IMG/VR virus record: IMGVR_UViG_3300032103_000073
From: a virus
Lineage: Duplodnaviria; Heunggongvirae; Uroviricota; Caudoviricetes
DNA length: 64,000 nucleotides
Direction: 5' to 3' (one strand)
In this document: piece after piece, positions 1 to 64,000 of the stretch
Layout: every line of letters starts with the position of its first letter
How positions within the stretch are numbered: position 1 is the stretch's first letter
Made by a program: the position numbers and the translations under genes
Notes under the pieces: generated by a model
What the model was told of the DNA's origin: nothing
Databases searched by the model: none
Seen by the model: the letters and a program-made list of their open reading frames with translations, nothing else

Positions 1-100
1 TTACTACATAACGCCTCCTACTATATTTTTACCAGAAGAAGGCATTAGGATTACTGTAATAGGTACCGATGAAGATTGGACAGAACAGTTAAGCGATGAT

Positions 101-406
101 TTGGAAAATACCTTCCCAACCGTACCAATGACTTTTTATCATTTGGATGACAGAACAAGCGACAATTGGCAATGGCTTTATCATATGGTTGACTCTAGTG
201 ATTTGATCATGGTAAATGTGGGACGTTGCACACCGTTGGAAGTAAACTTATCCTTGCTAACAGCAAACGGAAGTAAAGTTTGGTTTTATGTGGACAAAGA
301 GCTGGTTGACAAAGACCTTAGAATATTGTTAAATAGCATAAATGCAAATGTGTTTAACAACAGCGAACAACTTCACGCAATGCTTAGAAATTTTGTCGGC
401 GAATGA
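101..406 (+). CDS. hypothetical protein
   Basis: ORF whose stop overlaps the clpX start (ATGA). Confidence 0.4.
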   Translation: MENTFPTVPMTFYHLDDRTSDNWQWLYHMVDSSDLIMVNVGRCTPLEVNLSLLTANGSKVWFYVDKELVDKDLRILLNSINANVFNNSEQLHAMLRNFVGE

Positions 407-1641
407 CTGAAAAGACTAAACCTTTAATGTGTTGCAGTTTTTGCGACAAAAATCAAAACGAAGTTAAAAAATTAGTTGCAGGTAGCAAAGGTTATATCTG
501 CGATGAGTGTATTGTCTTATGCAACGAGGCAATTAAAGATGATATTGTAAAAACTTCTACTACCGGCGAACTGCCAAGTCCTCGAGAAATTTATCAACAT
601 TTAGATCAATATGTTATCAGCCAGGACATGCCTAAACTGTCACTAAGTGTTGCAGTTTACAATCATTACAAACGTTTACAAAATACCAGCGACATTGAAA
701 TTGAAAAAAGCAACGTGCTGTTTATTGGTCCCACTGGATCCGGCAAAACACTGCTGGCAAAAACAATTGCCAAGTTTCTTAATGTTCCTTTTGCTATCAC
801 CGATGCTACAAGTTTAACTGAAGCAGGCTATGTTGGCGAAGATGTTGAAAACGTTATACATAAACTTTATCAAGCAGCAGACAATAATATTGAACGTTGC
901 GAGCAGGGCATTATCTACATCGACGAAATAGACAAGAAGGGTCGCAAAAGCGAAGGTGCTAGCATTACACGCGATGTATCCGGTGAAGGTGTACAACAGG
1001 CCCTGCTAAAGATTATCGAAGGTACTGAATGTCGCGTTCCGCAAACAGGCGGACGAAAGCATCCAGGGCACGAGATGCTGACTATCAATACAAAAAATAT
1101 TTTGTTTATATTAGGCGGTGCATTTGTTGGTCTAGAAGAAGTTATCAATAAGAGAATCAACACTGGTTCTACTATTGGCTTTGGACCGGCAGACTCTAGA
1201 AAGAAACCTAACCTAAATCAAGTAATACACGAAGATGTGATCAAATGGGGAATTATTCCCGAGCTTGCTGGACGCATGCCAAAGATCGCAGTGTTAGAAG
1301 AACTAACAGAAGAACAATTGGTTCGCTCTATGAAGGAACCAAAAAACAGTATCATAAGTCAATATCAAGAGCTATTCCGCATGGACGGGGTTGAGTTGAT
1401 AATAGATGATAGTGCATGCCGCGCTATTGCTAGAAAATGCTTGACTATGAAATTAGGCGCCCGTGGCCTTAGAGCAGAATTGGAATCTGTACTCTTAAAA
1501 ACACAATTTGTCTTGCCTGATTTAGCCAACGAAAATGTTGCTAAAGTCACAATAACCGAGGAAACAGTCAACCAAGGCAAGGAACCACTACTAGTATATG
1601 GCAACAAACGTAAAAAGACAAGAGAACAGAGTTCTCAGTAA
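403..1641 (+). CDS. clpX: ClpX-like AAA+ unfoldase
   Basis: N-terminal C4 zinc finger (CxxC...CxxC), Walker A GPTGSGKT, overall ClpX-like architecture. Confidence 0.9.
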   Translation: MTEKTKPLMCCSFCDKNQNEVKKLVAGSKGYICDECIVLCNEAIKDDIVKTSTTGELPSPREIYQHLDQYVISQDMPKLSLSVAVYNHYKRLQNTSDIEIEKSNVLFIGPTGSGKTLLAKTIAKFLNVPFAITDATSLTEAGYVGEDVENVIHKLYQAADNNIERCEQGIIYIDEIDKKGRKSEGASITRDVSGEGVQQALLKIIEGTECRVPQTGGRKHPGHEMLTINTKNILFILGGAFVGLEEVINKRINTGSTIGFGPADSRKKPNLNQVIHEDVIKWGIIPELAGRMPKIAVLEELTEEQLVRSMKEPKNSIISQYQELFRMDGVELIIDDSACRAIARKCLTMKLGARGLRAELESVLLKTQFVLPDLANENVAKVTITEETVNQGKEPLLVYGNKRKKTREQSSQ

Positions 1642-2137
1642 TAGAGAAATTCGCGCTCGCGAAGTTCGCTTGATCGATGCCGATGGCAGCAACGTCGGAG
1701 TTGTTGCTTACTTTAAAGCATTAAACTCTGCACAGGACCAAGGGCTTGACCTTATCCTAATCAACGGTGCTACAAATCCACCTGTTTGCAAAATAGGTGA
1801 CGTGGGCAAGTACAAATACGAAATGCAAAAGCGCCAAAAAGAACAGGATCGTAAAAATAGAGAAAATCGAGTTGAACTAAAAGAAGTGCAACTACGACCT
1901 GGTATCGGCGAGCACGACCTTGAAGTTAAAATGAAACACATCAAGGAATGGCTAACCGAAGGCGACAAGGTTAAGATTGTTATTAAATTCCGTGGTCGCG
2001 AAATGGCTAATACCGGTCAAGGTACCACAATTATAAATAATATTTTAGAACAAGTGCCCGCAGCTAAACTAGAAGGAACTAGCGAACTGCAAGGCAATAG
2101 AATGATAGCAACATTATTTCAAGGTAAAACAAAATGA
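1598..2137 (+). CDS. infC: translation initiation factor IF-3
   Basis: REIRAREVRL...PPVCKI...KFRGRE motifs typical of IF3; start overlaps the clpX 3' end by 44 nt in another frame. Confidence 0.85.
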   Translation: MATNVKRQENRVLSNREIRAREVRLIDADGSNVGVVAYFKALNSAQDQGLDLILINGATNPPVCKIGDVGKYKYEMQKRQKEQDRKNRENRVELKEVQLRPGIGEHDLEVKMKHIKEWLTEGDKVKIVIKFRGREMANTGQGTTIINNILEQVPAAKLEGTSELQGNRMIATLFQGKTK

Positions 2138-2370
2138 GTAAAAAACAAGGACCATTGATGGGTAGTACAGTTATTGTACAAAATGATAACTGGGAAAAAG
2201 CTCTGCGCATCTTTAAAAAGAAGATTACAGAAAGCGGCAAACTGATTGAACTTAAAGAAAAAGAGTTCTACGAAAAGCCCAGCGTGACCAAGCGCAAGAC
2301 AAAAAATCAACAGGCACGTAGAGCACAGAAGAAGCGTGAAGCTGACGCACTACCAAAGAAACTTTACTAA
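2134..2370 (+). CDS. rpsU: ribosomal protein S21
   Basis: ALRIFKKK...GKL.ELKEKEFYEKPS..KRK...ARRRAQKK signature; ATGA overlap with the infC stop. Confidence 0.85.
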   Translation: MSKKQGPLMGSTVIVQNDNWEKALRIFKKKITESGKLIELKEKEFYEKPSVTKRKTKNQQARRAQKKREADALPKKLY

Positions 2371-2675
2371 TGAGTAATACCATAGACTTGTCTAGCATTG
2401 AACCTGTTGCATTTGAATGGGATGACACTGCTACTACAATTGGAGTTGTAGCACAGGATATTTCTACTATAGCAGGAGTAGGGTCTGCTATTACTGTTTC
2501 TGCTAACAATTGGAATTCTTCTATTAGCTACACTGATCCATACGAAGCAATTGAAAAGAGATTAGCAGCAGTTGAATCGGTTTTGGCAGAAGAAAAAGCC
2601 ATTAGAGATAACTGTCCAGCAGTCAAACAGGCCTATGATGAATACCGACTTTTGCTTGAATTGGCAAAAGGATAA
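2370..2675 (+). CDS. hypothetical protein
   Basis: ORF coupled to the rpsU stop. Confidence 0.4.
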   Translation: MSNTIDLSSIEPVAFEWDDTATTIGVVAQDISTIAGVGSAITVSANNWNSSISYTDPYEAIEKRLAAVESVLAEEKAIRDNCPAVKQAYDEYRLLLELAKG

Positions 2676-2704
2676 TTGACAGGCTTACGAAATCAGCGTA
2701 TAAA
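2676..2704 (+). promoter_or_regulatory. sigma70-like promoter (TTGACA-N17-TATAAA) upstream of hsp20
   Basis: ttgaca 2676-2681, 17-nt spacer, tataaa 2699-2704. Confidence 0.6.
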
Positions 2705-2709
2705 TATAC

Positions 2710-2736
2710 TTGTACAACGCCATTAGGGTTGTACAA
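2710..2736. promoter_or_regulatory. perfect inverted repeat TTGTACAAC-N9-GTTGTACAA (CIRCE-like operator architecture)
   Basis: 9-nt arms with a 9-nt spacer immediately downstream of the -10 box and upstream of hsp20. Confidence 0.55.
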
Positions 2737-2780
2737 TGGGCACATTGCCCAAAACGTTCTTGCTTATTAAAGGAGAAAAT

Positions 2781-3218
2781 ATGAACGCACTTACACGATT
2801 TGACACTACAGCTCTTAACCAATTAAACAGAGCACTGGTTGGATTTGATCGCATGTTTAATGAACGAATCAATTCTAACCAATCTTACCCTCCCTACAAC
2901 ATCATCAAGAAAGATGACAACAACTATGAAATTGAAATCGCAGTTGCTGGCTTTACACTTGGAGAAATTGATGTTGAAGTGAATCAAAACATGCTAACAA
3001 TTTCCGGACAGCGTGATAGAGAAGAAGAAGAAGCAGATGTAGAATATCTACACCGCGGTCTTGCTTATCGTAGCTTTGAAAAGACACTAACTCTTGCAGA
3101 GCATATGGAAGTTGGAACTGCAAGTATTAAAGATGGCGTTCTACGAATTGCTATTACTAGGATCGTTCCTGAAGCACTAAAGCCCCGCAAGGTTGAAGTT
3201 ATCAGCTACGACAAGTAA
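2781..3218 (+). CDS. small heat-shock protein (Hsp20/alpha-crystallin family)
   Basis: alpha-crystallin-like core (IAVAGF...L.I); SD AAAGGAG before ATG 2781 (track ORF begins at 2736). Confidence 0.75.
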   Translation: MNALTRFDTTALNQLNRALVGFDRMFNERINSNQSYPPYNIIKKDDNNYEIEIAVAGFTLGEIDVEVNQNMLTISGQRDREEEEADVEYLHRGLAYRSFEKTLTLAEHMEVGTASIKDGVLRIAITRIVPEALKPRKVEVISYDK

Positions 3219-3228
3219 GCACTAAAAC

Positions 3229-3245
3229 GGGGGCACTGTGCCCCC
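3229..3245 (+). terminator. GC hairpin gggggcactgtgccccc (weak terminator)
   Basis: perfect stem after the hsp20 stop; no strong T-run. Confidence 0.35.
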
Positions 3246-3273
3246 AATTGATAAATACTTTTGAAAGTTAAAA

Positions 3274-3579
3274 ATGAGCGTAATGGCAGAAACAAGTCAA
3301 TCAACTAAACAAGACGTTGTTATCAAGCAACCTAGCATGTATAAAGTCGTGTTTAATAACGACGATGCAACTCCGATGGATTTTGTTATTGATTTACTCA
3401 AGGCAGTTTTTCATCAAGACGAAGACCGTGCTACCCAAACTACAATGGAAATTCACGAAAAAGGTCGTGGCATTGCAGGTGTTTATACTTTTGAAGTAGC
3501 AGAACAAAAGCACAGCGAAGCAACGTATATCGCCCGAAATAATGGGCATCCACTTAACATTAACCTAGAGTCTGAATAA
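3274..3579 (+). CDS. clpS: ClpS-like adaptor
   Basis: PSMYKVVFNNDDATPMDFVIDLL...ATQ...H..G.....FEVAE matches the ClpS core. Confidence 0.8.
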   Translation: MSVMAETSQSTKQDVVIKQPSMYKVVFNNDDATPMDFVIDLLKAVFHQDEDRATQTTMEIHEKGRGIAGVYTFEVAEQKHSEATYIARNNGHPLNINLESE

Positions 3580-3857
3580 TGGACGCAAAAACAAAAGAAA
3601 TCCTGGACATCACCCAAGAGGAATGTGCAGAAGTAGTAGTAGCCGTGAGCAAAATTAGCCGCTTTGGCATAGACAACGTTAAACCCGGTAAGCCTAAAAC
3701 AAACAGGGAACACTTGGAAGAAGAAGTAGGTGACTTGTTAGCTATGGTGGACTTGATGATTGAACATAAAGTTATTGACGTTAATAGCGTTAATCTAGCT
3801 CGTGCCGCCAAAAAAGACAAGCTAAAGCTGTGGAGTAATATCTACTCCGAAAATTGA
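3579..3857 (+). CDS. MazG-like nucleotide pyrophosphohydrolase domain protein
   Basis: EEVGDLLAMV-type MazG motif, small all-alpha protein. Confidence 0.5.
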   Translation: MDAKTKEILDITQEECAEVVVAVSKISRFGIDNVKPGKPKTNREHLEEEVGDLLAMVDLMIEHKVIDVNSVNLARAAKKDKLKLWSNIYSEN

Positions 3858-4267
3858 TAATATCAGTAGAAACCATGATATAATGTTGCGGTGCCAGATA
3901 AATAAGTAGAAACACTGAGTTTTTATTTAAGAAAGGCACCACAACATGCTATCACTTATTGCATACTTAATCAAACCGCTGATTAACGAACAGCAAAATC
4001 AACAAAATGATTTAGATCGTTATATAACCAGCAAACAGCCTACTACAACAGCAGAAGTAGAATACTGGCAACGAGAATATGATAAAAAACAATCTGTAGG
4101 AGGTTGGTTATCATGAAACATATTAAACAAATCTTTTGGGAATTTATATTAGAATATGCAGAGTATCGCCGAGCTCAAATTGAGCGCCGCGGTTATGCAA
4201 ACTGGTATTAATGCGTAGTTAATATTCTGCTGATACTGCTAAATATTTTATATAGGGGGTATTTGCA

Positions 4268-4696
4268 GTGCCAAGAAAACCAAACGTAACCCAAACTAAA
4301 CTGTTCAAAATGGTGCAACAGTTCGACGAATTTGACTGCAAATTTAGACCTACTATACAGGATTGTCGTAGCGTATTTCGTCAGATAAACAAGCAGGTAT
4401 TTAATAATGAATTAAAAATGCCAGCATTTAGATTAGTTTATTCTAGTGCATTTTGGGGTGAATGCACAGGCGATCAATATGACCAAACTAAATGCACTAT
4501 TAAAATGAACAAAAGCTTCTTATCTAAGAGGCTTTTTGTTTATACATTAGCACATGAAATGGTGCATCAATGGGAATGGTTAACCTATGAGAATATGACA
4601 CATGGCCCGAGATTCTTTATATGGCGAGAAGAATTAAGTAAATTCGGTATTATATTAAGTAGAAAATATCGAATAAAGCATTATAAGCTAAAGTAA
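4268..4696 (+). CDS. HExxH zinc-metallopeptidase-like protein (SprT-like)
   Basis: TLAHEMVHQWEW motif. Confidence 0.5.
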   Translation: MPRKPNVTQTKLFKMVQQFDEFDCKFRPTIQDCRSVFRQINKQVFNNELKMPAFRLVYSSAFWGECTGDQYDQTKCTIKMNKSFLSKRLFVYTLAHEMVHQWEWLTYENMTHGPRFFIWREELSKFGIILSRKYRIKHYKLK

Positions 4697-4719
4697 TACT
4701 CGAGTATTATCTAAATAAA

Positions 4720-4748
4720 TTGGCACAAATTGGGCTCCATGTTATAAT
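4720..4748 (+). promoter_or_regulatory. conserved early promoter (TTGGCA-N17-TATAAT)
   Basis: member of the repeated promoter family. Confidence 0.7.
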
Positions 4749-4754
4749 ACATAC

Positions 4755-5069
4755 ATGATGAAGCGCAAAACACGTTCCGACCGCAAGCATGCAATCTACG
4801 TTATTACTAACGTAGTTACTAAAGACCAATACATTGGTGTTACAGTTTGCTCAGGCAACCTTCGCAAAGCACTAAAAGTTCGCATGCAAAAGCACATCCG
4901 CCGCGCACTTACAGAAAACAAAGACTGGGCACTGTGCCGCAACATCCGTGACTACGGTGTTGAAGCATTTGAGTATGGTGTTGTTGAAACTGTGCGCGGC
5001 AAAGCGGCAGCTCACGCACGTGAGCGCGAGCTTACTCGCGTACATGCTCCTGTTTTGAACACACTGTAA
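4755..5069 (+). CDS. small GIY-YIG-domain protein
   Basis: IYVITN...YIGVT...R..E motif spacing. Confidence 0.5.
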   Translation: MMKRKTRSDRKHAIYVITNVVTKDQYIGVTVCSGNLRKALKVRMQKHIRRALTENKDWALCRNIRDYGVEAFEYGVVETVRGKAAAHARERELTRVHAPVLNTL

Positions 5070-5083
5070 AAGAAAGTATTACA

Positions 5084-5269
5084 ATGAGCTATTTGCGTTT
5101 TATTTGGTTTGTTGTTGAACGTGACGGCGTTCGTGAAGCTATTCGCTGGGCTGAAAACGCTAGCCCTATGCCCGGACGCCAAACCCTGCCTGAATACTGT
5201 GCAGATCAGGGTTATGCTATCATGTCAGGTCCTTACAAAACTCGCAAAAAGGCTCTTGAAAACTTATAA
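5084..5269 (+). CDS. hypothetical protein
   Basis: ORF. Confidence 0.35.
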   Translation: MSYLRFIWFVVERDGVREAIRWAENASPMPGRQTLPEYCADQGYAIMSGPYKTRKKALENL

Positions 5270-5271
5270 AT

Positions 5272-5300
5272 TGGCACAAATTGGTTTTGGCGCTATAATA
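5272..5300 (+). promoter_or_regulatory. conserved early promoter plus UTR cassette
   Basis: TTGGCA-N17-TATAAT followed by ACATACATAGCGTAACAAAACAGGAG and ATG 5332. Confidence 0.75.
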
Positions 5301-5331
5301 CATACATAGCGTAACAAAACAGGAGTTAAAG

Positions 5332-5544
5332 ATGTCGGCAAATCCAGGAGCTTTTATGACTTATGCAGGCTTGAAGAAGATGTTGGAGCAGATGACACCT
5401 GAGCAGTTGCAACAGAATGTAGTAGTCTATGCAGGAGACATCGACGAAACTATGCCTGTCTTTGGTACTTGTACAAATACTGAAGAAGAAATGGGCGAGG
5501 TGTTGGACACTGATCCCGAAGGTGCGTTCTTCCTGTTGGTTTAA
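5332..5544 (+). CDS. hypothetical protein
   Basis: ORF downstream of the UTR cassette. Confidence 0.5.
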   Translation: MSANPGAFMTYAGLKKMLEQMTPEQLQQNVVVYAGDIDETMPVFGTCTNTEEEMGEVLDTDPEGAFFLLV

Positions 5545-5639
5545 GGAGTAGAAAATGACCGCTATTACTAATCTCATTATCGTACTCATGCCGGTTATCA
5601 TCATGGGCCTATCAATCATTGTCAAGGATGGATTCTAAA

Positions 5640-5849
5640 ATGAACGAACGAATTTTATCACCACAACTACTCAAGTTAGTTCAAGATGCTGGCCCCGGGT
5701 ATTCGTTAGCCGATCCTAAATGGGTTAAAAAGTTCGCCGAGTTGATTGTCAGAGAATGTGCTATAATTGCTAATCGTGCTGAGAATACTGAAACCGAGAT
5801 ACGGTGTATGTATGATGTGATTACTGAACATTTCGGAGTTGAAGAATGA
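5640..5849 (+). CDS. FAELIVREC-family small protein
   Basis: KFAELIVRECA...EHFGVEE; paralogs at 5846, 33366, 60368 and 63139. Confidence 0.6.
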   Translation: MNERILSPQLLKLVQDAGPGYSLADPKWVKKFAELIVRECAIIANRAENTETEIRCMYDVITEHFGVEE

Positions 5850-6037
5850 ACGAACGAATTCAAGAACTCGCTGAACAGGCCAGCGACACTAGCGATTACG
5901 GACTTGAGTGTGTGACTGACAAATTTCTAGAACACTTTGCTGAGTTGATTGTTCGGGAGTGTGCTGATTTTGCGGCAAGTCAAGGATCCGGTTGGGAAGC
6001 AAGAAAATCAATTGAAAAACATTTCGGAGTTGAATGA
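5846..6037 (+). CDS. FAELIVREC-family small protein
   Basis: HFAELIVRECADF...KHFGVE; ATGA overlap with the upstream paralog. Confidence 0.6.
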   Translation: MNERIQELAEQASDTSDYGLECVTDKFLEHFAELIVRECADFAASQGSGWEARKSIEKHFGVE

Positions 6038-6206
6038 TGAAAACAATGTATGAAGTGATTATGATTGACGGGCACTGCCCGAGCGAAACCTGCTCCCTGG
6101 GCTTGTACTCGACTCGAGAGTCTGCTGAAATAACCATTGAGAAAGAGGCTCCTCAATATTCTGATCATATGATTTTTGAAATCGAAGAAAAGTATGTTGG
6201 CGAGTG
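6036..6206 (+). CDS. hypothetical small protein (56 aa)
   Basis: ATGA-coupled ORF not present in the track. Confidence 0.35.
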
Positions 6207-6219
6207 AATAGCAAATAAA

Positions 6220-6248
6220 TTGACACAAATTGATGTCTGCGTTATAAT
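6220..6248 (+). promoter_or_regulatory. conserved early promoter plus UTR cassette
   Basis: TTGACA-N17-TATAAT and GATACATAGCGTAAACAAACAGGAGTTAAAG before ATG 6281. Confidence 0.75.
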
Positions 6249-6280
6249 TGATACATAGCGTAAACAAACAGGAGTTAAAG

Positions 6281-6733
6281 ATGGGTACACGTTCGATTAT
6301 TGGTGTTATGCATGGTGATGTTTGCAAAAGCGTTTATTGCCATTGGGATGGCTATTTGGCTCACAACGGCAAAATCTTGCTGGACAACTACGACAGTGCT
6401 AAAGCCAATCACTTGGTTGCTTTGGGCGACATCAGCTCGCTTGCCGCCAAAATCGAAGTGCCTGATTTAGTTGAGCACACCTTTGACAAGCCCGCAGAAG
6501 GTATCACAGTGTTCTACGGTCGTGACCGTGGCGCGACCGGCACCGAGTTTCGTGTGTCACACACCTTCCAAGACTTCCTGGAACGTGCTGATAGTTGCGG
6601 CGCAGAGTATTACTATATTATGAAAGACGGTGTTTGGTACTGCGGTACTACTTACGCCTCGGGCGTTCTGGCTAACAAGTTGACTAGTTTGGCAGAAGCA
6701 ATTGCCCAAGAAGAATCTATGGCTACTATCTAA
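6281..6733 (+). CDS. hypothetical protein
   Basis: ORF; the track N-terminus MIHSVNKQELK is the translated UTR. Confidence 0.55.
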   Translation: MGTRSIIGVMHGDVCKSVYCHWDGYLAHNGKILLDNYDSAKANHLVALGDISSLAAKIEVPDLVEHTFDKPAEGITVFYGRDRGATGTEFRVSHTFQDFLERADSCGAEYYYIMKDGVWYCGTTYASGVLANKLTSLAEAIAQEESMATI

Positions 6734-7050
6734 TGGACTACGAAAAGCGTTATAACGAACAAGGACAAGTTGCAGTTCTAATCAGCCCGGGCTTCGGGGC
6801 TGGTTGGAGCACTTGGTCTGGCGAGCATGCAGAAGCTATGATCTTCGACAGCCGGTTGGTTGACTATGTCTTGCTCAACGATACTATAGGTTTGGGCGAA
6901 TACGCACAATCATTAGGCTACGACAGCTACATGGGCGGCGCCGAAGATGTTGAAGTGATTTGGGTAGATGCAGGTACTAGATTTGTTATTGAAGAATATG
7001 ACGGAAGCGAAAGCATCCTAACGTTTGAAGATTTGTCTTATATTGCATAA
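6733..7050 (+). CDS. hypothetical protein
   Basis: coupled ORF. Confidence 0.5.
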   Translation: MDYEKRYNEQGQVAVLISPGFGAGWSTWSGEHAEAMIFDSRLVDYVLLNDTIGLGEYAQSLGYDSYMGGAEDVEVIWVDAGTRFVIEEYDGSESILTFEDLSYIA

Positions 7051-7059
7051 GGATTAAAC

Positions 7060-7422
7060 ATGGCAGGCTATCAAGCAGTTTTAGAACTTCGTCGCATTGA
7101 AGCAGATCTGGATGCTATGGGTCTTATGCTTTGCAACCCTAAGCACGGTAGCTGGAGCGAAGAAACATATGGCGACCGTGCTGGAGTAAAGCCTAAAGAT
7201 GCAGATGCACTGCCTATCTACAGTCGTGATGCAGAATTGTTTACTGGCACACTAGAACAGATTCGTACTTGGATGATTGGTGTTAAGTGGGCACGTGAAT
7301 ATGACATGATGCTACGACTCTCTGACGACAAGAAGCGAGTAAAGAAAGAAGATGATTATCGCCATCGCGAAATGTTGCGCCGTCTGGCACACGACCACAC
7401 TAAAGTAAAAGAGGACCAATAA
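7060..7422 (+). CDS. hypothetical protein
   Basis: ORF. Confidence 0.5.
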   Translation: MAGYQAVLELRRIEADLDAMGLMLCNPKHGSWSEETYGDRAGVKPKDADALPIYSRDAELFTGTLEQIRTWMIGVKWAREYDMMLRLSDDKKRVKKEDDYRHREMLRRLAHDHTKVKEDQ

Positions 7423-7715
7423 TGACTGATGACAACAACCCAACAAAACCCGAAGACCTTAAAATTGTTTTTGCTGAAGGTTGCTTTGACAACTTCGAAG
7501 GCACACAGGAAGAACTAGACGAGATGATTGCAGAAATCAACCGCATGGTCACTAGCGGCGAAATCTTCGAAAAGAGTCGTCCCGTTGACCTTGACAACAT
7601 GGACGAAGAAGAACTCGTTGCACTTGCACAGGCAATGGGTTTGAATTTTGAGGAACTAGGTATTCCTGAAGAGCTTGCAGACTCGATTGCTAAAAAGCCA
7701 CGGTCACTACAATGA
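7422..7715 (+). CDS. hypothetical acidic protein
   Basis: ORF with ATGA overlap. Confidence 0.5.
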   Translation: MTDDNNPTKPEDLKIVFAEGCFDNFEGTQEELDEMIAEINRMVTSGEIFEKSRPVDLDNMDEEELVALAQAMGLNFEELGIPEELADSIAKKPRSLQ

Positions 7716-8038
7716 GTAGGTTTCTTGCCATGTGGGACTGCCAGGGTCTAGAATGTATGTTTGACATTACAGATCTCGACCACGATGCTATGATTGCAGG
7801 CATAAAAGACGAGCCATTTAAGACTCCTTTTAACTTGACTGCAATGATGCTTCGTGCCCGTTATAATAGTCAACGCAGTTATGAAATCTACACATTTGAA
7901 ACTGAAGACCAAGTCGACCTGCATGAAATGAAAACTATGTTTAATAATAGTCCGCAAGGTTTTGCAGAGCTTATTAGAGAAAAGGGTAATAAGATTTACA
8001 GCGACTATACTCCTAGCAATAAAAAGGTGATTGCATAA
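7712..8038 (+). CDS. hypothetical protein
   Basis: ORF. Confidence 0.5.
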   Translation: MSRFLAMWDCQGLECMFDITDLDHDAMIAGIKDEPFKTPFNLTAMMLRARYNSQRSYEIYTFETEDQVDLHEMKTMFNNSPQGFAELIREKGNKIYSDYTPSNKKVIA

Positions 8039-8259
8039 TGCCGCGAATATATACAGAAGTTGAAGTAGATGTAGACTTGGATGAGTTTGACGAAGAAGAT
8101 CTAATCGAAGAACTTGAACGCCGAGGTAAAGGTTTTGAGATTGCTAGTCGCAACGGAACTGAGATTGTTAGGGCGATACACGAAAAGCGCAGACTTGGGC
8201 AAGATTACCAGCGTGAACTTGACGAACTGATTTATCTTGCTATTGGCAAAGTTATATAA
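8038..8259 (+). CDS. hypothetical acidic protein
   Basis: ORF. Confidence 0.45.
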   Translation: MPRIYTEVEVDVDLDEFDEEDLIEELERRGKGFEIASRNGTEIVRAIHEKRRLGQDYQRELDELIYLAIGKVI

Positions 8260-8477
8260 TGACTTATCAGATTTTCCATCGAATTAAAATCCCATGCGGC
8301 GCCATTGCATCTTATGATGAAGGCTCGGGCTATGGGTATCGTTGCGAAGATTGCATGGCTGTTGTAGGTAGTATAGGGCAACCGCGCGAGTGTAAAGATA
8401 AAGCACTGGAATACAAGCTAATAGAAAAGCTAGGCGGACCCGGCTGGAATTATGCAGAACACGTTGTCAAAGACTAA
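8259..8477 (+). CDS. hypothetical Cys-rich protein
   Basis: ORF. Confidence 0.45.
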   Translation: MTYQIFHRIKIPCGAIASYDEGSGYGYRCEDCMAVVGSIGQPRECKDKALEYKLIEKLGGPGWNYAEHVVKD

Positions 8478-8498
8478 TACTCAAGTATTACCGTTTAA

Positions 8499-8527
8499 TT
8501 GACACAAATTGGCTCCTGCGCTATAAT
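8499..8527 (+). promoter_or_regulatory. conserved early promoter plus UTR cassette
   Basis: TTGACA-N17-TATAAT and the UTR before ATG 8560. Confidence 0.75.
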
Positions 8528-8559
8528 TGATACATAGCGTAAACAAACAGGAGCAATAA

Positions 8560-8925
8560 ATGGCACGTGAAACTAAAACACAACGACAAGCCCGCGAGCA
8601 AGCAGAGCAGTTTGCTCAGTTGTCGGTTGCCAAGTCTACCTATACAGAGCGTATGATGTCTGTGCTGGCCCGTGCTACTAAGTCGAACTTCGAACTGGAA
8701 GTTAAAGAAGCCCTGTTTGTACTAGAGGACCGAGACGACCGCCGTGCTGGGACTTTTACAGTGAATCCCGTGTGGAGTGAAATGGCAGACGTTGATTTGT
8801 ACAGCCTGGAGCAAGAAGTTTCTTGGAAAGAAGAATCCGTAGCAGAACGTGAGCGTGTTGCTAACCTGCGTAAGACTGCACTGTCCAAGCTGACTGCCGA
8901 AGAGCGAGAAGCACTAAGCCTTTAA
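8560..8925 (+). CDS. hypothetical protein
   Basis: ORF. Confidence 0.5.
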   Translation: MARETKTQRQAREQAEQFAQLSVAKSTYTERMMSVLARATKSNFELEVKEALFVLEDRDDRRAGTFTVNPVWSEMADVDLYSLEQEVSWKEESVAERERVANLRKTALSKLTAEEREALSL

Positions 8926-8934
8926 GGAAATAAA

Positions 8935-9180
8935 ATGAAAAATCGTTATGGTGACGAATACAGTTTTGACGCAGTAGATGCAAATACCTACACCATTGTA
9001 GGTGAGCTTGAGTACTGGCGATATGGCGGACGTGAAGGTCAAGAGCGTATGGACTTTACCGACTTGGGCTTTGTTGACCCTAGCGGCGGACCGTTTATTG
9101 AATTGGGCATGAAGATCGAAGGTCGAAAGATTGTCAATATCAGTGCCGTTGAAGATAACATTTATTTTAAGGTAGAATAA
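8935..9180 (+). CDS. hypothetical protein
   Basis: ORF. Confidence 0.45.
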   Translation: MKNRYGDEYSFDAVDANTYTIVGELEYWRYGGREGQERMDFTDLGFVDPSGGPFIELGMKIEGRKIVNISAVEDNIYFKVE

Positions 9181-9181
9181 C

Positions 9182-9931
9182 ATGAGTCAAATTCTAGTTT
9201 GGAAATGTGATCAAACGGGTAAACTGTTTGAGGATAAAAACAAGTACAAGGGTCACCTAAGTAAGCTGGCTCGCGAACGTAATACCAAGCGTAAGCTCAT
9301 GGTCGCAGAAGCTGTTGCTGATCAAAAGTGGAATGAACTCTACGAGTGCGAACAAACCATTGAGCAGTGGCGCGACATGGTTATTGCCAATCAAAACATG
9401 TTCTGGGCAGAAGCCGCAAAGACAGATCCGCATGACTGGAAGTGTGTTGGTAAATTGTCTGGTCGCAAGAATGGTGTTGTTTGCCCTGTCCCTGAACTGC
9501 TAGAGTTTACCACTTTTGATGTTCGCTGGAACCCTCGAGTTAGCAATAGCCACAGTTGTCCACACAATGGTGTGACTAACTGGTCTCCAAGTTGGAACGA
9601 AGACAAAACTGCACCTACTAGCTACCCTGGTTGGAGTGGCCGTGTTGAATGGATTGTTAAGTGGCCTAAAGAATGGGATGGCTGGTATCTGGGCAGTGAT
9701 CTGTTCCGCGACGGCTACAACACTCGCACTCGTGCTTACACCGGCACAGGTGGCGGTGGAGGTATGCGTTATAGCGAAAAGCATGGTTGCCATGTTCAGA
9801 GCTTTGGCTATGACTTCCGCATGTTTGCCGCAGACTGGCCGGGTATGGCTCGCGTTGTTGCTCGGGACCAGCTTGCAGAAGTCCTTAAAGGAAATCGGAC
9901 CAGCATTGATTATGCTCCGGAGCCGGCATGA
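9182..9931 (+). CDS. hypothetical Trp-rich protein (249 aa)
   Basis: ORF. Confidence 0.5.
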   Translation: MSQILVWKCDQTGKLFEDKNKYKGHLSKLARERNTKRKLMVAEAVADQKWNELYECEQTIEQWRDMVIANQNMFWAEAAKTDPHDWKCVGKLSGRKNGVVCPVPELLEFTTFDVRWNPRVSNSHSCPHNGVTNWSPSWNEDKTAPTSYPGWSGRVEWIVKWPKEWDGWYLGSDLFRDGYNTRTRAYTGTGGGGGMRYSEKHGCHVQSFGYDFRMFAADWPGMARVVARDQLAEVLKGNRTSIDYAPEPA

Positions 9932-10158
9932 AAGACTTTCTCGGGCAAGAACTTAACGTAGGTGACTATGTTATGTATATGAAACAACATTATCGTGAAC
10001 TTGGTATGGGAAAGATTACTAAGTTCACGCCCAAGAAGGTTCATGTTAAATGGGGCACAAGCGAGTGGGCAAGCATCCTCCAAACACCTGACCAACTGGT
10101 AAAAGTATCAGGTGAGGAAGTATTTGCCTACGCACTTAAAAATGGAATTGATGTATGA
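9928..10158 (+). CDS. hypothetical small protein (KOW/SH3-like paralog group)
   Basis: similar to 33104, 56634 and 23537 (VGD.V...K..KV...WG). Confidence 0.45.
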   Translation: MKDFLGQELNVGDYVMYMKQHYRELGMGKITKFTPKKVHVKWGTSEWASILQTPDQLVKVSGEEVFAYALKNGIDV

Positions 10159-10520
10159 ACGACACACTACTGCTCATCTTGCTATTGTTTACAAAACATT
10201 TTATTGTAGACTTTCCCTTGCAACATCGCTACCAATGGAGCAATAAAGGCACATACGGACACCCAGGCGGCATCTTGCACTCTTTTTTGCATGGCCTGGG
10301 CACTTATTTTTGTGTTGTTTGGTTCGCTCCTGCGGCAGCGCCATATTTGGCTGCTATTGACTATTTTGCACACTACCACATTGACTGGGCCAAAATGAAT
10401 ATCAACAAGCGATTGGGCTGGACGCCTGCTACACATGAACAGTTTTGGTGGTTGTTGGGCTTGGACCAATTTCTCCATGTATTGACATATATTGGCCTAG
10501 TTGCTATAATTACACCATGA
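10155..10520 (+). CDS. hypothetical membrane protein
   Basis: hydrophobic segments, His-rich. Confidence 0.4.
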   Translation: MNDTLLLILLLFTKHFIVDFPLQHRYQWSNKGTYGHPGGILHSFLHGLGTYFCVVWFAPAAAPYLAAIDYFAHYHIDWAKMNINKRLGWTPATHEQFWWLLGLDQFLHVLTYIGLVAIITP

Positions 10521-10786
10521 GCTTAACTTATTACAAAATTCGCAGTAAAAAGAATCCTGAAATGTTCCGCAAGGCCGATGGCACATGGAACGGCTCTGGC
10601 AAAGTCTACGACACTCTGGGCAAACTTCGTAGCACAATTACTCTTAATATGAACAGCTACAACGATTATACTCGCAAGCAAGTTCAAGACTGGGAAATTG
10701 TAGAGTACGAAGTTCGCGTCAAAGAAGTCAAACATCTAGCAGATGTTATTGATCCAAAGAAACTTTTTGAATTGTTAGGCAAATGA
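10517..10786 (+). CDS. hypothetical protein
   Basis: ATG 10517 overlaps the previous stop. Confidence 0.45.
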   Translation: MSLTYYKIRSKKNPEMFRKADGTWNGSGKVYDTLGKLRSTITLNMNSYNDYTRKQVQDWEIVEYEVRVKEVKHLADVIDPKKLFELLGK

Positions 10787-11073
10787 TTTTTTTAAAACTT
10801 AATCTCACAAACCCCTTATGGAATAATCGCTGGGCAAATATTCGAAATTGGTCCGGCAAAACTCCATGGAAGCACAAGTATTTCGAGTTCCAAATTATGA
10901 AGGACTCCTGTCTTGTAAATATCGAGTTTAACTGCAACTTTAGAACAGATCACGCAGGTTTTGGTCTAGGCCTCGGTCTTCTTGGCTATAGTGCAGACTT
11001 TACGTTTTATGATAGCCGTCATTGGGATGACGATTCTAACACATGGACTGAATATGAAAAAGATTTTCTATGA
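10783..11073 (+). CDS. hypothetical protein
   Basis: ORF. Confidence 0.4.
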   Translation: MIFLKLNLTNPLWNNRWANIRNWSGKTPWKHKYFEFQIMKDSCLVNIEFNCNFRTDHAGFGLGLGLLGYSADFTFYDSRHWDDDSNTWTEYEKDFL

Positions 11074-11515
11074 GAAAAAAGGCCGCCGATATGTTCCTGT
11101 CGCTGAGTACGACAATGATTTTCTCGATAGTTTTACAAAGGGTAATCACCTCGTTATGTGTTATCCTGGGGGCACTAGTCGTAGGTTTAATATTGAACCT
11201 GCTCTTGCACCTATGATTGCCGCTGGGCGTCTTGCAGAAGATGCTATGTGTACAGCTATGAACAAGGCCAGCGAGCTAAAGCCCAGCAAGAAACCTATCA
11301 CCGAAGAACAGCGAGCAGCTTGGCAACATCTTGCACAAACATTTGGTGACGACATGTATACACTGCATGGTGTTAGTGTTCGCGACATTGTTGAAGCAGG
11401 CATCCAAGCACAAATAGCGGAAACTGAAAAGTTGATGAAGCATCCAGCAGTTAAAGAAGCCTACGACCATTTTATGTTTGTTGCAAAACTGGCCTATGAA
11501 GATCCGGCCAAATAA
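11054..11515 (+). CDS. hypothetical protein
   Basis: probable start at ATG 11054 (track ORF from 10982). Confidence 0.45.
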   Translation: MKKIFYEKKGRRYVPVAEYDNDFLDSFTKGNHLVMCYPGGTSRRFNIEPALAPMIAAGRLAEDAMCTAMNKASELKPSKKPITEEQRAAWQHLAQTFGDDMYTLHGVSVRDIVEAGIQAQIAETEKLMKHPAVKEAYDHFMFVAKLAYEDPAK

Positions 11516-11747
11516 GAATCCCAAACGAACTAGTGTAGTAGTTGAGTTCGATGAATTCTTTTTCTATACAACTAGCTCGGATGCACTAGCTGGAGATATC
11601 AATCAACTAGCAGAAAGTTTTTCAGCCCGGCGTTTGTCTTACAACATGTGGGAATTTGTCTCGCAAGAAGTTGCAGACAAGTTTGTTTTTATGTATAATT
11701 TAGCTGACTATGAAAATAAACGTAAAGCGAACAGATCGAAGACATAA
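11478..11747 (+). CDS. hypothetical protein
   Basis: ORF. Confidence 0.4.
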   Translation: MLQNWPMKIRPNKNPKRTSVVVEFDEFFFYTTSSDALAGDINQLAESFSARRLSYNMWEFVSQEVADKFVFMYNLADYENKRKANRSKT

Positions 11748-12027
11748 GTGCTCTGATAAGTTTAAGTATTACATTGATGTTGATTACGACACATTTGGAC
11801 AACGAATAAGTAGCCCTGAACTATTATCGGGAAAGTTTTTTGAACTTAGGGTATGGTGCTGGGCTACCTGGGGTCCTAGTAGAGAAGCAGACCAATACGA
11901 TACACGACCGCAGGCATTTGTCCTGGATCAAAACCCTCATTGGTCTTGGTTAAACGATGAGTATAGGCAACGGCTTTACCTTGCAGGCACCGATGAGGCA
12001 GCATTGTTTGCATTGAAGTGGTCATGA
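11710..12027 (+). CDS. MF-x-LRWS-motif family small protein
   Basis: C-terminus ...EAALFALKWS; first member of tandem array 1. Confidence 0.6.
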   Translation: MKINVKRTDRRHKCSDKFKYYIDVDYDTFGQRISSPELLSGKFFELRVWCWATWGPSREADQYDTRPQAFVLDQNPHWSWLNDEYRQRLYLAGTDEAALFALKWS

Positions 12028-12221
12028 CACGCATTGAATACTGGACTGTCTTGAGAAATTTAAAGACAGAATGGTCGCGTCAAAAGCCTGGCAATGATTT
12101 TGATGATTACGTTTTAGAAAAAACGGGTATTGTAATTTGTTATACAGAAGGCCATATTAGTAGCGAATATAAAGTTGCAAACAAAGAACAATATCTGATG
12201 TTTACATTAAAGCACACATGA
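12024..12221 (+). CDS. MF-x-LRWS-motif family small protein
   Basis: C-terminus ..YLMFTLKHT; TGGTCATGA stop-start overlap. Confidence 0.6.
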   Translation: MTRIEYWTVLRNLKTEWSRQKPGNDFDDYVLEKTGIVICYTEGHISSEYKVANKEQYLMFTLKHT

Positions 12222-12475
12222 CACGAGTTTACCATTGGTCGTTCCACAACGGCGTAGATTCTATCAATCCCGGTAGCAATTTTCCTATGGTGCCACCGCG
12301 CAGTTGGACCTGTTGGGTCTACCCTGAAGACGATCGAGAGTTTGAACAATGGATGGAAACCAACTGCCCAACAGCAGAATGTATCCATCGTTTTAATAGC
12401 GGTGATCCTATGTACACTGTGTCAATTACCAGTGATGAAGAATGTATGATGTTTAAACTTAGGTGGCAAGTATGA
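12218..12475 (+). CDS. MF-x-LRWS-motif family small protein
   Basis: C-terminus ..ECMMFKLRWQV. Confidence 0.6.
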   Translation: MTRVYHWSFHNGVDSINPGSNFPMVPPRSWTCWVYPEDDREFEQWMETNCPTAECIHRFNSGDPMYTVSITSDEECMMFKLRWQV

Positions 12476-12684
12476 GAGTTTTAAAGAAAGAGTTATGGCC
12501 GCATTGTGTGACATTAGACGGTGTAGACGATACTAGGCTGAAAATAGACGATGTCGAGATTTGGTTAGCAGATAGACTGGGTGCCTTTAAATCTAATTGG
12601 AATGCTGTCTATCATTACAATCGCACAGATTTTTATTTTAAGTCGGGCGACGACGCATTGATGTTTAAATTAAAGTGGTCATGA
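12463..12684 (+). CDS. MF-x-LRWS-motif family small protein
   Basis: C-terminus ..DALMFKLKWS. Confidence 0.6.
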   Translation: MASMRVLKKELWPHCVTLDGVDDTRLKIDDVEIWLADRLGAFKSNWNAVYHYNRTDFYFKSGDDALMFKLKWS

Positions 12685-13043
12685 GAACAAGTATTTGGTT
12701 TAGAACAGAAGAACGTCAGCCTGATAAGTCTGGGTCTTATCTCACTTATCGTGGATTCGGCATGGGCGGTATGGCTGATGGCGATCATCACAATGGCTAC
12801 TTGTATTACCACAAGAAAACCAATCAGTGGTATGAGTATGAAAGTGAAGTGAGGTCATCATTTCCTAGAACTTGTATTGTCTATTATTGGACTGATGCGG
12901 ATCCTGATGGCTGGACTGATCAAGATCCCCCTAGTATCCATATTAAGTCCTTAAAATCTATCAACCCTGCACTAGAGTCTGCTTGGCGAGATGTAGAAGA
13001 AGCTGTTAAGAAATATGAGTTTTTGAAAAAGTTAGTAGAATGA
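12681..13043 (+). CDS. hypothetical protein inside the array (no C-terminal motif)
   Basis: ATGA-coupled. Confidence 0.5.
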   Translation: MRTSIWFRTEERQPDKSGSYLTYRGFGMGGMADGDHHNGYLYYHKKTNQWYEYESEVRSSFPRTCIVYYWTDADPDGWTDQDPPSIHIKSLKSINPALESAWRDVEEAVKKYEFLKKLVE

Positions 13044-13324
13044 AAAAACGTCTAATACCAAATGATATTAGTATCTACGAACAATTCAGAATCAGAGAAG
13101 ATTTTCTAAAGCAAGTAGACACTTGGTCTAAACAAAAAAGATTTAGTCAGTATGTTGGTTATACTCCTGATCAATATCGATATATTGATCTAAACGATCT
13201 AGAACAAGCAAGCGGCGTTAGGTGTTTTTGGAGAAAATATATTGGCGAAAATCAACAGATGCTGGCAGGTTTTGAGTTAGTCAATATTGAAGCATATACC
13301 ATGTTTGTGTTAAAATACAGCTAA
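13040..13324 (+). CDS. MF-x-LRWS-motif family small protein
   Basis: C-terminus ..AYTMFVLKYS. Confidence 0.6.
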   Translation: MKKRLIPNDISIYEQFRIREDFLKQVDTWSKQKRFSQYVGYTPDQYRYIDLNDLEQASGVRCFWRKYIGENQQMLAGFELVNIEAYTMFVLKYS

Positions 13325-13554
13325 TGCCCTACGAAGTTAAAACAAATGGATTTCACGACGAAGTTGTAGAATGGCTACAGGAAAATGTAGGCGACTTACT
13401 TTGGAGTAGACCTATCGTTGAATGGAAGGGACAAGGCTGGACAATGAATCATTTTGGATCATTAGTCAATGAATCAAACCCTGGCAGATATAGGTATCTT
13501 ATTAGGATAAACGATGCTGAGTTAGCAACTATGTGTGCATTAAGGTGGTCATGA
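13324..13554 (+). CDS. MF-x-LRWS-motif family small protein
   Basis: C-terminus ..LATMCALRWS. Confidence 0.6.
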   Translation: MPYEVKTNGFHDEVVEWLQENVGDLLWSRPIVEWKGQGWTMNHFGSLVNESNPGRYRYLIRINDAELATMCALRWS

Positions 13555-13802
13555 AAACATACGACGGACATTTATACGAAACTTGCGAAGATTGGCATCC
13601 GGTTGTTATACGCAACACCGGCGTCTTTATGCAGGATCAAATTCTCCGCGGCCAGTGGTTAAGTGAAAACTGTCCTGACGGGAATTATGATTATGACGCT
13701 TGGTGCTATCCCGGCGACAATCTAACAGATCCTGATCATCGCACAATTTACTTTTTTAGAGACCAAGAAGTTGCTTTTAGATTCTCATTGAGGTGGTCAT
13801 GA
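13533..13802 (+). CDS. MF-x-LRWS-motif family small protein
   Basis: C-terminus ..VAFRFSLRWS. Confidence 0.6.
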   Translation: MCIKVVMKTYDGHLYETCEDWHPVVIRNTGVFMQDQILRGQWLSENCPDGNYDYDAWCYPGDNLTDPDHRTIYFFRDQEVAFRFSLRWS

Positions 13803-13963
13803 GAAACCCGTTGTACTGGCAGTATAATGGTGTAGCACCAATAACAGAACTCGTAGCCTGGTGCGAGCAACAGATCCCTGATGAGTATGTCTATCACGGC
13901 TGGGAGAGTATTTTATTTCTAACTAAAGGTGCAAAGATGTTATTTTTGTTGAGGTGGTCGTGA
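13799..13963 (+). CDS. MF-x-LRWS-motif family small protein (54 aa, not in the track)
   Basis: C-terminus ..AKMLFLLRWS. Confidence 0.5.
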   Translation: MRNPLYWQYNGVAPITELVAWCEQQIPDEYVYHGWESILFLTKGAKMLFLLRWS

Positions 13964-14160
13964 AGTTCTGGAACAAAAATAAAGAGCACAGATCCTGGAC
14001 TAAGGTTAGCGTGGCCGGCACCGACCTCAAGAAAGAGAAATTTTTGTGGTGTAAAAGGCAACCCAGCACAGGTAGATTTTATCGGTTTTACGGTGCTCCA
14101 TCTTGGTGGTTTGAATACCCCGAAGACGCTGTTATGTTTAGTTTAAGGTGGGGGCAATGA
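13960..14160 (+). CDS. MF-x-LRWS-motif family small protein
   Basis: C-terminus ..DAVMFSLRWGQ; GTGA start overlap. Confidence 0.55.
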   Translation: MKFWNKNKEHRSWTKVSVAGTDLKKEKFLWCKRQPSTGRFYRFYGAPSWWFEYPEDAVMFSLRWGQ

Positions 14161-14429
14161 GACCAGAATATAAAGTAGATGTCCCTCACACATACGAAGA
14201 AGATGCATTAGACGCTATGACTGAATGGTTGCAGTCTAATGTCGGTAAGCCCTATCCTTGGGACGATGAAGAAACAAGTTATAAACGATTTGACTGGGAA
14301 GCTGATGGTAAATGGTGTTGTGTTGCCGGATCAAACAAGTATAATAGACAGCCCGGCGACACTCTTTTGGATACATGGTGGTTCGCCGCCAAGGACGATG
14401 CTATGATGTTTTCGCTGAGGTTTGCATGA
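14148..14429 (+). CDS. MF-x-LRWS-motif family small protein
   Basis: C-terminus ..DAMMFSLRFA. Confidence 0.6.
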   Translation: MGAMRPEYKVDVPHTYEEDALDAMTEWLQSNVGKPYPWDDEETSYKRFDWEADGKWCCVAGSNKYNRQPGDTLLDTWWFAAKDDAMMFSLRFA

Positions 14430-14647
14430 TAGACAATAAACTAATCAAAGTCCCTGTTAAAGTAAGAAACTGGTGGGACTTGGAAAATCGTTTAATTGAA
14501 ATCAACCAACTGAGAGCATGGCTTGACGAAATTACAGATTGGCAACCGGATATGTATGAGCTGCGGTTTCACGGCATGGGACGCTATTGTAATGCATGGT
14601 TTGCAAACGAAGAACATGCCATGCTTTGTGCGTTAAAGTATTCATAA
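14375..14647 (+). CDS. MF-x-LRWS-motif family small protein
   Basis: C-terminus ..HAMLCALKYS. Confidence 0.55.
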   Translation: MVVRRQGRCYDVFAEVCMIDNKLIKVPVKVRNWWDLENRLIEINQLRAWLDEITDWQPDMYELRFHGMGRYCNAWFANEEHAMLCALKYS

Positions 14648-14895
14648 TGTTTATTCATACATATACACAAAAGAACTACGATGCACAAGAGCCGGAAATA
14701 GCAAGATGGTATGTGGCAGCATTTACTACTCCGAAAAACTATTATGATATTGCCAAGTGGTGCTACAATACATTCGGAGAACCTGGATTTATTCACAATA
14801 CGCAAAGAACTAGGTGGGCCGATGATATTCATTATGGTGAAATATATTTTAGTAATGAAGAAGACCTTTTGATGTTTATATTGAGGTGGTCGTGA
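14646..14895 (+). CDS. MF-x-LRWS-motif family small protein
   Basis: C-terminus ..DLLMFILRWS; WCYNTFGEPG motif. Confidence 0.6.
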
Positions 14896-15272
14896 AGTTT
14901 TATCAGGCACCTTGGATAACAGAAAAAACACAAAGACAAATGGCACGTTGGGAAATACACAAACGATTTGGTATAAAGCAAGCCTTATGGTGGCAGTTTA
15001 TGCCCGGCACTATCATAGAAGTAAAATGGCCTAGAGGTTGGGCTGTGCTGGATGAAGACCCAGACGGCGGCCAGACTGCCGTGGAATCCTCAGACCCAAA
15101 CGACCATTATAGACCTTGGCTGGAACAGAATGTCGGCAAGCAGGGCTGGGATTGGGATTGGCGTGTTGGGCAAGTCACATTATATGATGATCACCAAAGT
15201 GATACTTTGCTAATTAAAATTAGACACAAATATCGAAATACTGCTATAATAGCTAAACTAAAATGGTCATAG
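14892..15272 (+). CDS. MF-x-LRWS-motif family small protein
   Basis: C-terminus ..AIIAKLKWS. Confidence 0.55.
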   Translation: MKFYQAPWITEKTQRQMARWEIHKRFGIKQALWWQFMPGTIIEVKWPRGWAVLDEDPDGGQTAVESSDPNDHYRPWLEQNVGKQGWDWDWRVGQVTLYDDHQSDTLLIKIRHKYRNTAIIAKLKWS

Positions 15273-15274
15273 CT

Positions 15275-15574
15275 ATGAATATACGTGAGTTTATCAATAA
15301 AACACAAGAAGAACACGATCGTAGGTATCGAAATCAGTCTGCTGCTGAAGTTTTAATGGGCTGGGTTCACCGAGAGATTAAAGACTGGGGATCGGTGTTC
15401 GCAGAGGGAGGATATTATAGTGTCGTCCCTGCAAGCATTTCGCAATGGCAAGAACTGCACGAATGGTGTAATCAAACTTTTGGTCGAGAACACTATGCAT
15501 GGTCGGGCAATAACTTTTGGTTCGAAACTCCCGAAGACGCTACTATGTTTGCCTTACGTTGGGGGTCGCTATGA
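15275..15574 (+). CDS. MF-x-LRWS-motif family small protein
   Basis: C-terminus ..DATMFALRWGSL; WCNQTFG motif. Confidence 0.6.
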   Translation: MNIREFINKTQEEHDRRYRNQSAAEVLMGWVHREIKDWGSVFAEGGYYSVVPASISQWQELHEWCNQTFGREHYAWSGNNFWFETPEDATMFALRWGSL

Positions 15575-15810
15575 AACCAGAATATGATGAATACTGGTAC
15601 GAGCACAATGTCTTTTATTTTAAGATAGCAACGTGGAGTCGCCGATTTTGTTTTATCCCTCGCAAGTGTTGGTTATCTCAGTCGTGGATGTGGCTGCGCC
15701 CTGCTATGCGAGGCGTTAGGATTATTAAAGGCCCAGGATCCGATGTTGTTGAAATATACTGGGTCAATGAAAACGAGTATTTATTTCATAAGTTAAGGTA
15801 CGGATACTAA
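15573..15810 (+). CDS. MF-x-LRWS-motif family small protein
   Basis: C-terminus ..EYLFHKLRYGY. Confidence 0.5.
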
Positions 15811-16049
15811 TGGAATACTTTTGGAGTGATGGCGGCAATAATAGACCTTACTTTAGATATAGGGTTAAGGTAGCCAAATGCACTGAAGAAATGTATAAAT
15901 GGTGCGAAGCATTTGACGACGAAGGAGCGTACTTTCGTCGTTTTCATGTTGAGTGGAAAACCGTACATGCTGGTAAAGAATACGAAGTTGTTCAGTTTGA
16001 ATGGGATAAGGCTGCGCTAATGTTTAAGCTAACTTGGGGCGGCGAATGA
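15810..16049 (+). CDS. MF-x-LRWS-motif family small protein
   Basis: C-terminus ..AALMFKLTWGGE. Confidence 0.55.
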   Translation: MEYFWSDGGNNRPYFRYRVKVAKCTEEMYKWCEAFDDEGAYFRRFHVEWKTVHAGKEYEVVQFEWDKAALMFKLTWGGE

Positions 16050-16456
16050 TGCAGTTTATCAAAGTCATTAAAGAACGATATCAAGCGTGGCAAGATCAAC
16101 GTTTCCTAAAGAAACACTGCTGTAATAATTGGGAACAATATCTCCGTCAAACAGATCCTGACGTATTTTATCCTGCTACAAGAATCCGAGATTTTTATCA
16201 CGGCTACCCGTATGTTTATTGTTTTGAAAATCGCAGTCATCAAATATATCAGTGGGACTTGGGATTTGACGGTTCTGCCGAAATAGTTGATTGGGCAAAA
16301 TTCTACTGCGAAAGTAAAGTTAGGTTTGATGGTTTTCGCTGTGTCAAAGACAGCCAAGGAGATTGGTGTACAAACGAATTGGGCGGCGGCGACTATTATT
16401 TTGCCGCTTTTAAAAATGAACTCGATATGTTTAATTTTATATTGAGGTGGGCCTAA
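16034..16456 (+). CDS. MF-x-LRWS-motif family small protein
   Basis: C-terminus ..LDMFNFILRWA. Confidence 0.55.
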   Translation: MGRRMMQFIKVIKERYQAWQDQRFLKKHCCNNWEQYLRQTDPDVFYPATRIRDFYHGYPYVYCFENRSHQIYQWDLGFDGSAEIVDWAKFYCESKVRFDGFRCVKDSQGDWCTNELGGGDYYFAAFKNELDMFNFILRWA

Positions 16457-16701
16457 TGGCTCAAAAAACATTCATCGAAACTAACGGCTTAAAACTTATA
16501 AGCGATGAGCGCGACATTATGGTTCCTTCTCGACTCTTTGACGATGTAGTTGCATGGTGCAATATAAATCATATTGATGTCACTGTGCCGCAAGGTACTT
16601 ATAGTCATAGCACTGCTGCTAGCATATTTAAGGTACATCTTTGGCGTGTAAAAGATCAAGAACAGCGAATGTTGTTTGCACTACGTTGGGATTTGTTTTG
16701 A
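16447..16701 (+). CDS. MF-x-LRWS-motif family small protein
   Basis: C-terminus ..QRMLFALRWDLF. Confidence 0.55.
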   Translation: MGLMAQKTFIETNGLKLISDERDIMVPSRLFDDVVAWCNINHIDVTVPQGTYSHSTAASIFKVHLWRVKDQEQRMLFALRWDLF

Positions 16702-16985
16702 GTTATAACGGCATAGCAAAATTTAGACCAACAGGATTAAAGCTAGTGAAAATTTCACAAGTAATAGAAAACGGTGCAGACTGCTATCCTTGGCGTGAAG
16801 TATTTGTTTGGTTTCCCTGGGTCACTACTGTTTCGGGAAAGCGTATTTGGTGGGAGCGAGTATTTAAACGTAGAGTTTGGGTAGTATGGGGAACGGGATT
16901 TCATACGGAGCCCGAAGTGCAGTACGCAACTTTATTTGAACTGTTAGCTTACAAAGACGAAGATTATTTTAATATGGAAAAATAA
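16641..16985 (+). CDS. array member (divergent C-terminus)
   Basis: ..ATLFELLAYKDEDYFNMEK. Confidence 0.45.
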   Translation: MACKRSRTANVVCTTLGFVLSYNGIAKFRPTGLKLVKISQVIENGADCYPWREVFVWFPWVTTVSGKRIWWERVFKRRVWVVWGTGFHTEPEVQYATLFELLAYKDEDYFNMEK

Positions 16986-17290
16986 TGGCAGCACTAGTAA
17001 ACGAAGATTGGATAAGAGCACGTAGCTTACTTGATAAGGGCTGGGTGCATCATTTTATACCACTTAGTAGTTTGATTAGCACACGAGTAGGATGGTTAGT
17101 AGACACGTATGGACCGCCTGCTAACGTTAACCGTCCTATGTACATGGGCTTGGATTTTGACAACTGCTCCTGGATGTTTGTTAAAATGGAAGATGCTTTT
17201 AAAAAAACTTTAGACTTTAAACACGATTGGATGTTATTGTTTGAATCGGAAGAAATGCTGATGATGTATAAATTGAGATTTGGGGAATAA
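16985..17290 (+). CDS. MF-x-LRWS-motif family small protein
   Basis: C-terminus ..EMLMMYKLRFGE. Confidence 0.55.
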   Translation: MAALVNEDWIRARSLLDKGWVHHFIPLSSLISTRVGWLVDTYGPPANVNRPMYMGLDFDNCSWMFVKMEDAFKKTLDFKHDWMLLFESEEMLMMYKLRFGE

Positions 17291-17587
17291 ATGGATATTG
17301 TAATGGCAGGTCGCCGTGTGGGCAAAAGCATTATGTCTCAAATGTGGCGAGAAATAAATGAAATGACAGACAAATTATACAGCGAACTGACCAGTGCAGA
17401 AGTTGATGGCTGCATGTGGTATACTATTAAATGCACCGAGCCTGTTGCAGCATGGATTAGGCAACAGCCAGGTGAACACACTCAATGGGATAATCTTATC
17501 GATAACAAATGGTATGTGCATTTTGATCAATTTGATGTGCATGAGGAATTTTACTTGATGTTAAAATTGCGGTGGGGTGCGCAATGA
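17291..17587 (+). CDS. MF-x-LRWS-motif family small protein
   Basis: C-terminus ..FYLMLKLRWGAQ. Confidence 0.55.
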   Translation: MDIVMAGRRVGKSIMSQMWREINEMTDKLYSELTSAEVDGCMWYTIKCTEPVAAWIRQQPGEHTQWDNLIDNKWYVHFDQFDVHEEFYLMLKLRWGAQ

Positions 17588-17853
17588 ATAAAGCGTTAAA
17601 AGAATACGAAGATATACTTGCAGAAGAGATTCGCAAGGAAATTGATGCTGAAATATTGTTTAGTATGTATAAGACGTTTGGCTGGCATCCCGTTGTGGAT
17701 TGTCGAAATCTCAGTTTTAATCATGCCTTACTAAAACAAGTAGAAGAATGGCTTACTACAATGCCTCGTGGCAAGTATCATATTAAAAGTCATACCGACT
17801 ATATCTTCCAATTACAGGAAGATGCTATGATGTTTAAGCTAAAGTGGTCATAA
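17572..17853 (+). CDS. MF-x-LRWS-motif family small protein
   Basis: C-terminus ..DAMMFKLKWS. Confidence 0.6.
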   Translation: MGCAMNKALKEYEDILAEEIRKEIDAEILFSMYKTFGWHPVVDCRNLSFNHALLKQVEEWLTTMPRGKYHIKSHTDYIFQLQEDAMMFKLKWS

Positions 17854-17854
17854 T

Positions 17855-18028
17855 ATGACAGTAGTAGGTCGTAAAAAAGTCAGTGATGTGTTAAACTGGC
17901 TCAATGAGAAAAAGTTTAAATATACTATCAATACCTTGTTATCAAATTCACTTCACGGCGTTTATTATTTAGAAATGAAAAACAGCGAAGAAGAACTTCT
18001 AACACGACTTACTTGGGGAATCACATGA
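17855..18028 (+). CDS. MF-x-LRWS-motif family small protein (57 aa, not in the track)
   Basis: C-terminus ..EELLTRLTWGIT. Confidence 0.45.
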   Translation: MTVVGRKKVSDVLNWLNEKKFKYTINTLLSNSLHGVYYLEMKNSEEELLTRLTWGIT

Positions 18029-18783
18029 AAAAACTTTTAATAGCTCTTTTGCTCTTGCCTGCACTATCATGGGCTACTGCCAGCTATGGGGTATTTGATT
18101 TTGCCTCAGTAGAATACCAACACAGCAAGAACACAGACGAAGTTCGTAGCATTGCTAGCATTACAAAACTATTCACCGCGCAAACAGTATTAGACAGCGG
18201 CGTTGATTTAAGAGAATTGGTTCAAGTTAGGGGTAAAGCTACAGGCAGATTTGCCCGGGGCACTTTAATATCTCGTTATGAACTACTTCGCGCCATGTTG
18301 ATGAGCAGCGACAACTTGGCGGCAGAAACGCTAGCTCATGCCCATCCTGGTGGTTTTGAACGGTTTATACAAGACGTCAATACACGAGTCGGCGATATGG
18401 CACTTAAGAATACTGTAATTGTAGACAGCACTGGTTTACTACCTGGCAATAAAAGTACAGTTGACGACCTTCGTGATTTCTTGTTCACTTTACGTAAATA
18501 TATGTTGATACAGGCGTTAAGCGTAGAGAAAACTTATAGCACAGAATACCGCAGAGGTGCAAAGATAGTTAAAGTAAATTTAAAAAACACCAACCCGCAG
18601 ATGTGGTCATATGATAATATTGTTCTCACTAAAACGGGATTTACTAATCCAGCAGGTCGGTGTTTGGCTATGCTAGTTGAAAAAGATGGCGGTTTGTTTG
18701 CTGTGGTTAGTCTAGGGAATTTATCGGTGCAAGAACGATCGAAGAATATCGCCAACTTAATGAATGAAATAGGTAGTAAGTAA
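18025..18783 (+). CDS. secreted D-alanyl-D-alanine endopeptidase/PBP-like serine hydrolase
   Basis: signal peptide MKKLLIALLLLPALSWA; SxxK (SITK), SxN (SSDN) and KTG motifs. Confidence 0.65.
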   Translation: MKKLLIALLLLPALSWATASYGVFDFASVEYQHSKNTDEVRSIASITKLFTAQTVLDSGVDLRELVQVRGKATGRFARGTLISRYELLRAMLMSSDNLAAETLAHAHPGGFERFIQDVNTRVGDMALKNTVIVDSTGLLPGNKSTVDDLRDFLFTLRKYMLIQALSVEKTYSTEYRRGAKIVKVNLKNTNPQMWSYDNIVLTKTGFTNPAGRCLAMLVEKDGGLFAVVSLGNLSVQERSKNIANLMNEIGSK

Positions 18784-19301
18784 TGCAATATTATAAAGCA
18801 GTAGAATTTGATAATTTAGAAATTATACAGAAAAAGGTATTTGATCTTTTTCCGAAAGATGACTTTGAAAAGAATAAGTTATTTTATATAGATGATAATT
18901 TAAACAGTTTTCTTTCTATTCCCGAGTTAAAGGATAACTTAATTAGATTAGGATTATTAGACCATGTTATGGGTTTTGGCTTTTATGTGACAACAAAGCC
19001 CAATCCAATTCATACAGATAATACTGCTTATGATTATAGTTTGAATATTCCTATAGTTGGCTGCGAAAATACGTTTGTGGAGTTTTATGAATCTACTAGC
19101 GAGCCGATTAAGCTGCAATTATATACTGGTGTAATTTATTATCATTATAAACAACAATCCTGCACACTAAAAGATAAACTTGAACTAACAAGTCCGCATA
19201 TTATAAAAGTAAATGTGCCGCATGCAGTTATAAACAATAACAGTTCGCAACGAATCACCCTGTTGATCAGACTGAAAAAAACAGTCGGCGAAATATTTTG
19301 A
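18783..19301 (+). CDS. Fe(II)/2OG dioxygenase-like paralog
   Basis: IHTDN...YSLNIPIVGCENTFVEF...VPHAVIN (HxD...H); paralog of the 53041(-) ORF. Confidence 0.45.
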   Translation: MQYYKAVEFDNLEIIQKKVFDLFPKDDFEKNKLFYIDDNLNSFLSIPELKDNLIRLGLLDHVMGFGFYVTTKPNPIHTDNTAYDYSLNIPIVGCENTFVEFYESTSEPIKLQLYTGVIYYHYKQQSCTLKDKLELTSPHIIKVNVPHAVINNNSSQRITLLIRLKKTVGEIF

Positions 19302-19327
19302 CACAAATTGACGTCTACGTTATAATA
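19299..19327 (+). promoter_or_regulatory. conserved early promoter plus UTR cassette
   Basis: TTGACA-N17-TATAAT and the UTR before ATG 19359. Confidence 0.75.
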
Positions 19328-19358
19328 GATACATAGCGTAAACAAACAGGAGCAGACG

Positions 19359-19538
19359 ATGACTGTAGCAGAATTGATTGCTAAACTTCAGCAGTGTGAT
19401 CCTAACTTGCCTGTCAGCGTCAATGACGAAGCCAATGGCAATTTTATCGAAGACATTGATGCCGTATTTTTCTGTCCCGAAGATAAAGAATATGGCGATC
19501 GAGCTTGTGTCACACTAGTAGTCAATGAGGTAAACTAA
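19359..19538 (+). CDS. hypothetical small protein (59 aa)
   Basis: ORF after the UTR cassette, not in the track. Confidence 0.4.
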   Translation: MTVAELIAKLQQCDPNLPVSVNDEANGNFIEDIDAVFFCPEDKEYGDRACVTLVVNEVN

Positions 19539-19539
19539 A

Positions 19540-19737
19540 ATGGGTTATCGTGTTATGAATTCTGTTGACAATATGCGTGAGCGTTTTGGGGCACGGGCAG
19601 GACTCGAAGGTCCTTTTAACTACGATGGTCGCGTTCTTTACTACGATCCAAAAGAAGGTCAGTACTACGATCCTACTACAGACTTCTACATCGAAAACGA
19701 TGAGCTGGCTGTAATTATGAAGATGTCCGATGTCTAA
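19540..19737 (+). CDS. hypothetical protein
   Basis: ORF. Confidence 0.4.
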   Translation: MGYRVMNSVDNMRERFGARAGLEGPFNYDGRVLYYDPKEGQYYDPTTDFYIENDELAVIMKMSDV

Positions 19738-19978
19738 AGAAAACCGCAGTTGGCAATTTAACCTTGCCTTTTGGACTATTACCTTGCCAGTTGTGCCGTT
19801 TGCGGTGCTACTGGTGATTATGGTCATGATCAATCCGTTTTGGTTCAGGGAAGATTTTGCCGGCTGGGCAGAAACAACTGTAAACCGTTTTAGTGAATGG
19901 CGTTTTAAAATCTTAAAACCTTTGTATTACCGAGACAACTTCTTTGACATTCTTAAAAACCCCGAGGATCTAAAATGA
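19730..19978 (+). CDS. hypothetical membrane protein
   Basis: hydrophobic TM segment. Confidence 0.4.
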   Translation: MSKENRSWQFNLAFWTITLPVVPFAVLLVIMVMINPFWFREDFAGWAETTVNRFSEWRFKILKPLYYRDNFFDILKNPEDLK

Positions 19979-20145
19979 GCGTTATGAGTGAACTGCACAT
20001 GGATATCGTTGACATGTTGGCCGCAGGCGACCGGCCGATTAAGATTGCAACCCTGCTGGACATTCCTGTTAGCATTGTTTACGATGTCTTGGAAGATATG
20101 GAAGCTACAGAAGAATACAGCCCGTTTGAAACAGTCAATTCTTAA
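19975..20145 (+). CDS. hypothetical small protein with HTH-like segment
   Basis: 56-aa ORF, ATGA-coupled. Confidence 0.3.
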   Translation: MSVMSELHMDIVDMLAAGDRPIKIATLLDIPVSIVYDVLEDMEATEEYSPFETVNS

Positions 20146-20146
20146 A

Positions 20147-20175
20147 TTGGCACAAATTGGTTTTGGTGCTATAAT
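20147..20175 (+). promoter_or_regulatory. conserved early promoter plus UTR cassette
   Basis: TTGGCA-N17-TATAAT and the UTR before ATG 20208. Confidence 0.75.
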
Positions 20176-20207
20176 TGATACATAGCGTAAACAAACAGGA
20201 GTTAAAG

Positions 20208-20546
20208 ATGACTGCAAAACTGCTCAAGCGTTTCCAAAACCAAGCGGAATCTTGCCAAGCCAGCTTGGATAAGTTTGCCGCAGAATTTGCCAAGGATCCT
20301 GCTTATGCATTGAGTTGGGGCACTGGCGCATTTGAAAAGGCTGCTCGTCTGCGAGTGCTCAAGCAAATTGTCGCCGCCCTAGAAGACGGCACTGCTACAG
20401 TAGACAACATTCGTTCTACTATGATGGACCGTGTTCTGCACAAGAGCAAGTATCCTGCACAAAGCACTAGCCCTACGAGCAACCTGATTGAACAGTACGA
20501 ACTGGCAGCTTGCGCCGATATTTTGTCTGATTTGCAATACGTTTAA
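20208..20546 (+). CDS. hypothetical protein
   Basis: ORF. Confidence 0.5.
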   Translation: MTAKLLKRFQNQAESCQASLDKFAAEFAKDPAYALSWGTGAFEKAARLRVLKQIVAALEDGTATVDNIRSTMMDRVLHKSKYPAQSTSPTSNLIEQYELAACADILSDLQYV

Positions 20547-20556
20547 GGAGTCAAGA

Positions 20557-20883
20557 ATGAGCTATTCTAATCTGCCCGCCAGTGTTGTTATCCGTGCCTG
20601 TGAAGGTTACCTGCAAGCTCGCGAGGCTCGCATCCAGCGCGAATGTGAACAGGAAATCGTCCGATGGACAGGCGCTAAACTTTGGCGATGGAGTCGTCCC
20701 ATGACCCGTGAGCAGGCCCAAGACTTCTGTTCAGAAGAATTGAGCATAATCCGGATCGCCGGCGGGCGATGGGCTCGTGATATTGCAGACCTGTTGAGCT
20801 TGGCAAGGTTGTCACAAAAACGCAACGCCTTGGTCGCAGTTAAGGCAGACCTTGCCCCCTTGTTGGAACCGCACTTTAACTGA
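20557..20883 (+). CDS. hypothetical protein
   Basis: SD GGAG before ATG 20557. Confidence 0.5.
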   Translation: MSYSNLPASVVIRACEGYLQAREARIQRECEQEIVRWTGAKLWRWSRPMTREQAQDFCSEELSIIRIAGGRWARDIADLLSLARLSQKRNALVAVKADLAPLLEPHFN

Positions 20884-20905
20884 TTATTAACTAACTGGTA
20901 TTAAA

Positions 20906-21115
20906 ATGAAACAAGCATTAACAAAAGAACAAATCATTGCTTTATTTTGCAAGGATATGGAACAGCCAATTATCCAAATGGCATTGTATCGATCTTTTAA
21001 AAGATATGCCGAATTGAGAGACAAATTAGCATCGGACTACGAGTCTATTACAAAAATTCCTGCCAATGAATTTACAAGTGCCTATGCATTGTATTCCTTT
21101 AATAAGGTTAATTGA
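20906..21115 (+). CDS. hypothetical protein
   Basis: ORF. Confidence 0.4.
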   Translation: MKQALTKEQIIALFCKDMEQPIIQMALYRSFKRYAELRDKLASDYESITKIPANEFTSAYALYSFNKVN

Positions 21116-21140
21116 CACAAATTGGTTTTGGTAATATAAT
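21112..21140 (+). promoter_or_regulatory. conserved early promoter
   Basis: TTGACA-N17-TATAAT and a UTR variant before ATG 21171. Confidence 0.7.
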
Positions 21141-21170
21141 ACTTGTATCGTAAACAAAACGGAGCAGAAA

Positions 21171-21446
21171 ATGGCTACTATTCAAGAAATCAATTCCTTG
21201 ATTATGTTTGGTGATTTTAATAACGAACAGTTGACGTCGATTATTGATGCAATCAAATTTCGTCGCGCACAGATGACCCGGGATGCTAAACGTTCGTTTA
21301 CAGTTGGTAGTGATGTTAAGTTTTTTAGTACCAAACGCGGTATCACAGTGTCGGGTCGAGTGACAAAGGTAGCTATTAAATATATTACTGTTAGCACCGC
21401 ACAGGGCCTGTGGCGAGTTCCTGCTAACATGCTCGAAGCCGCTTAA
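21171..21446 (+). CDS. hypothetical protein
   Basis: ORF. Confidence 0.5.
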   Translation: MATIQEINSLIMFGDFNNEQLTSIIDAIKFRRAQMTRDAKRSFTVGSDVKFFSTKRGITVSGRVTKVAIKYITVSTAQGLWRVPANMLEAA

Positions 21447-21475
21447 TTGACACGAATTGGTTTTGGCGTTATAAT
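21447..21475 (+). promoter_or_regulatory. conserved early promoter plus UTR cassette
   Basis: TTGACA-N17-TATAAT and the UTR before ATG 21508. Confidence 0.75.
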
Positions 21476-21507
21476 TGATACATAGCGTAAACAAACAGGA
21501 GTTAGAA

Positions 21508-21795
21508 ATGAGCAAGAAAGATTGGACCGTTGCAGTTTACAAAGCTGACAAGCGTTGCAAAGCTGGCGAGCGTTTTGTTGCTAAGTATCCTTTTAACGGT
21601 ATGGACCGTGAGGCTGTTGAGCGCGAACTGCGCGAACTCACTGCTCAACTGTATCCTAAAAAGGACGGCTGGCGATTTGATGTGCAAGAGCGTTATATGA
21701 CGGTCAAGAACCTGATGATTGGCAAGGATGTGCAGATTGAAGCCGACACTCCTTGGTGTTGCAATCCTGCTAGCGAAACCTACTGGTCAATGTGA
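21508..21795 (+). CDS. hypothetical protein
   Basis: ORF. Confidence 0.5.
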   Translation: MSKKDWTVAVYKADKRCKAGERFVAKYPFNGMDREAVERELRELTAQLYPKKDGWRFDVQERYMTVKNLMIGKDVQIEADTPWCCNPASETYWSM

Positions 21796-22011
21796 TGCAT
21801 ACGTTTGTTTTTACCTATAAACAAGTAGTGCAAATCACAGTGCAAGCAGATGATGAACCGTCTGCACGCCAGGAATTACAAAACAAAATAGATGCTGCCG
21901 AAACCTGGGGCATCCAAGTCCCGCGCAGTCATATCATATACGAACTGTTTACGTCCTATTGAATTGACTTGTTATTTTTAATCTGTTAAACTAATTTTTT
22001 AAGGAGACCTT

Positions 22012-23046
22012 ATGAAGGCATCTAAATTTATTTCTGCTGTTGTAGTTGCATCCGCATTGGTTGCCGCAGTAGCTGAAGCTGGTAGTATCGGACGAAGCGG
22101 CAGCGGGTCTAGTTCAAGCTCAAGCTCAAGCCGTTCTAGTTCTAGTGTAAGCAAACCGTCTTACTCTGCTCCATCAAAGCAGGCAGTGGCTCCTGCTCCG
22201 AGCCATCCTGGCGGTATCGGTGGCACAACATCTAGCGTAGGTGTTCGTAAAAGCGAAGTGACTAACGGCGTCCGAAACGATGTAGCTGTTAGCAAAGGTG
22301 CAACTACTGGCACCTCAGGCACACATTCTACGCCTAGCACTAGTCCGCAGTATGCACCTGCACCGCAATACGGTTATCAACAGCCGCCAGCGCCTACAGT
22401 AGGCGGTGGATGGGCTGCTCCGTTCCTAGGCGCTATGGGCGGCACACTAGTAGGTAATGCACTGTTTGGCAATCACGGACACAGTGGCGGTACTACAGTA
22501 ATCAATAACGGCACTCCTGGAAGTTCGTCCGGTGGTGTTGTGGCAAGTGGTCCTGGTGCAGTTGCCGGTGATGCACAATTTAACCCGGGCGGCGTAGCTG
22601 CTCAACCTAAAAAGGAGTATACCGTGTGGAGTTTTATCGCTGATGTATTTGGTTTCGTAATTGTAGTTGCCCTGCTTCTTGGTGTTGCTTGGCTGTTCTA
22701 CAAAGGCTTTCAACTGGTTCGCAATTTTATCAACAAGGAGCGCGGCGTGAGTTCACAACCTTTTAACCCTACCCAACAATTTTGGCGTATTCAACGAGCA
22801 TTTGCAGAAGCAGATGTGACTGAACTTAAGGTACTGCTGGGTCCGGATGTTGTATATGAACTGACTAATGGCTTGACTCCTAGCACCATTACATTGTCTA
22901 ATGTAAGTCACGAAGTGCGGCTTGCTAACAACACTGAGTTCAGTATTTGGTACAAGTTCGAAGACAACGAATCTGAGATCAACCAAGTGTGGCATTTCGA
23001 GAAGTTCGGCAAAGATTGGAAGCTGAACGGTATCGAAAACGTGTAA
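22012..23046 (+). CDS. secreted/membrane protein with Ser/Gly-rich low-complexity region and a C-terminal globular domain
   Basis: signal peptide, poly-S tract, one TM helix (FVIVVALLLGVAWLF). Confidence 0.6.
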   Translation: MKASKFISAVVVASALVAAVAEAGSIGRSGSGSSSSSSSSRSSSSVSKPSYSAPSKQAVAPAPSHPGGIGGTTSSVGVRKSEVTNGVRNDVAVSKGATTGTSGTHSTPSTSPQYAPAPQYGYQQPPAPTVGGGWAAPFLGAMGGTLVGNALFGNHGHSGGTTVINNGTPGSSSGGVVASGPGAVAGDAQFNPGGVAAQPKKEYTVWSFIADVFGFVIVVALLLGVAWLFYKGFQLVRNFINKERGVSSQPFNPTQQFWRIQRAFAEADVTELKVLLGPDVVYELTNGLTPSTITLSNVSHEVRLANNTEFSIWYKFEDNESEINQVWHFEKFGKDWKLNGIENV

Positions 23047-23062
23047 TACACTAGTATTAAAA

Positions 23063-23086
23063 CCCGCCCAGGCGGGTTTTTTGTTT
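23063..23086 (+). terminator. rho-independent terminator
   Basis: cccgcccaggcggg stem followed by a T6 run. Confidence 0.8.
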
Positions 23087-23088
23087 AG

Positions 23089-23117
23089 TTGACACAAATT
23101 GGTGCTTGCGTTATAAT
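23089..23117 (+). promoter_or_regulatory. conserved early promoter plus UTR cassette
   Basis: TTGACA-N17-TATAAT and the UTR before ATG 23149. Confidence 0.75.
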
Positions 23118-23148
23118 ACATACATAGCGTAAACAAACAGGAGTTGAT

Positions 23149-23475
23149 ATGCGTACAGTAAATCTGGATACTAAAGAAGCTACTAACAAGTGGTGGGCAG
23201 TGCAGGATCGCCGTATGCGCAATATTGCAAACCAAAGTTTGTATACGCAGGCTCAACAAGTGCGAATGGACCGTATTAAACTAGCACTCGAGTTAGTTGT
23301 TTCAGGCCAAGTATTTGAAGTAAATTATGGCAAACGCGGTGCTAGCGTTAAGATTGCAGTAGGGTTTAACATTAAGGATCGTAAAGGTCTACGCCAACTG
23401 GAAAATGATTGGGCACAAGAAGGCATTTTTCGTAAAGAAACAGCACAAGGCACCCTTTACTTCATGCCCCGATAA
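23149..23475 (+). CDS. hypothetical protein
   Basis: ORF. Confidence 0.5.
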   Translation: MRTVNLDTKEATNKWWAVQDRRMRNIANQSLYTQAQQVRMDRIKLALELVVSGQVFEVNYGKRGASVKIAVGFNIKDRKGLRQLENDWAQEGIFRKETAQGTLYFMPR

Positions 23476-23504
23476 TTGACACAAAATCCAATCTGCGTTA
23501 TAAT
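23476..23504 (+). promoter_or_regulatory. conserved early promoter plus UTR cassette
   Basis: TTGACA-N17-TATAAT and the UTR before ATG 23537. Confidence 0.75.
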
Positions 23505-23536
23505 ACATACATAGCGTAAACAAACAGGAGTTAGAG

Positions 23537-23782
23537 ATGACTACACTTAAAGTTGGCGATTTCGTTAAATCCCTGGATTTCAATGGCATTGACGATTGCT
23601 ATATGGAAGGCCAAGTTGTTAGCATTTCCCAGCAGTTTGGTGACTTCCGAGCTCGTTTTACTCGCCGTGTTTGGCAAGGTAAAGTCGACAAGAAGTTCAA
23701 GACAGATTTCTTCACTGCTCCTATGCAAGGCAACATGTTTATGGATCGCGCTGATTCTCCTCGTGTTATTGTTGTCGCTTAA
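23537..23782 (+). CDS. hypothetical small protein (KOW/SH3-like paralog group)
   Basis: ORF. Confidence 0.45.
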   Translation: MTTLKVGDFVKSLDFNGIDDCYMEGQVVSISQQFGDFRARFTRRVWQGKVDKKFKTDFFTAPMQGNMFMDRADSPRVIVVA

Positions 23783-23791
23783 GGACTCGAT

Positions 23792-24284
23792 CATGCAAAA
23801 TAATGTTATCGTGACAGCTGAAGAATTTAAGAGCATTCACAATGCTGTCTGTGATATTGACAACGTTGTCTGTCGCTTGGAAGGTGTCTTAAACCCAGAA
23901 TTGTTTTCTACTCTGTCTAAAGCTCGTGACAGTATTCGACTTGGCTTGCAAGGTGCGTATAAACAAGAAGACAATGATTTGGAAGCAAAAAGCGAACACT
24001 ACAGCCAAGTGCAATACGATTTGTTGCTGGCTGCCATCTGGAGTATCTACGAAGTAAAGAACCTCAGTGCTCGTCATCCTTTCCTTGGTGCCACTAAAGT
24101 GCATTACAAAGATCACTGGGGCAAGCCTGTCACTAAAGACATTGTTGGTGCAACCTGGGCCGCTTTGTATGTTGCAGGCGATGCATGCATTAGAGCTAGC
24201 GGTGACAATCATCACGTTTTTATCGAGCAGTTTGAACCTAGTAAAGAAGACGCTAGTGTGTTGATCATGCAAACAGGAAGTTGA
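23792..24284 (+). CDS. hypothetical protein
   Basis: probable start at ATG 23792 (track frame begins at 23553 and overlaps the previous gene). Confidence 0.45.
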
Positions 24285-24285
24285 T

Positions 24286-24990
24286 ATGGATAGTAATGAC
24301 AAAGGCTTTTTCGGAACAGTGTTGGCTATGTTGGCATTGTTTATGGGCTACCCTGTAGCGGCATTTTTTATTTTTCTAGTTGCAGTCTATTAAGGAGACA
24401 TTATGTTTGAAGTTTGGGATGGAGATTTGTTTCTGTTTACGTGTGAAGCATGTGAAGCAGACCTTTATGAAGAACAAGGCTTTACTGTTCGGATGCAGGA
24501 GGCAGCATAATGTCTACACTGCGAGAATTGATGATCGAGTATATTCTGTTTGCCTTTAGCGACGAAGAACTCATGGAAAAGTTTATGATTGCAGAACACG
24601 AGCTGAAAGAGATTTCGGACGAAGATTTGCTAGAAGTTTATGATCAAACCCTACTCACTCCCATAAAGGAATAATCATGGAAAGTAAATGGTTGGCTATT
24701 ATGATGATTGGCACTATGGCTGCGGGCATGACAGCCGTTGCAGTTGAATCGTATAACGAGAGTCAATGTAAATTGGCCTATGTGCAGTCTACAAAGACTG
24801 CTGAAGAAATCAACAAAATTTGTAAGTGAGAAATAATATGGACAAGTACGAACAAATCACCAAGCTGGCGGAAGCCGCCGCATTGATTCAAGAAGTTATC
24901 AATTCAGGCGACTGCCCGCTTACTTTTGAGCTTGAAGAAGTCAACGTAACAATTGCCGATTTGGCAGACGAAATTGAAGGAGTAGAATAA
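24286..24990 (+). other. cluster of five micro-ORFs (about 35-54 aa each), ATGA-coupled
   Basis: ATG ORFs at 24286, 24403, 24510, 24677 and 24838, all below the track cutoff. Confidence 0.35.
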
Positions 24991-25427
24991 TGGGACTGGA
25001 TATGTATCTGAATGCCAAGCGTCACCTTTGGTATAATGAAACGGACTTGGCAGAAAAAATTGGCAAAGAGTTCCCCGAGATCGGTGCCGCCAAAATTAAG
25101 TCAATTACCGCAGAAGCCATCTACTGGCGCAAGTCAAACGCAATCCATAAATGGTTCGTAGACAATGTACAAGGTGGTAACGACGACTGTGGTTATTACG
25201 ATGTTAGCCGGGAAGATCTAGAAAAGCTTCTGGCTGTAATCGAAGAAGTGTTGGAGGATCATACAAAAGCTGCAACATTGCTTTGTCCACAAGCAGGCTT
25301 CTTCTTTGGTAGCAAAGACATCGACGAATGGTATTGGCAAGATCTCGAGAATACTCGAGATCGGCTCACTAAACTGCTAGCACAAGAAATGCCTAATTGG
25401 TGGTTTGAATATCATTCTAGCTGGTAA
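24990..25427 (+). CDS. hypothetical protein
   Basis: ORF. Confidence 0.5.
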   Translation: MGLDMYLNAKRHLWYNETDLAEKIGKEFPEIGAAKIKSITAEAIYWRKSNAIHKWFVDNVQGGNDDCGYYDVSREDLEKLLAVIEEVLEDHTKAATLLCPQAGFFFGSKDIDEWYWQDLENTRDRLTKLLAQEMPNWWFEYHSSW

Positions 25428-25623
25428 CCAAATTATGACAACCAAAATTAAATACAGCTATCATGCTCAAATTCTTTTTTCCAAAACAACCGGTCCAAGC
25501 CGATACACCTCATACTGAATATCAGGACCCTTATCTTGAGCAAGTTGCTGATCAACTTCGCTTGCTCGTAGAACAAAACACTGTTAAAATTACACAATCA
25601 CAACAAACTGAAAAGGAAGTAGA

Positions 25624-26241
25624 ATGAGTTTAGTCCCAATGGTGCTCGAGCGTACAGGCAACAGCGAACGAGCAATGGATTTGTATAGCCGATTGATGCG
25701 TGACCGCATTATCTTGCTAGAAGGCGAAGTAGAAGATCGCATGGCTAACCTAATCGTAGCCCAGCTACTGTTTTTGGAAAGCGAAGATCCTGACCGCGAT
25801 ATCACTATGTTTATCAACAGCCCAGGTGGCAGTGTAAGTGCAGGACTTGCAATCTACGACACTATGAACTTTATCCGCCCCGATGTTGCAACTTATGTAG
25901 TTGGGCAAGCATGTAGCATGGGTTCGTTCCTTGCGCAAGCAGGAGCCAAAGGCAAGCGTTTTGTTCTACCCGAAGCTCGTACAATGATTCACCGGGTTAG
26001 TTCGGGCACTCGTGGTACCAGCGGAAGTGTGCATGTCCAGGACTTGCAGTTTGAAGATGCTCGTCGAAGCTTCGAGGAAAGTAAACGCATCAATGAACGT
26101 CTAACTCAACTTTACGTTAAACATAACACTGCTGGAAAAGGCTACGATGAATTGTTTAACGACATGAAGTTTGACACCTTCTTGAGCAGTCGAGAAGCAG
26201 TGGCATATGGTTTGGCTGATCAAGTTATTGAAAAACGATGA
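25624..26241 (+). CDS. clpP: ClpP-like serine protease subunit
   Basis: [15 protein letters not shown]......[10 protein letters not shown]...[10 protein letters not shown] matches the ClpP core with a Ser/His/Asp triad. Confidence 0.85.
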
Positions 26242-26567
26242 ACGAACTACTTAGCCTTCTTTGGGGTTTTATTGTTGGTGCAGCTATTGCATGGCTGATC
26301 CTAAAACTGGTTGCTGGATACCTTCGTGCAAAAAACGAAGTACTAAAAAAGGAACTTGAAGTTCTAAACAAGAACCTCAAAGAAAAGTTTATCTCCTGCG
26401 ACATTGAAAAGCACGGTGAAGTATTTTACCTTTTTGAAAAAGAAACCGACAGGTTTATTGCACAAGGTCGTAATATGGATGAACTAAAACAACACTGCGA
26501 TTCTCGTTTTAAAACACAGATCATTGTTGCAGATAACGAGCAATTGGAAAAGTTTGGTTTGAAGTAA
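26238..26567 (+). CDS. hypothetical membrane/coiled-coil protein
   Basis: N-terminal TM helix. Confidence 0.4.
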
Positions 26568-26575
26568 TTTGAGTG

Positions 26576-26605
26576 TTGACAGCCCACTTGAATCTTTGTT
26601 ATAAT
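26576..26605 (+). promoter_or_regulatory. sigma70-like promoter (TTGACA-N18-TATAAT)
   Basis: consensus hexamers. Confidence 0.55.
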
Positions 26606-26639
26606 AGGCTGTTGTTTTTAACTTTTAAGGTAAATTAAA

Positions 26640-26816
26640 ATGAGTGGTATGACTTGGACTGTGACTTGCGGCAAATTCCGTAAAACTTTTGTAGATTTCC
26701 AAAGCGCAAAAGCTGAAGCGGAAAAGGAAAGCTGGCTGCAAGATCGAGCTGCTGAGATTAAAACTAATCAAGGCAACGTTAAACGAGTTCGTGTTCGCCA
26801 GCCCTTTAACGTATAA
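26640..26816 (+). CDS. hypothetical small protein (58 aa)
   Basis: ORF not in the track. Confidence 0.35.
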   Translation: MSGMTWTVTCGKFRKTFVDFQSAKAEAEKESWLQDRAAEIKTNQGNVKRVRVRQPFNV

Positions 26817-27037
26817 TGGGCTTTAACAAGCGATGGGACTCGGGCGAAGTTATTCGCCAATTGCGAGCCATGGCATATGAGTGTAGCCATCCAGGAACAG
26901 ATGGCTACACTGGATTTTACATCAAGCAGGATCTATTAAAAATAAAATTCCTGCTTGATGATTTGCTTGAACAGTGCCCGAAGTTTGAGGGCGAAGAAGA
27001 AATTTATCATGCCCGTTTAGTAGACAAATTAAAATGA
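26816..27037 (+). CDS. hypothetical protein
   Basis: ORF. Confidence 0.45.
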   Translation: MGFNKRWDSGEVIRQLRAMAYECSHPGTDGYTGFYIKQDLLKIKFLLDDLLEQCPKFEGEEEIYHARLVDKLK

Positions 27038-27501
27038 CCTATACTGAAAAAGATTACGATGCATTTGTTAAGGATATCGAAACACAGTATCCTGCAATGT
27101 TTTCGCAACGATATGGCGGCATTGCAGTGGGTGCCGGCTGGTGGCCTATTGTTAAGTTGCTATGTGCAAACATCCAAGGCCATATTGATTGGATGAATGA
27201 ACGTCGGGCACTACTACAAAAAGAAAACCCGCATAATCTTGTAATTCCTGAACAAGTGGAGCAGGTAGTAGTTTCGCAAATTAAAGAAAAGTTTGGTGGA
27301 CTGCGTTTCTATTACGATGGCGGCGACACTTATATTCGCGGGTTGGTAACTATGGCGGAAGCCTGGGCTAGCATCGCTTGCGAAGAATGTGGCGCACCTG
27401 GACGAACTCGTGGTGATGGTTGGGTAAAAGTTCTATGCGACGAACATGAAGCTGAACGCACAGCCCGAAGAAACATTGACATAAAATACAATCCTGTATA
27501 A
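27034..27501 (+). CDS. hypothetical protein
   Basis: ORF. Confidence 0.5.
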   Translation: MTYTEKDYDAFVKDIETQYPAMFSQRYGGIAVGAGWWPIVKLLCANIQGHIDWMNERRALLQKENPHNLVIPEQVEQVVVSQIKEKFGGLRFYYDGGDTYIRGLVTMAEAWASIACEECGAPGRTRGDGWVKVLCDEHEAERTARRNIDIKYNPV

Positions 27502-27510
27502 AATAGTAAA

Positions 27511-28362
27511 ATGAAAATTAAAGTTGTATCAGATCTACATTTGGAATTTGGTGACGTCAACATCAAGAATGATGAAAATTGTGACGTGCTGATTCTCTCG
27601 GGTGACATTCTTGTTGCTGAGGATCTCTACGACTATCCCAGTCCTGATCCTTACACACCTGGCGGTATGGCTAACTATGGTCGCCGTATGCAAGCCAGTG
27701 GTCGCTACAATGATTTCTTCAAGCGTGTAAGTTTCCAATTCCCTCACGTGATCTACGTAGCAGGCAATCACGAACTGTATCACGGCAAGTGGGTCAAAAG
27801 CATCAACTATCTGCGTGAGTTTTTTGCACAGCGATTTAGTAATGTTTACTTTCTAGAACGGGACATTAAGACTATCGGTGATGTGACTTTTATTGGCAGT
27901 ACCTTGTGGACTGACATGAACAAGCATGATCCTATTACCTTGCATGCAGTTCGAGACATGATGAACGACTATAGACTTATTCGCAACGACGACAAAGGCT
28001 ACACTGCTCTTAAACCGGCAGACACTGTTATTCGTCATCGCGAAAGTCTTGGCTACATCAAATCAATTGTAGAAGGCATGCACGACGAAAAGTTTGTGGT
28101 TGTAGGACATCACAGCCCAAGTTTCCAAAGTGTACATGAACAGTACAAGAGCCAATACTTGATGAACGGCGCTTATCACAGTAGCTTGGAAGACTTTATC
28201 ATGGATCATCCGCAGATCAAACTGTGGACACATGGACATACCCATCATGTATTTGACTACATGATTGGCGGCACTCGTGTTGTTTGCAACCCTCGTGGTT
28301 ATTGCAACGCAGACTACGTGGAAGAAACCGGTTTCGACCCTAACATGTTTATTGAAATTTAA
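27511..28362 (+). CDS. calcineurin-like metallophosphoesterase
   Basis: DLHLE, GDIL, GNHE and GHTH metal-ligand motifs. Confidence 0.65.
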   Translation: MKIKVVSDLHLEFGDVNIKNDENCDVLILSGDILVAEDLYDYPSPDPYTPGGMANYGRRMQASGRYNDFFKRVSFQFPHVIYVAGNHELYHGKWVKSINYLREFFAQRFSNVYFLERDIKTIGDVTFIGSTLWTDMNKHDPITLHAVRDMMNDYRLIRNDDKGYTALKPADTVIRHRESLGYIKSIVEGMHDEKFVVVGHHSPSFQSVHEQYKSQYLMNGAYHSSLEDFIMDHPQIKLWTHGHTHHVFDYMIGGTRVVCNPRGYCNADYVEETGFDPNMFIEI

Positions 28363-28371
28363 GGAAACAAA

Positions 28372-28935
28372 ATGATCAGTCTAAAAGATTTTTTGGAAGT
28401 TATCGACTACAGTATTACCGAAGGCTGGACCTACTGCTGGCAGTGTTTTGGTGATAATGCCTATGCACTGGATCATCACGATCCTGATCGTAGCAAGAAC
28501 AGCTTTACTATTGTTTTTGATAAAAAAGACCGAACCGTATATTGTGTAGAAGCACACGACTACGAAAACAATCGTAGCTATCGTTTGCTACATCCTGCGC
28601 ATGCCCAGGCCTACCAAGATGAATGCACAGCTAAAGGTATTAAGGACATGGCCTGGGACGATGTTGCCTACACTGATTTGGAAACAGATGAGGATTGGCT
28701 TGAGAAAGCTCGTGCAATCTTTGCTGGTGAACCTTACGATACTCGTGTTAGTGTTCCTGTAAATTTTACAGATGAAGAACTGCTCAAGTATATGGTTGCT
28801 GCTCATGAACGTGACATGACCTTTAATCAGTTTGTTGAAGCTGCTTTGCGAGAAGCTATCAATGAACATCAACGTGACCCCGAAGCTTTTAAGGCAAGAG
28901 CAGACCAGTGGAAAGCTGAACATGCTGGCGATTGA
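28372..28935 (+). CDS. hypothetical protein
   Basis: ORF. Confidence 0.5.
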   Translation: MISLKDFLEVIDYSITEGWTYCWQCFGDNAYALDHHDPDRSKNSFTIVFDKKDRTVYCVEAHDYENNRSYRLLHPAHAQAYQDECTAKGIKDMAWDDVAYTDLETDEDWLEKARAIFAGEPYDTRVSVPVNFTDEELLKYMVAAHERDMTFNQFVEAALREAINEHQRDPEAFKARADQWKAEHAGD

Positions 28936-29488
28936 AACAATCACAAGAGATCAGCTTGAGCAGCACCTGCTTGAGCTTGATCAGGACAGTTGTGTTTGCC
29001 GTTTTGGCTATGCTGCTAACCCTACTACAATTAAAATGTATGTGGACAGTATTCCAGAAGGAGACATGCTATTTGGTATTCGTCCCAGCTTGATCAATGA
29101 CCGTGTAGCTGCCGCAGTGCATCTTGCTATAAGTCCCGATGGCTCAACCGCAGAGCTTGGTATTAGCACCTTGCCTGAATTTAAGCGTAGAGGCATGGGC
29201 GAACGTGTCCTACGTTATGCAGTTGATATTTTACGCAACAGAGGTATTAAGCAGATCTACAGTGTTTGTATGCCTGATAATAGTCCCTTGATGAATCTTA
29301 TTCGCAAGCTAAACATTACTTCTATTACCAGCAGTCCGGGACAGCGCGAAGCAACTATCAACATTCCTATGGCGGGGATTGACAGTGTTTTGGCAGAGTT
29401 GCGAAATGATCGTATGATTATTGTTGACAGTGCTATGAAGCCTTGGGCAGAGCTTTGGGGCAAAATGCTCAATATTGACACAAAATAA
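28922..29488 (+). CDS. GNAT-family acetyltransferase-like protein
   Basis: R-R-G-M-G acetyl-CoA-binding motif; probable start at 28922 (track from 28832). Confidence 0.5.
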   Translation: MLAIETITRDQLEQHLLELDQDSCVCRFGYAANPTTIKMYVDSIPEGDMLFGIRPSLINDRVAAAVHLAISPDGSTAELGISTLPEFKRRGMGERVLRYAVDILRNRGIKQIYSVCMPDNSPLMNLIRKLNITSITSSPGQREATINIPMAGIDSVLAELRNDRMIIVDSAMKPWAELWGKMLNIDTK

Positions 29489-29509
29489 CTTTGGCAGTAT
29501 ACTGCTAAT

Positions 29510-29872
29510 ATGAAGATTCGAGTTAAAAATCCAGAGTTTAATCGCCCGGGCGTTTGGTATTTTGAGCAGCCCGAGTATTTTGAATACGAGGGTGATGAAG
29601 TCCAAGTTAAATGGCTCAAGCCCGACGAAATAGCCTTGTCTACAGGAAACCCAGAGTTTCCTTTTCGTGTGATCAAACGAGCAAAGATTTTGCTCATTGA
29701 CGATAAGCCTGTAGAGCAAGAAAAAGACAATACTGTTAAGACCTTTACGGTTAAAGGCAGCAAAGGTGATTCTTATACAGTGACCGTTGCACCGGGTAAA
29801 TATCACTGTACCTGTAGCGGCTTTCAGTTTAGGCGTTCATGTAAACATATCACGGAGTTTGCCCATGCGTAA
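29510..29872 (+). CDS. SWIM zinc-finger-like small protein
   Basis: CTCSGFQFRRSCKH (CxC...CxH). Confidence 0.4.
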   Translation: MKIRVKNPEFNRPGVWYFEQPEYFEYEGDEVQVKWLKPDEIALSTGNPEFPFRVIKRAKILLIDDKPVEQEKDNTVKTFTVKGSKGDSYTVTVAPGKYHCTCSGFQFRRSCKHITEFAHA

Positions 29873-30227
29873 AGTTTTATCAGTAGTTCTATTAAGTACA
29901 GTTTTAATGGGCTGTGCTACACATCATCAAGCTAACCAAACTACCGGAGCGGTGATCGGTGGAGTTGTTGGCAAACAAATAGGTGGAACTCCTGGAGCAA
30001 TTCTTGGCGCTGGCATGGGCGCAGTTATAGGCGGACAGCAGCCTGTAGAACAACCCCGATATTATCCTCCTGTTTATCAGCAAGAATATAGATACTACGA
30101 CAGGTCTGCTCAGTGCGAAATTTATCGCCGTAGAGAGCACGCCTGCTATCAATATCATTATCGCGATACTCGTGCCATGTGTTTAGAAGATGCACGTAGC
30201 AGGCATTTTTATTGTATGACTCGATAA
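29865..30227 (+). CDS. glycine-zipper lipoprotein
   Basis: lipobox LMGC; GxxxG repeats GAVIGGVVGKQIGG... Confidence 0.5.
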   Translation: MRKVLSVVLLSTVLMGCATHHQANQTTGAVIGGVVGKQIGGTPGAILGAGMGAVIGGQQPVEQPRYYPPVYQQEYRYYDRSAQCEIYRRREHACYQYHYRDTRAMCLEDARSRHFYCMTR

Positions 30228-30254
30228 ATAACTATAACAAACTTAGGAGTTATT

Positions 30255-30557
30255 ATGATTAGAATTACATTTTCTATGATCAGACCAAATACTAATGTCG
30301 ATTGGTGGTTCAATACCCCCGATGGCGCAGTATATAGCAATTACAGAGCAAGCAATTATAGCGATAAAATTAGCAACCCAGAGGTAATTTTAAGCGATGA
30401 TGGTCTTGCTTGGACTTACAGTGTCACTTGGGCAACTAGAGAAGACTACGAAGCAAGATTAGCCGACGACAAATATAGTCTAGCACTAGAAGCAAGAGCC
30501 GCGTACAATCTCGAAAACGGCATTACTGAAACTAAACACCAAATTGTCAATCTTTAA
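30255..30557 (+). CDS. hypothetical protein
   Basis: ORF. Confidence 0.45.
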   Translation: MIRITFSMIRPNTNVDWWFNTPDGAVYSNYRASNYSDKISNPEVILSDDGLAWTYSVTWATREDYEARLADDKYSLALEARAAYNLENGITETKHQIVNL

Positions 30558-30567
30558 TCTAGTTTAA

Positions 30568-30596
30568 TTGACACAAAATCCTCGTTATGCTATAAT
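30568..30596 (+). promoter_or_regulatory. conserved early promoter
   Basis: TTGACA-N17-TATAAT. Confidence 0.7.
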
Positions 30597-30626
30597 ACAT
30601 TTATAGTTAGATAACGGGGATTTTTT

Positions 30627-31355
30627 ATGTTTAATCAACCGCGCAGAAAACCTAAATCTCAACCAAAAAAGCCCTACACCATTCCCGACGCATGGGTAGC
30701 AGTTGCCTACGCAGATCGTATCAATCAAGGTCAGTATGTAAACGACCGTACTGTCTTTGGTCCAGAAGATACCAAAAAGAACACCAATCGGGCGTTAGCT
30801 ATTGCAGTGCTAGATAATATTGTCACTGCCGATCAAATTCAACTAGTTGATCGCGAATTTGCTTCTACCCTTGCTGCCCACTTTTCGGGCTTGATGTTTC
30901 ACACTCTCAAGCAGGCGAGCGAAACTCAACTGCATCCATCGCGCGGAACTTTTACGGATACCATTGCTTCTATTATTGGCATGAGCGAAGTAGGTGTTTA
31001 TGAAGTTGCTTGCATGGTTTGCTTGCCTTCCACTTACCGTAAAGACTTGAAAAAAGAAGCAAGGGCAGAAACAATGTTTGCCCTGAACGCTACAAGCGAA
31101 TATGTTGGTATGCCGGGCAGTAAGCACGAATTGCCTGTTGATGTTATCAGTACTGTCTACAGTCAAAAATACGAAGCATTGATTGTCACTGCAAAAAGCG
31201 GAGGTAATATTGTAAAATTTTTTACAAGTAAGGATCGTGGAGAATTTCCCGATAACACTACGGTTAAAATTAAAGGAACCGTAAAGCACGCTAGTGTAAA
31301 CGAGCGCACCGGCGGCAAAGAAACTTGGTTGACTCGTGTAAAGGTTATTGTATGA
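30627..31355 (+). CDS. hypothetical protein (242 aa)
   Basis: ORF. Confidence 0.5.
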   Translation: MFNQPRRKPKSQPKKPYTIPDAWVAVAYADRINQGQYVNDRTVFGPEDTKKNTNRALAIAVLDNIVTADQIQLVDREFASTLAAHFSGLMFHTLKQASETQLHPSRGTFTDTIASIIGMSEVGVYEVACMVCLPSTYRKDLKKEARAETMFALNATSEYVGMPGSKHELPVDVISTVYSQKYEALIVTAKSGGNIVKFFTSKDRGEFPDNTTVKIKGTVKHASVNERTGGKETWLTRVKVIV

Positions 31356-31528
31356 TTAGAGTGGTTTTTCTGTTTTTGGTTTTAAGTGTGCTGGCCTATT
31401 TGGCAATCAAGGCTACAGAAATGATGACAGGTCAGCAGTTGATTAAATTGACAAAAATTGCAGGCTATGTTATAATCAGTTCTATGTTAGCAATCATGCT
31501 AATGTTTGGACTAGTAATGTTCTTTTAA
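31352..31528 (+). CDS. small membrane protein
   Basis: two TM helices; ATGA overlap. Confidence 0.4.
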   Translation: MIRVVFLFLVLSVLAYLAIKATEMMTGQQLIKLTKIAGYVIISSMLAIMLMFGLVMFF

Positions 31529-31621
31529 GGATTTTATGATTAGTAATATTTGGGTTCGCCCTTTGTATTTTGTTTTGGGTTTTAGTGTTTCTTTCTTTCT
31601 TTTTTCTACAGGAGTTCTTTA

Positions 31622-32419
31622 ATGAAAAGCGTTTTTAAATTTGGTTTTGTTGTTGCCGCAGTTGCTCTGGCTACTGGTTGTACTCGTATCGAGACTGGTG
31701 AAGTTGGCGTACGGGTTGGGTTTGATAAACAGGTTAAACCGGGTGAACTCGAGCCAGGTAGTTTCAATCAGGTATTGATTGGTGATGTGCTGACTTTCCC
31801 TTACAAGGATGTTAACGTGGTTCTAGAGAATATGACCCCAGTGGCTAAAGACAACAGCACTATGAAAGATTTAGATGCTGTAGTTGTTTATAACCTCAAT
31901 AAGAATCAAGCAGCAGAACTGTATAGTTCTAAGAACCGCAGCTTCCACGCAGAGTTTAAAGGCGATACTTACTTAATGTATAACTACATCGTCCAAAATG
32001 CTCGTAATGCTATCTACAAAGCGGCACGAAAGCATGAAGCCTTGGACATGGCAGACAATCGTGATGCTATGGAAAACTTTATCAAGGAAGAAATCACTCG
32101 GAATCTTGCTGAGGAAAAACTGGATGGTGCTATCACTATTAGCCAGGTCATGATTCGTAACGTAACTCCTGCTGACAGTGTTGTTCAGAGTGCTAACGAA
32201 TTGGTTCGTAGTAAGAACGAACTCAAGCAAAAAGAAATTGAAGTTAAGACTGCCGAAGCAGAAGCACGTCGAATGGCTGCTCTAGCTAACAACAGCTCTA
32301 GCTCGATTGCTTTTATGAATGCCCAAGCTGCTCTTAATATCTCTGAAGGTATCAAGAACGGCAAGGTGCAGACTATTGTTGTTCCTAGCAACATGACCAG
32401 CTTGATGCTGCCTAAGTAA
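31622..32419 (+). CDS. SPFH/Band-7-like lipoprotein
   Basis: lipobox ATGC; TGEVGVRVGFDK prohibitin-like start; coiled-coil C-terminus. Confidence 0.5.
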   Translation: MKSVFKFGFVVAAVALATGCTRIETGEVGVRVGFDKQVKPGELEPGSFNQVLIGDVLTFPYKDVNVVLENMTPVAKDNSTMKDLDAVVVYNLNKNQAAELYSSKNRSFHAEFKGDTYLMYNYIVQNARNAIYKAARKHEALDMADNRDAMENFIKEEITRNLAEEKLDGAITISQVMIRNVTPADSVVQSANELVRSKNELKQKEIEVKTAEAEARRMAALANNSSSSIAFMNAQAALNISEGIKNGKVQTIVVPSNMTSLMLPK

Positions 32420-32420
32420 T

Positions 32421-32618
32421 ATGAAACTACCGATGAGTCCCGGCGAGTACATGTTCTGGACGGGACTCGTCTATTTTGTTGTAGGAATGTATGCGATCTT
32501 TGTTGATAGGTTTGTAGAACCCGAATACATTCAAATGGTGTGGATACTAGTGCTACTGATTCCCGTACTATTCCCCGTCCGTTGGTTAGTTCGTGGCACA
32601 CCTTTTTGGAAAAGCTAA
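32421..32618 (+). CDS. small membrane protein
   Basis: TM helices. Confidence 0.4.
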   Translation: MKLPMSPGEYMFWTGLVYFVVGMYAIFVDRFVEPEYIQMVWILVLLIPVLFPVRWLVRGTPFWKS

Positions 32619-32956
32619 TGAAAAACTTTGTTTACTTTATCGGTTGGTTGCTTAAACGAATGTTTGGGGGCGTAATCGACATATACTACAAATATGATAA
32701 ACTTGTAGTTAAAGAGCCCTGGCTCGGCCTGCTGCCTACACTAATGATTAGTGTAGTCGTATTGTTTGTCGCTATGCTAGTATTCGTTTCAATAGACTTT
32801 ATTAGCCACGCTTCACTAAAGCTGTCTTTTGGTATTGCTGGCTTAGTATATGTAAACTACTTTCGTATTTTACTTCGCGAGCAATATGGCAAGTATATGC
32901 AAGAGCGAGACAAGTTTGTTGACACGCTAAAAGGTTCAAATGATTCCCCACACTAA
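32618..32956 (+). CDS. membrane protein
   Basis: TM helices; probable start at 32618. Confidence 0.4.
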   Translation: MKNFVYFIGWLLKRMFGGVIDIYYKYDKLVVKEPWLGLLPTLMISVVVLFVAMLVFVSIDFISHASLKLSFGIAGLVYVNYFRILLREQYGKYMQERDKFVDTLKGSNDSPH

Positions 32957-33103
32957 ATGGGAGCGACTAATCCTGCTTGAAGAAATTGAGCGCGGTGAGA
33001 AAATTGTAATTCCTACCAGCATCGAGCATGCCGAGAACATGATACGTGTAGCACAATTTTATATCAATCAACATCACGAAGAAATGGTCGAGGTATTATC
33101 AAA

Positions 33104-33364
33104 GTGACCGAAGAACTTAATCCGCACCTAGACATTCTAGGACGTGAACTTAAAGTAGGTATGCCTGTGGCAGTGAGTGCAGGGCAAACAGGTCTAAAGA
33201 TCTGCACAGTTAAAGCACTTACACCTAAAATGGTGCGTGTGGAACCCGTTAAAAAGCAAACAAGTTGGGGAGGTAAAGTAAAGACATATCTCGAGTACGG
33301 TAATCAAATGGTTATTATTGGTGGGGAAGATGTTCTCATGTATGTATTAAAACACGGTGGTTAA
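33104..33364 (+). CDS. hypothetical small protein (KOW/SH3-like paralog group)
   Basis: paralog of 9928. Confidence 0.45.
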   Translation: MTEELNPHLDILGRELKVGMPVAVSAGQTGLKICTVKALTPKMVRVEPVKKQTSWGGKVKTYLEYGNQMVIIGGEDVLMYVLKHGG

Positions 33365-33365
33365 A

Positions 33366-33581
33366 ATGAATGAACTAATTGCACAACTAGCAGAACAAGC
33401 GGCACAGGCTACAGCCGCAGAACCTAACGAAGTAAACTTGGAAGTAGAAGTCGATGACACCAAGTTCCAAATCCCTGGCAACTTTATTGAGAAGTTTGCA
33501 GAGTTGATTGTTCGGGAATGTTCTACACTAGCGTATGACGGTCCCGGAGGTATCTTGGAACATTTTGGAGTTGAAGAATGA
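33366..33581 (+). CDS. FAELIVREC-family small protein
   Basis: KFAELIVRECSTL...EHFGVEE. Confidence 0.6.
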   Translation: MNELIAQLAEQAAQATAAEPNEVNLEVEVDDTKFQIPGNFIEKFAELIVRECSTLAYDGPGGILEHFGVEE

Positions 33582-33702
33582 AAACAATACTAGCAGTCGT
33601 CGGCGGCTTTGTTCTTGCACTAGCTATTTTAGGTACGTTTAATATCGGCAATTTTGTTTTAATGTATAGCCCTGATAAAATCTCTTGCGTTAAGGAACAA
33701 CA

Positions 33703-34089
33703 ATGAAAATCGGAACAAGTCTCGGGAAGTGTGTTAAGAGTCTGCTTGACGGTGATGTTGCCTACGAGGATGTGTTGTTCGTTGTAAGCAACACTTTGGG
33801 TCCTGATGAGGAAAAGCTCAAGGACATCATGCAACAATATTATTACGGATACGCAGATAACCCTGCATATGATCTTTCTGAGCATACTCTTGAAGAAGCC
33901 CAGGATATGGCAGTACGATTGTTTAGAAACGGCAAGTTGTTCCAACCCCGTATCCATATTAAAGACCTATGGGGTAATGCCCATGGCCTAAAGGACACTT
34001 GGTATGATATCGTCCCCAGCCTTGGTAGTAGCGAAAGCGCCAAGAATGCATGGGATGCTTATGTTATGATGAGCAAGTTGAGCCAATGA
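33703..34089 (+). CDS. hypothetical protein
   Basis: ORF. Confidence 0.5.
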   Translation: MKIGTSLGKCVKSLLDGDVAYEDVLFVVSNTLGPDEEKLKDIMQQYYYGYADNPAYDLSEHTLEEAQDMAVRLFRNGKLFQPRIHIKDLWGNAHGLKDTWYDIVPSLGSSESAKNAWDAYVMMSKLSQ

Positions 34090-34090
34090 T

Positions 34091-34288
34091 ATGCCGCAGT
34101 ATAGAAACATTGTTGTCCGGGTCCCGCGTGGCAATGCAGGCTGGCAATGGGGTCGCAATCAATGGCAAGAGTGGTGTGCATTAAATTGCCGGGGCGATTA
34201 TCAAGTGGTTGCATATAACAATCGTGAAATTACAGGCGGCTTCGATTTAGAGTCGGATGCAATGATGTTTATGTTGAGATGGTCATGA
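34091..34288 (+). CDS. MF-x-LRWS-motif family small protein
   Basis: C-terminus ..DAMMFMLRWS; start of array 2. Confidence 0.6.
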   Translation: MPQYRNIVVRVPRGNAGWQWGRNQWQEWCALNCRGDYQVVAYNNREITGGFDLESDAMMFMLRWS

Positions 34289-34740
34289 ATTATAATTCTC
34301 TATCGGATAAAGAACTATTAAACTATTTAGATCTATACAACGATGATCCTTTGGTTCGTCGCTTGTTAAAGATATTAGAAGAAGGAAGTATTGTACAAGA
34401 GCTGGTCGATGCAGGCATGGATCCTACTGACAGGACCTTTGAACATGATTGGCAGAATTTGAGTCCTGGTGATTACATCGAGCAACTTCGTAGAGACATG
34501 GAATACCATATCGAAGAACGTGACGAGATTGAACAAGAAAAAGAACACCTTGAGCGTGAAGTGACCCGTTTGTCTACTATGAGTCTTGTTAAATTTATCG
34601 CTGATGTTAGCGAGAAATTGGATGTTGCAAAATCAGAGATGCATCGTGCTCAACGTATTGCAGACAACGAAAAGAAGCTACGACAAGAATCTGAACAGAA
34701 ATTTGAGTTCTGGGAAAAACTAAATCACGGCATTAAATGA
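34285..34740 (+). CDS. hypothetical coiled-coil protein
   Basis: ATGA-coupled. Confidence 0.5.
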   Translation: MNYNSLSDKELLNYLDLYNDDPLVRRLLKILEEGSIVQELVDAGMDPTDRTFEHDWQNLSPGDYIEQLRRDMEYHIEERDEIEQEKEHLEREVTRLSTMSLVKFIADVSEKLDVAKSEMHRAQRIADNEKKLRQESEQKFEFWEKLNHGIK

Positions 34741-34940
34741 CAATCACAGACCTGCACGTACACAATGACGATAGGTATCCTTACAAGTATCGTTTAGATG
34801 TTCACATAGGTAACTTGAATCGTTATGAAGATGTACGGGACTGGATCGACCAACAAGGGATACCGGCCGTTATCGGACCGGGGTTTGGTTATTTTCGAAC
34901 CAAAGAAGATGCCTTGTTAGTAGCTTTACGATGGTCCTAA
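34737..34940 (+). CDS. MF-x-LRWS-motif family small protein
   Basis: C-terminus ..DALLVALRWS. Confidence 0.6.
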   Translation: MTITDLHVHNDDRYPYKYRLDVHIGNLNRYEDVRDWIDQQGIPAVIGPGFGYFRTKEDALLVALRWS

Positions 34941-34947
34941 CCAAATA

Positions 34948-34976
34948 TTGACACAAAATAATCATAGTGCTATAAT
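34948..34976 (+). promoter_or_regulatory. conserved early promoter
   Basis: TTGACA-N17-TATAAT. Confidence 0.7.
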
Positions 34977-34981
34977 AAGCT

Positions 34982-35230
34982 ATGATGAAGCTGGAAACTA
35001 CAACGTCAACATGGCACGGTGCAAAGTATACGTGCATCCGTCCTCGTCTTTCCAGCTGGAGTGTTAGTGCCAATCAAGCTACATGGACTGCTATTTCACA
35101 GTGGTGCTATGACTCGTTTGGCGAGCCTGGAGACCTGTTTGATTCTACTTGTGCTCGATGGTATATTAGCAATGGCTATTTGTTCCGACAGCCCGAAGAT
35201 GCAATGATGTTTATGTTGAGGTGGTCATGA
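34982..35230 (+). CDS. MF-x-LRWS-motif family small protein
   Basis: C-terminus ..DAMMFMLRWS; WCYDSFGEPG motif. Confidence 0.6.
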   Translation: MMKLETTTSTWHGAKYTCIRPRLSSWSVSANQATWTAISQWCYDSFGEPGDLFDSTCARWYISNGYLFRQPEDAMMFMLRWS

Positions 35231-35496
35231 GTATTACTAAACCCGAATGCTATTTAGAGCCCGAGTTTTTAAACAAACTTTGGTGCAATTATGTTGAGAT
35301 TAATCACCTTGGCAAAGGCAAGTTTTATTACCTGGAGACGGAGTATTGTAGGGTAAGCCGCCGTGGGTATCTATCACAACAATTTGAATTGTGGTTGTGG
35401 AAAGAAGGTGCAAGTGTTCGACAAATCAACGGCAAGTGTTATTTAGAATTTATCGATGCAGAAGATGCAATGATGTTCAGATTGAGGTTTAGTTGA
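35227..35496 (+). CDS. MF-x-LRWS-motif family small protein
   Basis: C-terminus ..DAMMFRLRFS. Confidence 0.6.
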   Translation: MSITKPECYLEPEFLNKLWCNYVEINHLGKGKFYYLETEYCRVSRRGYLSQQFELWLWKEGASVRQINGKCYLEFIDAEDAMMFRLRFS

Positions 35497-35497
35497 T

Positions 35498-35761
35498 ATG
35501 TTTGAGTTTGCATCAATGACTACAAAGTACGAAAATTTCACTGGAAAGAAGTGGAATTACAGTGGCAACAATGACACTAACTACCTAAGGAAGAACTTTC
35601 CGATGGTAAGTCTCGAAGGCAATAAACAACTGCTAGACGAAATGCATTTAGTACGAGACTGGTGTCAAGAACAGTTTGGAGACTATTGGATCTACGATTG
35701 GAATGACTTTTACTTTAAGAATAAAGATGATGCAGTTTTGTTTGCGTTGAGGTGGCTATGA
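35498..35761 (+). CDS. MF-x-LRWS-motif family small protein
   Basis: C-terminus ..DAVLFALRWL. Confidence 0.6.
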   Translation: MFEFASMTTKYENFTGKKWNYSGNNDTNYLRKNFPMVSLEGNKQLLDEMHLVRDWCQEQFGDYWIYDWNDFYFKNKDDAVLFALRWL

Positions 35762-36033
35762 ACTTTGAGTTGCAAGAAGGATATAACAAGCGAGTTGAGT
35801 TTAGTCCGGCTGTTGTATACCGCATTATGTCCACTTGGACTGAAGTTAAAGTCACTAGAGCAATGGCCGAACAACTGGTATCAGTACCTGTAAAATATCC
35901 AGCATCAAAGGGATACCCTCGTATCAGAAAATGGGTCGACGATAACATCGAAGGCCGCTGGGCAAGTCATATTCATTTGTTTTATTTTGAAGAACCAACA
36001 GATGCGTTCCTTTTTAGATTGAGGTTTGGTTGA
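35752..36033 (+). CDS. MF-x-LRWS-motif family small protein
   Basis: C-terminus ..DAFLFRLRFG. Confidence 0.6.
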   Translation: MAMNFELQEGYNKRVEFSPAVVYRIMSTWTEVKVTRAMAEQLVSVPVKYPASKGYPRIRKWVDDNIEGRWASHIHLFYFEEPTDAFLFRLRFG

Positions 36034-36293
36034 TGGCAATAACTTATACAATGTCCGAAAAATGGCCTACTATAAAGTTCCCGAAATTACATAAGGTTGT
36101 TTATGATCAGCGATCAGATGAACAAGTATTAGCCGGATATCAACGAAGCTATAAGGATCATTTAGTAGATACATGGCTCGAAACAAACTGTAAGCATCCT
36201 TACTATCACAGTCCTGGGTATCAACGCGAAAAGTATATTCAATTTGAATGCGACGAAGAAGCATTTATGTTTGCACTACAGTGGAGCAACTAA
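36030..36293 (+). CDS. MF-x-LRWS-motif family small protein
   Basis: C-terminus ..EAFMFALQWSN. Confidence 0.6.
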   Translation: MMAITYTMSEKWPTIKFPKLHKVVYDQRSDEQVLAGYQRSYKDHLVDTWLETNCKHPYYHSPGYQREKYIQFECDEEAFMFALQWSN

Positions 36294-36517
36294 TGTTTTT
36301 CCATTGGTTTAAGTATAAAGTTCCAGTTGAAAGACATTCGAGTGAGATAATCATTAAAATGACATCAGAAGGCATCGTACCTTTAGCGAGAACAAATTTC
36401 TGGGACTATCTTAAACGAGAGTTTGGTGTCAAGCAATACTTTAACTGGCGCAACTGTACTAACTATATGGTGTTCAACAATGAAGAACACTACCTAATGT
36501 TTTTGTTAAAATTATGA
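36293..36517 (+). CDS. MF-x-LRWS-motif family small protein
   Basis: C-terminus ..HYLMFLLKL. Confidence 0.5.
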   Translation: MFFHWFKYKVPVERHSSEIIIKMTSEGIVPLARTNFWDYLKREFGVKQYFNWRNCTNYMVFNNEEHYLMFLLKL

Positions 36518-36819
36518 AACGAGATGATCTAATTAATATGATTGATAGCCTGTCACGAGGCATAGCAATACATCGACATCACGAAAAACGAGCCACCATG
36601 GCAAAAGATTCATTCAAGTTCAGCCGTAAATGGTATCAAGCACATTTCGATGTCGAGCAATATTTTGAAGTAGATGCATGGTGCGAAGAACAGTTCGGTC
36701 CACATCCTCGTCAACCCGATGCATGGAGCCGTTGGTGGCACAAGTTCGAGGACAGCATCTTGTTCCGTGACCAAGATGATTACATGATGTTTGTTTTACG
36801 ATGGGGCAAGCATGATTAA
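36514..36819 (+). CDS. MF-x-LRWS-motif family small protein
   Basis: C-terminus ..DYMMFVLRWGKHD; WCEEQFGPHP motif. Confidence 0.6.
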   Translation: MKRDDLINMIDSLSRGIAIHRHHEKRATMAKDSFKFSRKWYQAHFDVEQYFEVDAWCEEQFGPHPRQPDAWSRWWHKFEDSILFRDQDDYMMFVLRWGKHD

Positions 36820-37003
36820 AGTAAGTAAGAACCCGTTAGAAAGAAACAGCTATATTATTAGCAAAGGTCTCGATTATAAAACCGAAGACTGGTTAGAACT
36901 AAAAGAATGGCTCGAGCAACAAGACCACTTTTATCTCAACGGCGGAGTGCTGCATTTTAAAAGCGACGAAGTCAGTATGATGTTTGCATTAAAATACCTA
37001 TGA
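36812..37003 (+). CDS. MF-x-LRWS-motif family small protein
   Basis: C-terminus ..VSMMFALKYL. Confidence 0.55.
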   Translation: MIKVSKNPLERNSYIISKGLDYKTEDWLELKEWLEQQDHFYLNGGVLHFKSDEVSMMFALKYL

Positions 37004-37617
37004 TTAAACTACTTGGAAAACTCCCTTTAAATCCTGTTATCGCTCTTAGTGGCGGTGTGGATAGTATGGCTGTGGCTGATTTTGTTAGTCGTAGCAGAAG
37101 TGTGCAATGTGCATTTTTCCATCATGGCACCGGGGTTAGTGATATTGCAGCCCAAGTTGTCAAGGACTATTGCCTCAAACGAGGTTGGCATTTGTTTATG
37201 GGTCATATCGTCAATGAACGACCTGAGGACATTAGCCCCGAAGAACACTGGCGTAATGAACGTTATGCGTTCTTAGATAACCTACAGCGTGATGTGATTA
37301 CAGGTCATCATCTTGACGACAGTGTAGAAACTTACCTATGGAGCACCTTGCACGGCACTGCTAAGGTTATCCCGTATCAACGCAATCGTGTAATTCGCCC
37401 GTTCTCTTTGGCAAAGAAAGAGGACCTAGAAGCATGGGCTGAACGAAACAACGTGCCTTGGGTTGAAGATTACACTAACGGTGATACTAAGTATATGCGA
37501 AACTATGTGCGACACAATATTGTTCCGCATGCTCTAGCAGTGAATCCTGGCTTGCACAAAGTGGTAGCACGTAAAGTTGAAGAACAATATCACAAAACAC
37601 TTGACACAAATTATTAA
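37000..37617 (+). CDS. tilS: tRNA(Ile)-lysidine synthetase-like PP-loop domain (TilS N-terminal catalytic domain)
   Basis: SGGVDS PP-loop; TGHHLDDSVETYLW and VIRPF...WVEDYTNGD..Y.RN motifs match the TilS core; 205 aa, catalytic domain only. Confidence 0.75.
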   Translation: MIKLLGKLPLNPVIALSGGVDSMAVADFVSRSRSVQCAFFHHGTGVSDIAAQVVKDYCLKRGWHLFMGHIVNERPEDISPEEHWRNERYAFLDNLQRDVITGHHLDDSVETYLWSTLHGTAKVIPYQRNRVIRPFSLAKKEDLEAWAERNNVPWVEDYTNGDTKYMRNYVRHNIVPHALAVNPGLHKVVARKVEEQYHKTLDTNY

Positions 37618-37630
37618 ATACTGCTATAAT
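37601..37630 (+). promoter_or_regulatory. conserved promoter driving the tRNA pair
   Basis: TTGACA-N18-TATAAT overlapping the tilS stop. Confidence 0.65.
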
Positions 37631-37650
37631 AGATACAATAAATAAAACAC

Positions 37651-37728
37651 TGCTCCTATAGCACAATTGGTTAGTGCAATCGACTCATAATCGATAGGTT
37701 ACTGGTTCGAGTCCAGTTGGGAGCACCA
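37651..37728 (+). tRNA. tRNA-Ile2 (anticodon CAT, lysidine type) or Met
   Basis: cloverleaf; anticodon arm ..TCGACTCATAATCGAT.. as in E. coli tRNA-Ile2; encoded CCA; adjacent to tilS. Confidence 0.8.
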
Positions 37729-37733
37729 AGATT

Positions 37734-37809
37734 TCTGGCGTTCGTTCAATGGATAGGACAAGATTCTTCTAAAGTCTTTATGGGGGTTCGATTCCCTCAC
37801 GCCGGACCA
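37734..37809 (+). tRNA. tRNA-Arg (TCT)
   Basis: cloverleaf; anticodon loop CTTCTAA. Confidence 0.75.
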
Positions 37810-37810
37810 A

Positions 37811-37850
37811 ACAAAAACAAAAACCCGCATAATGCGGGTTTTTGTTTTAT
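37811..37850. terminator. bidirectional rho-independent terminator
   Basis: A-run, cccgcataatgcggg stem, T-run. Confidence 0.8.
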
Positions 37851-38725
37851 CCATTATAGTTAAACGTCGAACGAACTAAAACACGCTCTCTTAATATATT
37901 AGGGTCGTCTTGATCTCGTTTGTGTATGGTCAAGATTTGATCCATCAGAATAATATCACCGGGCTCCCATGGGTGCGAATAGATAAACTTATCCTGAAGA
38001 CAGTGTTCTTTTAAATCTTCTAACAAGCATGGATCTTGCGGAAATGAGCACTTGTTATGAAAGTGAAAATATAATCCTTTTTTTCCTCTAAAGCTATCGT
38101 TGATCAACGGCATTTGATAAGGAACTTTATTTTTTGCCATAGCGTTATATTGATCTGCTGGTAATCCTTCTGCCCATATTTCGGGAGCATACTCAAAATT
38201 GCCCACTATGCCCTGGCAACGCTCTTTGAGGTCTGCAGGCATAGCTTCGTAAGCTAGTGTAGTATCCATGAAACTAGTGCTGGTCCCCTTAATGCCTTCG
38301 CTTACACCCTGCAAGGCAACACCGTTAGCCCTACCCGGTCCGTTGTAGTTGCTATGCCAGTCTAGTGTGCCGGTTCCGAATATACCACTGCGTTTGCCAT
38401 TTTTTATTTGTCCGGTTACTCGCTGCACAGGATACAGATCATCTATGCCTTCATAATTAAATGGATCGATAACTTCTTTGGCTTTGTTAAACAAGACATT
38501 ACCGTGAATGTCCCACGTGCATTGGTCCCAGTTAGCAACATTGCCTTGACCCATGCGATAAATTAGTTTCATATAAGGAACGGTTAGCCTGGGTTGATTT
38601 TTAAATACAACAACTAAATCGCGCAGCAGTGACTCTTTAATATCTACATAATCTTGTTCTGTTAGTTCTCGTATGTCGCAGTCGGAAATTTCTACGGCAC
38701 AATTGTTTAATGGTGTAATCTTCAT
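37847..38725 (-). CDS. TauD/TfdA-like Fe(II)/alpha-ketoglutarate dioxygenase (putative)
   Basis: WEPGDIILMDQILTIHKR C-terminal motif; 292 aa. Confidence 0.45.
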   Translation of the reverse strand: MKITPLNNCAVEISDCDIRELTEQDYVDIKESLLRDLVVVFKNQPRLTVPYMKLIYRMGQGNVANWDQCTWDIHGNVLFNKAKEVIDPFNYEGIDDLYPVQRVTGQIKNGKRSGIFGTGTLDWHSNYNGPGRANGVALQGVSEGIKGTSTSFMDTTLAYEAMPADLKERCQGIVGNFEYAPEIWAEGLPADQYNAMAKNKVPYQMPLINDSFRGKKGLYFHFHNKCSFPQDPCLLEDLKEHCLQDKFIYSHPWEPGDIILMDQILTIHKRDQDDPNILRERVLVRSTFNYNG

Positions 38726-38779
38726 ATGTTTATTTAATCAATAGAGCCTGTAAGCTAGAAAAGTCTAATAAATATTTGC

Positions 38780-39568
38780 ATGTCATATTCTAAAATCATA
38801 ACAAACAAACTAGCTTCTAATACAGAATTTTTACCTTACATTCAATTGGCAGCAACTGCACTGGTTGCAGCATTTGTTATATTTTATCCCCAGTCTCATG
38901 CAGGATGGCTAACAGCAGTTCTTATGTATGCGGCGATTGGCTGTTTTGGCATTAGCATTGGTTATCATAGACTACTAACGCATAAGAGTTTTAAGACTAC
39001 AAAATTTTGGGAATATTTTTGTGCCTTGTGGGGAACATTGGCATTTACTGGCAGTGCGATAGGTTGGGTAGGCATGCACAGAGACCATCACAAATACAGC
39101 GACAAGCCGGGTGACCCGCATAGTCCAGTAGTTCGCAGCTGGCGCATGCTAGTAGCAGCTTACGATTATGCCCCGGATAAATGGAAGATTCGCCATTTAA
39201 TCTTTGATAAATTTCACGTCTTTATTCACACTTGGTATTTTGGTTTATTGTTAGCATGGACAGCTTTTTGGTTTTCACTTGGTGGAATAGCATTAGCTAT
39301 GTATGTGGTTATTATCCCTGCGGTAATTAGCGTTTGGGTTAGCACTACTAGCAACTATATGAACCACAAATGGGGATATAGGAATTTTGAAACAACAGAT
39401 AACAGCCGCAACCTTTGGTTTAATGCAGTCTTTACATTTGGAGAAGGATGGCATAACAACCATCACGCTCGCCCGGGTAATTATGACTTTGGATCTGGTA
39501 CTAGTGGCAAGTGGTGGGAATTTGATCCCGGTGCTAGAATTATAGAATTGATACGATCTTGCAAATAA
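38780..39568 (+). CDS. membrane fatty-acid desaturase/hydroxylase family protein
   Basis: three His boxes HRLLTH, HRDHH and HNNHH; four TM helices. Confidence 0.7.
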   Translation: MSYSKIITNKLASNTEFLPYIQLAATALVAAFVIFYPQSHAGWLTAVLMYAAIGCFGISIGYHRLLTHKSFKTTKFWEYFCALWGTLAFTGSAIGWVGMHRDHHKYSDKPGDPHSPVVRSWRMLVAAYDYAPDKWKIRHLIFDKFHVFIHTWYFGLLLAWTAFWFSLGGIALAMYVVIIPAVISVWVSTTSNYMNHKWGYRNFETTDNSRNLWFNAVFTFGEGWHNNHHARPGNYDFGSGTSGKWWEFDPGARIIELIRSCK

Positions 39569-40077
39569 TTATAAGTTGCACTTGAATCTAGTAAAATTTG
39601 CAAAAAAGAAAAATCGCTGTCGCTATTATTTACAAACATCCCTTTTAATGAGCGGTCTATAATAAAAGGTAGTGGCTGAAGATTATGTTTCTCTGCTTTA
39701 CTTTTATCGTTATTGGCACTAAAATAATTAACGTCAATAGTTCCCGGCGTTAGTGGGATATATAACTCAACTGAAGTTTTGACATCATTGACATACAAAT
39801 CGATAAATCCTTTGCGCTTTTTCGGGTGCATATTATAAAGCATTATTCTTGAAATATTTAAATTGCAATTACTTATGAAATTAAAAATCTCGTAAGTGTG
39901 TAATCGATCATATTGGATGAATTTATTTTTAATATTTTTTGAATGGGACCCCCAGTCGAATTGACAAGAAGATCGGTCTTTTATGACCTCTATATCCGAT
40001 TGCAGCAATTGATAAAAATCAACCGAAGCTTTATGGTCTTGAAAAAAAGTTATTGACATTATTCTAAAAAATAACAA
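39481..40077 (-). CDS. hypothetical protein
   Basis: minus-strand ORF in the island. Confidence 0.4.
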   Translation of the reverse strand: MLFFRIMSITFFQDHKASVDFYQLLQSDIEVIKDRSSCQFDWGSHSKNIKNKFIQYDRLHTYEIFNFISNCNLNISRIMLYNMHPKKRKGFIDLYVNDVKTSVELYIPLTPGTIDVNYFSANNDKSKAEKHNLQPLPFIIDRSLKGMFVNNSDSDFSFLQILLDSSATYNYLQDRINSIILAPGSNSHHLPLVPDPKS

Positions 40078-41240
40078 TGGCTAGTAGATCGAACTAGGCC
40101 GTATTTTATACCCTTCATGCTTGTCCATTCGGGTCCTGCAATTTGTTGCAATTTTTTAATCCCGTTTGTATATATTCTCCTCTGCTCGCTATGTTCGTCT
40201 TTTAAAAACCAAGCGTCACGAGGACTCCACATTAACAAAAAATCATCTTTACCGCTACTATAAGTGTCAGTATTCCAATCTGGATATACAATACGATGTA
40301 ATCCGTTGTTTGTTAGATAAATGAATGTATTGTTATATTTGGCTTTTCCTAACACATTATATTCCGGCGTTAGCCAACCAGCCTTGACATCGTATTCTGG
40401 CACATTTTTTAAATAGTTCATGACTAAATGGCCCTGCTTACATAGTATGTCACATGCATCTGGACTCCAGTAAAAAAACTCATCATTTTCCCAACTTCTG
40501 TTTAGTTCCTGAGTTAAAGGGTTAACGGCATTATCTACAATGTCTATGAAGTTAATTGCATATTTGTTGTTTATTAAATTAACACGCGGTTTATCAATAC
40601 CCCAAACAAAGCAAACAGATTTTCCTTTCGAGTACAAGTCTAAATAATCTTTTTCTTGTTCCCTGATATATCGTCTTGCTTGTTGATTTGGACTAAAAAC
40701 AGCATTTGATTTATACAAGAAATCAAATTTATTGTTATCTTTTGAAAACAAGTCTTTTTGATAGTCTAAATGATCTACTAACCGGAATTTGGTCAATGGG
40801 CTATGTTCTAGCAATTGTTTTGCTACCGGCATTGCAACTCTACTAACTTCACTATTTAAATAAGTGTCCCAACTTCCATCACCGCCGAAATTATGAAAGG
40901 TTGCAATTTCATCTACAAACAGACCTTGATCAACAAATGCTCGTAGCATTGTATAACTGTCTGCTCCACCGGACCACCAAAGCACTATGTAATCATAACG
41001 TTCTCTAATTTGCCTTGCTCGTTTTTGATAAAGAGTTCTTAAGTCCTCGGTTGGTTCGATTTTCCAATTATATGATGCAAATTCATAGTCATTGAAATTC
41101 CAATGTATCTTGTCTACATTATTTTTTTTAGCTGCTTCTATAGCAGATACTTTGCTATAGAATTTCAAATCATTGACTTGATAAAAGCCAAATTTATCTT
41201 TAGACAAATAAGGCTTTGAAATAAGCGAATCGTAGGTCAT
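40059..41240 (-). CDS. PP-loop (SGGxDS) ATP-pyrophosphatase-like protein
   Basis: IVLWWSGGADSYTML motif; 393 aa. Confidence 0.5.
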   Translation of the reverse strand: MTYDSLISKPYLSKDKFGFYQVNDLKFYSKVSAIEAAKKNNVDKIHWNFNDYEFASYNWKIEPTEDLRTLYQKRARQIRERYDYIVLWWSGGADSYTMLRAFVDQGLFVDEIATFHNFGGDGSWDTYLNSEVSRVAMPVAKQLLEHSPLTKFRLVDHLDYQKDLFSKDNNKFDFLYKSNAVFSPNQQARRYIREQEKDYLDLYSKGKSVCFVWGIDKPRVNLINNKYAINFIDIVDNAVNPLTQELNRSWENDEFFYWSPDACDILCKQGHLVMNYLKNVPEYDVKAGWLTPEYNVLGKAKYNNTFIYLTNNGLHRIVYPDWNTDTYSSGKDDFLLMWSPRDAWFLKDEHSEQRRIYTNGIKKLQQIAGPEWTSMKGIKYGLVRSTSHCYFLE

Positions 41241-41269
41241 AAGTAAGTGTATAATTAACTTTATTTATT

Positions 41270-42196
41270 ATGAACAAAACATTTTTAACACTACTGGGAT
41301 CTCTAATGATTTCCACTTCTCTTTTTGCAAAAGAAAAGATTTCGATTTATTTTCCATATGCAGCCAGCGCAAGTCCGACACCTAGCGTCATACGTATGGT
41401 AGATGAAGCAAATAACTTGCAAGAAAAATATAATTTCCAACTGGTATTTAAACCAGGTGGCAATCAGGGTATTGCAGTGAATTCGATGGATCGAGAACCT
41501 AACAACTCGTTGTCTGTTATTGCGCCTGCTTATGTAGAAAATTACAAAACTAACATGTTTGACAAAAACAATCACGTACCGATATGGTCGATGGGTAATG
41601 CTTGTTGGTTGGTTATTTCTAATTTAGGAGACGAAAAAACAGGATTATCAAGTTTAAAACACGAAAAAGAAATAAATGTCGGCGGGGTCGGCTTTGGTAA
41701 TGCTACACACCTGACTGCACTTGCGTTGGGAGAGAAATATAACATAAAAATAAATTATATTGTTTTCAAATCAAACACAGATGCTCTGATGAATATGGTC
41801 GGAAAAAACGGTATTAACATGGTTATAGATAAAGCAGATAACTATATTAATTTTAAAGAAAAAGGTAATCTTCGTGCATTAGCAGTGAGCTGCAATAAAA
41901 AAATAGGGAAATTGAATTTCGTTAAAACATTAGAAGAACAAAAAATAACAGCGCCTTCAGTTTTTAATATTATTATTGCAAACAAAAATATGCCGATAGA
42001 CTTGCAGCAAGACATCAAGTCTATTTTACAAAAAAGTGCAGAAAACATTGGACAAGATTTTTTCTTAGAACATAGTGGTTTTAGACCTAGTCAATTTGAT
42101 AAAATATCAGAAGACATGTTTTACAACAAATCGTTGCTTTTGTTAGAAGAATTGCTTGCAAAGCATAAATATGCTATAGAACTAAGTAAAAAATAA
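41270..42196 (+). CDS. secreted periplasmic solute-binding-like protein
   Basis: signal peptide plus about 290-aa mature domain. Confidence 0.35.
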   Translation: MNKTFLTLLGSLMISTSLFAKEKISIYFPYAASASPTPSVIRMVDEANNLQEKYNFQLVFKPGGNQGIAVNSMDREPNNSLSVIAPAYVENYKTNMFDKNNHVPIWSMGNACWLVISNLGDEKTGLSSLKHEKEINVGGVGFGNATHLTALALGEKYNIKINYIVFKSNTDALMNMVGKNGINMVIDKADNYINFKEKGNLRALAVSCNKKIGKLNFVKTLEEQKITAPSVFNIIIANKNMPIDLQQDIKSILQKSAENIGQDFFLEHSGFRPSQFDKISEDMFYNKSLLLLEELLAKHKYAIELSKK

Positions 42197-42205
42197 GGAG
42201 ATACT

Positions 42206-42565
42206 ATGTTTACTTTAACGATTACAACAACAAGACCTGATACTTCTGCACCGTTTTTTCCGCATTCGCCGGCTGGGCGTTTATACGAAGAAACTTCGCA
42301 AGAACTAATGTTAGAAAGAAATAGTAGCATGCACAATAAACTCGTAGAGTTTACAAGGGTAGAATCGACTGACCATTTAACATTAATAACGACTCTTGTG
42401 TTTGAAAACGTCGAAGGTAGGAAAATATACGGAGATACGCTACTAAGTAGATTATTAGAAAAAAATCTATTAGCAATAGCATCCGCCAGGGAATTATACA
42501 ATCAAACAGTAAATCACGTCAGTACTGTAGAGGTTAAAAACGAAGGTTCTAATACACCGAATTGA
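42206..42565 (+). CDS. hypothetical protein
   Basis: ORF. Confidence 0.4.
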   Translation: MFTLTITTTRPDTSAPFFPHSPAGRLYEETSQELMLERNSSMHNKLVEFTRVESTDHLTLITTLVFENVEGRKIYGDTLLSRLLEKNLLAIASARELYNQTVNHVSTVEVKNEGSNTPN

Positions 42566-42645
42566 CCCTTATTTGTAAAATAGAGTAAACGACTAAGTCG
42601 TTTACTCAGTAGGCAAGCATAAAATAAAAGATTGCAATGTAGACT

Positions 42646-43389
42646 ATGAGCACACGCTTACCTGTATACGCCCCTTTAAATAATAGATTTACGTTTGATG
42701 CTGCTCGTTTAATTGCAGAAATTAACAGTCTAATTGCAAATCAAGCAGAAGAAAGAACATTACCTTTTGAAAACGGTCGTAGCGTATATGACCCTGCTGG
42801 CCGGCTGCAAATCGCAAGCGATGCCGACTTAAACAACACTACGAAATATGAAATAAACGAACACAGACAACGAGTTAAAATCCCTGGCAAGATTAAAACT
42901 TACCATGTTTTTAACTTAACCTATTTGCCTGAAGAACAAGACAGTCTAATAGATATATATCGAAATAACGATCCTGAGAAAAAGATTTTTTGGCATACTT
43001 ATAAAAAGCCCTTTACGTGGCGTAAAGAATTAGAAAATACTTACATTAAACAGTGCGTGGAACAATTTCCGTGGGAGTATATACAAGGTGTTAGACTAAT
43101 ACATATGTCACCGCCTAGTATTGGACAAATTCATAGAGATAGTCACCCCAGAGATAATCTACGCTATTTTAGAGAAGGTTTTGCCAGTATCAGTTTTAAC
43201 ATAGACTCGGGCAATGGAGTTCTTAAGTATTTAGACGCAGGCGAAGAAAAGCAAGTTAATAATAATGTTAAAATATTTCACTTTGATGACAGTGTTGCCC
43301 ATGGTGTCACTGCAATTTCATCTCCACGCTACCAACTGAGAATGTGGGGGAAATTATCTGTTCCGTATTTGGATTTATTAAATGTTTAA
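42646..43389 (+). CDS. Fe(II)/2OG dioxygenase-like paralog
   Basis: QIHRDSHP ... VAHGVTA (HxD...H). Confidence 0.4.
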   Translation: MSTRLPVYAPLNNRFTFDAARLIAEINSLIANQAEERTLPFENGRSVYDPAGRLQIASDADLNNTTKYEINEHRQRVKIPGKIKTYHVFNLTYLPEEQDSLIDIYRNNDPEKKIFWHTYKKPFTWRKELENTYIKQCVEQFPWEYIQGVRLIHMSPPSIGQIHRDSHPRDNLRYFREGFASISFNIDSGNGVLKYLDAGEEKQVNNNVKIFHFDDSVAHGVTAISSPRYQLRMWGKLSVPYLDLLNV

Positions 43390-43933
43390 AAAACTTGATA
43401 ATTCTTTTTTAAATTTAGAACTAGATTGGAAGTCGTTTATAACAGATGATATATTTACAGAATATTATTCTAAAAAACGCGGCGGCGGTAGCTTCTTTTA
43501 TACCCTGCCTTGTAGTAAGAAAGACTTCTTAAATCTGCAAAAAAAGAATATTTTTACTATCGAACCAACTTTTATCCAGTACTGCGAATTTACCGGTCCC
43601 GGTTTGGTTACTCCGCATATTGACCGAGGGTCAACTGTTGCATTGAACTTTTACCTGGAACCGCAAGGTGATCGCACAATTTTTTATGAAACTACTTTAG
43701 ACTGTGACAGTGGTACCGGGTACCACGGGGATAAATCAAAGTTGTCATATGTAACAGACTTGAGCACCTTAAAAGAAATAGGATCTTTTGTTGCTGCACC
43801 ACTTGACGTTTATTTGCTAGACGTTAACAAATTGCACGGGATAGAAAAAGTAAACGACCTGCCGCGAACAATGATTACCTTCAGGTGGTTTAAACATTCG
43901 TATGAAGAAGTGTTATCAAGCCTGTCCTTATAA
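43382..43933 (+). CDS. Fe(II)/2OG dioxygenase-like paralog
   Basis: TPHIDRGSTVALNFYL ... KLHGIEK (HxD...H). Confidence 0.4.
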   Translation: MFKKLDNSFLNLELDWKSFITDDIFTEYYSKKRGGGSFFYTLPCSKKDFLNLQKKNIFTIEPTFIQYCEFTGPGLVTPHIDRGSTVALNFYLEPQGDRTIFYETTLDCDSGTGYHGDKSKLSYVTDLSTLKEIGSFVAAPLDVYLLDVNKLHGIEKVNDLPRTMITFRWFKHSYEEVLSSLSL

Positions 43934-43938
43934 AATAA

Positions 43939-43967
43939 TTGACACAAAGGCTAAATAGAAGTACAAT
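43939..43967 (+). promoter_or_regulatory. promoter (TTGACA-N17-TACAAT)
   Basis: upstream of tRNA-Thr. Confidence 0.6.
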
Positions 43968-43975
43968 AACAACAT

Positions 43976-44052
43976 TGCTGGATTAGCTCAGTTGGTAGAG
44001 CACTCGCCTTGTAAGCGAAAGGTCGTCAGTTCGAACCCGACATCCAGCACCA
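43976..44052 (+). tRNA. tRNA-Thr (TGT)
   Basis: cloverleaf; loop CTTGTAA; CCA encoded. Confidence 0.8.
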
Positions 44053-44086
44053 AAGTTAAATTTTTTATCTATTTTGCCAAAAGATA

Positions 44087-44115
44087 TTGACACAAGAGAT
44101 AAATAAACTTATAAT
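44087..44115 (+). promoter_or_regulatory. promoter (TTGACA-N17-TATAAT)
   Basis: consensus hexamers. Confidence 0.6.
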
Positions 44116-44164
44116 AGAAGCTTACGTTAACAAAGTTAGCGTAGAAATTTTTAGGAATAACCAA

Positions 44165-44314
44165 ATGCAAACGATTGCGAAACATTTTAGTCAGTTTAGT
44201 TCACAAGCCAAACAGGTGGCAATGCCCACCTATTGGTGTGCTCTAGGCTCTGGCTCTAATGATCGCACACCGGAGATTAGGTCAGGGTTCCATGAAGGAT
44301 CAGGTTACGCATAA
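44165..44314 (+). CDS. hypothetical small protein
   Basis: ATG 44165 after the promoter (track ORF begins at 44087). Confidence 0.35.
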   Translation: MQTIAKHFSQFSSQAKQVAMPTYWCALGSGSNDRTPEIRSGFHEGSGYA

Positions 44315-44337
44315 GTAATCAAAGAATTCAAAAGGAA

Positions 44338-44370
44338 CCCTGGAACTAAAAACTCCAGGGTTTTTGTTTG
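44338..44370 (+). terminator. rho-independent terminator
   Basis: ccctggaactaaaaactccaggg stem plus T-run. Confidence 0.8.
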
Positions 44371-44379
44371 CTGAAAAGG

Positions 44380-44760
44380 AAAAATGATAGACACCGAGAC
44401 AAGAATTAAACAGCAAGCAGAATGGTTGAAGTTGCATACTTTAACTCAGGAGCAAACGAAAGTTTTGATCCAGAACAAGTTAAGGCGTGCAACAGAGATG
44501 CATACTGCTTTAAACAAGCGAGAGGTGCTTTGTAAGCTCCGTTAAAATCGCAAACGTGGGATAGGGAACGCGACCCTGCAGACACGCAAAACACTGCTAG
44601 TAATGTGGGCGGCCTACCCGATGGTAAGTCTATGGTGAGAACGTAGATGTGTAAAACGGTAGAGTATTAAAGTGTATTAGGTCCCACACCAGGCAATTGG
44701 AGCCGAAATGTCGTCTAGTATACTTTAATACACACATTCGAAAGAGTGTGTTAACAAATA
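44380..44760. other. ORF-free structured region (candidate ncRNA)
   Basis: no ORF of 60 aa or more; multiple inverted repeats (e.g. acacacattcgaaagagtgtgt). Confidence 0.35.
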
Positions 44761-44761
44761 T

Positions 44762-44839
44762 GTACGGGTGGCAGAGAGGCCCAATGCAACGGTCTGCAAA
44801 ATCGTAAAACCGTCGGTTCAAATCCGACCCCGTACTCCA
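44762..44839 (+). tRNA. tRNA-Cys (GCA)
   Basis: cloverleaf; loop CTGCAAA. Confidence 0.65.
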
Positions 44840-44845
44840 AATTTA

Positions 44846-44923
44846 GCGTGGTTAGTGTTTAACGGCCTAGCACGACTGGCTTCCACCCAGTAAGAAAGAG
44901 TTCGAATCTCTTACCCCGCACCA
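44846..44923 (+). tRNA. tRNA-Gly (TCC)
   Basis: loop CTTCCAC; one acceptor mismatch. Confidence 0.6.
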
Positions 44924-44928
44924 AATTT

Positions 44929-45004
44929 ATCCTGTTAGTTTATCGGTTTAGAACAGTGGCCTTTCAAGTCGCAGAGACGGGTTCGATTCCCGTACAGGAT
45001 GCCA
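44929..45004 (+). tRNA. tRNA-Glu (TTC)
   Basis: loop CTTTCAA. Confidence 0.7.
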
Positions 45005-45011
45005 AGTTAGT

Positions 45012-45085
45012 AGGGGTATAGTGTAATGGTAGCACAACACACTTTGACTGTGTCGGTCTAGGTTCAAATCCTGGTACCCCCGCCA
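45012..45085 (+). tRNA. tRNA-Gln (TTG)
   Basis: strong similarity to the E. coli tRNA-Gln scaffold; loop CTTTGAC. Confidence 0.75.
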
Positions 45086-45092
45086 ATTTTAT

Positions 45093-45170
45093 CTCTGCGT
45101 AATGTCAATCTGGTAGACGGCCTGATCTGGAGTCAGGAGGCTGTAGGTTCGAATCCTACCGTGGAGACCA
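45093..45170 (+). tRNA. tRNA-Pro (TGG)-like, atypical (C33)
   Basis: anticodon arm CCTGA-TCTGGAG-TCAGG with C at position 33. Confidence 0.5.
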
Positions 45171-45177
45171 ATTTTAT

Positions 45178-45216
45178 ATCTCCGTAGCTCAATCAGGCAG
45201 AACACCGGTTTTGTAT
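45178..45216 (+). pseudogene. truncated tRNA 5' fragment (acceptor, D-arm and anticodon 5' half)
   Basis: ATCTCCGTAGCTCAATCAGGCAGAACACCGGTTTTGTA; no matching 3' half; resembles the 5' half of the tRNA at 49363. Confidence 0.55.
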
Positions 45217-45225
45217 AAATAAGCT

Positions 45226-45855
45226 ATGAACTATATAATTTACAAGACTACAAATCTGCTAAACGGTATGTACTACATTGGTTCTCATCAAACCAATGAC
45301 TTAAATGACGGATACTTAGGTTCGGGTAAACATTTAAAAAGAGCCATTACTAAGTACGGCAGAGAAAATTTTAAATTTGAAATTCTTTACTTTCTTCCCT
45401 CAAAAGAGGAAATGTTTAAAGTAGAACGAGAAATCGTAAATGAATCTTTTGTGCAAGATCCGCTAACGTATAATTTAAAAATCGGTGGTAGCGGAGGGAA
45501 TCCTGGTATTATCGGAGCTTTTTCTGGAAGAAGGCATACCGAAGAAACTAGAGAAAAAATGAGAGTTTCGAGGTCGAAACAAGCGCCCATGTCAGAAACA
45601 AGTAGACAAAAACTTTCAGAAAATAACTGGTCTAAAAGAGATCCCGGCGCGCATAGAGAACACATGCGTAAGATAGCATCTATGCCACGGTCGGAAGAAC
45701 ATAACAAAAAAGTCGCCGAAGCAAACATAGGCAAAACAATAGTTAATAATGGTATTATTGCTAAAAGAATAGATAAGAAAGATTTGAGCTACTATGAAGA
45801 TAGTGTTGGAAAAGAGGCGCAATGCCTCGTAAGAAATAATATGCCCTTAAGATAA
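45226..45855 (+). CDS. GIY-YIG homing endonuclease (Seg-like)
   Basis: IIYKTTNLLNGMYYIGSH...KRAITKYG GIY-YIG module plus basic C-terminal DNA-binding region. Confidence 0.75.
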   Translation: MNYIIYKTTNLLNGMYYIGSHQTNDLNDGYLGSGKHLKRAITKYGRENFKFEILYFLPSKEEMFKVEREIVNESFVQDPLTYNLKIGGSGGNPGIIGAFSGRRHTEETREKMRVSRSKQAPMSETSRQKLSENNWSKRDPGAHREHMRKIASMPRSEEHNKKVAEANIGKTIVNNGIIAKRIDKKDLSYYEDSVGKEAQCLVRNNMPLR

Positions 45856-45915
45856 CGGCAGTCGTCAGGTCTCCAAAACCTTGAAGTCGCGGTTCGAATC
45901 CGTGAGGGTATGCCA
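45841..45915 (+). tRNA. tRNA-Trp (CCA)
   Basis: acceptor ATGCCCT/AGGGTAT; loop CTCCAAA; overlaps the last 15 nt of the endonuclease ORF. Confidence 0.65.
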
Positions 45916-45922
45916 ATTTAAT

Positions 45923-46014
45923 GGAAAGTAATGCAGCGGGGATGGTCCTGCGACTGGCCTTGAAAACCAGGTTCTCAGAAATGGGATGGGGTTCGACTCC
46001 TCTGCTTTCCGCCA
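45923..46014 (+). tRNA. tRNA-Ser (TGA)
   Basis: type II; loop CTTGAAA; resembles E. coli tRNA-Ser. Confidence 0.75.
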
Positions 46015-46184
46015 ATTTTGAGACTGCTCTACGGGCACTGCAATGAACGTAGACAGGTTGTGTGGTGTGTTGGCAGCACAGCGGAAGCGAGTACCTAACA
46101 GAAAAGTTTGCAGACCGAGTAAGTTAGCGAAAGGGGAGCAGGGTTAGGTTCGAATCCTATCACATTTACTCAAATCTAATATAT
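46015..46184 (+). other. unassigned tRNA-like/structured RNA with a T-arm (GGTTCGAATCC)
   Basis: no ORF; T-arm motif at 46143-46159; no consistent acceptor pairing found. Confidence 0.3.
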
Positions 46185-46278
46185 AGTGAGTTGACAGAGT
46201 CTGGCTAATTGTGCCTCCCTGCTAAGGAGTGCGTCCTTGAAAGAGGGCACAAGGGTTCGAATCCCTTGCTCACTGCCA
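46185..46278 (+). tRNA. tRNA-Ser (GCT)
   Basis: type II; loop CTGCTAA; long variable arm. Confidence 0.75.
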
Positions 46279-46310
46279 AGTTGTCGAATGTTAAGATAAA
46301 TAAATTCATG

Positions 46311-46335
46311 CGGCTGTAGCTCAGTTGGTAGATTT
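46311..46335 (+). pseudogene. truncated tRNA 5' fragment (acceptor plus D-arm)
   Basis: GCGGCTGTAGCTCAGTTGGTAGA followed by unrelated sequence and the HNH gene. Confidence 0.5.
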
Positions 46336-46376
46336 ATGCGATAGAGTATAAATACAGTATAGGAGATACTCTACCA

Positions 46377-46763
46377 ATGAAAGCAATTTGCTTACAATGT
46401 AATAAAGATTTTGAATACGGGCATAGTTCCACTGGGAAGTTTTGTAGCAACCAGTGTAGCGGCTTATATAAGAAAACAGAACATAAACAAAAGTTCTTTT
46501 CAGGTTTGTTAAAACGAATTGAACGACCTACAGCAAGGAAATATCTTGCTGAGGAAAGAGGATATAAATGTGAAGTATGTAGCGTAAGTGATTGGCAAGG
46601 CAAGCCAATCACTTTACATGTAGATCATATAAATGGCGATCCGTCAAACGATCACCCAGGTAACTTAAGGTTAATTTGCCCTAACTGCCATAGTCAAACA
46701 GAGTTTTTGGGTGCGGCAAATAAAGGTAGAGGACGCGGTTCATTAGGAATCGCAAAGTATTAA
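46377..46763 (+). CDS. HNH homing endonuclease
   Basis: CxxC ... HVDHINGDPSNDHPGNLRLICPNCH (HNH with zinc ligands). Confidence 0.75.
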   Translation: MKAICLQCNKDFEYGHSSTGKFCSNQCSGLYKKTEHKQKFFSGLLKRIERPTARKYLAEERGYKCEVCSVSDWQGKPITLHVDHINGDPSNDHPGNLRLICPNCHSQTEFLGAANKGRGRGSLGIAKY

Positions 46764-46838
46764 GCAGGATTAATTCAGTGGTAGAATGTCTCGTTGCCAA
46801 CGAGAATGTCGTCGGTTCGAACCCGACATCCTGCTCCA
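46764..46838 (+). tRNA. tRNA-Gly (GCC)
   Basis: loop TTGCCAA; begins one nt after the HNH stop. Confidence 0.8.
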
Positions 46839-47061
46839 AATAACACGGCTCCTATCATTTGCTCATTGAGGAATGCTTGGGAGTTCTTTTATAAACTTCT
46901 AATGAACGCTCTTGCAGATGCCATGCTGGTAAAAAACTTCATGTCAAACTTTAGCGTATACAAATCGAGAACAAAGATATAGCAAACATCATTAGTCTCT
47001 GTCATAGACAAGTGGATTAATAACCCGCCTTTAGTTATAGAGTCGTATGTTTGCATTAAAA

Positions 47062-47138
47062 TATTTATCATGGGTCTTTAACTCAGTTGGATAGAGTGCC
47101 AGTCTTCGAAACTGGAAGTCGTGGGTTCGAATCCTGCA
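47062..47138 (+). tRNA. tRNA-Arg (TCG)
   Basis: loop CTTCGAA. Confidence 0.7.
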
Positions 47139-47163
47139 AGACCCGCCAATTATAAATATTAAC

Positions 47164-47760
47164 ATGATACTAAAGTACAGAGATCCAAGATTTTATTCTG
47201 TAGATTCGTTGAAGTGCTGGAAAAATGTCAACGTTCCTTTAAATGTTGTTCATCCCGATGCAACTATAGACATTAGATCAAATAGTTTGAAAGAAATATT
47301 GCTTCCATTATCTGCAATAGATCCCAATTTTAAATTATGGTTAGCAGAACTAGGATTAGAAATTTCCCTAGTAAGATTGTTTATTGCTAGTGCAAATTAC
47401 GAGTATACAAAACATGTAGATCGTCAAACATTTAACGACCAGTCAGTGGCGTTAAATTTTGCCTTCGATGACACTGGCACTGTTTTTTCATGGCATAATT
47501 TAAATAAAGATGGCAGGATCGAAGTTACAAAAAATAAAAACAATATCCCGATTTGGAATTTTTCCAACTGTGCTACTGTTTTGGCAGAAGAAATTAAACA
47601 TCGAGAAAATCAGCCGTTTTTAGTCAACACTGGATATATTCATTCTTTAAAAGTTGGCAATCAGGACAGACATTGTTATAGTTATTTCCTGCGGAAAGCC
47701 GGTACAGCCGTTCCGTTGCAATGGGATGATGCAATAATAGCATTTGACAGATTTATATAA
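47164..47760 (+). CDS. Fe(II)/2OG dioxygenase-like paralog
   Basis: KHVDRQ...LNFAFDD...NTGYIHSL; paralog of 52449. Confidence 0.45.
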   Translation: MILKYRDPRFYSVDSLKCWKNVNVPLNVVHPDATIDIRSNSLKEILLPLSAIDPNFKLWLAELGLEISLVRLFIASANYEYTKHVDRQTFNDQSVALNFAFDDTGTVFSWHNLNKDGRIEVTKNKNNIPIWNFSNCATVLAEEIKHRENQPFLVNTGYIHSLKVGNQDRHCYSYFLRKAGTAVPLQWDDAIIAFDRFI

Positions 47761-47764
47761 TTAA

Positions 47765-47839
47765 CTCGCTGTAGTTCAATGGATAGAACAGTTCTCTCCT
47801 AAAGAATAGATCCAAGAATCGAACTTGGTGGCGAGACCA
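47765..47839 (+). tRNA. tRNA-Arg (CCT)
   Basis: loop CTCCTAA; unusual T-loop AATCGAA. Confidence 0.6.
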
Positions 47840-47853
47840 TAAAGGAGATCGTA

Positions 47854-48027
47854 TGAAAACACTTTACTTTGAAAATATTCGCAACCGCGAACGCTTTTAT
47901 TGTAAAAACGCTCGAGACATACATATGATCGACGGCATTGAATACATGAAAGTTTTTAGACTGGGAACGCAACGCGAAGTTCTTGTTAAACGAGAATCTC
48001 TCAAGAAAGTTGCAGAGCCCAAGTAAG
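47854..48027 (+). CDS. hypothetical small protein (57 aa)
   Basis: SD AAAGGAG plus ATG. Confidence 0.35.
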
Positions 48028-48101
48028 GCTGCTATAGTATAATGGTATTACATACCCTTGGTAAGGGTAAAACACAAGTTCAATTCTTGTTAGCAGCACC
48101 A
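48028..48101 (+). tRNA. tRNA-Thr (GGT)
   Basis: loop TTGGTAA. Confidence 0.8.
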
Positions 48102-48105
48102 TTAA

Positions 48106-48134
48106 TTGACACAAAATAGAGAACATGCTACAAT
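48106..48134 (+). promoter_or_regulatory. promoter (TTGACA-N17-TACAAT)
   Basis: drives leader A and the tRNA-like at 48347. Confidence 0.6.
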
Positions 48135-48139
48135 AGATA

Positions 48140-48346
48140 CAAGTTAAGAAATTAACTGTTTTGATAGATGTTGTTGGGAGCGATCCCCCACAACAGAGAT
48201 GTAAGGTCCTCAACTGCGAGGCGTTAGCAACATTTATCATCTTGTTCTTTAAAAATTTGCAGTGTTGTTTAGGCTGATTGACGGCAATCGAAAAGCAGTC
48301 TGAGTCTTGTCCCCGGCGCACCGCTTTGCCGAGCGTACCGCAGGGA
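48140..48346 (+). other. structured leader A (candidate small RNA), homologous to leader B
   Basis: shared 5' box AGAT(A/G)(C/T)AAGTTAAG(A/C)AATTAACT and a GGGA(A)GCGATC hairpin. Confidence 0.4.
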
Positions 48347-48420
48347 GTCTCTATAGTGTAAGGGTAGCACGCCAGCTTGTAAGAGTTGGAGGATTGGGTT
48401 CGAATCCCAATAGAGTTTAA
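48347..48420 (+). tRNA. tRNA-Gln-scaffold paralog with an 8-nt anticodon loop (TTGTAAGA); no CCA
   Basis: D-arm and T-arm nearly identical to the tRNA-Gln at 45012; stem CCAGC/GTTGG encloses 8 nt. Confidence 0.4.
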
Positions 48421-48453
48421 CAAGACATCAGCCTAAACAACATTGCAAATAAG

Positions 48454-48482
48454 TAGACACAAATTCTTGTGTTTGCTATAAT
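48454..48482 (+). promoter_or_regulatory. promoter (TAGACA-N17-TATAAT)
   Basis: drives leader B and tRNA-Glu. Confidence 0.5.
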
Positions 48483-48489
48483 AGATGTA

Positions 48490-48641
48490 AGTTAAGCAAT
48501 TAACTTACTTGCTCTTTAAAAAGTTCATCCAACATATAAGTCGCTGGGAAGCGATCATTATATGCAAACACATTAGATCAGCTACCGGCGAAGGGAGTAA
48601 CCGGCGATTGTTAAAGTGAGTGTGTTTACATATAATGTTTT
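48490..48641 (+). other. structured leader B (candidate small RNA)
   Basis: homologous to leader A. Confidence 0.4.
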
Positions 48642-48716
48642 ACTCGGTTCGTCTATCGGTTAGGACGACAGCCTTTCAAGTTGTAAAGACGGGTTCGATT
48701 CCCGTACCGAGTACCA
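48642..48716 (+). tRNA. tRNA-Glu (TTC), second copy
   Basis: loop CTTTCAA; T-arm identical to the copy at 44929. Confidence 0.7.
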
Positions 48717-49362
48717 AAAATAATCGTAGCGGTTGATGAGACTGATTAAACAAGTCAACTGAATAATCTCCCACAGATCAGTTGTAAAGGAGAACGTCTA
48801 AACACTAAGGCAATGCTTAGTACTATAGTAGATGGAAACCGACCCCTGTCAGAGCGCGGGGGCTTTTACAGTGTTTATAGTAGAGTAGGAAGTATCCGAA
48901 GCGACTTAGTTAGGATGCAGCCAACAGACCAACATTGACCGCGTAGATAGTCCGGACTATCGCTTGAAACGGAAGATGCGTCCACCCCCTGCCCTGCTTT
49001 ACTATAAACACTGTGAACGATGCGAAAGTAAGTCGGTCCAGTAGGGTAAGGAAAAGTATTGCTAGCGGAAAGAGCTGCCGAAGGACAGAAGTTAGTCCCG
49101 CATGGCAATGACTAATGCGGATAGGCTAACGCCGTGTAATCCTTCAAGAATTTGCTAACACAGGGTGGATTTACATGCCGATGTGTTTAATGTTGTTTAA
49201 AACCGAGCAGTGTGCCTTATCAGCGCAATAGTTAGACTCTACCTGGCAACAGCAAACCAAATGTAAGATAGTTGCTATCGCGTCCTGCAGGTAAGTTAGC
49301 AACCGTAACATCACGGACGGGCGTATTTTATGCCGTGTAATCAAATGCGACTCAGTAATTTA
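48717..49362 (+). other. about 640-nt ORF-free structured region (candidate ribozyme or ncRNA; group-I-intron-like P7 elements)
   Basis: AGATAGTCCGGACTA (48947-48961) and GTTAGTCCCGCATGG / GACTAATGCGGATA about 140 nt downstream; G/C-rich helices. Confidence 0.35.
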
Positions 49363-49437
49363 GCTCTGTTATTTCATGTGGTAGAATACCGGTTTTGTAG
49401 TCCGGAGAGGGCAGTTCAAGTCTGTCACGGAGCACCA
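49363..49437 (+). tRNA. tRNA with anticodon arm CCGGT-TTTGTAG-TCCGG (TGT, Thr-like; U:U closing pair)
   Basis: cloverleaf with CCA; anticodon assignment uncertain. Confidence 0.5.
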
Positions 49438-49503
49438 TATTAAAACACATTACTAAGAGTCCAGGTTCATAGCGTGGCCTAGTGTGTTTTAATATGTTTA
49501 TGT

Positions 49504-49581
49504 CCGGGTGTAGCGCAGTCTGGTTAGCGCATCTGCTTTGGGAGCAGAGGGTCGTGAGTTCGAATCCCACCACCCGGACCA
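49504..49581 (+). tRNA. tRNA-Pro (TGG)
   Basis: loop TTTGGGA. Confidence 0.75.
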
Positions 49582-49590
49582 AGTTTATGT

Positions 49591-49668
49591 TGGGGTATAG
49601 CTTAGTTTGGCCTAAAGCAACGGTCTTTGAAATCGTGATCACTGGTTCGAATCCAGTTACCTCTGCCA
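49591..49668 (+). tRNA. tRNA-Gln (TTG), second copy
   Basis: loop CTTTGAA; U1:U72. Confidence 0.6.
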
Positions 49669-49724
49669 AGTTTTAGGAGAATCGCGTAAGCGTATTCTTA
49701 ATCGACCCAGTATCAGGGCGTCCT

Positions 49725-49752
49725 GACATTAGTATTTTTTGGGGGCAGCAGC
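49725..49752 (+). terminator. hairpin plus T-run (weak terminator)
   Basis: tcagggcgtcctga ... tttttt. Confidence 0.35.
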
Positions 49753-49827
49753 GGGCTGCGGTGATCCCTTGCAAGGATCATGACTAGAAGGGTTCAACTC
49801 CCTCGGCCTCCACCAAACAATGCCCGG
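49753..49827 (+). tRNA. tRNA-Ala (TGC)-like
   Basis: G3:U70; loop CTTGCAA; atypical D region and 8-nt variable loop; T-loop TTCAACT. Confidence 0.5.
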
Positions 49828-49833
49828 TTAATT

Positions 49834-49907
49834 AAATGGTATAATACACCCCTGATAAGGGTGAATCACTGGATCGTAACCAGTACTGGGTACCAATGTT
49901 AGTTAGA
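49834..49907 (+). tRNA. tRNA-Ile (GAT)
   Basis: loop CTGATAA. Confidence 0.7.
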
Positions 49908-49948
49908 GCATTCTGTTGATCTATGATAAATAATATTATGGAGACAAT

Positions 49949-50542
49949 ATGTTTTGTAAATTTTGCAACAAAGAATGTAAGAATAAGAATAGTCTAGTAA
50001 ACCATGAGCGTTTATGTCCAGCGAACCCTGACAGAAAATATGTGTCACACACGCTAGGTAAAAACGGTCATGTCGCTTGGAATAAAGGACTGTCCAAAGA
50101 AACTTCTAGATCTTTGGCACAGTTAAGTGAAACACATAAGCGAAACGGTCACGGTGGCTGGTCTAAGAAAGCTAGTTCCAACGGAGGCAAAGCAGGTGGC
50201 GGATATCGTGAAAATGCAGGAAGAAGTAAGAAATTCAAAGTAGTCGATTCTTTCGACAAAACGGTGTGCTTGCAAAGCACATACGAACTTAGATGCAGTC
50301 GACTATTGAATGAGTTGGGCATTAAGTGGATAAGACCATCAGCATTAAAGTATGATAGTAAAAATTATTTTGCTGATTTTTATTTACCGGAGTATGATTT
50401 GTATCTAGATCCAAAGAATAATTATAAAGCAAAATTGGATACTGACAAAATCAATAAAGTAAAAGAACAAAATAATGTAAGAGTTGTGATTCTCACTGAG
50501 GATCAGTTGACTCAAGATTATATAAAAAGCCTTTGTAGTTAA
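49949..50542 (+). CDS. zinc-finger protein, possible homing-endonuclease-like
   Basis: N-terminal CKFC...HERLC zinc finger; basic middle region; inserted between tRNAs. Confidence 0.35.
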   Translation: MFCKFCNKECKNKNSLVNHERLCPANPDRKYVSHTLGKNGHVAWNKGLSKETSRSLAQLSETHKRNGHGGWSKKASSNGGKAGGGYRENAGRSKKFKVVDSFDKTVCLQSTYELRCSRLLNELGIKWIRPSALKYDSKNYFADFYLPEYDLYLDPKNNYKAKLDTDKINKVKEQNNVRVVILTEDQLTQDYIKSLCS

Positions 50543-50602
50543 ATGGTATAACGGTCGCTTGATAAGCGATTATTACAAGTTCAATTCTTGTCGAAGGCAC
50601 CA
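50529..50602 (+). tRNA. tRNA-Ile (GAT)-like, second copy
   Basis: loop TTGATAA; overlaps the preceding ORF's 3' end. Confidence 0.55.
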
Positions 50603-50841
50603 AGTTTTGTAGCGTTAGCAAGAGAAAAGTACCAATTCGTGTAGCTGGCCAGCGAAAGAGGAGGTAAAACAGGAGGGGGTTCAACTCCCCACCGCGGGTA
50701 GCCATGCGGTAGCTGGAATGGAGCATCTGACCAAGTATCCCAAGTAACAAGTCCTGGAAGAACTCGACGTAAGGAAGTCCGGCTCTGTACGTCTAAACAC
50801 TAGTGATAAACCTGAGGACGCTAGGCTACAAATTAATTTAT
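50603..50841 (+). other. ORF-free structured region with a tmRNA-type T-arm motif (GGGGGTTCAACTCCCC)
   Basis: motif at 50667-50682; no CCA end. Confidence 0.3.
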
Positions 50842-50917
50842 TCCCCAGTAGCACAGCGGTAGTTGCGCCTGACTGTTAATCAGGATGTCCGTGGTTCGAT
50901 CCCACGCTGGGGAGCCA
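50842..50917 (+). tRNA. tRNA-Asn (GTT)
   Basis: loop CTGTTAA. Confidence 0.75.
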
Positions 50918-50971
50918 ATTAATAAACACATTGCCGAGCGACGAAGGAAATGAGTAGTGTGTTTTTTAATT

Positions 50972-51061
50972 GGAGAGTGTTCCCGTCAGCGGCCTGTAAA
51001 GTCGTTGTCCTTAATTTGGCGGGTGGCTGGACAGATGGTTCGATTCCTTCACTCTTCACCA
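50972..51061 (+). tRNA. tRNA-Tyr (GTA)-like, atypical (reduced D-arm, about 28-nt variable arm)
   Basis: acceptor GGAGAGT/ACTCTTC; anticodon arm GCGGC-CTGTAAA-GTCGT as in E. coli tRNA-Tyr. Confidence 0.45.
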
Positions 51062-51066
51062 ATTTT

Positions 51067-51141
51067 GGCCTTGTCATATAGTGGTTATTATACCGGTCTG
51101 TCTAATCGGATATCGGGGTTCGATTCCCCGCAAGGTCGCCA
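51067..51141 (+). tRNA. tRNA-Asp (GTC)
   Basis: loop CTGTCTA (U37). Confidence 0.6.
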
Positions 51142-51148
51142 GTTTAAT

Positions 51149-51225
51149 GCGTCTGTAGCTCAGTTGGATAGAGTACTTGGCTACGAACCAAGGGGTCGTG
51201 GGTTCGAATCCTGCCAGACGCGCCA
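51149..51225 (+). tRNA. tRNA-Arg (ACG)
   Basis: loop CTACGAA. Confidence 0.8.
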
Positions 51226-51230
51226 AATAT

Positions 51231-51307
51231 GCCAATGTAGCTCAGACGGTAGTAGCAGCGGATTGAAAATCCGCGTGTCGGTGGTTCGATTCCACTCGTT
51301 GGCACCA
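51231..51307 (+). tRNA. tRNA-Phe (GAA)
   Basis: loop TTGAAAA. Confidence 0.8.
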
Positions 51308-51453
51308 GTTAAGGGATAGACGGTACGATGAGTCCCACACAACCTAGCATTGGGTCTAGCAATGCGAAACGGCAGATCGGTTGAAGTGGTTGTATAAACT
51401 CTTGTATGCGAGACAATCCGGTAAGGTCTGCGGGAACAGACGAGCTGGGCTCC
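51308..51453 (+). other. ORF-free structured spacer (candidate ncRNA)
   Basis: no ORF; G/C-rich hairpins. Confidence 0.3.
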
Positions 51454-51530
51454 CAATCTATATGCCTTGGTGACGGAATTGGTATACGTGCTTGACTCAA
51501 AATCAAGATTCTGTGGGTTCGAGTCCCACC
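51454..51530 (+). tRNA. class-I (short variable arm) tRNA with Leu anticodon CAA
   Basis: arm CTTGA-CTCAAAA-TCAAG; 4-nt variable loop. Confidence 0.55.
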
Positions 51531-51531
51531 C

Positions 51532-51560
51532 AAGGTACCAGTTGACACAAAATAGCAGAT
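51532..51560 (+). promoter_or_regulatory. promoter (TTGACA-N17-TATAAT) plus SD and 7-codon mini-ORF (MKRSGKR)
   Basis: AACAGGAG then ATG 51585 and stop 51606. Confidence 0.55.
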
Positions 51561-51681
51561 GCTATATAATTTAATTTTAAACAGGAGTATGATATGAAAC
51601 GTTCAGGTAAACGATAGTGTCATCCTAGACCCCGTAATTGGTCTGGGTTGGCACGTAAAAGAAAATGTAATTTACGACTAA

Positions 51682-51755
51682 CCCTTCGAGATGTTATGGT
51701 TGCATAGCGGACTCTTAATCCGACAAGTGACGGTTCAAATCCGTCCGGAGGGACC
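51682..51755 (+). tRNA. tRNA-Lys (CTT)
   Basis: loop CTCTTAA; 4-bp anticodon stem. Confidence 0.6.
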
Positions 51756-51761
51756 AATTAT

Positions 51762-51835
51762 GGGATTGAAGCTTTAAGGTGAAGCAACGGACTTTTAATC
51801 CGTAGATCTGGGATCGTTGGCCCAGCAGTCCTACC
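51762..51835 (+). tRNA. tRNA-Lys (TTT)
   Basis: loop CTTTTAA; atypical T-loop. Confidence 0.65.
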
Positions 51836-51956
51836 ATATAAAAACACATTATTAGTTCAGTAGAGAACGATAACAGGCCATCTTTTGGTAGATCAGTATG
51901 TTATAGGACAACAGATGAAATTTCTGTTATAGTGTGTTTCTATATGGTATTTTTAT
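51836..51956 (+). other. spacer with hairpin and T-runs (terminator-like)
   Basis: aacagatgaaatttctgtt hairpin. Confidence 0.3.
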
Positions 51957-52032
51957 GCAGCGTTTAGTGGAGTGGTTACCATACTTGTCTGTGAAACAAG
52001 TGAGAACGGTTCGAATCCGTAACGTCTGCCCA
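51957..52032 (+). tRNA. tRNA-His (GTG) with G-1 and a bulged U in the acceptor 3' strand
   Basis: loop CTGTGAA; G-1:C73. Confidence 0.55.
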
Positions 52033-52227
52033 AACAATATTTTTTGTTAAGCTGTAGTTTAAATGAAAGCCTGAGTGTTTCCCGACGGGGATTAGCAAGG
52101 GACGCGGTAAGTTAGTAGACAAAAACGACAATGGGCCCTGCGTTGTTGGCGGCTACTGATGATGACAATAGAATAACGTCCGCGGAGGACGAGGTGCTCA
52201 GAGTTGAGCCAGCTTTACAAAGAATAT
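52033..52227 (+). other. ORF-free structured region (candidate ncRNA)
   Basis: 195 nt, no ORF. Confidence 0.3.
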
Positions 52228-52303
52228 GGTGATGTAGCTCAGTTGGTAGAGTACCTCCTTCATACGGAGAGTGTCGGCGGTTCAAGTCCGTCCATCACCA
52301 CCA
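52228..52303 (+). tRNA. tRNA-Met (CAT), elongator-like
   Basis: loop TTCATAC. Confidence 0.7.
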
Positions 52304-52310
52304 AATATAA

Positions 52311-52437
52311 TCTGTAGGTGCTGAAACGGTAGACAGCAGACGGCAGTCTGTGTAAAGGGTTCGAATCCCTTGGAAGTCCGCAAGACTTTTAGTATGGTAC
52401 TATTGGTGGTTCGAGTCCATCCCTGCAGACCAAATAA
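52311..52437 (+). ncRNA. about 125-nt tRNA-like element (acceptor CTGTAGG/CCTGCAG, CCA, two T-arm-like hairpins)
   Basis: 7-bp terminal pairing, D-arm-like helix, internal AAGGGTTCGAATCCCTT and GGTGGTTCGAGTCCATC. Confidence 0.4.
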
Positions 52438-52448
52438 ATAAATAGTCA

Positions 52449-53051
52449 ATGGAACAAAAATTTTTATTTGCAGAAAAGTCAAAATGTTTTAGACACATCA
52501 CTATGCCGTTTACCTTTATTCAACCGCATGTTCCTATCGATCTGACTAGCATTACTTCTCCTAAGGAAATACACATTAATATCAATTCAGTAGACGCCTG
52601 TTTTATAACATGGTTGCATAATCTAGGTTTGTATTCACTCCATCCTAGGTTATTTGTTACTCCGCCTGGGACAAAATACAATATCCATGTTGATATTTTG
52701 TTCCCGCGAGAAAATACTGCTACTTATTTAAATTTTCCGTTTAATGACGCTGGTTCATTTATGAGGTGGTTTAATTTAAAAAACGAAAAAAATGCTTATA
52801 TAACAACTACTAGTGTAGAAGACAAAAAATTTCAAGTTATTAATGCAAACGAAGATGATTGCTCTGTTATCGAAATTATGCACGCGCCCGGCAATTCTCC
52901 TATATTAGTTAATGCCGGTTACTTACATGATTTAACGAATCCGAGTAATTTCAGACATTGTTGGAGTTTCCCTTTGCTAAAATTAATCGACAACACACGA
53001 ATAAATTGGGACGAAGCAGTGGAGATTTTTTCCTCTTACATTAAAAATTAA
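52449..53051 (+). CDS. Fe(II)/2OG dioxygenase-like paralog
   Basis: IHVDIL...LNFPFNDAG...NAGYLHDL. Confidence 0.45.
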   Translation: MEQKFLFAEKSKCFRHITMPFTFIQPHVPIDLTSITSPKEIHININSVDACFITWLHNLGLYSLHPRLFVTPPGTKYNIHVDILFPRENTATYLNFPFNDAGSFMRWFNLKNEKNAYITTTSVEDKKFQVINANEDDCSVIEIMHAPGNSPILVNAGYLHDLTNPSNFRHCWSFPLLKLIDNTRINWDEAVEIFSSYIKN

Positions 53052-53574
53052 CAGGTAAGTCAAATATTCGAATCAGTAGCATCACTCGCATATTTGGAGA
53101 TTTGTTTTCTACTCTATGCGGAACTTTAACCGATAGCAAATAAGGCACAGAAGTTTCGTGAGATTCTATTAACTTACAATCATCCGGGTAGTACCTGAAA
53201 AAATGATGAGTTTTTCCTTTATTTTCTACTGTTACTACGTGCGGGTTTGCTAGCGTGTTATAAAAATTTATCCAAGTATTTTCGCACCCAGAAATGGGAA
53301 TGTTTAAACTATATCGGTAAGGACCGCTGTCCATATGATAATTTCCGTTGTCATATCCCATTGTTACATTTATTGCAACCTGGCCTACGCAATGGTTGGG
53401 TAATTTTAGATCATTAATTACTTTTTTGATAGACGGAAGTGTTAAAAAAACATCTTTGTTATTTTCTATATAAGTTAAATTAGTAGAAAGCAAAAGGTGT
53501 TTGGGTATAGACATCAATACTTCGTTTTGTATGTCTGTGAGATTTTCTATATGTATTTCTCTAAAAGGAGCCAT
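53041..53574 (-). CDS. Fe(II)/2OG dioxygenase-like paralog
   Basis: YHMDSGPYRYSLNIPISGCENTWINF...VPHRVEN; paralog of 18783. Confidence 0.45.
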   Translation of the reverse strand: MAPFREIHIENLTDIQNEVLMSIPKHLLLSTNLTYIENNKDVFLTLPSIKKVINDLKLPNHCVGQVAINVTMGYDNGNYHMDSGPYRYSLNIPISGCENTWINFYNTLANPHVVTVENKGKTHHFFRYYPDDCKLIESHETSVPYLLSVKVPHRVENKSPNMRVMLLIRIFDLPVNF

Positions 53575-54195
53575 ACTAGTATTTATAAAATATCTCGCAG
53601 ATCAAGTTTATGTGGCGTGTATAGGTCATACACGATTTCTGGCAGTTGAAGTGACAGGAGTAATTATCCTGAGAACGATACTGGTGCTGGGAGGTAACGT
53701 TGCCCGGCGAGAAATCCGAGATTGTTTGCGTTCGAGTCGCAAACGCTACACACAAAGTTTCTTGCAAGAAGAACAGAGGTACGGTGGTCCTACTTGAGTG
53801 GGGACTATAAAAGCCGACAAACGCCTGGGGTACAACTCCATACGCTCAGCCAAATAAGGCGGATTCTGTTTCTCCGTAACAGCCCTAGCAGGCACCTGAA
53901 AAGGACTTGGGACAGCGTATTGCTACATCGACGACGAAATGTCGAGCTGGAGAATGTAACCAGCATCCATAGTCAATAACATTCATCATTGGTAGATAGC
54001 CTTAAGCGGTTGGCAAACCGGGACTACACTACGAAGCAGCTTAGCCAGCGCGATGAAAAGACCCTTTACGTCGAGAGTGTTATTGACTATGGTCCACAAG
54101 GGTGGTATGTAGGCAACGTGGATTTGCCGAGGACCGGGATTCCTTAACTAGCCAACAACTAGTGCCATATAGTATATTGGTATTACATTTATAAT
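53575..54195 (+). other. about 620-nt ORF-free structured region (candidate ncRNA or ribozyme)
   Basis: no ORF of 100 aa or more; AGGTAACGTTGCCCGG; AACCGGGACTAC / CATAGTC elements. Confidence 0.35.
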
Positions 54196-54270
54196 GTCCG
54201 GTTATTTCAGCGGTAGAATACTTCCATGACACGGAAGAGGTCACTGGTTCGATCCCAGTACCGGACACCA
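54196..54270 (+). tRNA. tRNA-Val (GAC)
   Basis: loop ATGACAC. Confidence 0.7.
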
Positions 54271-54271
54271 A

Positions 54272-54300
54272 TTGACACAAAATCACAGAACAACTATAAT
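54272..54300 (+). promoter_or_regulatory. promoter (TTGACA-N17-TATAAT)
   Basis: upstream of the tRNA at 54304. Confidence 0.6.
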
Positions 54301-54303
54301 AAC

Positions 54304-54380
54304 AACTAATAATGCCCCGGTGGTGGAATTGGTAGACACGCTACGTTGAGGTCGTAGCATTTGCAGGTTCGAGTCCTGTC
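54304..54380 (+). tRNA. class-I tRNA with Leu anticodon GAG (G37)
   Basis: 5' half resembles E. coli tRNA-Leu (TGGTGGAATTGGTAGACAC) but the variable loop is only 4-5 nt. Confidence 0.55.
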
Positions 54381-54432
54381 CAGGGTACCATTGAATGTAA
54401 AGTTAAATACATATGTAAACAAAGGAGTAATC

Positions 54433-54993
54433 ATGTCTGTACTAGCACTCGACATTTCTGGAATCCCACGTCAGTGGATTTCCTTTGATGACGCTATCAC
54501 TTACCACGCCAAAGATGCAGTAGCATGGAGCATGGGAGAAGTAGTAGCGAAGTATCGCGGTGGCTTACAAAATGATGGATCTGAAAGTTACTTGGAAACC
54601 ACTAGCATTATTGCTATTAAGGGTCACGGATTTAATCCCCATAAGCACGGAACTGTGGCGTTGAGCAACCGAACATTGTTTGGTCGTGACCGCAACACTT
54701 GTGCCTACTGCGGGGGTCATTTCCCTAACTATCACCTGTTGAGTAGGGATCATATTGTTCCTAAATATCACGGCGGTGAAAATACTTGGATGAACTGTGT
54801 TACGGCTTGCAAGGAATGTAACAGCAAAAAAGGACATAAGACTTTGAAAGAAGCTCGTATGGAATTGCTCTACGTGCCATATGCACCTAACCACTTTGAA
54901 AATATGATTTTGCAAAACCGAAGCATCATGGCGGATCAGATGGAATATTTGATCCAAGGTGTGCCTAAGCACAGCAGGATCCTGCTTTCATAG
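54433..54993 (+). CDS. HNH endonuclease
   Basis: CAYCGGHF...DHIVPKYHGGENTWMNCVTACKECNSKK; SD GGAG before ATG 54433. Confidence 0.75.
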   Translation: MSVLALDISGIPRQWISFDDAITYHAKDAVAWSMGEVVAKYRGGLQNDGSESYLETTSIIAIKGHGFNPHKHGTVALSNRTLFGRDRNTCAYCGGHFPNYHLLSRDHIVPKYHGGENTWMNCVTACKECNSKKGHKTLKEARMELLYVPYAPNHFENMILQNRSIMADQMEYLIQGVPKHSRILLS

Positions 54994-55005
54994 ATTGAGG
55001 GTGAT

Positions 55006-55218
55006 TTATTTCCCCCGAAGTTTAGCCCTGGCGTTGACGACTCTTTTAATACGGTTTCTCAAGTTGTTTTCGAGAATCCAATCATTTCTAAGCTCGTCAG
55101 CTAACATACCAAGTAAGAATCCTAACTCCCATATTAGGCGTTCTTGCTTGGTTTTCTCGCCGTGATCAACTAGGGCCAGTTGCTCTTGTATAAGTTTAAC
55201 TGCTTGTTCTAGTTTCAT
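55006..55218 (-). CDS. hypothetical small protein
   Basis: minus-strand 70-aa ORF. Confidence 0.35.
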   Translation of the reverse strand: MKLEQAVKLIQEQLALVDHGEKTKQERLIWELGFLLGMLADELRNDWILENNLRNRIKRVVNARAKLRGK

Positions 55219-55280
55219 ATTAAATATTTACCAAAATTTAGTAGGTAAGCGTCAATAAATATCAACACAAGGAGAATACC

Positions 55281-55952
55281 ATGAAACGTATCATCGAAAT
55301 CAGAGCCGCCGAGGGCGGAGAAGATAGTAAACTATTTGTTAAAGATTTGGCACAAGCATATATTAAGTTCGCACAAAGCAAGGGCTGAGCTACCCGCCTG
55401 ATAGGTGAGTATCAAGGCGAACTTCATATTGAAGTCCAGGGTACTGATTTATCCGGCTTGTATAACGAAAGCGGAGGACATCGCATACAGCGAATTCCGC
55501 CCACAGAACGAAAAGGCCGAGTGCATACCAGCACAGTCACAGTTGCCATCGTAGATCCCGCAGAAGTTGCTTTAGAATTAAAGGACTCTGATTTACGAAT
55601 AGAATGGTACAGTGGTACAGGCGCCGGCGGGCAGCACAGGAACAAGCACCAAAACTCGTGCCGCATTACACACATTCCTTCTGGCATAGTTGCAACAGCA
55701 CAATGTCGCTCAAGGGAAAACAGTTTAGCGGAAGCACGAAGCGCGATTGTTGCCCGTGTAAACGAACAAGTTAAAAAACAGTTTACAGATGGGCTAGCAC
55801 AAAATAGGCGTGAGCAAGTGGGCTCTGGCATGCGAGGAGACAAAATTCGCACTTACAGATTCCAAGACGACAGGGTGCAGGACCATGTAACAAGCAAAAC
55901 AGCCAGTACTAAAAAAGTATTACAAGGCAACTTTGACTTGCTGTGGGCTTAA
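55281..55952 (+). CDS. RF1-like peptide chain release factor (domains 2-4) interrupted by an in-frame TGA at 55386-55388
   Basis: strong SD; GGQ motif SGTGAGGQHRNK; PxT-type tripeptide (PPT); ESGGHRIQRIP; a single reading frame across the TGA. Confidence 0.65.
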
Positions 55953-55953
55953 A

Positions 55954-55982
55954 TTGGCACAAATTGGCTTTGGTGCTATAAT
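55954..55982 (+). promoter_or_regulatory. conserved early promoter plus UTR cassette
   Basis: before ATG 56015. Confidence 0.75.
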
Positions 55983-56014
55983 ACATACATAGCAAAACAA
56001 AACAGGAGTTAGAG

Positions 56015-56245
56015 ATGGACCGCACACTGTACCGCATTTATGCTCGCAATGAGGATTCTGATCGTGTTGTTATGTACGAAACAGATATGAACGGTATGTA
56101 TATGGACCGCTTTTACGACTTCGGTGCTATGAGCGTGTTTGATGTTAAGCGAGTCCTTAACACCTACGATGGCATCGACCCCAAAATTGAAAGTGTTTCT
56201 AAAACTGAATTCACTAAAAAGTTCGGTAAAGCATTCGCACTGTAA
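56015..56245 (+). CDS. hypothetical protein
   Basis: ORF. Confidence 0.5.
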   Translation: MDRTLYRIYARNEDSDRVVMYETDMNGMYMDRFYDFGAMSVFDVKRVLNTYDGIDPKIESVSKTEFTKKFGKAFAL

Positions 56246-56256
56246 GGAACTGACAA

Positions 56257-56627
56257 TGGCAAGCCTGTTCGTTATCCGCGAAAAGAACACTAACACCTAC
56301 TGCACTGGTAGCAATCGTTGCACTTTTAATGCCGACCTGCAAAGTGCGGCTATGTTTAACAAGCGTGAAAACGCAGAGAAAGCGGCTCGTACGATGTTTG
56401 CCAAGGCTGACAAAGGTGAGGTAAACCGCTACGGTGGATGGACTTGGGAAGTCTACAACGAAGATGGCACTGTTCAACACTTCCATCACGCACACCTAAA
56501 GGCCTACATCGAACTCCTGCGGAACAGCACAAACGATCACACTGACCGTATCAAATGGATCGAAGAAGAAGTTAAAGAACAACGATGCGAAATGGAAGTC
56601 CTGGAAGTAAAGTTATCTTTGATTTAA
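56257..56627 (+). CDS. hypothetical protein
   Basis: ATG 56257 after SD AAGGAA. Confidence 0.5.
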
Positions 56628-56633
56628 TAATAT

Positions 56634-56885
56634 ATGAAAGACATTGTTAAGCAAGAACTGGCGGTTGGGAATATGGTTGTTTTTAACCCGCCAAAATACA
56701 AAGGCTTGGTCACAGGCACGGTTGTCGGCTTCACTCCCAAAATGATTAAAGTGAAATACTCAGCCGCTTGGGTTAGCAATTGGGTCGATGGTCAACGAGT
56801 CAATTGGGATATTACTAATGTTTACCCTACAGATGTTATGAAAGTTGACGAACAATTGGCATTTATTCATACATTGAGTGTTTAA
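56634..56885 (+). CDS. hypothetical small protein (KOW/SH3-like paralog group)
   Basis: paralog of 9928. Confidence 0.45.
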   Translation: MKDIVKQELAVGNMVVFNPPKYKGLVTGTVVGFTPKMIKVKYSAAWVSNWVDGQRVNWDITNVYPTDVMKVDEQLAFIHTLSV

Positions 56886-56914
56886 TTGGCACAAATTGGT
56901 TTTGGTGCTATAAT
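56886..56914 (+). promoter_or_regulatory. conserved early promoter
   Basis: before ATG 56946. Confidence 0.7.
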
Positions 56915-56945
56915 ACTTGTATAGTAAGAAGCAAAGGATAACACA

Positions 56946-57152
56946 ATGGGTTTTGAAACAGTGGTTCTGGACAAGGTTGCACGAGTTCTTAAAAACGACA
57001 ACTCTGCAAGTTTCTTCTGCGGTACGCTGAGTGTTATTTGTACACGAGCAGAAGCCCGCACAGTCCTGCATCAGCTGAACAAGGACTACAACAACAAGGT
57101 AGAGATGAGCAAAGATGGCTCGTATGGCTACCTATTTGATTTTACTGCATAA
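56946..57152 (+). CDS. hypothetical protein
   Basis: ORF. Confidence 0.45.
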   Translation: MGFETVVLDKVARVLKNDNSASFFCGTLSVICTRAEARTVLHQLNKDYNNKVEMSKDGSYGYLFDFTA

Positions 57153-57161
57153 GGAATAAAA

Positions 57162-57725
57162 ATGCCCTGGATACAAAATGTCAGCATGAGCGATGTCAAG
57201 CGCGGCTTGCATTTCGAGGCCGGCGAAAATAGCATGCTGATTCAGATTGTTGACCCAGCATATGAGTTTCCTGCACCGTTGAAGCAGTTTAAAGAAGTTC
57301 ATCAGTTTGAATTTCTCGATGTAGAAGCAACTGACTTGGAGTTTGCAGAGTTTGCCTGCACACAAGAGCAAGCAGACCGCTTGGTGGAACTGCTAACTCA
57401 TGCTATGGACAAACGCATGAACGTTCTCGTGCATTGCCATGCAGGTGTTTGCCGCAGTGGTGCAGTCTGCGAAGTAGGTGTTATGATGGGATTTAGCGAC
57501 ACAGAAGTGTTTCGCAGTCCTAACCTGCTGGTCAAGCACTTAATGATGAAGCGACTTGGATGGACCTATGATGCCGATGAAAAGCATAGCACAAACGGCT
57601 ATACTACTCCCAGCGGCATTATTGTTCCCAAGCAAGAATTAGATTGGACAAACGATAACGAAAAGGTGTTTACACTGGCTGATGCCCGGCGCAAGTATCG
57701 TTTTAACACCGGAGAAGATGTATGA
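57162..57725 (+). CDS. protein tyrosine/dual-specificity phosphatase
   Basis: CX5R P-loop VHCHAGVCRSG. Confidence 0.65.
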   Translation: MPWIQNVSMSDVKRGLHFEAGENSMLIQIVDPAYEFPAPLKQFKEVHQFEFLDVEATDLEFAEFACTQEQADRLVELLTHAMDKRMNVLVHCHAGVCRSGAVCEVGVMMGFSDTEVFRSPNLLVKHLMMKRLGWTYDADEKHSTNGYTTPSGIIVPKQELDWTNDNEKVFTLADARRKYRFNTGEDV

Positions 57726-58057
57726 GCAAGCGACTGATTTTAGATTGCAAAGCAAAGTATTACGTTGACTTTGATGATTTTGACGGCAAGACTCCCGAGG
57801 AGATCATCGAGACTATGCAAGCACTCCGTGCAGAAGTAGGCACCGATGATGTGTACTACTCCATCGAAAGCTATGGATACGATGGCGGCAAGGAACTGAC
57901 TTTGCGCGAACGCCGCGAGGAAACTGACAAGGAATACAACAAGCGCATCGCAGAAGAAAAGAAAGTTAAGGCCAAAGCAAAAGAAGCCAAGGCTACAAAG
58001 GAAGCTAAAGAGCTAGCTGAGTTTTTGCGTTTGAAGAAGAAGTTCGAAAAGGCTTAA
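57722..58057 (+). CDS. hypothetical Lys/Glu-rich protein
   Basis: ORF. Confidence 0.45.
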   Translation: MSKRLILDCKAKYYVDFDDFDGKTPEEIIETMQALRAEVGTDDVYYSIESYGYDGGKELTLRERREETDKEYNKRIAEEKKVKAKAKEAKATKEAKELAEFLRLKKKFEKA

Positions 58058-58058
58058 T

Positions 58059-58289
58059 ATGGATAAACTAGAAAAAATTCTCAGCAAGTCACCTGAAGAA
58101 AAGAAAATTCATCGGCTGGAGCGAGAAATCGAAAAGTATAAAGATCAAATTAAAGATTTGGAAAAAGAAAACGCTCTGTTAGAAAAAAGTGTTGCTTCGG
58201 AACGAGAATGGCGCAGGGATTTCCAACGCCTAATGAAGGCAGCAGTGCATGAAGATAATTTAACAGACTATGAACGGAGATATTGGTAA
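58059..58289 (+). CDS. hypothetical coiled-coil protein
   Basis: ORF. Confidence 0.4.
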   Translation: MDKLEKILSKSPEEKKIHRLEREIEKYKDQIKDLEKENALLEKSVASEREWRRDFQRLMKAAVHEDNLTDYERRYW

Positions 58290-58520
58290 TTGTTTAAGGT
58301 AATTTACAATAACGTCGAGCAAGAGTTCGACACATTAGATTTGGCAATGAGGCATGCAAAACTGCTCAATGCCTTTGTCACAATTAAAAGCGACACGTTT
58401 GAAATTGTAGGCAAGTTTGGAGTAGATAGTGTCCGAGACGGACGATGTCCCGACGGCGTTGTCTACGACTGGAATAAAGCAAGTCGTATCGGTCGTGTTA
58501 AGAAAGAACGGGTAGTATAA
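58290..58520 (+). CDS. hypothetical protein
   Basis: ORF. Confidence 0.4.
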   Translation: MFKVIYNNVEQEFDTLDLAMRHAKLLNAFVTIKSDTFEIVGKFGVDSVRDGRCPDGVVYDWNKASRIGRVKKERVV

Positions 58521-58536
58521 AGTACTACCTTTTTAT

Positions 58537-58565
58537 TTGACACTAATTGGTTTTGGACATATAAT
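58537..58565 (+). promoter_or_regulatory. conserved early promoter
   Basis: before ATG 58594. Confidence 0.7.
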
Positions 58566-58593
58566 AACTGTATTAAACAGAAAGGAGCACGAT

Positions 58594-58806
58594 ATGACTA
58601 GATTCTTCTGGCAAGATGCCAAAGGTCTCAAAGCCGATGTTGAACGTCATCGTGCTAAAGAGGCTGAACTGGATGCTCGTATCGCAGAACTCGAAGGCAA
58701 AGATGATCCTATGAGCATCGCAGCCATGCGAGTGTATCGCAGATTTCGTGCGCAACTGCAACAAAGCAAGGCTGATGTTGTAAGCAAGATTGGAAAAAGA
58801 AAATGA
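58594..58806 (+). CDS. hypothetical protein
   Basis: ORF. Confidence 0.45.
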   Translation: MTRFFWQDAKGLKADVERHRAKEAELDARIAELEGKDDPMSIAAMRVYRRFRAQLQQSKADVVSKIGKRK

Positions 58807-59345
58807 AAAAATGGATCACCTCGGATTTACATTTCGGGCATGCCAATATTATGAAGTTCTGCCCGGTGACCCGTGTGGGATTCACCGATGTGACAGACAT
58901 GCGAGAACAGATGATCGCAGAATGGAATGCAAGTGTTGCACCAGAAGATGAAACATTTATCTTGGGCGACTTTGCATTTTTGCCTGCGAAAGATGCGGTT
59001 GCTATTCTGCGTAGACTAAATGGCACAAAGATTTTGATTGAAGGCAATCACGACCGCAAACTGTTGAACGACCCGAGCTTCCGCGGGGAGTTTAAAGAAG
59101 TACATCAGTACTTGCGTTATAATCATGAAGGTACTACTGTGATTATGTTGCACTACCCTATCTGGGAGTGGGATCAAATGCATCGCGGTAGTGTGCATTT
59201 TTATGGGCATGTGCATGGCGCAAAGACTGGCATGGAAAAGTATCGTGCCCGTGATGTAGCGTTTGACGCTACGGGACGAGTCGTTAGTAACTTGGATGCT
59301 ATGATTGCAGATGCATTAAAGGGCGAAATTCGCAGTCATCACTAA
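58803..59345 (+). CDS. metallophosphoesterase (Ser/Thr phosphatase-like)
   Basis: SDLHFGH, GDFAF, GNHDRK and GHVHG motifs. Confidence 0.65.
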   Translation: MKKWITSDLHFGHANIMKFCPVTRVGFTDVTDMREQMIAEWNASVAPEDETFILGDFAFLPAKDAVAILRRLNGTKILIEGNHDRKLLNDPSFRGEFKEVHQYLRYNHEGTTVIMLHYPIWEWDQMHRGSVHFYGHVHGAKTGMEKYRARDVAFDATGRVVSNLDAMIADALKGEIRSHH

Positions 59346-59362
59346 ACAATTTCGGAGCATAC

Positions 59363-59770
59363 ATGGTGCTTTCTAAAAACAGCTTAAACAAACTAAAGTC
59401 CAGTATGATGTCATCGGATTCGAGTGCAGATTATGCTGGACCTGTTTATAACTATTTGGTCTACGGTTTCCATCCGGGTAGCTTTTTTCGAGCACTGTTA
59501 GCTAACGATTTTATGAGTGCAATTGCTCACAGTCATCCTGCTAACAGCGTATATGAGCTTAAAAAGCTAGTAGGATGGCTATGTCAAACTTTCCCACCCG
59601 ATGTTGTTTATGGTAATTATGAAGTAGTAGAAGGTTGGTGCAAGAAAACTGACGAAGAACGGTATCAAGTATTACTAGATGCTAAACTTGTATACGATAA
59701 AGAAACTGAAATGATGCTAATCCTACAGGGAAAACTGCAAGCAGATGTACGGGAAATCGAATTTGTTTAA
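59363..59770 (+). CDS. hypothetical protein
   Basis: ORF. Confidence 0.45.
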   Translation: MVLSKNSLNKLKSSMMSSDSSADYAGPVYNYLVYGFHPGSFFRALLANDFMSAIAHSHPANSVYELKKLVGWLCQTFPPDVVYGNYEVVEGWCKKTDEERYQVLLDAKLVYDKETEMMLILQGKLQADVREIEFV

Positions 59771-59799
59771 TTGACACAAATTCGGTTTGGCGTTATAAT
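59771..59799 (+). promoter_or_regulatory. conserved early promoter
   Basis: before ATG 59830. Confidence 0.7.
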
Positions 59800-59829
59800 A
59801 CTTGTATAGTAAGAAACAAGGAGTCAGTC

Positions 59830-60366
59830 ATGGAAGATTTTACCATGGATCAAAGCGGTATGGATATCGTGCGTAAGGCACAAGTCTATGCCATGGCTGC
59901 TCATGCGGCTGTTGGACAAAAGCGTAAGTACACCAACGAACCCTACATTGTTCACCCTGCAGAAGTTGCCAGCATCGTTGCCAGTGTTCCCGGTAGTACT
60001 CCTGACATGGTTGCGGCCGCGTGGCTTCATGACGTTATCGAGGATACTGGTTGCACATTTACTGATGTGCATATGGCTTTTGGTATCGACATTGCTACTC
60101 TCGTTGGCTGGTTGACTGATGTGAGCCGGCCCGAAGATGGCAATCGTGCCCACCGCAAGGCTATGGACCGTGAGCATACTGCACAAGCACCTGCTGAGGC
60201 ACAGACCATCAAGTTGGCTGACCTTATCAGCAACAGCCGTAGCATCATGCAACATGACCCGGAGTTTGCAAAGACTTACCTCGAAGAAAAGCGTCAGCTT
60301 CTTGCAGTTATGACCAAGGGTGACCGCAGTCTTCATGCAGAAGCTAGCAAGTTTGTTGGAGTTTGA
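59830..60366 (+). CDS. HD-domain phosphohydrolase
   Basis: H..H...HPAEV and WLHDVIEDT (H-HD-D metal ligands). Confidence 0.6.
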   Translation: MEDFTMDQSGMDIVRKAQVYAMAAHAAVGQKRKYTNEPYIVHPAEVASIVASVPGSTPDMVAAAWLHDVIEDTGCTFTDVHMAFGIDIATLVGWLTDVSRPEDGNRAHRKAMDREHTAQAPAEAQTIKLADLISNSRSIMQHDPEFAKTYLEEKRQLLAVMTKGDRSLHAEASKFVGV

Positions 60367-60367
60367 A

Positions 60368-60634
60368 ATGAACGAACAAATGCTGGAACTTTATAGACGG
60401 GCTCAAGTGCCGTATACTGCTATTGACCCGTCTAATAATATGCCTTATGAGACAACTACTTTTAGTGCGGAAAAGTTCGCCGAGTTGATTGTTCGGGAAT
60501 GTTTGAACCAATTACAAGAATTAACGCCACTGAAAATTTCCAATGAAGAACACCAGAAATTAGTTGATGCTACACATATAGCGGCAGTGAGTATCGGTGT
60601 TGCTAAGATTAAACATCATTTCGGAGTTGAATAA
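60368..60634 (+). CDS. FAELIVREC-family small protein
   Basis: KFAELIVRECLNQ...HHFGVE. Confidence 0.55.
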   Translation: MNEQMLELYRRAQVPYTAIDPSNNMPYETTTFSAEKFAELIVRECLNQLQELTPLKISNEEHQKLVDATHIAAVSIGVAKIKHHFGVE

Positions 60635-61179
60635 TGAAGTTAGTTTTAATTCGAGGATTGCCCGGTTCGGGTAAAAGCACAATGGCACAAACTTTGTGCT
60701 ATAGCCCAGACTGGGTACATCAAGAAGCAGATCAGTTTTGGATGCATAACGGAGAGTACCGTTTTGATGCCGCTCGGTTGCGCGAAGCTCACGAATGGTG
60801 TCAATCTAAGACTCGCGAAGCATTGGCCGCAGGCTGTGATGTTGTGGTCTCTAACACCTTTACTACCATCAAAGAACTGCGTCCTTACTTTGACATTGCA
60901 AAAGAATTTAACATTGTGCCCAATGTATTTGTAGCACAAAACGACTTTGGTAGTGTTCACAATGTTCCTGCTGAGACTTTGGCTAAGATGCGTGAGCGTT
61001 TTCAGTTCAATATTGACAGCCTGTTTGCAGAGTACCGGCCTGCAAAGGTTATCCCTATTGCTGTAGACGGGGAAGATGGATGGCACACTTGTCCCTACAA
61101 GATGGAAATCCACGACGACTTCGAGTCGCTGTGTCAATGTTCAGATGAACAAGAGCACGAATGTGCTATGGATGTTTAA
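60634..61179 (+). CDS. P-loop polynucleotide-kinase-like protein
   Basis: Walker A GLPGSGKST; PNK/zeta-toxin-type kinase fold size. Confidence 0.55.
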   Translation: MKLVLIRGLPGSGKSTMAQTLCYSPDWVHQEADQFWMHNGEYRFDAARLREAHEWCQSKTREALAAGCDVVVSNTFTTIKELRPYFDIAKEFNIVPNVFVAQNDFGSVHNVPAETLAKMRERFQFNIDSLFAEYRPAKVIPIAVDGEDGWHTCPYKMEIHDDFESLCQCSDEQEHECAMDV

Positions 61180-61180
61180 T

Positions 61181-61429
61181 ATGGGCTGGGTAGTTTATGC
61201 TAAAGGCGATGGAGAAATTCTTCGCTATTACAAGTCGGAGAAGGCAGCACAGAGCCAAGTCACAGGACACAATAAAAAACTGTTTCTGGACATCCTGCAT
61301 AACGGCCATAGTCGTTATGAAAGTCGCAAGGAGTGGGCATACTGCAACTGGCACGACTTTGAAGAAGTTTATAAAAAGTATTATGAACATAACAAGCACC
61401 ATATGCTGGTTATGAGCTCATTTCGCTAG
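61181..61429 (+). CDS. hypothetical protein
   Basis: probable ATG 61181 (track from 61076). Confidence 0.4.
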   Translation: MGWVVYAKGDGEILRYYKSEKAAQSQVTGHNKKLFLDILHNGHSRYESRKEWAYCNWHDFEEVYKKYYEHNKHHMLVMSSFR

Positions 61430-61439
61430 AGTCGAAAAA

Positions 61440-61468
61440 TAGACATAAATCGGTTTGAGTGTTATAAT
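61440..61468 (+). promoter_or_regulatory. promoter (TAGACA-N17-TATAAT)
   Basis: before ATG 61497. Confidence 0.55.
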
Positions 61469-61496
61469 ACTTTTTTGCATAAAATAGAGTTATATA

Positions 61497-62396
61497 ATGT
61501 TTAAAGACGAATTGAAAAAGTATGTAGAGACTTCGGGCTTAGTGAACATGAAGCCCGCTGGGGACGGAATCTTTGTTCTCAAGTATCGCAAAAAAGTTTT
61601 TTATGACAATCTTTGGGACGAGTATCTGGAACACTGCCGCGGGTCAGTGATTGATAAAGACTTTAATCTAATCTCTTATCCGTTTCAGAAAATCTACAAC
61701 TATGGTATCGAAAAGGAAGCACCTGTGCTAGCGGACGACACTGAAGTTTTAGCATATCGCAAAGTCAATGGCTTTATGGTAGCCATGACTTGGTACAATG
61801 GCGACATCTTAGTTTCAACTACAGGTTCTACAGACAGTCCTTATGTTACTATGGCAAAAGAAATGATGTTGACTCATCAATCTTGGGCAGACTGGCAGTT
61901 GGCACTTAACCGTTCAGACATGGATGGCATGACCGTTATGTTTGAGTGTGTTCATCATAACGACCCGCACATCATTCCAGAAAAGCCAGGTATGTATGTA
62001 TTAGGCTATCGTAACAACCAGTTTGGTTCTAAAGTGGGGCACGATCCTTGCGTATTGCAAGACTTGGCGATTGCATTTAACTGCCACAAGCCAGAAAGCG
62101 TAACAGCGTCCATGACGGCAATAAAGAACTTGGCCAAGGAATGCAAGCACGAAGGGTTTGTATTCTATACCGCTGATGGTGTAAGTGCTAAGATCAAGTC
62201 GCCATACTACTTGACTTCAAAGTGGGTTGCTCGCAATCCACGTACAGATAAGTTAGTAGACTTGAACAAGGACATCAAGCACAATATCGACGAGGAGTAT
62301 TATGGGCTCATCGACGCAATCCGATTAAACATCGCGGCTTACACCGCGATGAATGAACAGGAAAGATTAGAGTGGGTTCGTAAGTTCCTCGGATAA
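61497..62396 (+). CDS. ATP-dependent RNA ligase-like nucleotidyltransferase
   Basis: motif I KVNGF; EGFVFY (motif IV); K-x-K (motif V). Confidence 0.6.
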   Translation: MFKDELKKYVETSGLVNMKPAGDGIFVLKYRKKVFYDNLWDEYLEHCRGSVIDKDFNLISYPFQKIYNYGIEKEAPVLADDTEVLAYRKVNGFMVAMTWYNGDILVSTTGSTDSPYVTMAKEMMLTHQSWADWQLALNRSDMDGMTVMFECVHHNDPHIIPEKPGMYVLGYRNNQFGSKVGHDPCVLQDLAIAFNCHKPESVTASMTAIKNLAKECKHEGFVFYTADGVSAKIKSPYYLTSKWVARNPRTDKLVDLNKDIKHNIDEEYYGLIDAIRLNIAAYTAMNEQERLEWVRKFLG

Positions 62397-63083
62397 CTTA
62401 CAGTTATCACCGTGCCATCGTTTAAGATTGCTCGCACTTACTTCTTTAGAACAGTGAGGGCATCTTAACCTTGGACGGTTTGCGTGATAGGGATTTTCTT
62501 TAATCTTGTTGATATGTTCTGTTGATTTGGGCTTGCTCTGCTTTGCCTTTATTTCTGCCGCATACTCAACACCAAATCGTTCCTCGTAAGTTTTTCCAGC
62601 ATAGTGTTCTCGCATAGTTTGCTTGAACTCATCTGTTTTGGGCTGCGAATGTTTGCCCTTGCCGTTGGCACTCATTTTCTTTCTTGTGCTCTCTTTGTGA
62701 GTTTTGCTATACATAGGATTAAGTTCGCCTCTACGAGATTTACCATACCAAGGATTTTTCTTTCCGCGAATGTCTGCGTGAAAAGTCCCAGCACCGGTTG
62801 CTTGGTTTATGTATAACGGATTCTTGTGTACCTGGTGCTTTTTATGAAAGTATTCTTCTTGTTCTGCCGCTTCTTTTTTAGTAGCATGAACAGTAAGTAT
62901 TTTGGTTTCGAAAAGGTGTGGATTTTGTTCAAGTTCCTCTAACCAAATCTGTTTGTAAAGTTTGCTGGAAACGGAACCGTGATATCCGTTTTGAACATTT
63001 TTTACATTGGAACGCCCAATGTAAAACATAGGCATTTTGGTCCCTTTGTAAATGGTTAGATAGGTACAGTATTCCATTGACAT
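62367..63083 (-). CDS. GIY-YIG homing endonuclease (Seg-like)
   Basis: YLTIYKGTKMPMFYIGRS GIY-YIG; basic C-terminal region; only large minus-strand gene in this block. Confidence 0.7.
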   Translation of the reverse strand: MSMEYCTYLTIYKGTKMPMFYIGRSNVKNVQNGYHGSVSSKLYKQIWLEELEQNPHLFETKILTVHATKKEAAEQEEYFHKKHQVHKNPLYINQATGAGTFHADIRGKKNPWYGKSRRGELNPMYSKTHKESTRKKMSANGKGKHSQPKTDEFKQTMREHYAGKTYEERFGVEYAAEIKAKQSKPKSTEHINKIKENPYHANRPRLRCPHCSKEVSASNLKRWHGDNCKLSEELTNPL

Positions 63084-63138
63084 TTTTCCTTTTCGGTGCT
63101 ATACTTATTTATATGAATACTATCCTTTTGTTGATAAA

Positions 63139-63351
63139 ATGAATAAACTAATCAAAGAACTTAAACACCAAGCAACAGACTATGTTGATAGTATTGATGA
63201 TGGGCTTGGTATAGAACATTATAGAGAATTTGTGGATCTAAAGTTCGCTGAGTTGATTGTAGGGGAATGTGCTAAAGTTGCTTTGTGGGAGCAAGGCAAG
63301 GGATATGATGTTGGTGAAATTATCCTAAAACATTTTGGAGTAAAAGAATGA
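63139..63351 (+). CDS. FAELIVREC-family small protein
   Basis: KFAELIVGECAKV...KHFGVKE. Confidence 0.55.
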   Translation: MNKLIKELKHQATDYVDSIDDGLGIEHYREFVDLKFAELIVGECAKVALWEQGKGYDVGEIILKHFGVKE

Positions 63352-63449
63352 CGCTAGTAGATGCTATTCGTGCTAACATTGTAGAATACACTGCCATGGA
63401 CGAGCAAGCTCGTCTTGCATGGGTACGCAACTATATGGAGGCGGCCTAA
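63348..63449 (+). CDS. duplicated C-terminal fragment of the RNA ligase (33 aa)
   Basis: MTLVDAIRANIVEYTAMDEQARLAWVRNYM versus ligase C-terminus LIDAIRLNIAAYTAMNEQERLEWVRKFL. Confidence 0.5.
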   Translation: MTLVDAIRANIVEYTAMDEQARLAWVRNYMEAA

Positions 63450-63672
63450 GGATGAAATGTTTAATGGAACATGGGGTACAACCTATGTTCCAAGAAAGCG
63501 AACAGTAAGTCCTTGGGTTAAATGGTTTGCTTGGCGGCCTGTTACAACAGTAGGAGGCCATCGTATGTGGCTTAAATCTGTATATCGACGATGCATAAAC
63601 ACTTATGTTGATATGGACAACTGGCGCAGGTATGAATATGCTACTTTATTTGATGTGCTGAAAGGTAACTGA
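63415..63672 (+). CDS. hypothetical protein
   Basis: ORF. Confidence 0.45.
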   Translation: MHGYATIWRRPKDEMFNGTWGTTYVPRKRTVSPWVKWFAWRPVTTVGGHRMWLKSVYRRCINTYVDMDNWRRYEYATLFDVLKGN

Positions 63673-64000
63673 TGAGACTAATGTTAGGTACTAAAGAACG
63701 ACCAAGTTTGTTAGTTGACGTTGAGCAGGAATACAGTCCTACTCACTTTGAGTTTTGGGTAGTCAACGGGGCATGGGAAGGTACTTACACTAACGGGCAT
63801 GTCACTGTTTGGCATCCCTGTGAGCCGTGGTCTGAACTAGGCAAAACTGAAATCTTGTGCGATAATCAAGACAGGTTGCGTAGTTTGCCTAGTTATGATT
63901 ATCAGACCGTGTTTGACAACTTTCACGATCCTGATTATGTTGCACCCAAGCCCGAGAAGGTTGTACTGCCTGCTGACTGGGACGATGATATACCATTTTA
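63672..64000 (+). CDS. hypothetical protein (3' partial at the window edge)
   Basis: ATGA-coupled ORF running off the end. Confidence 0.4.
   Translation, partial: MRLMLGTKERPSLLVDVEQEYSPTHFEFWVVNGAWEGTYTNGHVTVWHPCEPWSELGKTEILCDNQDRLRSLPSYDYQTVFDNFHDPDYVAPKPEKVVLPADWDDDIPF

Follow-up and report, generated by a model that had tools for sequence, protein, structure and literature searches.

Conserved in-frame blocks in a family of small phage proteins: candidate recombination linkers with a putative translation signal

In the modular evolution of phages, as in the mini-cassettes of Neisseria pilE/pilS, short conserved flanks of variable cassettes enable homologous recombination. The internal-protein genes of T4-type phages are hypervariable with a constant capsid-targeting leader and cluster in plastic regions, and recombination has been proposed to take place in their constant part. 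In translational coupling, a stop/start overlap of the ATGA type is combined with a Shine-Dalgarno sequence inside the upstream gene. Two further systems are relevant here: the promoter-early stem-loop (PeSL) cassettes of T4-type phages (Arbiol et al. 2010, PMC2839356; Comeau et al. 2014, PMC4122927), and the polymorphic toxin and CDI/Rhs loci, in which recombination with cassettes exchanges the C-terminal modules at a short conserved junction (Zhang et al. 2012, PMC3482391).

The DNA analyzed here (the window) is a 64,000-nt stretch of a tailed-phage record, IMGVR_UViG_3300032103_000073, carrying five copies of a family of small genes with three short conserved blocks (blocks 0, 1 and 2). As in phage linkers and pilE/pilS, conserved stretches flank variable cassettes that occur in new combinations; pilE/pilS, however, is a different protein from another organism group, and the family has no expressed-versus-silent loci, all copies looking expressible. 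Like the T4-type internal proteins, the family proteins are small and polymorphic, begin with a short constant block and are encoded in plastic regions, but the former have one block instead of three and the two share no sequence similarity. Block 2 resembles textbook ATGA coupling, in that GGAG at −11 to −8 is followed by an A-rich stretch and ATGA; unlike the textbook signal, this module is near-invariant across thousands of genes and reaches upstream into CAT-TTC (His-Phe). PeSL cassettes are likewise short conserved repeats in hyperplastic early regions of large phages, serving both as homologous exchange points between unrelated sequences and as expression signals, but they consist of intergenic promoter and terminator motifs (PMC2839356, PMC4122927), whereas the family has three in-frame coding blocks and, as expression signal, a Shine-Dalgarno sequence with an overlapping start and no stem-loop. 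Identity with PeSL cassettes was rejected, as the blocks lie inside ORFs, show no excess folding energy and contained no promoter in our scan. The polymorphic toxin and CDI/Rhs loci also have a short conserved junction, which there divides a constant part from very diverse C-terminal modules exchanged by recombination, but those toxins are large and secreted with a cognate immunity gene downstream (PMC3482391), whereas the family proteins are ~70 aa long, vary in both halves and precede genes that are unrelated to one another.

Five gene copies and their neighbors in the window

All five copies are plus-strand ORFs of 63–88 aa that can be aligned at the blocks only. Copies c1 (5640–5849, 69 aa; block 0 5640–5654, block 1 5733–5759, block 2 5829–5849) and c2 (5846–6037, 63 aa; 5846–5860, 5936–5962, 6020–6040) form a tandem pair joined by an ATGA overlap, and the 21-nt block 2 match of c2 extends 3 nt beyond its stop codon. 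The remaining copies are c3 (33366–33581, 71 aa; 33366–33380, 33495–33521, 33561–33581), c4 (60368–60634, 88 aa; 60368–60382, 60476–60502, 60617–60637) and c5 (63139–63351, 70 aa; 63139–63153, 63244–63270, 63331–63351), the last with G in place of R in block 1. For c1, the family alignment favors the ATG at 5640 over the TTG at 5619 chosen by the ORF lister. A preliminary description of this DNA had reported five genes sharing two blocks and diverging elsewhere, and our searches agree: in the window the 27-nt block 1 pattern (at most one mismatch) and the 21-nt block 2 pattern (at most two) each matched five times, at the block starts given above, and dinucleotide shuffles gave no match to either. 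A profile built from the five copies found no sixth one in any of the six translated frames of the window. Both reported blocks are real, but a third had been missed at the 5’ end: block 0 encodes MNE(R/L/Q)I and reads ATGAACGAACGAATT in c1 and c2. Each gene therefore runs from block 0 (start, MNERI) through an N-variable segment, block 1 ((K)FAELIVREC) and a C-variable segment to block 2 (HFGVEE and the stop codon). The statement that every copy ends in GAATGA holds for four copies, which share a 4-nt ATGA overlap with the next gene, but not for c4, which ends GAATAATG with a 1-nt overlap (TAATG).

The downstream genes are those described before. The ATG of a 57-aa ORF (6034–6207, plus strand; weak DUF7336 match below the Pfam cut-off) overlaps the c2 stop codon in ATGA, and that of a 42-aa hydrophobic micro-ORF (33578–33706, plus strand) overlaps the c3 stop codon in the same way; a homologue of the latter in another locus, L001 (within 2488–2706), sits behind a non-family gene. 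TAATG joins c4 to a 181-aa polynucleotide-kinase-like P-loop kinase (60634–61179, plus strand; AAA_33, E = 5.4e-12). The ATGA ending c5 starts a 33-aa relic of an ancestral RNA-ligase C-terminal tail (63348–63449, plus strand), a type of tail that ends most of 80 related ligases, and the RNA ligase upstream (61497–62396, plus strand) carries a GC-richer replacement tail over its last ~30 codons. Between this ligase and c5 lies a free-standing homing endonuclease gene on the minus strand (62367–63083; NUMOD3 motif, E = 2.3e-5), whose N-terminus looks GIY-YIG-like by eye. The c5 arrangement is also present in two loci (L081 and L082) from samples distinct from that of the window.

Conservation of the blocks at the DNA level

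The blocks are more conserved than amino-acid constraint predicts, and the earlier description thereby survives the refutation test it had set for itself. When the 13 columns whose amino acid never varies were compared pair by pair across the five copies, codon identity averaged 0.685, compared with 0.464 ± 0.053 expected from the codon usage of the window (p = 1.5e-4, window-only permutation). Codon counts in 216 family genes from 80 viral contigs show the same preference on a larger scale: CGA accounts for 151 of the 157 Arg codons at position 4 (background 13%), and the other block codons are GCC in 85% (19%), GAG in 92% (19–29%), TTG in 91% (25%), AAG in 93% (41%) and GGA in 98% (20–30%) of cases. 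The fixed codons CGA, GCC, GAG, TTG and GGA are otherwise rare in these genomes, the choice is constant over loci of 34–49% GC, and taking the family’s own non-block codons as reference left the result unchanged. Synonymous divergence (pS) is 0.15 in block 0, 0.32 in block 1 and 0.24 in block 2, and 0.57–0.59 in shared variable segments, a level that the closest pairs reach as well. The alternative that protein need alone, through amino-acid constraint and codon bias, keeps the blocks constant could draw on the positions of the blocks in the predicted fold (see below) and on the F, A and V codons, which differ among the five window copies. Nevertheless, the fixation of mostly rare codons at 85–98%, the permutation result and the 2–4 times lower synonymous divergence in the blocks than in adjacent shared segments already contradict this alternative, and we give it next to no credence.

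Within block 1, a 20-nt run is 90–100% fixed; one unconstrained base, a codon that varies and GAATGT follow. The unconstrained base is the third position of the Val codon (major base 45%), next to sites that are 90–100% fixed; simple gene-conversion tracts do not predict such a site, and it fits site-specific selection on some nucleotide-level function. Because third-position identity in block 1 is equal within and between loci (0.79 in both), there is no sign of homogenization inside a genome. Both features count against recombination as what keeps the blocks constant.

In block 2, GGAG falls at −11 to −8 relative to the next gene's ATG, a position that coincides with the general Shine-Dalgarno peak of these genomes (the G-rich peak at 292 other overlapped junctions). 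The pairs so joined carry the two sequence features of translationally coupled genes, a Shine-Dalgarno sequence that lies within the first ORF and an overlap of its stop codon with the next start. Judged from these features, block 2 probably doubles as a Shine-Dalgarno and start module, and translational coupling is predicted: GGA-GTT would provide the GGAG, and GAA-GAA-TGA the spacer and the overlapping ATG. A family gene would therefore pass ribosomes to any downstream gene. The same need for a coupling signal accounts for the G(I/G)EE and ATGA ends of unrelated genes in cultured phages (PEi20, Barba). The coupling had been described as invariable; it is enriched but not a rule, ATGA overlaps following 66% of family genes (150 of 226 junctions, with 26 further one-base overlaps) and 24% of the remaining genes of these loci (25% for the window), a 2.7-fold more frequent use than by neighboring genes. 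The downstream partners do not form one family, as 118 ORFs fell into 90 clusters, 48 of them singletons, and the ATGA-coupled partner was another family member in 47 of 161 cases. On both grounds a polymorphic toxin/immunity cassette was rejected.

Exchange of segments between family members

A search with the family profile found 257 family ORFs in 80 IMG/VR loci, every one on the query strand and up to ten per 8 kb, and at least 8,451 cluster representatives (50% identity) at E ≤ 1e-3. The family is a mosaic. Among 798 protein pairs with N-variable segments at least 60% identical, the C-variable segments were unrelated (<30%) in 719; conversely, 104 of the 197 pairs sharing a C segment had unrelated N segments, and 226 proteins fell into 136 N clusters and 147 C clusters. 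Half-relatives, with one segment in common and the other unrelated, exist for three of the five window copies. The C-variable segment of c1 recurs behind unrelated N segments in six proteins (L001:4007, P0095, P0096, P0100, P0116 and P0120), the N segment of c4 is common to 35 listed proteins with unrelated C segments, and c5 shares its N segment with six proteins of unrelated C segment and its C segment with three of unrelated N segment. Furthermore, the short C segment of c3, STLAYDGPGGILE, reappears in two fused tandem proteins (P0005 and P0019) after other N segments.

Exchange is also visible in the DNA. A tract of ~95% identity between the window and L001 begins in block 1 of c1, exactly at FAELIVREC, and ends just past block 0 of c2, and in locus L146 the identical ligase-relic junction is preceded by another family gene. 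The ligases of L134 and L168 start with MNK..., having taken over ATGAAC from the block 2/block 0 junction. The blocks are thus the point of exchange between unrelated flanks, as in PeSL cassettes. The segment swaps, the L001 tract and the L146 junction support the recurrent recombination at the blocks that the preliminary description had suggested. Against this stand the scarcity of recent, near-identical DNA exchanges in the sample, with only 8 and 6 long ungapped tracts, and the lack of a closed cycle in the bipartite graph of N and C segments. Judged by the variable region, which should match a template repeat of its own length and differ from it at adenines, a diversity-generating retroelement target was rejected, as the variable segments differ wholesale in sequence and length.

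Protein family and interpretation of the blocks

The family is real and coding. It had no significant profile match in Pfam-A, PHROGs v4 or PDB sequences and constitutes an undescribed, very abundant phage family: a very large, uncurated set of small (~60–90 aa) proteins, multi-copy in early-gene regions of tailed phages and found only in uncultured, apparently freshwater, phages. The proteins are acidic (median pI 4.86; pI <5.5 in 86%, versus 39% of neighboring small ORFs), and dN/dS within shared variable segments is ~0.19–0.23. The AlphaFold2 model of c2 (pLDDT 85) has three helices (residues 3–15, 25–44 and 49–60), with block 0 at the beginning of helix 1, block 1 in the core of helix 2 and block 2 at the end of helix 3, and suggests that the family protein is probably an acidic three-helix bundle. 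As to their role, we read them as a diversifying collection that may serve as binders, in host takeover or against host defense.

We favor, with a probability of roughly two in three, the reading that the blocks are recombination linkers inside coding sequence that reassort the segments between them, block 2 also serving as translation signal for the next gene. All three blocks would act in this way: homologous exchange in these 15–30-nt islands, among paralogues of one genome and with co-infecting phages, would reassort N and C segments and would also carry whole genes to new gene junctions, giving a combinatorial repertoire. Exchange, or selection keeping exchange possible, would hold the blocks near-identical at synonymous sites, while the variable segments would evolve like ordinary proteins under purifying selection. 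The blocks, their excess synonymous conservation, the mosaicism, the Shine-Dalgarno position and the coupling enrichment are direct observations; that blocks 0 and 1 owe their constancy to recombination, and not to another nucleotide-level function, is what they suggest to us. More tentatively, and less likely than not, the family may constitute a built-in repertoire in which three nucleotide-constrained linkers reshuffle, within and between genomes, the surfaces of a small acidic three-helix scaffold into thousands of binder variants against host defenses; the linkers would double as a portable Shine-Dalgarno/start cassette able to capture and express any downstream gene. In a stronger version, a dedicated recombination or regulatory factor would act at block 1.

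Such a factor leads to one of the alternatives, in which block 1 or the block 2/block 0 junction is recognized by an enzyme dedicated to it (a site-specific recombinase, a homing or nicking endonuclease, an RNA-binding repressor or an RNase) and shuffling or regulation is programmed instead of arising as a side effect of general homologous recombination. The site-specific look of the constraint in block 1, its equal identity within and between genomes, and the homing endonuclease genes adjoining c5 and its L146 counterpart agree with this; yet no recombinase or nuclease is consistently linked, the neighbors are highly diverse, a small GIY-YIG family (11 loci) never adjoins a family gene, an endonuclease gene is absent from the surroundings of most family genes and the blocks, read from the sequence, are not palindromic, making the alternative quite unlikely. 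We regard it as very unlikely that the blocks belong to a structured regulatory RNA, for example a hairpin gating downstream translation. A translation signal does exist in block 2, and predicted pairing is lower in block 0 than elsewhere in the gene (0.35 versus 0.57), but over 50 family mRNAs the folding z-score averaged −0.01 (+1.6 to −1.3 for the five window copies), an Rfam search returned tRNAs only, no complementarity between blocks was seen by eye, block 1 lacks a CUCC to pair with GGAG, and block spacing ranges from ~14 to >40 codons. The shared regulatory RNA element proposed earlier is accordingly unsupported as a structure; what is present is the linear signal of block 2.

The mosaic pattern itself could be an artifact of assemblers joining family genes at the repeated 27–30-nt blocks. 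All relatives come from short-read metagenome assemblies with mostly short contigs, so some chimeras at repeated blocks are possible, but the blocks are shorter than reads and than the large k-mers of current assemblers, the c5 arrangement recurs in two other samples, the same segment combinations come from independent sources (P0013/P0038 and P0011/P0115), and divergence within segments at a dN/dS near 0.2 points to long independent histories with different partners; as a general explanation an artifact is highly improbable. It is also quite improbable that the N-terminal block is a capsid-targeting and protease-processing signal and that the family is packaged and injected, as with the T4 internal proteins, whose polymorphic part likewise follows a constant leader. 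Within residues 4–12, 357 of 431 members (83%) have a hydrophobic-x-Glu motif (IKE, IRE, LAE and others), which we take to resemble the motif cut by the T4 prohead protease, but it is unspecific in Glu-rich helices, the genes lie among early-type neighbors in units headed by sigma-70-like early promoters, and such a signal leaves two further conserved blocks unexplained.

Strong promoters separate from the blocks occur nearby. The sigma-70-like promoters, all on the plus strand, stand at 5271–5299 (11/12 matches; heading the unit 5332/5555/c1/c2/6034), at 59771–59799 (12/12; heading the unit of an HD_4 gene, c4 and the kinase) and at 63077–63105 (11/12), directly upstream of c5.

Codon conservation in the shared blocks

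The window carries five copies of the family gene on the + strand, c1 (5640-5849), c2 (5846-6037), c3 (33366-33581), c4 (60368-60634) and c5 (63139-63351), whose products of 63-88 aa are alignable at three places only: the gene start (block 0, MNE(R/L/Q)I), the middle of the gene (block 1, (K)FAELIV(R/G)EC) and the gene end (block 2, HFGV(E/K)(E)). The preliminary description had recognized five genes with two common short blocks, and the DNA-level search and alignment of the five loci bore this out and added the block at the gene start. The 27-nt and 21-nt patterns each occur five times, always on the + strand, with 0 matches in dinucleotide shuffles, and a profile of c1-c5 detected no sixth family copy in the window.

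Six codons (GAG, TTG, ATT, TGT, CAT and GGA) are the same in all five copies, and GAG, TTG and GGA account for 20%, 27% and 18% of the codons for their amino acids in the long ORFs of the window. Over the 13 invariant-amino-acid columns of the five copies, the pairwise codon identity was 0.685 versus an expected 0.464 ± 0.053 (p = 1.5e-4). In 80 related IMG/VR loci, a profile retrieved 257 family ORFs, 216 of them distinct at the DNA level, which lie on a single strand throughout and number at most 10 per 8 kb. Across the 216 genes the block codons are near-fixed, mostly as codons seldom used in the rest of these loci: CGA for the Arg at position 4 (151 of 157 versus a background of 13%), AAG (93% versus 41%), GCC (85% versus 19%), GAG (92% versus 19-29%), TTG (91% versus 25%) and GGA (98% versus 20-30%); GTT and TGT each reach 90%. 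The block consensus sequences are ATGAACGAACGAATT, AAGTTCGCCGAGTTGATTGTKCGGGAATGT and CATTTCGGAGTTGAAGAATGA, and the codon preferences persist in loci of 34% to 49% GC. Furthermore, the between-locus synonymous divergence was 0.15 in block 0, 0.32 in block 1 and 0.24 in block 2, and 0.57-0.59 in the variable segments, including pairs that share a segment at ≥60% amino-acid identity; dN/dS in the shared variable segments was ~0.2. The codon test in the window, the fixed codons of the 216 genes and the low synonymous divergence of the blocks therefore place the nucleotide conservation above what amino-acid constraint alone explains, as had been proposed.

An Rfam search of the window returned tRNAs and no other RNA family, and the folding z-score averaged -0.01 over 50 family genes, indicating no excess structure, so that a shared structured regulatory RNA element, one of the two explanations first offered for the blocks, was not supported. 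The 32 tRNA genes of the window (+ strand, 37652-54390) include Arg(tcg), Leu(caa), Gly(tcc) and Lys(ctt), the readers of the block-fixed rare codons CGA/CGG, TTG, GGA and AAG. At 48346-48419, ARAGORN called a tRNA of unknown type with a four-base anticodon (gtaa), where the Rfam tRNA score is 46 bits; this could be a frameshift-suppressor-like tRNA or a miscall.

Mosaic genes and exchange at the blocks

The first list of homologues already contained one N half (upstream of block 1) joined to many unrelated C halves, and vice versa. The 226 proteins compared gave 798 pairs whose N segments (between blocks 0 and 1) are at least 60% identical; in 719 of these pairs the C segments (between blocks 1 and 2) are less than 30% identical. 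Conversely, 104 of the 197 pairs with shared C segments had unrelated N segments. The same proteins fell into 136 N clusters and 147 C clusters; 20 N clusters were paired with two or more C clusters (maximum 30) and 29 C clusters with two or more N clusters. Such half-relatives were found for three of the five window copies, c1 via the C segment, c4 via the N segment and c5 via both.

The limits of exchanged tracts are visible in the DNA. Between the window (5540-6260) and the related locus L001 (3900-4650), similarity sets in at block 1 of c1: from there the DNA is ~95% identical over the C segment, block 2 and the ATGA junction, as far as block 0 of the following gene, and the sequences on either side of this tract are unrelated. 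In the locus L146, a family gene with other N and C segments occupies exactly the junction that c5 forms with the ligase relic, a 33-codon remnant of an RNA-ligase C-terminal tail, and in L134 and L168 the ligase starts with MNK, its ATGAAC deriving from the block 2/block 0 junction. L121, L135 and L146 have the ligase coupled directly to a family gene, at a position where the window carries a promoter instead. From the mosaic pairs, the L001 tract, the L146 junction and the ligase starts in L134 and L168, we infer that the blocks are the start and end points of exchanges and that gene junctions gain and lose family genes, in agreement with the recurrent recombination suggested earlier. Breakpoint mapping by all-against-all BLASTN was uninformative, since block-only matches were dominant; anchored ungapped extension yielded too few long tracts to be decisive, with 6 of 8 and 4 of 6 stopping at the block. 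Assembly chimeras are a caveat, though an unlikely cause of the mosaic pattern, because the arrangements recur in other samples and the segments have long independent histories.

Fused tandem relatives (150 and 131 aa) occur among the homologous proteins P0005, P0019 and P0048, one with an internal duplication joined at FAELIV, and in L146 a 68-aa ORF adjoining the family gene (2545-2751) has the start MNEQMKELVKQAG but no block 1, so that other small families may share block 0 and helix 1.

Block 2 at gene junctions and the constancy of the blocks

The G-rich Shine-Dalgarno peak of non-family genes, taken over 292 overlapped junctions, is located at -11 to -8; GGA-GTT of block 2 places GGAG in exactly these positions, ahead of an A-rich spacer and ATGA. 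The preliminary description had each copy ending in GAATGA over the next start, which is true of four copies (4-nt overlap with the next ATG); c4 ends in GAATAATG and overlaps by 1 nt. It had also taken the copies to be always coupled to a downstream gene, of which an enrichment remains: 66% of family genes (150 of 226) are followed by an ATGA overlap, compared with 24% of other genes (264 of 1,101; within the window 28 of 112, or 25%). An independent count found ATGA ends in 161 of 213 family genes, the partner being another family member in 47 cases and another ORF (median 66 aa) in 114. With 90 clusters for 118 ORFs, the downstream partners vary widely, and the coupling therefore appears to be generic and enriched rather than tied to one particular pair of genes. 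The same diversity led us to reject a two-gene system of fixed composition, whether toxin/antitoxin-like or adaptor plus effector.

A block 2/block 0 query matched the phages PEi20 and Barba, where translation revealed unrelated genes with a similar design of ribosome-binding site and overlap. The ending LLGIEE or HLGGEE followed by ATGA in such unrelated genes of cultured phages shows that G-x-E-E is a common by-product of this design. An out-of-frame internal start at the ATG of block 1 GAATGT was ruled out, as this frame stops after 5 codons in c1. Upstream of c4, the HD_4-domain gene (59830-60366) has the C-terminus KFVGV, with GGAGTTTGAAATG ahead of the c4 start, a mimic of block 2 that reflects either the generic design of ribosome-binding sites or what is left of a former family gene.

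In the best-supported reading, the genes encode a genuine protein family under selection, the three blocks would serve as in-frame recombination linkers, and block 2 would also be a portable Shine-Dalgarno and start module. Ongoing exchange via a shared gene pool may account for the synonymous constancy of blocks 0 and 1, which fits the block identity being equal within and between loci; the same equality led us to reject concerted evolution within a genome. Meanwhile, the third position of the block 1 Val is free, mid-block, amid otherwise fixed sites, which is better explained by site-specific selection, so that a block 1-specific dedicated factor is kept as a minority possibility. Under the linker reading, synonymous sites may be kept constant by recombination together with an overlapping translation signal.

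The constant leader of T4 internal proteins resembles the family's design, although the family probably lacks their defining features. The closest known mechanism is the modular shuffling mediated by promoter-early stem-loop (PeSL) cassettes in T4-type phages (PMC2839356, PMC4122927). The blocks are likewise exchange points sited in plastic early regions, but the intergenic promoter and stem-loop that define PeSL are absent from them. Linker-mediated shuffling has so far been described mainly for these intergenic cassettes, and the family provides a clear, quantifiable case within coding sequence. Polymorphic toxins show similar junction-motif swapping (PMC3482391), and their defining features are missing from the family. 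We rate this as a known kind of mechanism in a new form, with the carrier protein family itself undescribed.

Relatives and genomic surroundings

Neither the five copies nor 107 members had a relative in Pfam, PHROG or the PDB. The proposed structure prediction gave a three-helix bundle (AlphaFold2, 107 sequences, pLDDT 85), for which a structural-neighbour search returned no informative neighbour. The proteins are consistently acidic (median pI 4.86, net charge -6), with one invariant Cys and one near-invariant His; because the distance between blocks 1 and 2 varies from ~14 to >40 residues, these two are unlikely to form a fixed site in a single chain. With at least 8,451 cluster representatives at 50% identity (E ≤ 1e-3), often several copies per genome and no Pfam or PHROG entry, the family is among the larger uncurated small-protein families of environmental phages. 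In the phage collection, megablast of window 59000-64000, tblastn of c2 and c3 (at 1e-3) and the 35-nt block 1 consensus gave no match, and the consensus protein at E ≤ 10 matched solely one metagenomic Manatee Spring contig; the family was thus not found in the cultured phages of the collection by tblastn, block 1 consensus or consensus protein. Among 185,579 species genomes it occurred on 12 small MAG contigs only, including bins named after lakes La Plata and Erken. Literature searches returned no relevant paper by motif string and none on the family by keyword. Should the proteins turn out to form a diversifying repertoire for anti-defence or host takeover, the blocks would offer ready primers or probes with which to survey it in lakes and track phage-phage exchange over time.

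Strong sigma-70-like promoters head the units to which the family copies belong. Six perfect or near-perfect consensus matches (12/12 and 11/12), all on the + strand, are located at 4720-4748, 5271-5299, 6220-6248, 59771-59799, 61440-61468 and 63077-63105, a set typical of a phage early region read by host polymerase. The RNA ligase of the window shares no more than 45% identity with its counterpart in Acidovorax phage ACP17, and its nearest relatives hint at a freshwater betaproteobacterium as a possible host. Behind the ligase (region 61497-63449) lies a homing endonuclease gene (NUMOD3, 62367-63083, - strand). The last ~30 codons of the ligase are a GC-richer replacement, only ~60% identical to the 33-codon relic at 63348-63449, and most of the 80 related ligases (L097-L176) are intact with a relic-type tail at the end. 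Between the window relic and its counterpart in the L146 region 3001-5120, 12 of 102 nt differ, and 11 of these differences are synonymous. The pattern points either to separate homing events in ligases that were functional or to a micro-protein still under selection. A general link to homing endonucleases was rejected, being confined to the c5 site and its L146 counterpart. A 104-aa GIY-YIG-like ORF (4755-5069; Pfam E = 0.0011, below cut-off) lies ~570 nt upstream of c1, and its homologues in 11 related loci never adjoin a family gene. Just past the c5 region, the near-identical phage contig L081 encodes TctB and TctA of a tripartite tricarboxylate transporter (2164-4122), which may be auxiliary metabolic genes.

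Follow-up and report, generated by a model that had tools for sequence, protein, structure and literature searches.

A phage-encoded TilS catalytic domain beside its predicted substrate, a tRNA-Ile2 with the anticodon CAU

Phage tRNAs with the anticodon CAU have already been recognised as lysidine-type isoleucine tRNAs (PMC1524935), and a passage in a review gives k2C34 as detected on a vibriophage-encoded tRNA(CAU) (PMC13191261). Viral candidates for the modifying enzyme are also on record. A putative TilS of the phages MIJ3 and PA5oct was reported in 2019, in a paper that called its function unknown, speculated about host viability, passed over the absence of C-terminal domains and gave every one of the three CAT tRNAs as Met (PMC6892783). 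In 2020 a putative TilS was described in 39 of 41 chloroviruses and proposed to serve AUA decoding, AUA being far commoner in the virus than in its host (PMC7589089), and the Ralstonia jumbo phage RsoM2USA carries 44 tRNAs together with a 349-aa annotated TilS, ORF84 (PMC8504454). With this family annotated in public records and with these two earlier reports, on MIJ3/PA5oct and on the chloroviruses, the concept of a phage TilS is not new. For cellular enzymes the C-terminal domains are held to be necessary both for efficient catalysis and for discriminating tRNA-Ile2 from tRNA-Met, which has the same anticodon (PMC11947777, PMC12514573). In Type I TilS, activity falls strongly on removal of CTD2, the domain that reads the acceptor stem and occurs in this type alone, and residues of CTD1, which both described types (I and II) possess, aid catalysis; the TilS enzymology literature describes only enzymes with at least one extra domain.

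Here we analyse a stretch of 64,000 nucleotides (the window) whose source is a jumbo phage with a genome of some 345 kb. The early region of this phage contains an island of tRNA and translation genes, and no close DNA match turned up among deposited phages. A 412-aa protein is a ClpX homolog, of a kind common to many unrelated phages. The features that concern us are collected in Table 1. Our reading, which we consider probable as a whole, is that a minimal TilS lysidinylates the adjacent phage tRNA-Ile2 and so enables AUA decoding. Neither the missing tRNA-binding domains nor the tight tRNA linkage seems to have been described for the phage family, and the advance we offer lies in interpretation (architecture, linkage, tRNA assignment) rather than in a new gene.

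Table 1. Features of the TilS-tRNA locus and related tRNAs, in coordinates of the window
Feature	Position	Strand	Evidence or detail
Nearest upstream perfect sigma-70-type promoter	34948..34976	+	TTGACACAAA...TATAAT; 1 of 18 perfect matches
TilS-like PP-loop ATP pyrophosphatase, 205 aa, catalytic N-terminal domain only	37000..37617	+	TIGR02432, PDB sequence matches, fold
Perfect sigma-70 promoter	37601..37630	+	TTGACA-18 nt-TATAAT, extended -10 TG; 12/12 matches
Predicted tRNA-Ile2-type tRNA, anticodon CAU, CCA encoded	37652..37728	+	ARAGORN and Rfam, 73 bits to RF00005
tRNA-Arg(UCU), decodes AGA	37735..37809	+	ARAGORN and Rfam, 49.3 bits
Bidirectional intrinsic terminator hairpin	37814..37848	.	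core CCCGCA-TAA-TGCGGG, A and T runs flanking
tRNA-Ile(GAU), decodes AUU and AUC	49822..49895	+	
Second CAT tRNA, elongator-Met-like	52228..52303	+	G1-C72, A5-U68

The protein encoded immediately upstream of the tRNAs had been read in an earlier note, from its motifs, as a TilS catalytic domain, and the ORF lies at the coordinates given there and has all of these motifs: SGGVDS at residues 17-22, GHHLDDSVETYLW at 102-114, IRPF at 132-135 and WVEDYTNGD at 154-162. The profile PF01171 matches with E = 1.5e-28 (Pfam), and TIGR02432 (lysidine_TilS_N), the NCBIfam equivalog-domain model of the TilS N-terminal catalytic domain, scores 111.8 bits against a trusted cut-off of 93.6 (E = 3.6e-32), its alignment spanning profile positions 3-189 of 189. 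A PDB sequence search returned TilS chains only, covering their residues ~17-225. The AF2 model is a compact, confident fold (pLDDT 94), and its top Foldseek matches are the TilS structures 1ni5, 2e21, 2e89 and 1wy5 (TM 0.80-0.83), with TtuA below them at about 0.72-0.78. Chance is ruled out by the two E values and by a promoter pattern discussed below, with 18 copies against 0.08 expected. Other PP-loop subfamilies were considered and rejected: the TtcA score is 26.5 bits, where the cut-off is 272; none of the 31 family members checked has the CxxC of a TtcA/TtuA thiolase, nor is there an invariant Cys for an Fe-S cluster; and for QueC there is no NCBIfam or Pfam match and a Foldseek TM of just 0.46-0.48. 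No PHROGs family was matched. Profiles, structures and the modelled fold thus confirm the assignment of the predicted protein to TilS, rather than to TtcA or QueC.

The earlier note had also claimed that the catalytic domain stands alone, and this too we find. According to both the profile and the PDB alignment, the phage protein stops where the linker to CTD1 begins and has neither CTD1 nor CTD2, so that it corresponds to just the N-terminal ~45% of a Type I TilS; the full-length model NF007942 reaches 65.9 bits, its cut-off being 606, and is matched at positions 21-217 of 439 only. No further Pfam domain was found in the ORF. When the C-terminal regions of cellular TilS were searched against the 64-kb window, the sole match was the TilS ORF itself, a match that traced to a 738-aa fusion protein with its catalytic domain late in the sequence. 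Cellular TilS ORFs, as sampled in 55 complete ORFs, range from 277 to 332 aa in Type II and from 420 to 507 aa in Type I, never falling below 277, and a pattern-seeded scan of 185,579 species genomes gave no short cellular TilS among the matches listed, which were cellular TilS only, at no more than 36% identity (41% over one short segment). Without CTD1 and CTD2, the phage enzyme would have to choose its tRNA by the anticodon arm. The loop of the phage's own Met-like CAT tRNA is different (U32, C38) and, we hypothesise, would let the enzyme tell the two tRNAs apart there, an argument that comes from two related phages only.

How closely does the catalytic domain itself resemble that of cellular TilS? 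Among 28 columns that are near-invariant in cellular enzymes, 24 are kept in 85% or more of the 44 phage sequences compared, including SGGxDS (the PP-loop motif, invariant across the phage family), R85, R88-Y89, H103, D107, E110-T111, R133-P134, D157, N160, R167-N168 and R171. The four that are lost are L25V, the Arg of the RGxG loop, which becomes His, one deleted Gly, and A147; moreover, the loop following the RGxG change and the ET motif is 2-8 residues shorter in the phage family. Both the His substitution and the shortening of the loop could affect the binding of lysine or of tRNA, and they lend some weight to an alternative that we regard as unlikely, namely that the enzyme turns C34 of the linked tRNA(CAU) into some other 2-substituted cytidine, with another amine as nucleophile, or that, without the C-terminal domains that proofread, it acts on a broader range of tRNAs, for example host tRNA-Met. 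Such an alternative would gain from the loss of CTD1 and CTD2, on which discrimination depends in cellular enzymes, and from the occurrence of other C34 adducts in nature, ava2C and agmatidine (PMC11947777). It would gain as well from the unusual anticodon loop UUCAUAC of the phage's second CAT tRNA, which looks as if it were escaping an enzyme; L114's second CAT tRNA has the same loop and the same 5:68 pair. This argument from the loop, too, comes from two related phages only. Weighing against altered chemistry or range are the 24 of 28 catalytic-domain residues retained and the TIGR02432 score, which passes the trusted cut-off of a TilS-specific model.

A second alternative, which we consider quite unlikely, is that the N-terminal domain is not autonomous and obtains its tRNA binding from a partner, be it a second phage protein or, in a heterodimer of N-terminal domains, host TilS. 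TilS dimerises via its N-terminal domain. The cellular crystals are multi-chain (chains A-D of 2e21 and 2e89), and the distal domains, as described above, matter strongly for catalysis by Type I enzymes. A split gene or partner subunit was nevertheless sought and rejected: the small ORFs upstream of TilS have no Pfam match, no ORF within 2.5 kb of TilS is co-conserved across the family, and the TilS C-terminal domain occurs nowhere in the window. Other wobble-modifying enzymes, moreover, manage with the anticodon arm alone (PMC11947777). The constant size of the phage family also speaks against a partner. In phage and metagenome contigs we found homologs in 1277 clusters at 90% identity, the best 120 of the 1277 all having 180-210 aa, and a length of ~200 aa persists over at least 400 clusters at 50% identity (E <= 1e-30). 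The short phage proteins are monophyletic with respect to cellular TilS catalytic domains (92/100 bootstraps, by neighbour-joining only) and diverge from one another down to 37% identity.

We now turn to the tRNA. A CAT tRNA does lie right behind the TilS gene, with the anticodon arm ATCGA-CTCATAA-TCGAT that had been quoted for it, and tRNA-Arg(UCU) follows. ARAGORN calls the first of these tRNAs Met, from the anticodon alone. It is of the elongator type, with G1-C72 paired and with the stem AUCGA/UCGAU, which has no run of three G-C pairs at 29-31:39-41. Taking the bacterial Ile and Met identity sets from PMC9976931, we find the Ile elements A73, C4-G69, C29-G41, A35, U36, A37 and A38 all present and the Met determinants U4-A69 and A5-U68 absent, their places being held by C4-G69 and C5-G68. 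The identification as Ile2 thus stands on the acceptor and anticodon elements and falls short in the D stem (GCAC/GTGC), where the Ile element U12-A23 is replaced by A12-U23; in an alignment, the CAT tRNAs of the relatives L027, L007 and L005 have U12-A23. The identity of the tRNA with E. coli ileX is 75%, with metU 65% and with fMet 47%; the near-full-length E. coli matches are all tRNA-Ile among the matches listed, and the closest phage tRNAs are mostly annotated as tRNA-Ile, some as tRNA-Met. The pair C5-G68 and the loop CUCAUAA are found in 12/12 distinct TilS-linked CAT tRNAs, in T4 tRNA-Ile and in E. coli ileX, and none of the Met-like and initiator-like tRNAs in the comparison has C5-G68. 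These elements point to a tRNA of the Ile2 type, and we predict it to be the substrate of the neighbouring enzyme.

The same pairing recurs in the family. We compared 21 distinct loci of short TilS genes, in 10 of which a tRNA lies no further than 3 kb away; a CAT tRNA is present in all 10 of these and is the nearest tRNA in 8 (binomial P = 1.5e-6, an optimistic value since the loci are related). In roughly half of the distinct loci, PA5oct/MIJ3 among them, the 3-4 kb around TilS contain no tRNA. Arg(tct) joins the TilS-linked CAT tRNA in L005, L007, L026, L027, L114 and MIJ3. Could the tRNA nonetheless be an ordinary elongator tRNA-Met, adjacent merely because the PP-loop gene borders on a tRNA array? 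The ARAGORN label, the tRNA-Met annotation of some deposited phage homologs and the unmatched U12-A23 would all agree with this, and with 32 tRNA calls in the window (ARAGORN) some adjacency is expected. We consider it very improbable and largely refuted, given that both Met acceptor determinants are absent and the Ile ones there, that the E. coli matches are to tRNA-Ile, that the linkage has a P of 1.5e-6 and that the nearby tRNA is CAT even where TilS has no more than one or two tRNAs close by (L017, L018, L023). The elongator-Met-like CAT tRNA elsewhere in the window also stands against it, and would show that the phage keeps its Met and Ile2 tRNAs separate. The idea that the protein, covering less than half of a Type I TilS, is a functionless, decaying remnant of a captured bacterial tilS is effectively refuted by conservation, namely by a uniform length over hundreds of diverged clusters, invariant catalytic motifs, a confident compact fold, monophyly with deep internal divergence, and a start codon coupled to the preceding ORF.

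This coupling also bears on how the locus may be expressed. The ATG of TilS overlaps the TGA of the preceding ORF (ATGA), the last step in an array of small paralogous ORFs (34982-37003) that are contiguous or overlapping up to position 37000. The nearest upstream perfect promoter probably drives this array and TilS as one early unit, an operon structure that we infer from the layout. All copies of the perfect pattern in the window are on the plus strand. The copy that the earlier note had seen overlapping the end of TilS is indeed there; the TilS stop codon TAA (37615-37617) falls within its spacer, and its hexamers are invariant in the window and in L026, L027, L005 and L014, whose TilS proteins are as little as 47% identical. 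It is predicted to drive both tRNAs, tRNA-Arg(UCU) being co-transcribed with tRNA-Ile2 on this prediction. The terminator hairpin, a strong one, ends the tRNA unit, with a convergent TauD-like gene on its far side.

Taken together, these observations suggest the following course of events. Early in the infection, host RNA polymerase would transcribe the enzyme gene and the tRNAs. The enzyme would then use ATP to adenylate C2 of C34 in the phage tRNA, and lysine would displace AMP to give lysidine, by analogy with cellular TilS. Lysidine would switch the tRNA from accepting Met and reading AUG to accepting Ile and reading AUA, and the AUA-rich phage genes (across the window, 24% of Ile codons are AUA) could be translated whatever the level of host TilS; the tRNA-Arg(UCU) alongside would play the same role for AGA. 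Codon use in the phage is 14.2 per 1000 for AUA and 11.2 per 1000 for AGA; AUA in E. coli stands at 4.9 per 1000 (PMC12514573), and the codon-bias argument, with E. coli as a mere comparator, is one-sided. With tRNA-Ile(GAU), of which there is a second copy at 50529-50602, and with the Ile2 and Met tRNAs, the whole AUN box is predicted to be covered by phage decoders. The earlier note had it that the phage carries both the AUA tRNA and the enzyme that converts it. The Ile2-type elements, the TilS homology and the linkage bear this out, and the conversion itself we infer. The further claim of a self-contained module is right in that the enzyme gene lies beside the tRNA, and overstated in that host IleRS and the t6A37 machinery would still be required.

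A large and old phage family that has the catalytic domain only, and often lies beside its presumed substrate tRNA, amounts to a natural minimal system, one that addresses how much of TilS its catalysis needs and where its specificity originates. For phage biology, the locus would be a case of a phage supplying a rare-codon tRNA together with the enzyme on which the identity of this tRNA depends. Having its own enzyme would free the phage from dependence on the host enzyme, which is perhaps limiting after host shut-off. One may go further and imagine a third class of TilS, consisting of the catalytic domain only and fully active alone, that forms a co-evolving, linked pair with phage tRNA-Ile2 and, having no domain to read the acceptor stem or the anticodon stem, selects its substrate by the anticodon loop only. 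Phage tRNA-Met would then escape through U32 and C38, and host tRNA-Met (whose loop is CUCAUAA in E. coli) would possibly be mis-lysidinylated, so that, if this were true, the enzyme would both enable AUA decoding and damage Met decoding in the host. We offer this as a long shot.

How does the locus compare with known systems? Its closest described counterpart is the protein of the Pseudomonas jumbo phages vB_PaeM_MIJ3 and PA5oct (Wroclawvirus; gp263 / EST35_0433), which is annotated as tRNA(Ile)-lysidine synthetase, has 203 aa, is 44% identical over 93% of the query and groups, as L001, within the monophyletic clade of short phage proteins. The MIJ3 genome has two Ile2-like CAT tRNAs, then Leu(UAA), with Arg(UCU) nearby, about 10 kb upstream of TilS, whereas in the window the tRNAs are directly adjacent. 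Among enzymes of known structure the nearest is the Type II TilS of Aquifex aeolicus (1wy5 / 2e21 / 2e89, 317 aa), the best PDB sequence match (E = 2.5e-15), with a TM of 0.80-0.83 over the catalytic domain. The two share SGGxDS, RY, HHLxD..ET, RP, ED.(S/T)N and RN..R, but Type II TilS retains CTD1, while the phage protein lacks it and has the Arg-to-His change and the shorter loop after ET. RsoM2USA ORF84, compared by its length, which fits Type II (N-terminal domain plus CTD1), is probably a separate acquisition. The chloroviruses, compared by description only, are eukaryotic viruses, and there the substrate was treated as tRNA-Met (PMC7589089). On the tRNA side, the window tRNA has in common with E. 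coli ileX/ileY and with T4 tRNA-Ile(CAU) the loop CUCAUAA, A73, C4-G69, C5-G68 and C29-G41, and differs from them in the 12:23 pair, which is flipped to A-U, and in its encoded CCA. In T4, tRNA-Ile(CAU) occurs with Arg(UCU) and Leu(UAA), a rare-codon trio that is also found beside TilS in relatives of the window phage. The T4 and E. coli prophage tRNAs, however, depend on host TilS, whereas the window phage encodes the enzyme alongside.

Our analysis indicates that the PP-loop ORF of the window encodes the catalytic domain of tRNA(Ile)-lysidine synthetase (TilS) alone, as an earlier note had claimed. The search with the TilS N-terminal-domain HMM that the note had proposed gave PF01171 (E = 1.5e-28) as the sole Pfam domain of the 205-aa protein. 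TIGR02432, an equivalog model specific to the TilS N-domain, is covered over its whole length at 111.8 bits (trusted cut-off 93.6); of the full-length TilS model only positions 21-217 of 439 are matched, and the score of 65.9 bits stays below the cut-off of 606. Searched by sequence, the entire PDB yielded TilS alone (A. aeolicus 1wy5, E. coli 1ni5 and G. kaustophilus 3a2k), the alignment spanning residues ~17-225 in all three enzymes. The predicted fold agrees: with an AlphaFold model built on an alignment of 31 family members (mean pLDDT 94), Foldseek placed TilS chains at the top (E about 1e-13, TM 0.80-0.83) and TtuA sulfurtransferases below them (TM about 0.72-0.78). The TtcA subfamily, which the note had named as one of the alternatives, is not borne out (26.5 bits against a cut-off of 272), and the Fe-S thiolase subfamily is excluded since a CxxC motif is absent from every family member checked and the family shows no invariant Cys column. 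The catalytic domains of 33 cellular TilS enzymes share 28 columns of at least 85% invariance, and 24 of these are retained in >=85% of 44 phage sequences; the others cluster in the loop following the ET motif, which is 2-8 residues shorter in the phage family than in cellular TilS, with His replacing the Arg of cellular 'RGxG' and one Gly deleted.

The short length is, among the homologs compared, a trait of the phage family rather than a truncation. Of 1277 clusters of homologs, the best 120 all measure 180-210 aa. In an exhaustive profile search, 400 clusters (50% identity) reached E <= 1e-30, and the best 150 of these are nearly all 160-240 aa; two of the longer ones are extended at the N terminus, and in a few others a short C-terminal tail, about 40-80 residues long, is left unmatched. 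Members lie on 300-430-kb contigs and in two uncultured phage genomes of 635-642 kb, and the nearest relative (93% identity) is carried by a 345,731-bp JGI contig syntenic with the window. A pattern-seeded scan of one genome for each of 185,579 bacterial and archaeal species gave, among the matches listed, ordinary cellular TilS only, at no more than 36% identity (41% over one short segment); the ORFs among these matches group by length at 277-332 aa and at 420-507 aa, with one 738-aa fusion and none below 277 aa. In a phylogeny by neighbour joining only, the 44 phage sequences are monophyletic against the 33 cellular domains (92/100 bootstraps), with identity within the clade going down to 37%. 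The rest of the 64-kb window encodes no TilS C-terminal region, and no neighbouring ORF was found to be co-conserved with the short TilS gene.

The ORF with its motifs (SGGVDS, GHHLDDSVETYLW, IRPF and WVEDYTNGD), the promoter over its stop and both tRNAs were all recovered just where the note had them (table), the TAA stop falling within the promoter spacer. The hairpin beyond the tRNAs can, from its sequence, serve as terminator for the tRNA unit and for the convergent TauD-like gene alike.

Features of the window and of related phage loci
Feature	Position	Strand	Remarks
ClpX homolog	403-1641	+	412 aa; 51-55% identity to annotated jumbo-phage clpX (Sinorhizobium Phosso, Agrobacterium Atu_ph07)
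Paralogous small ORFs	12463-17853 and 34091-37003	+	at least 13, 65-101 aa
TilS ORF	37000-37617	+	205 aa; start ATG shares ATGA with TGA of preceding ORF
Promoter TTGACA-18 nt-TATAAT	37601-37630	+	12/12 positions match; extended -10 TG
tRNA(cat)	37652-37728	+	ARAGORN and Rfam agree
tRNA-Arg(tct)	37735-37809	+	ARAGORN and Rfam agree
Putative terminator hairpin	37814-37848	both directions	16 pairs; G+C-rich core between A and T runs
Host-like metabolic block	37847-42196		TauD-family dioxygenase (-), fatty-acid desaturase, TctC-family protein; lower GC, 34-39%
Homing-endonuclease and RNA-processing-type genes of tRNA region	45226-45855, 54361-54993, 57162-57725, 60634-61179, 61497-62396	+	
tRNA call	48346-48419	+	ARAGORN; 8-nt anticodon loop UUGUAAGA, four-base 'anticodon' GUAA, labelled Tyr/Leu; no encoded CCA
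Second CAT tRNA	52228-52303	+	A5-U68, loop UUCAUAC; C27xA43 mismatch at top of anticodon stem
Permuted tmRNA gene (L014 and L015)	906-1296		tag ANDDVYAEDLRLAA; about 1.7 kb upstream of TilS
TilS-linked CAT tRNA (L115; = L116 914-1001)	6666-6753		88 nt; long variable region, C5-G68 retained
RF-1-domain (peptidyl-tRNA hydrolase-like) ORF (L027)	10831-11205		inserted among tRNAs after TilS
Counterpart of second CAT tRNA (L114)	12172-12246		A5-U68, loop UUCAUAC

The promoter hexamers are invariant in the window and in four related loci (L026, L027, L005 and L014), with diverging flanks. The window holds 18 perfect TTGACA-N16-18-TATAAT sites, from 6220 to 59799 and on the + strand only, against a chance expectation of 0.08; most start TTGACACAAA, extended as TTGACACAAA(T/A)T, and many have TG or GTT ahead of the -10 hexamer. 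We infer that these sites are the phage's host-sigma-70 early promoters, and they look like a phage-specific, very strong class that punctuates the small-ORF and tRNA region. The nearest copy upstream of TilS, at 34948, lies ahead of the small-ORF array running into TilS, and no terminator stands between the TilS gene and the tRNA pair; thus TilS would be co-expressed with its presumed substrate. The small-ORF paralogues all end in a conserved C-terminal motif of roughly (E/D)DA(M/L)MF.LRW(S/G), and none has a Pfam match; eight of them lie in tandem directly 5' of TilS.

The linkage recurs. Among 21 distinct short-TilS loci (mutually <90% identical), a tRNA of any kind lies within 3 kb in 10. 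A CAT tRNA is present in each of these 10 and is the nearest tRNA in eight; it sits downstream of TilS by 34-130 nt in seven of these loci, and 15 nt upstream in an eighth. Since the loci are related, the binomial P of 1.5e-6, based on a CAT share of 12% of all tRNAs at these loci, is optimistic. In three loci (L017, L018 and L023) the CAT tRNA near TilS is the sole tRNA or one of two.

The note had taken the CAT tRNA next to TilS in the window for Ile2 and not elongator Met, and identity-element analysis upholds that reading. Compared with the bacterial identity sets (PMC9976931), the tRNA has the Ile elements A73, C4-G69, C29-G41, A35, U36, A37 and A38, its single mismatch being A12-U23 in place of U12-A23, and both Met elements, U4-A69 and A5-U68, are absent. 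By such elements, defined mainly in E. coli, and by the annotations of others, we classify it as Ile2-type, a predicted lysidine-dependent AUA decoder. An initiator tRNA is ruled out by the paired G1-C72 and the anticodon stem AUCGA/UCGAU. Identity is 75% to E. coli ileX (in a sequence that agrees with RefSeq), 65% to elongator Met and 47% to fMet. When 5,426 E. coli genomes were searched with blastn, all near-full-length matches among those listed were annotated tRNA-Ile, and the closest tRNAs of deposited phages (83-88% identical) are mostly so annotated. Moreover, C5-G68 and the loop CUCAUAA occur in 12/12 distinct TilS-linked CAT tRNAs (window, relatives and MIJ3, a Pseudomonas jumbo phage), as in T4 tRNA-Ile and E. 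coli ileX. The loop of the window's second CAT tRNA, which is Met-like, and of its L114 counterpart, with U32 and C38, is unusual, whereas E. coli Met and all Ile2-type tRNAs have CUCAUAA; the third CAT tRNA of MIJ3 has the initiator mismatch C1xA72. With two Ile(GAU) tRNAs, Ile2(CAU) and a Met-like tRNA encoded, the phage therefore covers the whole AUN box.

In 131 crudely called window genes AUA makes up 24% of Ile codons (14.2 per 1000), AGA 20% of Arg codons (11.2 per 1000) and UUA 22% of Leu codons, at an overall GC of 41%. For the reference species E. coli and B. cenocepacia, published AUA frequencies are 4.9 and 0.6 per 1000, respectively (PMC12514573). Leu(UAA) and Arg(UCU) accompany the TilS-linked tRNA in relatives and MIJ3, the same trio for A-ending rare codons as in T4.

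GIY-YIG and HNH homing-endonuclease genes break up the tRNA arrays of the window, as they do in T4. The tRNA call at 48346 may be false, or may represent a degenerate tRNA-Tyr or a frameshift-suppressor-like tRNA. After the arrays come a DSP-phosphatase-like protein, an AAA_33 (PNK-like) kinase and a T4 RnlA-like RNA ligase, by their similarities a probable tRNA-repair module; in the relative L113 two RNA ligase genes and a kinase directly follow TilS. The metabolic block right after the tRNA pair is conserved in L026 and in part in L027 and L114, and L027 has a ClpP-family gene in the region matching the ClpX homolog.

How would such an enzyme act? By homology with cellular TilS, it would adenylate C2 of C34 in tRNA(CAU), where lysine would then be substituted, turning a MetRS substrate that reads AUG into an IleRS substrate that reads AUA; the cellular chemistry and the Met-to-Ile identity switch are established (PMC11947777, PMC9976931). 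Lysidine has been detected on a vibriophage-encoded tRNA(CAU), presumably installed by the host TilS (review, PMC13191261), and a phage-borne enzyme would remove that dependence. Our results as a whole support the note's interpretation of the locus. Having a catalytic domain only, the enzyme must read the anticodon arm alone, and we hypothesize that the U32/C38 loop of the Met-like tRNAs of two related phages is a candidate anti-determinant.

In 2006 phage tRNAs with a CAU anticodon were identified as Ile tRNAs of the lysidine type (PMC1524935), chloroviruses have a putative TilS discussed in connection with AUA bias (PMC7589089), and Ralstonia phage RsoM2USA has an annotated 349-aa TilS (PMC8504454). 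A putative TilS in MIJ3 and PA5oct, another Pseudomonas jumbo phage, was described in 2019 as 'not reported in phages' and of unknown function, with all CAT tRNAs listed as Met and the architecture passed over without remark (PMC6892783). JGI auto-annotation already names many family members TilS. In the searchable literature we found no account of the absence of every C-terminal domain from this phage family, nor of a tight, recurrent pairing of its gene with an Ile2-type tRNA that follows a conserved promoter. The MIJ3/PA5oct proteins, 44% identical to that of the window, fall within this short clade. In described TilS enzymes CTD1 is always present and CTD2 in some, deletion of CTD2 strongly lowers activity, and CTD1 residues matter in catalysis (PMC11947777, PMC12514573). 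Thus, with every C-terminal domain missing, the phage family falls outside the scheme of Type I (CTD1 and CTD2) and Type II (CTD1) enzymes.

Follow-up and report, generated by a model that had tools for sequence, protein, structure and literature searches.

The window, the whole stretch of 64,000 nucleotides analysed here, comes from a jumbo phage (contigs of 267–346 kb) and contains an accessory region of eight ORFs; these, the tRNAs on either side and the bidirectional terminator were all recovered at the positions given in the first-pass annotation. The slot lies at the head of the tRNA array. On the left it is bordered by a tRNA(CAT)/tRNA-Arg(TCT) pair (37652–37809, plus strand; tRNA-Arg itself at 37735–37809), and on the right by tRNA-Thr(TGT) (43977–44052, plus strand), all identified by ARAGORN. 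A sigma-70-like promoter (12/12) is situated by the pair at 37601–37630, and a promoter-like site (43939–43967) lies 5' of tRNA-Thr. The intrinsic-terminator-like hairpin at 37814–37848 is a perfect inverted repeat with 17-nt arms, 100% complementary, and A/T-run flanks; in the close relative L019 the hairpin at this position differs from that of the window. Just outside the region, 37000–37617 (plus strand) encodes a TilS-like PP-loop protein with the N-terminal domain only (TIGR02432, E = 3.6e-32; PF01171, E = 1.5e-28), kept in L019 and in a second phage, L018. The statement that the region is the only one of mixed gene orientation nearly holds, the other minus-strand ORFs being 53041–53574 and the NUMOD3 endonuclease-like 62367–63083. 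No DNA-level relative was found among 50,697 phage records. The gene-family calls made earlier are essentially correct, with the amendments given below.

The 37847–38725 gene (minus strand) encodes a TauD/TfdA-family protein (PF02668, E = 1.3e-18, 68 bits) with TfdA as the top PDB match (E = 1.4e-11). It had been described as a TauD-like dioxygenase, and the family stands; however, its metal motif, H124-S-N126 ... H268 ... R281, has H-S-N and not HxD. The W-H-S-N motif is invariant across metagenomic, cyanophage and pelagiphage homologs, and this gene, forming module 1 on its own, belongs to a phage clade with H-x-N...H instead of H-x-D...H. The 2OG-Fe(II) oxygenase-rich clusters of cyanophages and pelagiphages (Pelagibacter phage Mosig_00072–00081; P-HM2 PHM2_004) have a phage TauD-family gene with the same motif and, as the window, several small oxygenase copies per genome. 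The window differs from them in the tRNA-array location, in the AsnB-like/TctC cassette described below, and in its small oxygenases, for which no Pfam match was found. According to one view, the oxygenases of these phages may modulate host nitrogen metabolism (PMC4164917).

Module 2 comprises three plus-strand genes. The 38780–39568 gene (module 2a) encodes a minimal membrane desaturase of the delta-9/SCD type, 262 aa (FA_desaturase PF00487, E = 1.7e-20; closest PDB matches SCD1 4zyo/4ymk, E = 2e-12). It has four hydrophobic segments and the three His boxes reported earlier, and all nine metal-site histidines (H63, H68, H100, H103, H104, H196, H225, H228, H229) are invariant. The 42646–43389 gene (module 2b) encodes a 247-aa protein with an invariant H163-x-D165 ... 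H219 ... R228 motif in an alignment of homologs 23–85% identical; it is a probable 2OG-type oxygenase. The 43382–43933 gene (module 2c) encodes a minimal double-stranded beta-helix (DSBH) Fe(II)/2OG oxygenase of 183 aa with HxD...H...R. In L019 the desaturase gene and the homologs of the other two follow one another directly, stop codons overlapping start codons (the start of the 42646 homolog overlaps the desaturase stop), and the three genes form a translationally coupled operon. The cyanophage DesC-like vFAD desaturases are proven delta-9 enzymes, having made delta-9 C16:1 in yeast (Roitman et al., PMC5776448). Like them, the window desaturase is a phage-encoded, delta-9-type membrane enzyme carrying three His boxes, but it is shorter, coupled to two HxD..H..R proteins, and at most 28–29% identical to desaturases from phage records. 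A desaturase gene adjoins small DSBH or AspH-like genes also in unrelated phages (L014–L017 and, with an AspH-like oxygenase, pelagiphage Mosig), although direct adjacency to DSBH genes is not general, being seen at 3 of 80 IMG/VR desaturase loci.

The 42646 and 43382 genes had been taken for two HxD...H paralogs, with four more elsewhere. Both do carry HxD...H...R, but homology between 42646 and the 43382 family is not significant (hhalign E = 0.04–0.14). On the other hand, iterative local jackhmmer searches bring 43382, 18783–19301 (plus strand), 47164–47760 (plus), 52449–53051 (plus) and 53041–53574 (minus) together, and five of the six small "paralogs" constitute one minimal 2OG-oxygenase family. 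The 18783 and 53041 ORFs are 34% identical (E = 7e-27), the latter aligning with the 43382 family with matching motifs (hhalign E = 3e-5), while 47164 and 52449 are 32% identical and keep all four invariant residues (H, D, H, R). The last two are single-gene indels inside the tRNA array: L019 lacks window positions 47150–47762 and 52437–53045. The earlier remark that several paralogs are embedded in the array is borne out, three of them lying between tRNA genes. In the 43382 family all 78 sequences have the metal triad and the 2OG-binding residue (H79, D81, H152, R162), and the proteins adopt a DSBH fold, so that the earlier 2OG-oxygenase call for the small proteins passes the check proposed with it. 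In fold they come closest to proline hydroxylases and AspH-like enzymes; they are not of the JmjC type suggested before. With known minimal 2OG oxygenases (proline 3-/4-hydroxylases, AspH/LpxO-type enzymes, viral collagen P4H) they share the DSBH core, the HxD...H triad and, 10 residues past the distal His, an Arg; the phage proteins differ in having only 165–200 aa, no sequence-level family assignment, and multiple copies, some as single-gene indels in tRNA arrays.

Module 3 is a cassette of four genes. The 40059–41240 gene (minus strand) encodes a stand-alone AsnB-like PP-loop adenylating synthetase of 393 aa without a glutaminase domain. The PP-loop motif noted earlier is present as WWSGGADS, S90, G92, D94 and S95 being invariant in 40 homologs. 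The protein has no Pfam or PDB sequence match and no AsnB sequence signal (about 9% identity to AsnB), but the predicted fold is of the AsnB type, closest to asparagine synthetase B, which suggests relatedness. It has no match among cultured-phage records and is essentially phage-restricted. The AsnB-family domains (AsnB 1ct9, beta-lactam synthetase 1jgt, CarA 1q15, TsnB9 7ylz) share the PP-loop SGGxDS and, by implication, a chemistry in which the carboxylate is adenylated and then attacked by a nitrogen nucleophile. In contrast to them, the window protein has a novel N-terminus of about 65 residues replacing the N-terminal Ntn glutaminase domain, is only 7–11% identical, is confined essentially to phages, and is paired with an exported TctC protein. 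The latter, encoded divergently at 41270–42196 (plus strand) across a 29-bp spacer, is the secreted binding-like protein of the first-pass annotation: a solute-binding protein of the TctC/Bug family (PF03401, E = 2.2e-10; PDB 7ndr, E = 3.7e-8) with an N-terminal Sec signal peptide, which nearly all phage TctC homologs of full length also carry. It resembles the TctC/Bug receptors (AdpC 7ndr, TphC 8hka, BugD 2f5x) in domain, size and signal peptide, but is phage-encoded with no TctA or TctB genes seen near the cassette, is coupled to a cytoplasmic synthetase, and lacks the usual P-G-G motif near the N-terminus, so that its ligand may be atypical. Its nearest analogue is PstS of cyanophages, a binding protein that the phage encodes and that works with the host transporter. 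The other two genes encode small proteins. The 39481–40077 gene (minus strand, about 192–198 aa) is downstream of the AsnB-like gene and overlaps the desaturase gene by its 3' end; it is annotated in L012 and L018 with a length of 192 aa, has a homolog at the same position in L001, and belongs to no family that we could find (dN/dS 0.17). The 42206–42565 gene (plus strand, 119 aa, dN/dS 0.08) has homologs in L001, L019 and L020 and a paralog at 30255–30557 of the window.

The region had been described as one island. It is not, since L019 (82–92% nucleotide identity) lacks exactly 37819–38768 and 39556–42653, that is, the TauD gene and the 3.1-kb cassette, while the desaturase operon stays, leaving three modules; conversely, L001 shares with the window the cassette and nothing else of the island. 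Across relatives the region is partly absent and partly retained. A lipid or cell-envelope role, as proposed earlier, is plausible for the desaturase operon. The modules also differ in composition and divergence: the GC content of the cassette is 33.5%, ORFs across the window averaging 42.9% (sd 4.6), and dS relative to L018 is 0.03–0.15 in the cassette and 0.59–0.68 in TauD and TilS. The island genes are 89–98% identical to those of L018 with dN/dS 0.04–0.30 for every gene, 0.04 for TauD; hence all of them are under purifying selection and bear functions.

The linkage of TctC and AsnB-like genes is recurrent. Of 40 AsnB-like lineages, 14 have TctC within 3 kb and 9 have it as a direct neighbour; it occurs at 25 of 80 AsnB-like loci, compared to 5 of 80 control desaturase loci. 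The two genes adjoin or overlap in L020, L029, L033 and L034; the window and L001 carry them as divergent pairs. Such pairing of an exported binding protein with an asparagine-synthetase-like enzyme is previously undescribed. The tRNA linkage is real and conserved as well: in the window and L018, and in the same slot of L031, L033 and L034, AsnB-like genes directly follow the same tRNA(CAT)/tRNA-Arg(TCT) pair, joined by TctC everywhere except L031. We read the region as a three-module mosaic in a conserved variable tRNA slot, consisting of independent host-takeover modules for lipid tailoring and for carboxylate capture plus amidation, with a probability of about 0.55.

Alternatively, the desaturase, 2OG oxygenases, TauD-like, AsnB-like and TctC proteins could act on one substrate class, e.g. 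an envelope lipid that is amidated, hydroxylated and unsaturated, or else a small molecule or peptide that is secreted, L019 being a case of partial loss. The same families do recur in differing orders among diverged phages: desaturase(s), DSBH, TctC, AsnB-like, rSAM-SPASM and the 42646 homolog in L020 and L059; a desaturase, the 42646 homolog and either AsnB-like or DSBH in L098 and L043/44; TctC, two AsnB-like genes and DSBH in L033; AsnB-like, four DSBH genes, B12-rSAM, SDR and NMO in L035. Moreover, in L020 a related TctC/AsnB-like cassette is likewise enclosed by the desaturase and the 42646 homolog, and the Mosig cluster combines AspH-like, desaturase, aminotransferase, TauD, methylase and acetyltransferase genes. 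However, such co-occurrence could simply arise because related phages keep all these genes in their hypervariable accessory regions. The desaturase operon persists in L019 without TauD or the cassette, AsnB-like genes occur without a desaturase in L001, L002–L011 and L029, and within 3 kb of AsnB-like genes DSBH, desaturase and TauD are found in 3, 3 and 1 of the 40 lineages, respectively. Given also the unequal GC and dS of the modules, a single pathway seems unlikely.

The tRNA context suggests another function, modification of tRNAs or translation proteins by the AsnB-like enzyme and small oxygenases. In addition to the conserved slot, AsnB-like genes are near tRNAs in L029 and L035, three oxygenase paralogs are interspersed with tRNA genes, and TilS-like and RF-1-like genes are nearby; a purely metabolic role leaves the conserved placement unexplained, save via shared ancestry and early co-transcription. 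Yet tRNA modification belongs to the TilS-like PP-loop gene just outside the island and not to the PP-loop gene of the island itself, whose product has a fold of the AsnB type and aligns with TilS over only 31 residues around the P-loop. Paralogs aside, the partner detected most often for this synthetase is a periplasmic binding protein, and no tRNAs lie within 10 kb of the closest homologs of the window copy (L001, L002–L011, L020). As these phages have other genes in common, the shared slot can be a matter of inherited synteny; homing endonucleases and single-gene indels also land in the array, and in fold the oxygenases match free-amino-acid hydroxylases best. We consider this function quite improbable. 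Even less probable is supply of asparagine or another amide amino acid, in which TctC would import aspartate and the AsnB-like protein, as an asparagine synthetase dependent on ammonia, would supply phage translation. The closest fold, the missing glutaminase domain, the aspartate binder BugD among the solved relatives of the linked TctC, and the translation-related genome region are consistent with it, but the very low identity to AsnB and the tandem AsnB-like paralogs in 15 of 40 lineages are not, the latter pointing to specificities that have diversified and not to a single housekeeping reaction.

If the region is a mosaic of independent modules, the low-GC cassette would have been either inserted into the module 2 operon or retained within it. 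We infer that the phage TctC would plug into the host TctAB membrane transporter and capture an extracellular di- or tricarboxylate; the AsnB-like synthetase would then adenylate a carboxyl of the captured compound or its derivative and convert it to an amide, with free ammonia or an amine as the nitrogen source, since the glutaminase domain is absent. By analogy with the tested cyanophage delta-9 desaturases, module 2 would oxidatively tailor a host membrane or envelope lipid during infection.

The window belongs to a large phage genome. The island is bordered on the left by tRNA-Arg(tct) (37735-37809), followed by a perfect 17-nt palindromic terminator (37814-37848), and on the right by tRNA-Thr(tgt) (43977-44052), exactly where the first-pass annotation had placed its limits. 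All 32 tRNA genes of the window, as well as nearly all its long ORFs, are on the plus strand. The island contains eight ORFs, encoding a TauD-like protein (37847-38725, minus strand), a desaturase (38780-39568, plus), a protein of 192-198 aa with no family named (39481-40059/77, minus), a 393-aa PP-loop protein (40059-41240, minus), a TctC-like protein (41270-42196, plus), a 119-aa protein, again with no family named (42206-42565, plus), and proteins of 247 aa (42646-43389, plus) and 183 aa (43382-43933, plus). All eight were also called as genes in independent assemblies. Their dN/dS values relative to two close relatives, contigs L018 and L019, are 0.04-0.30, and hence these are real, constrained genes. 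Copies with 100% identity are present in a 267-kb JGI contig and in run SRR4101185, and L018 (a 346-kb contig) carries a copy at roughly 91-96% identity. No cultured phage relative was seen at the DNA level, as a megablast search with the island as the query matched only tRNAs in 50,697 phage records. The sole hint at a host, one phage-like contig binned as Polynucleobacter, is too weak to be relied on. The PADLOC defence models have no matches among the island proteins or their paralogs, thus leaving a defence or anti-defence reading without support.

The region had been described as a single island, but comparison with relatives demonstrates that it is a mosaic. In L019, whose flanking DNA is 82-92% identical to that of the window, the TauD segment (37819-38768) is absent with a clean junction, and so is, with clean junctions, the segment 39556-42653 containing a four-gene cassette (the 192-aa ORF, the PP-loop gene, tctC and the 119-aa ORF); the ends of these indels are clean replacements. 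Conversely, L001, an otherwise dissimilar IMG/VR phage, has only this cassette in common with the window, at 24-74% amino-acid identity. The GC content of the cassette is 33.5%, compared with 42.9 +/- 4.6% in the other ORFs. Synonymous divergence from L018 is 0.03-0.15 in the cassette and 0.59-0.68 in TauD or TilS (TilS 0.68, TauD 0.59, desaturase 0.17, PP-loop gene 0.15, TctC 0.03), a more than 20-fold spread among neighbouring genes of the interval 37000-43933. The much lower values in the cassette point to recent recombination inside the region. A classic integrative island at a tRNA gene was rejected, as none of the island ORFs matches an integrase or recombinase family and no flanking repeat pair was found, the only repeats being those of the tRNA family. 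A 23-nt repeat (74%) near both cassette ends (39627 and 42659) was put down to chance. The 119-aa cassette protein has a 100-aa paralog, which is encoded 12 kb upstream (30255-30557) and conserved in L019.

The PP-loop protein is predicted to have the fold of the synthetase domain of asparagine synthetase B, and is further called AsnB-like. Its SGGxDS motif, here SGGADS, starts at residue 90; S90, G92, D94 and S95 are invariant, and G91 and A93 hardly vary. The synthetase domain is preceded by about 65 residues, and the N-terminus (MTYDSL...) has no Cys2, so that the Ntn glutaminase domain is missing. With 40 family members included, the protein has no sequence match in Pfam, NCBIfam or PDB: none of the 40 matches PF00733 (Asn_synthase) at E <= 0.1, and the Pfam scan yielded a single marginal PP-loop match (E 0.074) and nothing from other relevant families. 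A tblastn search of phage records with this protein produced no match. In BFVD, uncultured Caudovirales proteins rank first, followed by phage entries annotated as asparagine synthase. A tRNA-modifying PP-loop enzyme (TilS, TtcA or MnmA) was rejected, as neither profile nor fold is closer to those families. The family comprises 650 proteins from 312 IMG/VR contigs, and the one match in 185,579 species genomes is on a phage-like 14.8-kb MAG contig; it is thus essentially phage-restricted. The 192-aa partner has no detectable homology either to the protein of about 200 aa encoded downstream of AsnB-like genes in contigs L002-L011, or to the 191-200-aa proteins of contigs L033 and L034.

The TctC-like protein matches PF03401 (40.9 bits, cut-off 27) and solved TTT binding proteins. 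Its N-terminus, MNKTFLTLLGSLMISTSLFA followed by KEK, is a clear Sec signal, so export is predicted, and almost all full-length phage TctC homologs have signal peptides. The membrane components TctA and TctB are not encoded by any island ORF. In the window and L001, the tctC and AsnB-like genes are adjacent and divergently oriented; in L020, L029, L033 and L034 they overlap by 14-20 nt. Of 40 AsnB-like lineages (clusters at 70% identity in IMG/VR), 14 have tctC no more than 3 kb from the AsnB-like gene and nine have it directly adjacent, while 15 have a second AsnB-like paralog at a distance of up to 3 kb. Further, tctC is present at 25 of 80 AsnB-like loci versus five of 80 desaturase loci. 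This is the strongest recurring gene link of the island. In L033 and L034, tmRNA genes (13269-13634 and 12523-12921, respectively) are situated right behind a TctC/AsnB-like/DctP block, whose DctP-like proteins have no signal peptides.

The desaturase belongs to PF00487, and its sole solved relatives are acyl-CoA delta-9 desaturases of the SCD1 type (E 2e-12). The nine metal-site histidines, that is, three His boxes and the TM4 histidine (H63, H68, H100, H103, H104, H196, H225, H228, H229), are invariant in homologs of 26-89% identity, and the hydropathy profile has four transmembrane segments (16-36, 42-62, 154-174 and about 170-191). Similarity to SCD1 suggests delta-9 regiospecificity on an acyl-lipid or acyl-CoA. 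The closest characterised analogues are the DesC-like delta-9 desaturases of cyanophages, whose activity has been proven in yeast (PMC5776448). In L019, the homolog of the 247-aa gene overlaps at its start with the stop of the desaturase gene and at its end with the start of the homolog of the 183-aa gene; hence the three genes form a translationally coupled operon on the plus strand. The desaturase also adjoins a small oxygenase gene in L014-L017, and its neighbour in pelagiphage Mosig is AspH-like. Obligatory pairing of the desaturase with a small double-stranded beta-helix protein does not hold as a general rule, being observed at just three of 80 loci.

The 183-aa protein (43382) and the products of the ORFs starting at 47164, 52449, 18783 and, on the minus strand, 53041 all have the double-stranded beta-helix fold of Fe(II)/2OG oxygenases. 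Local iterative searches and profile comparison place these five in one family, with 32% identity between 47164 and 52449 and 34% between 18783 and 53041. H79, D81, N89, H152 and R162 do not vary across 78 sequences, 47164 and 52449 among them, and the metal-triad motifs align also in 53041 (hhalign, E 3e-5) and 18783 (E 0.014). R162, which corresponds to the residue binding the C5 carboxylate of 2OG, is ten residues past the distal histidine, and the His-to-Arg spacing is identical in all six window proteins. The first-pass annotation proposed the metal triad and the 2OG-binding residue as a test of its assignment, and H79, D81, H152 and R162 bear it out for this family. We assign these proteins, from their sequences, to the Fe(II)/2OG oxygenase superfamily and predict 2OG-dependent turnover. 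A profile search yields 789 cluster representatives of the family. The Pfam scan of the 78 members gave nothing beyond one marginal 2OG-FeII_Oxy_3 match, and PDB sequence and profile searches with the 43382 family gave no significant match. Compared with L019, the genes at 47164 and 52449 each represent a single-gene indel. The 18783 paralog directly adjoins a gene for a D-Ala-D-Ala carboxypeptidase with a signal peptide (Peptidase_S11, E 2e-32; the pair spans 18013-19301), and the carboxypeptidase stop has one base in common with the start of the paralog.

The 247-aa protein (42646) had been listed with these paralogs; hhalign against the 43382 family gives E 0.04-0.14. H163, D165, H219 and R228 are invariant in five homologs, down to 23% identity, and sequence and profile searches with the 42646 family yield no Pfam or PDB match. 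As there is no statistical link to the small family, we consider 42646 a probable oxygenase and not a demonstrated paralog.

The TauD-like protein scores 68.4 bits against PF02668 (cut-off 27) over profile positions 2-266 of 267, and its nearest solved relative is TfdA. For this protein the proposed active site is confirmed in part: the distal H268 and the 2OG-binding arginines R281 and R285 are invariant in the homologs, but the HxD motif is replaced by H124-S-N126, which aligns with WHSD of TfdA as W-H-S-N. Across 30 metagenomic homologs, conservation of N126 is at least 90%, and the residue does not vary in the alignment with pelagiphage Mosig_00075 and cyanophage P-HM2 PHM2_004. Thus the TauD/TfdA family call holds, but, judging by the alignment, the defining carboxylate ligand is absent, as Asn stands in place of Asp. 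The IMG/VR scan with this protein as the query gave no matches.

The AsnB-like gene directly follows the same tRNA(CAT)-tRNA-Arg(TCT) pair in the window, L018, L031, L033 and L034. In this slot it is accompanied by tctC in all of these except L031. The AsnB-like proteins of L031, L033 and L034 are only 41-46% identical to that of the window, and further tRNAs or tmRNA follow the AsnB-like genes there. As these three contigs have other genes in common with the window in addition to the same tRNA pair, the slot is one that a broad jumbo-phage lineage has conserved. The nearest AsnB-like homologs (L001, L002-L011, L020) have no tRNAs nearby. L031 also carries two AsnB-like genes, two genes of the 42646 family and, between tRNA genes, a gene of the tryptophan halogenase family (13633-15243).

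Directly upstream of the CAT-anticodon tRNA there is a TilS-like gene encoding the N-terminal PP-loop domain only (TIGR02432, E 3.6e-32); gene and tRNA together (37000-37728) probably make up a lysidine system of the phage that serves a tRNA-Ile2. Units of tRNA or small genes are preceded by a promoter-like repeat of 37 nt, TTGACA...TA[CT]AAT (43937-43973, 44085-44121, 54270-54306). ARAGORN predicts a tRNA with a four-base anticodon in the window (48346-48419, gtaa), L018 (14423-14509) and L019 (13298-13384; both ttga), which could be frameshift-suppressor-like, degenerate or a miscall. Just past the array, the ORF at 55458-55952 has an RF-1 domain but retains no more of the PCRF domain than its final ~27 positions; it may represent a peptide-chain release factor that has been split or frameshifted. 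Homing-endonuclease-like genes are dispersed within and beyond the array: GIY-YIG/NUMOD3 (45226-45855), missing from both L018 and L019, HNH (46377-46763 and 54361-54993), Zn-finger (49949-50542) and NUMOD3 (62367-63083, minus strand). The window also codes for ClpX, ClpP and a Band-7 protein. ClpX/ClpP and homologs of ribosomal protein S21, HSP20 and ClpS, the latter three recognised through matches to annotated L029 genes, jointly occupy 403-1641, 2134-3579 and 25624-26241.

Rewiring of host metabolism by phage auxiliary genes is well known, and we favour, with a probability of about 0.55, the reading of the island as three independent host-takeover modules. The binding protein exported from the cassette would capture a carboxylate by way of the TctAB transporter of the host, and the AsnB-like enzyme would then adenylate and amidate this compound with ammonia or an amine. 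The desaturase operon would oxidatively tailor a membrane or envelope lipid, and the TauD-like gene may have a non-canonical activity. The data show the anatomy, the folds, the mosaicism and the gene linkage; both the substrates and the transporter hijack are what we infer. A single coherent pathway is unlikely, although desaturases, double-stranded beta-helix proteins, 42646 homologs, AsnB-like, TctC, radical-SAM, SDR and NMO genes occur together in several phages, and these wider constellations keep it alive.

Modification of tRNA or the translation apparatus, suggested by the first-pass annotation, gains some weight from the conserved slot behind the tRNA pair. It is nevertheless highly improbable given the predicted AsnB-type fold, the exported partner, the absence of tRNAs near the closest homologs and an array rich in endonucleases and indels. 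For the same reasons we favour inherited synteny and early co-transcription from the strong sigma-70-like array promoters over tRNA chemistry as the explanation of the slot. The most unusual reading would be a phage-specific capture-and-amidate system. In it, the exported TctC-type protein would commandeer the tripartite tricarboxylate transporter of the host for the import of a carboxylate, and phage-restricted stand-alone AsnB-like synthetases, a new family, would amidate the imported compound. The module would owe its retention at the head of tRNA arrays in jumbo phages to its product, e.g. an amide amino acid, which would feed phage translation, and the minimal 2OG oxygenases that go with it would act as hydroxylases on the same pool. 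Taken jointly, these steps are quite unlikely to be all correct, and plain asparagine supply deserves very little credence.

Islands of accessory genes that include 2OG oxygenases, TauD-like genes and desaturases are already known from phages, and to our knowledge many 2OG-oxygenase genes of aquatic phages have no assigned function. The literature on TctC/AsnB-like pairing yielded no description of a phage module of this kind or of such a family in tRNA arrays; the same search, aimed at this pairing, returned no prior description of the HxN TauD clade or the minimal-oxygenase family. The phage TauD clade with a conserved Asn for the iron-binding Asp casts doubt on the routine annotation of taurine dioxygenases in cyanophage and pelagiphage genomes. 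The oxygenase family of about 180 aa is large, retains an intact catalytic signature, is invisible to Pfam in the 78 members scanned save for one marginal match, and behaves as single-gene indels. After the TauD clade and these oxygenases, the third handle that the locus offers is the phage-restricted AsnB-like family, whose genes recur in partnership with an exported TctC and have their anchor in the tRNA arrays of jumbo phages. PstS is a phage-supplied periplasmic receptor serving host transporters; the AsnB-like/TctC pair, if the proposed role is true, would be the second such case, here tied to a dedicated cytoplasmic enzyme.
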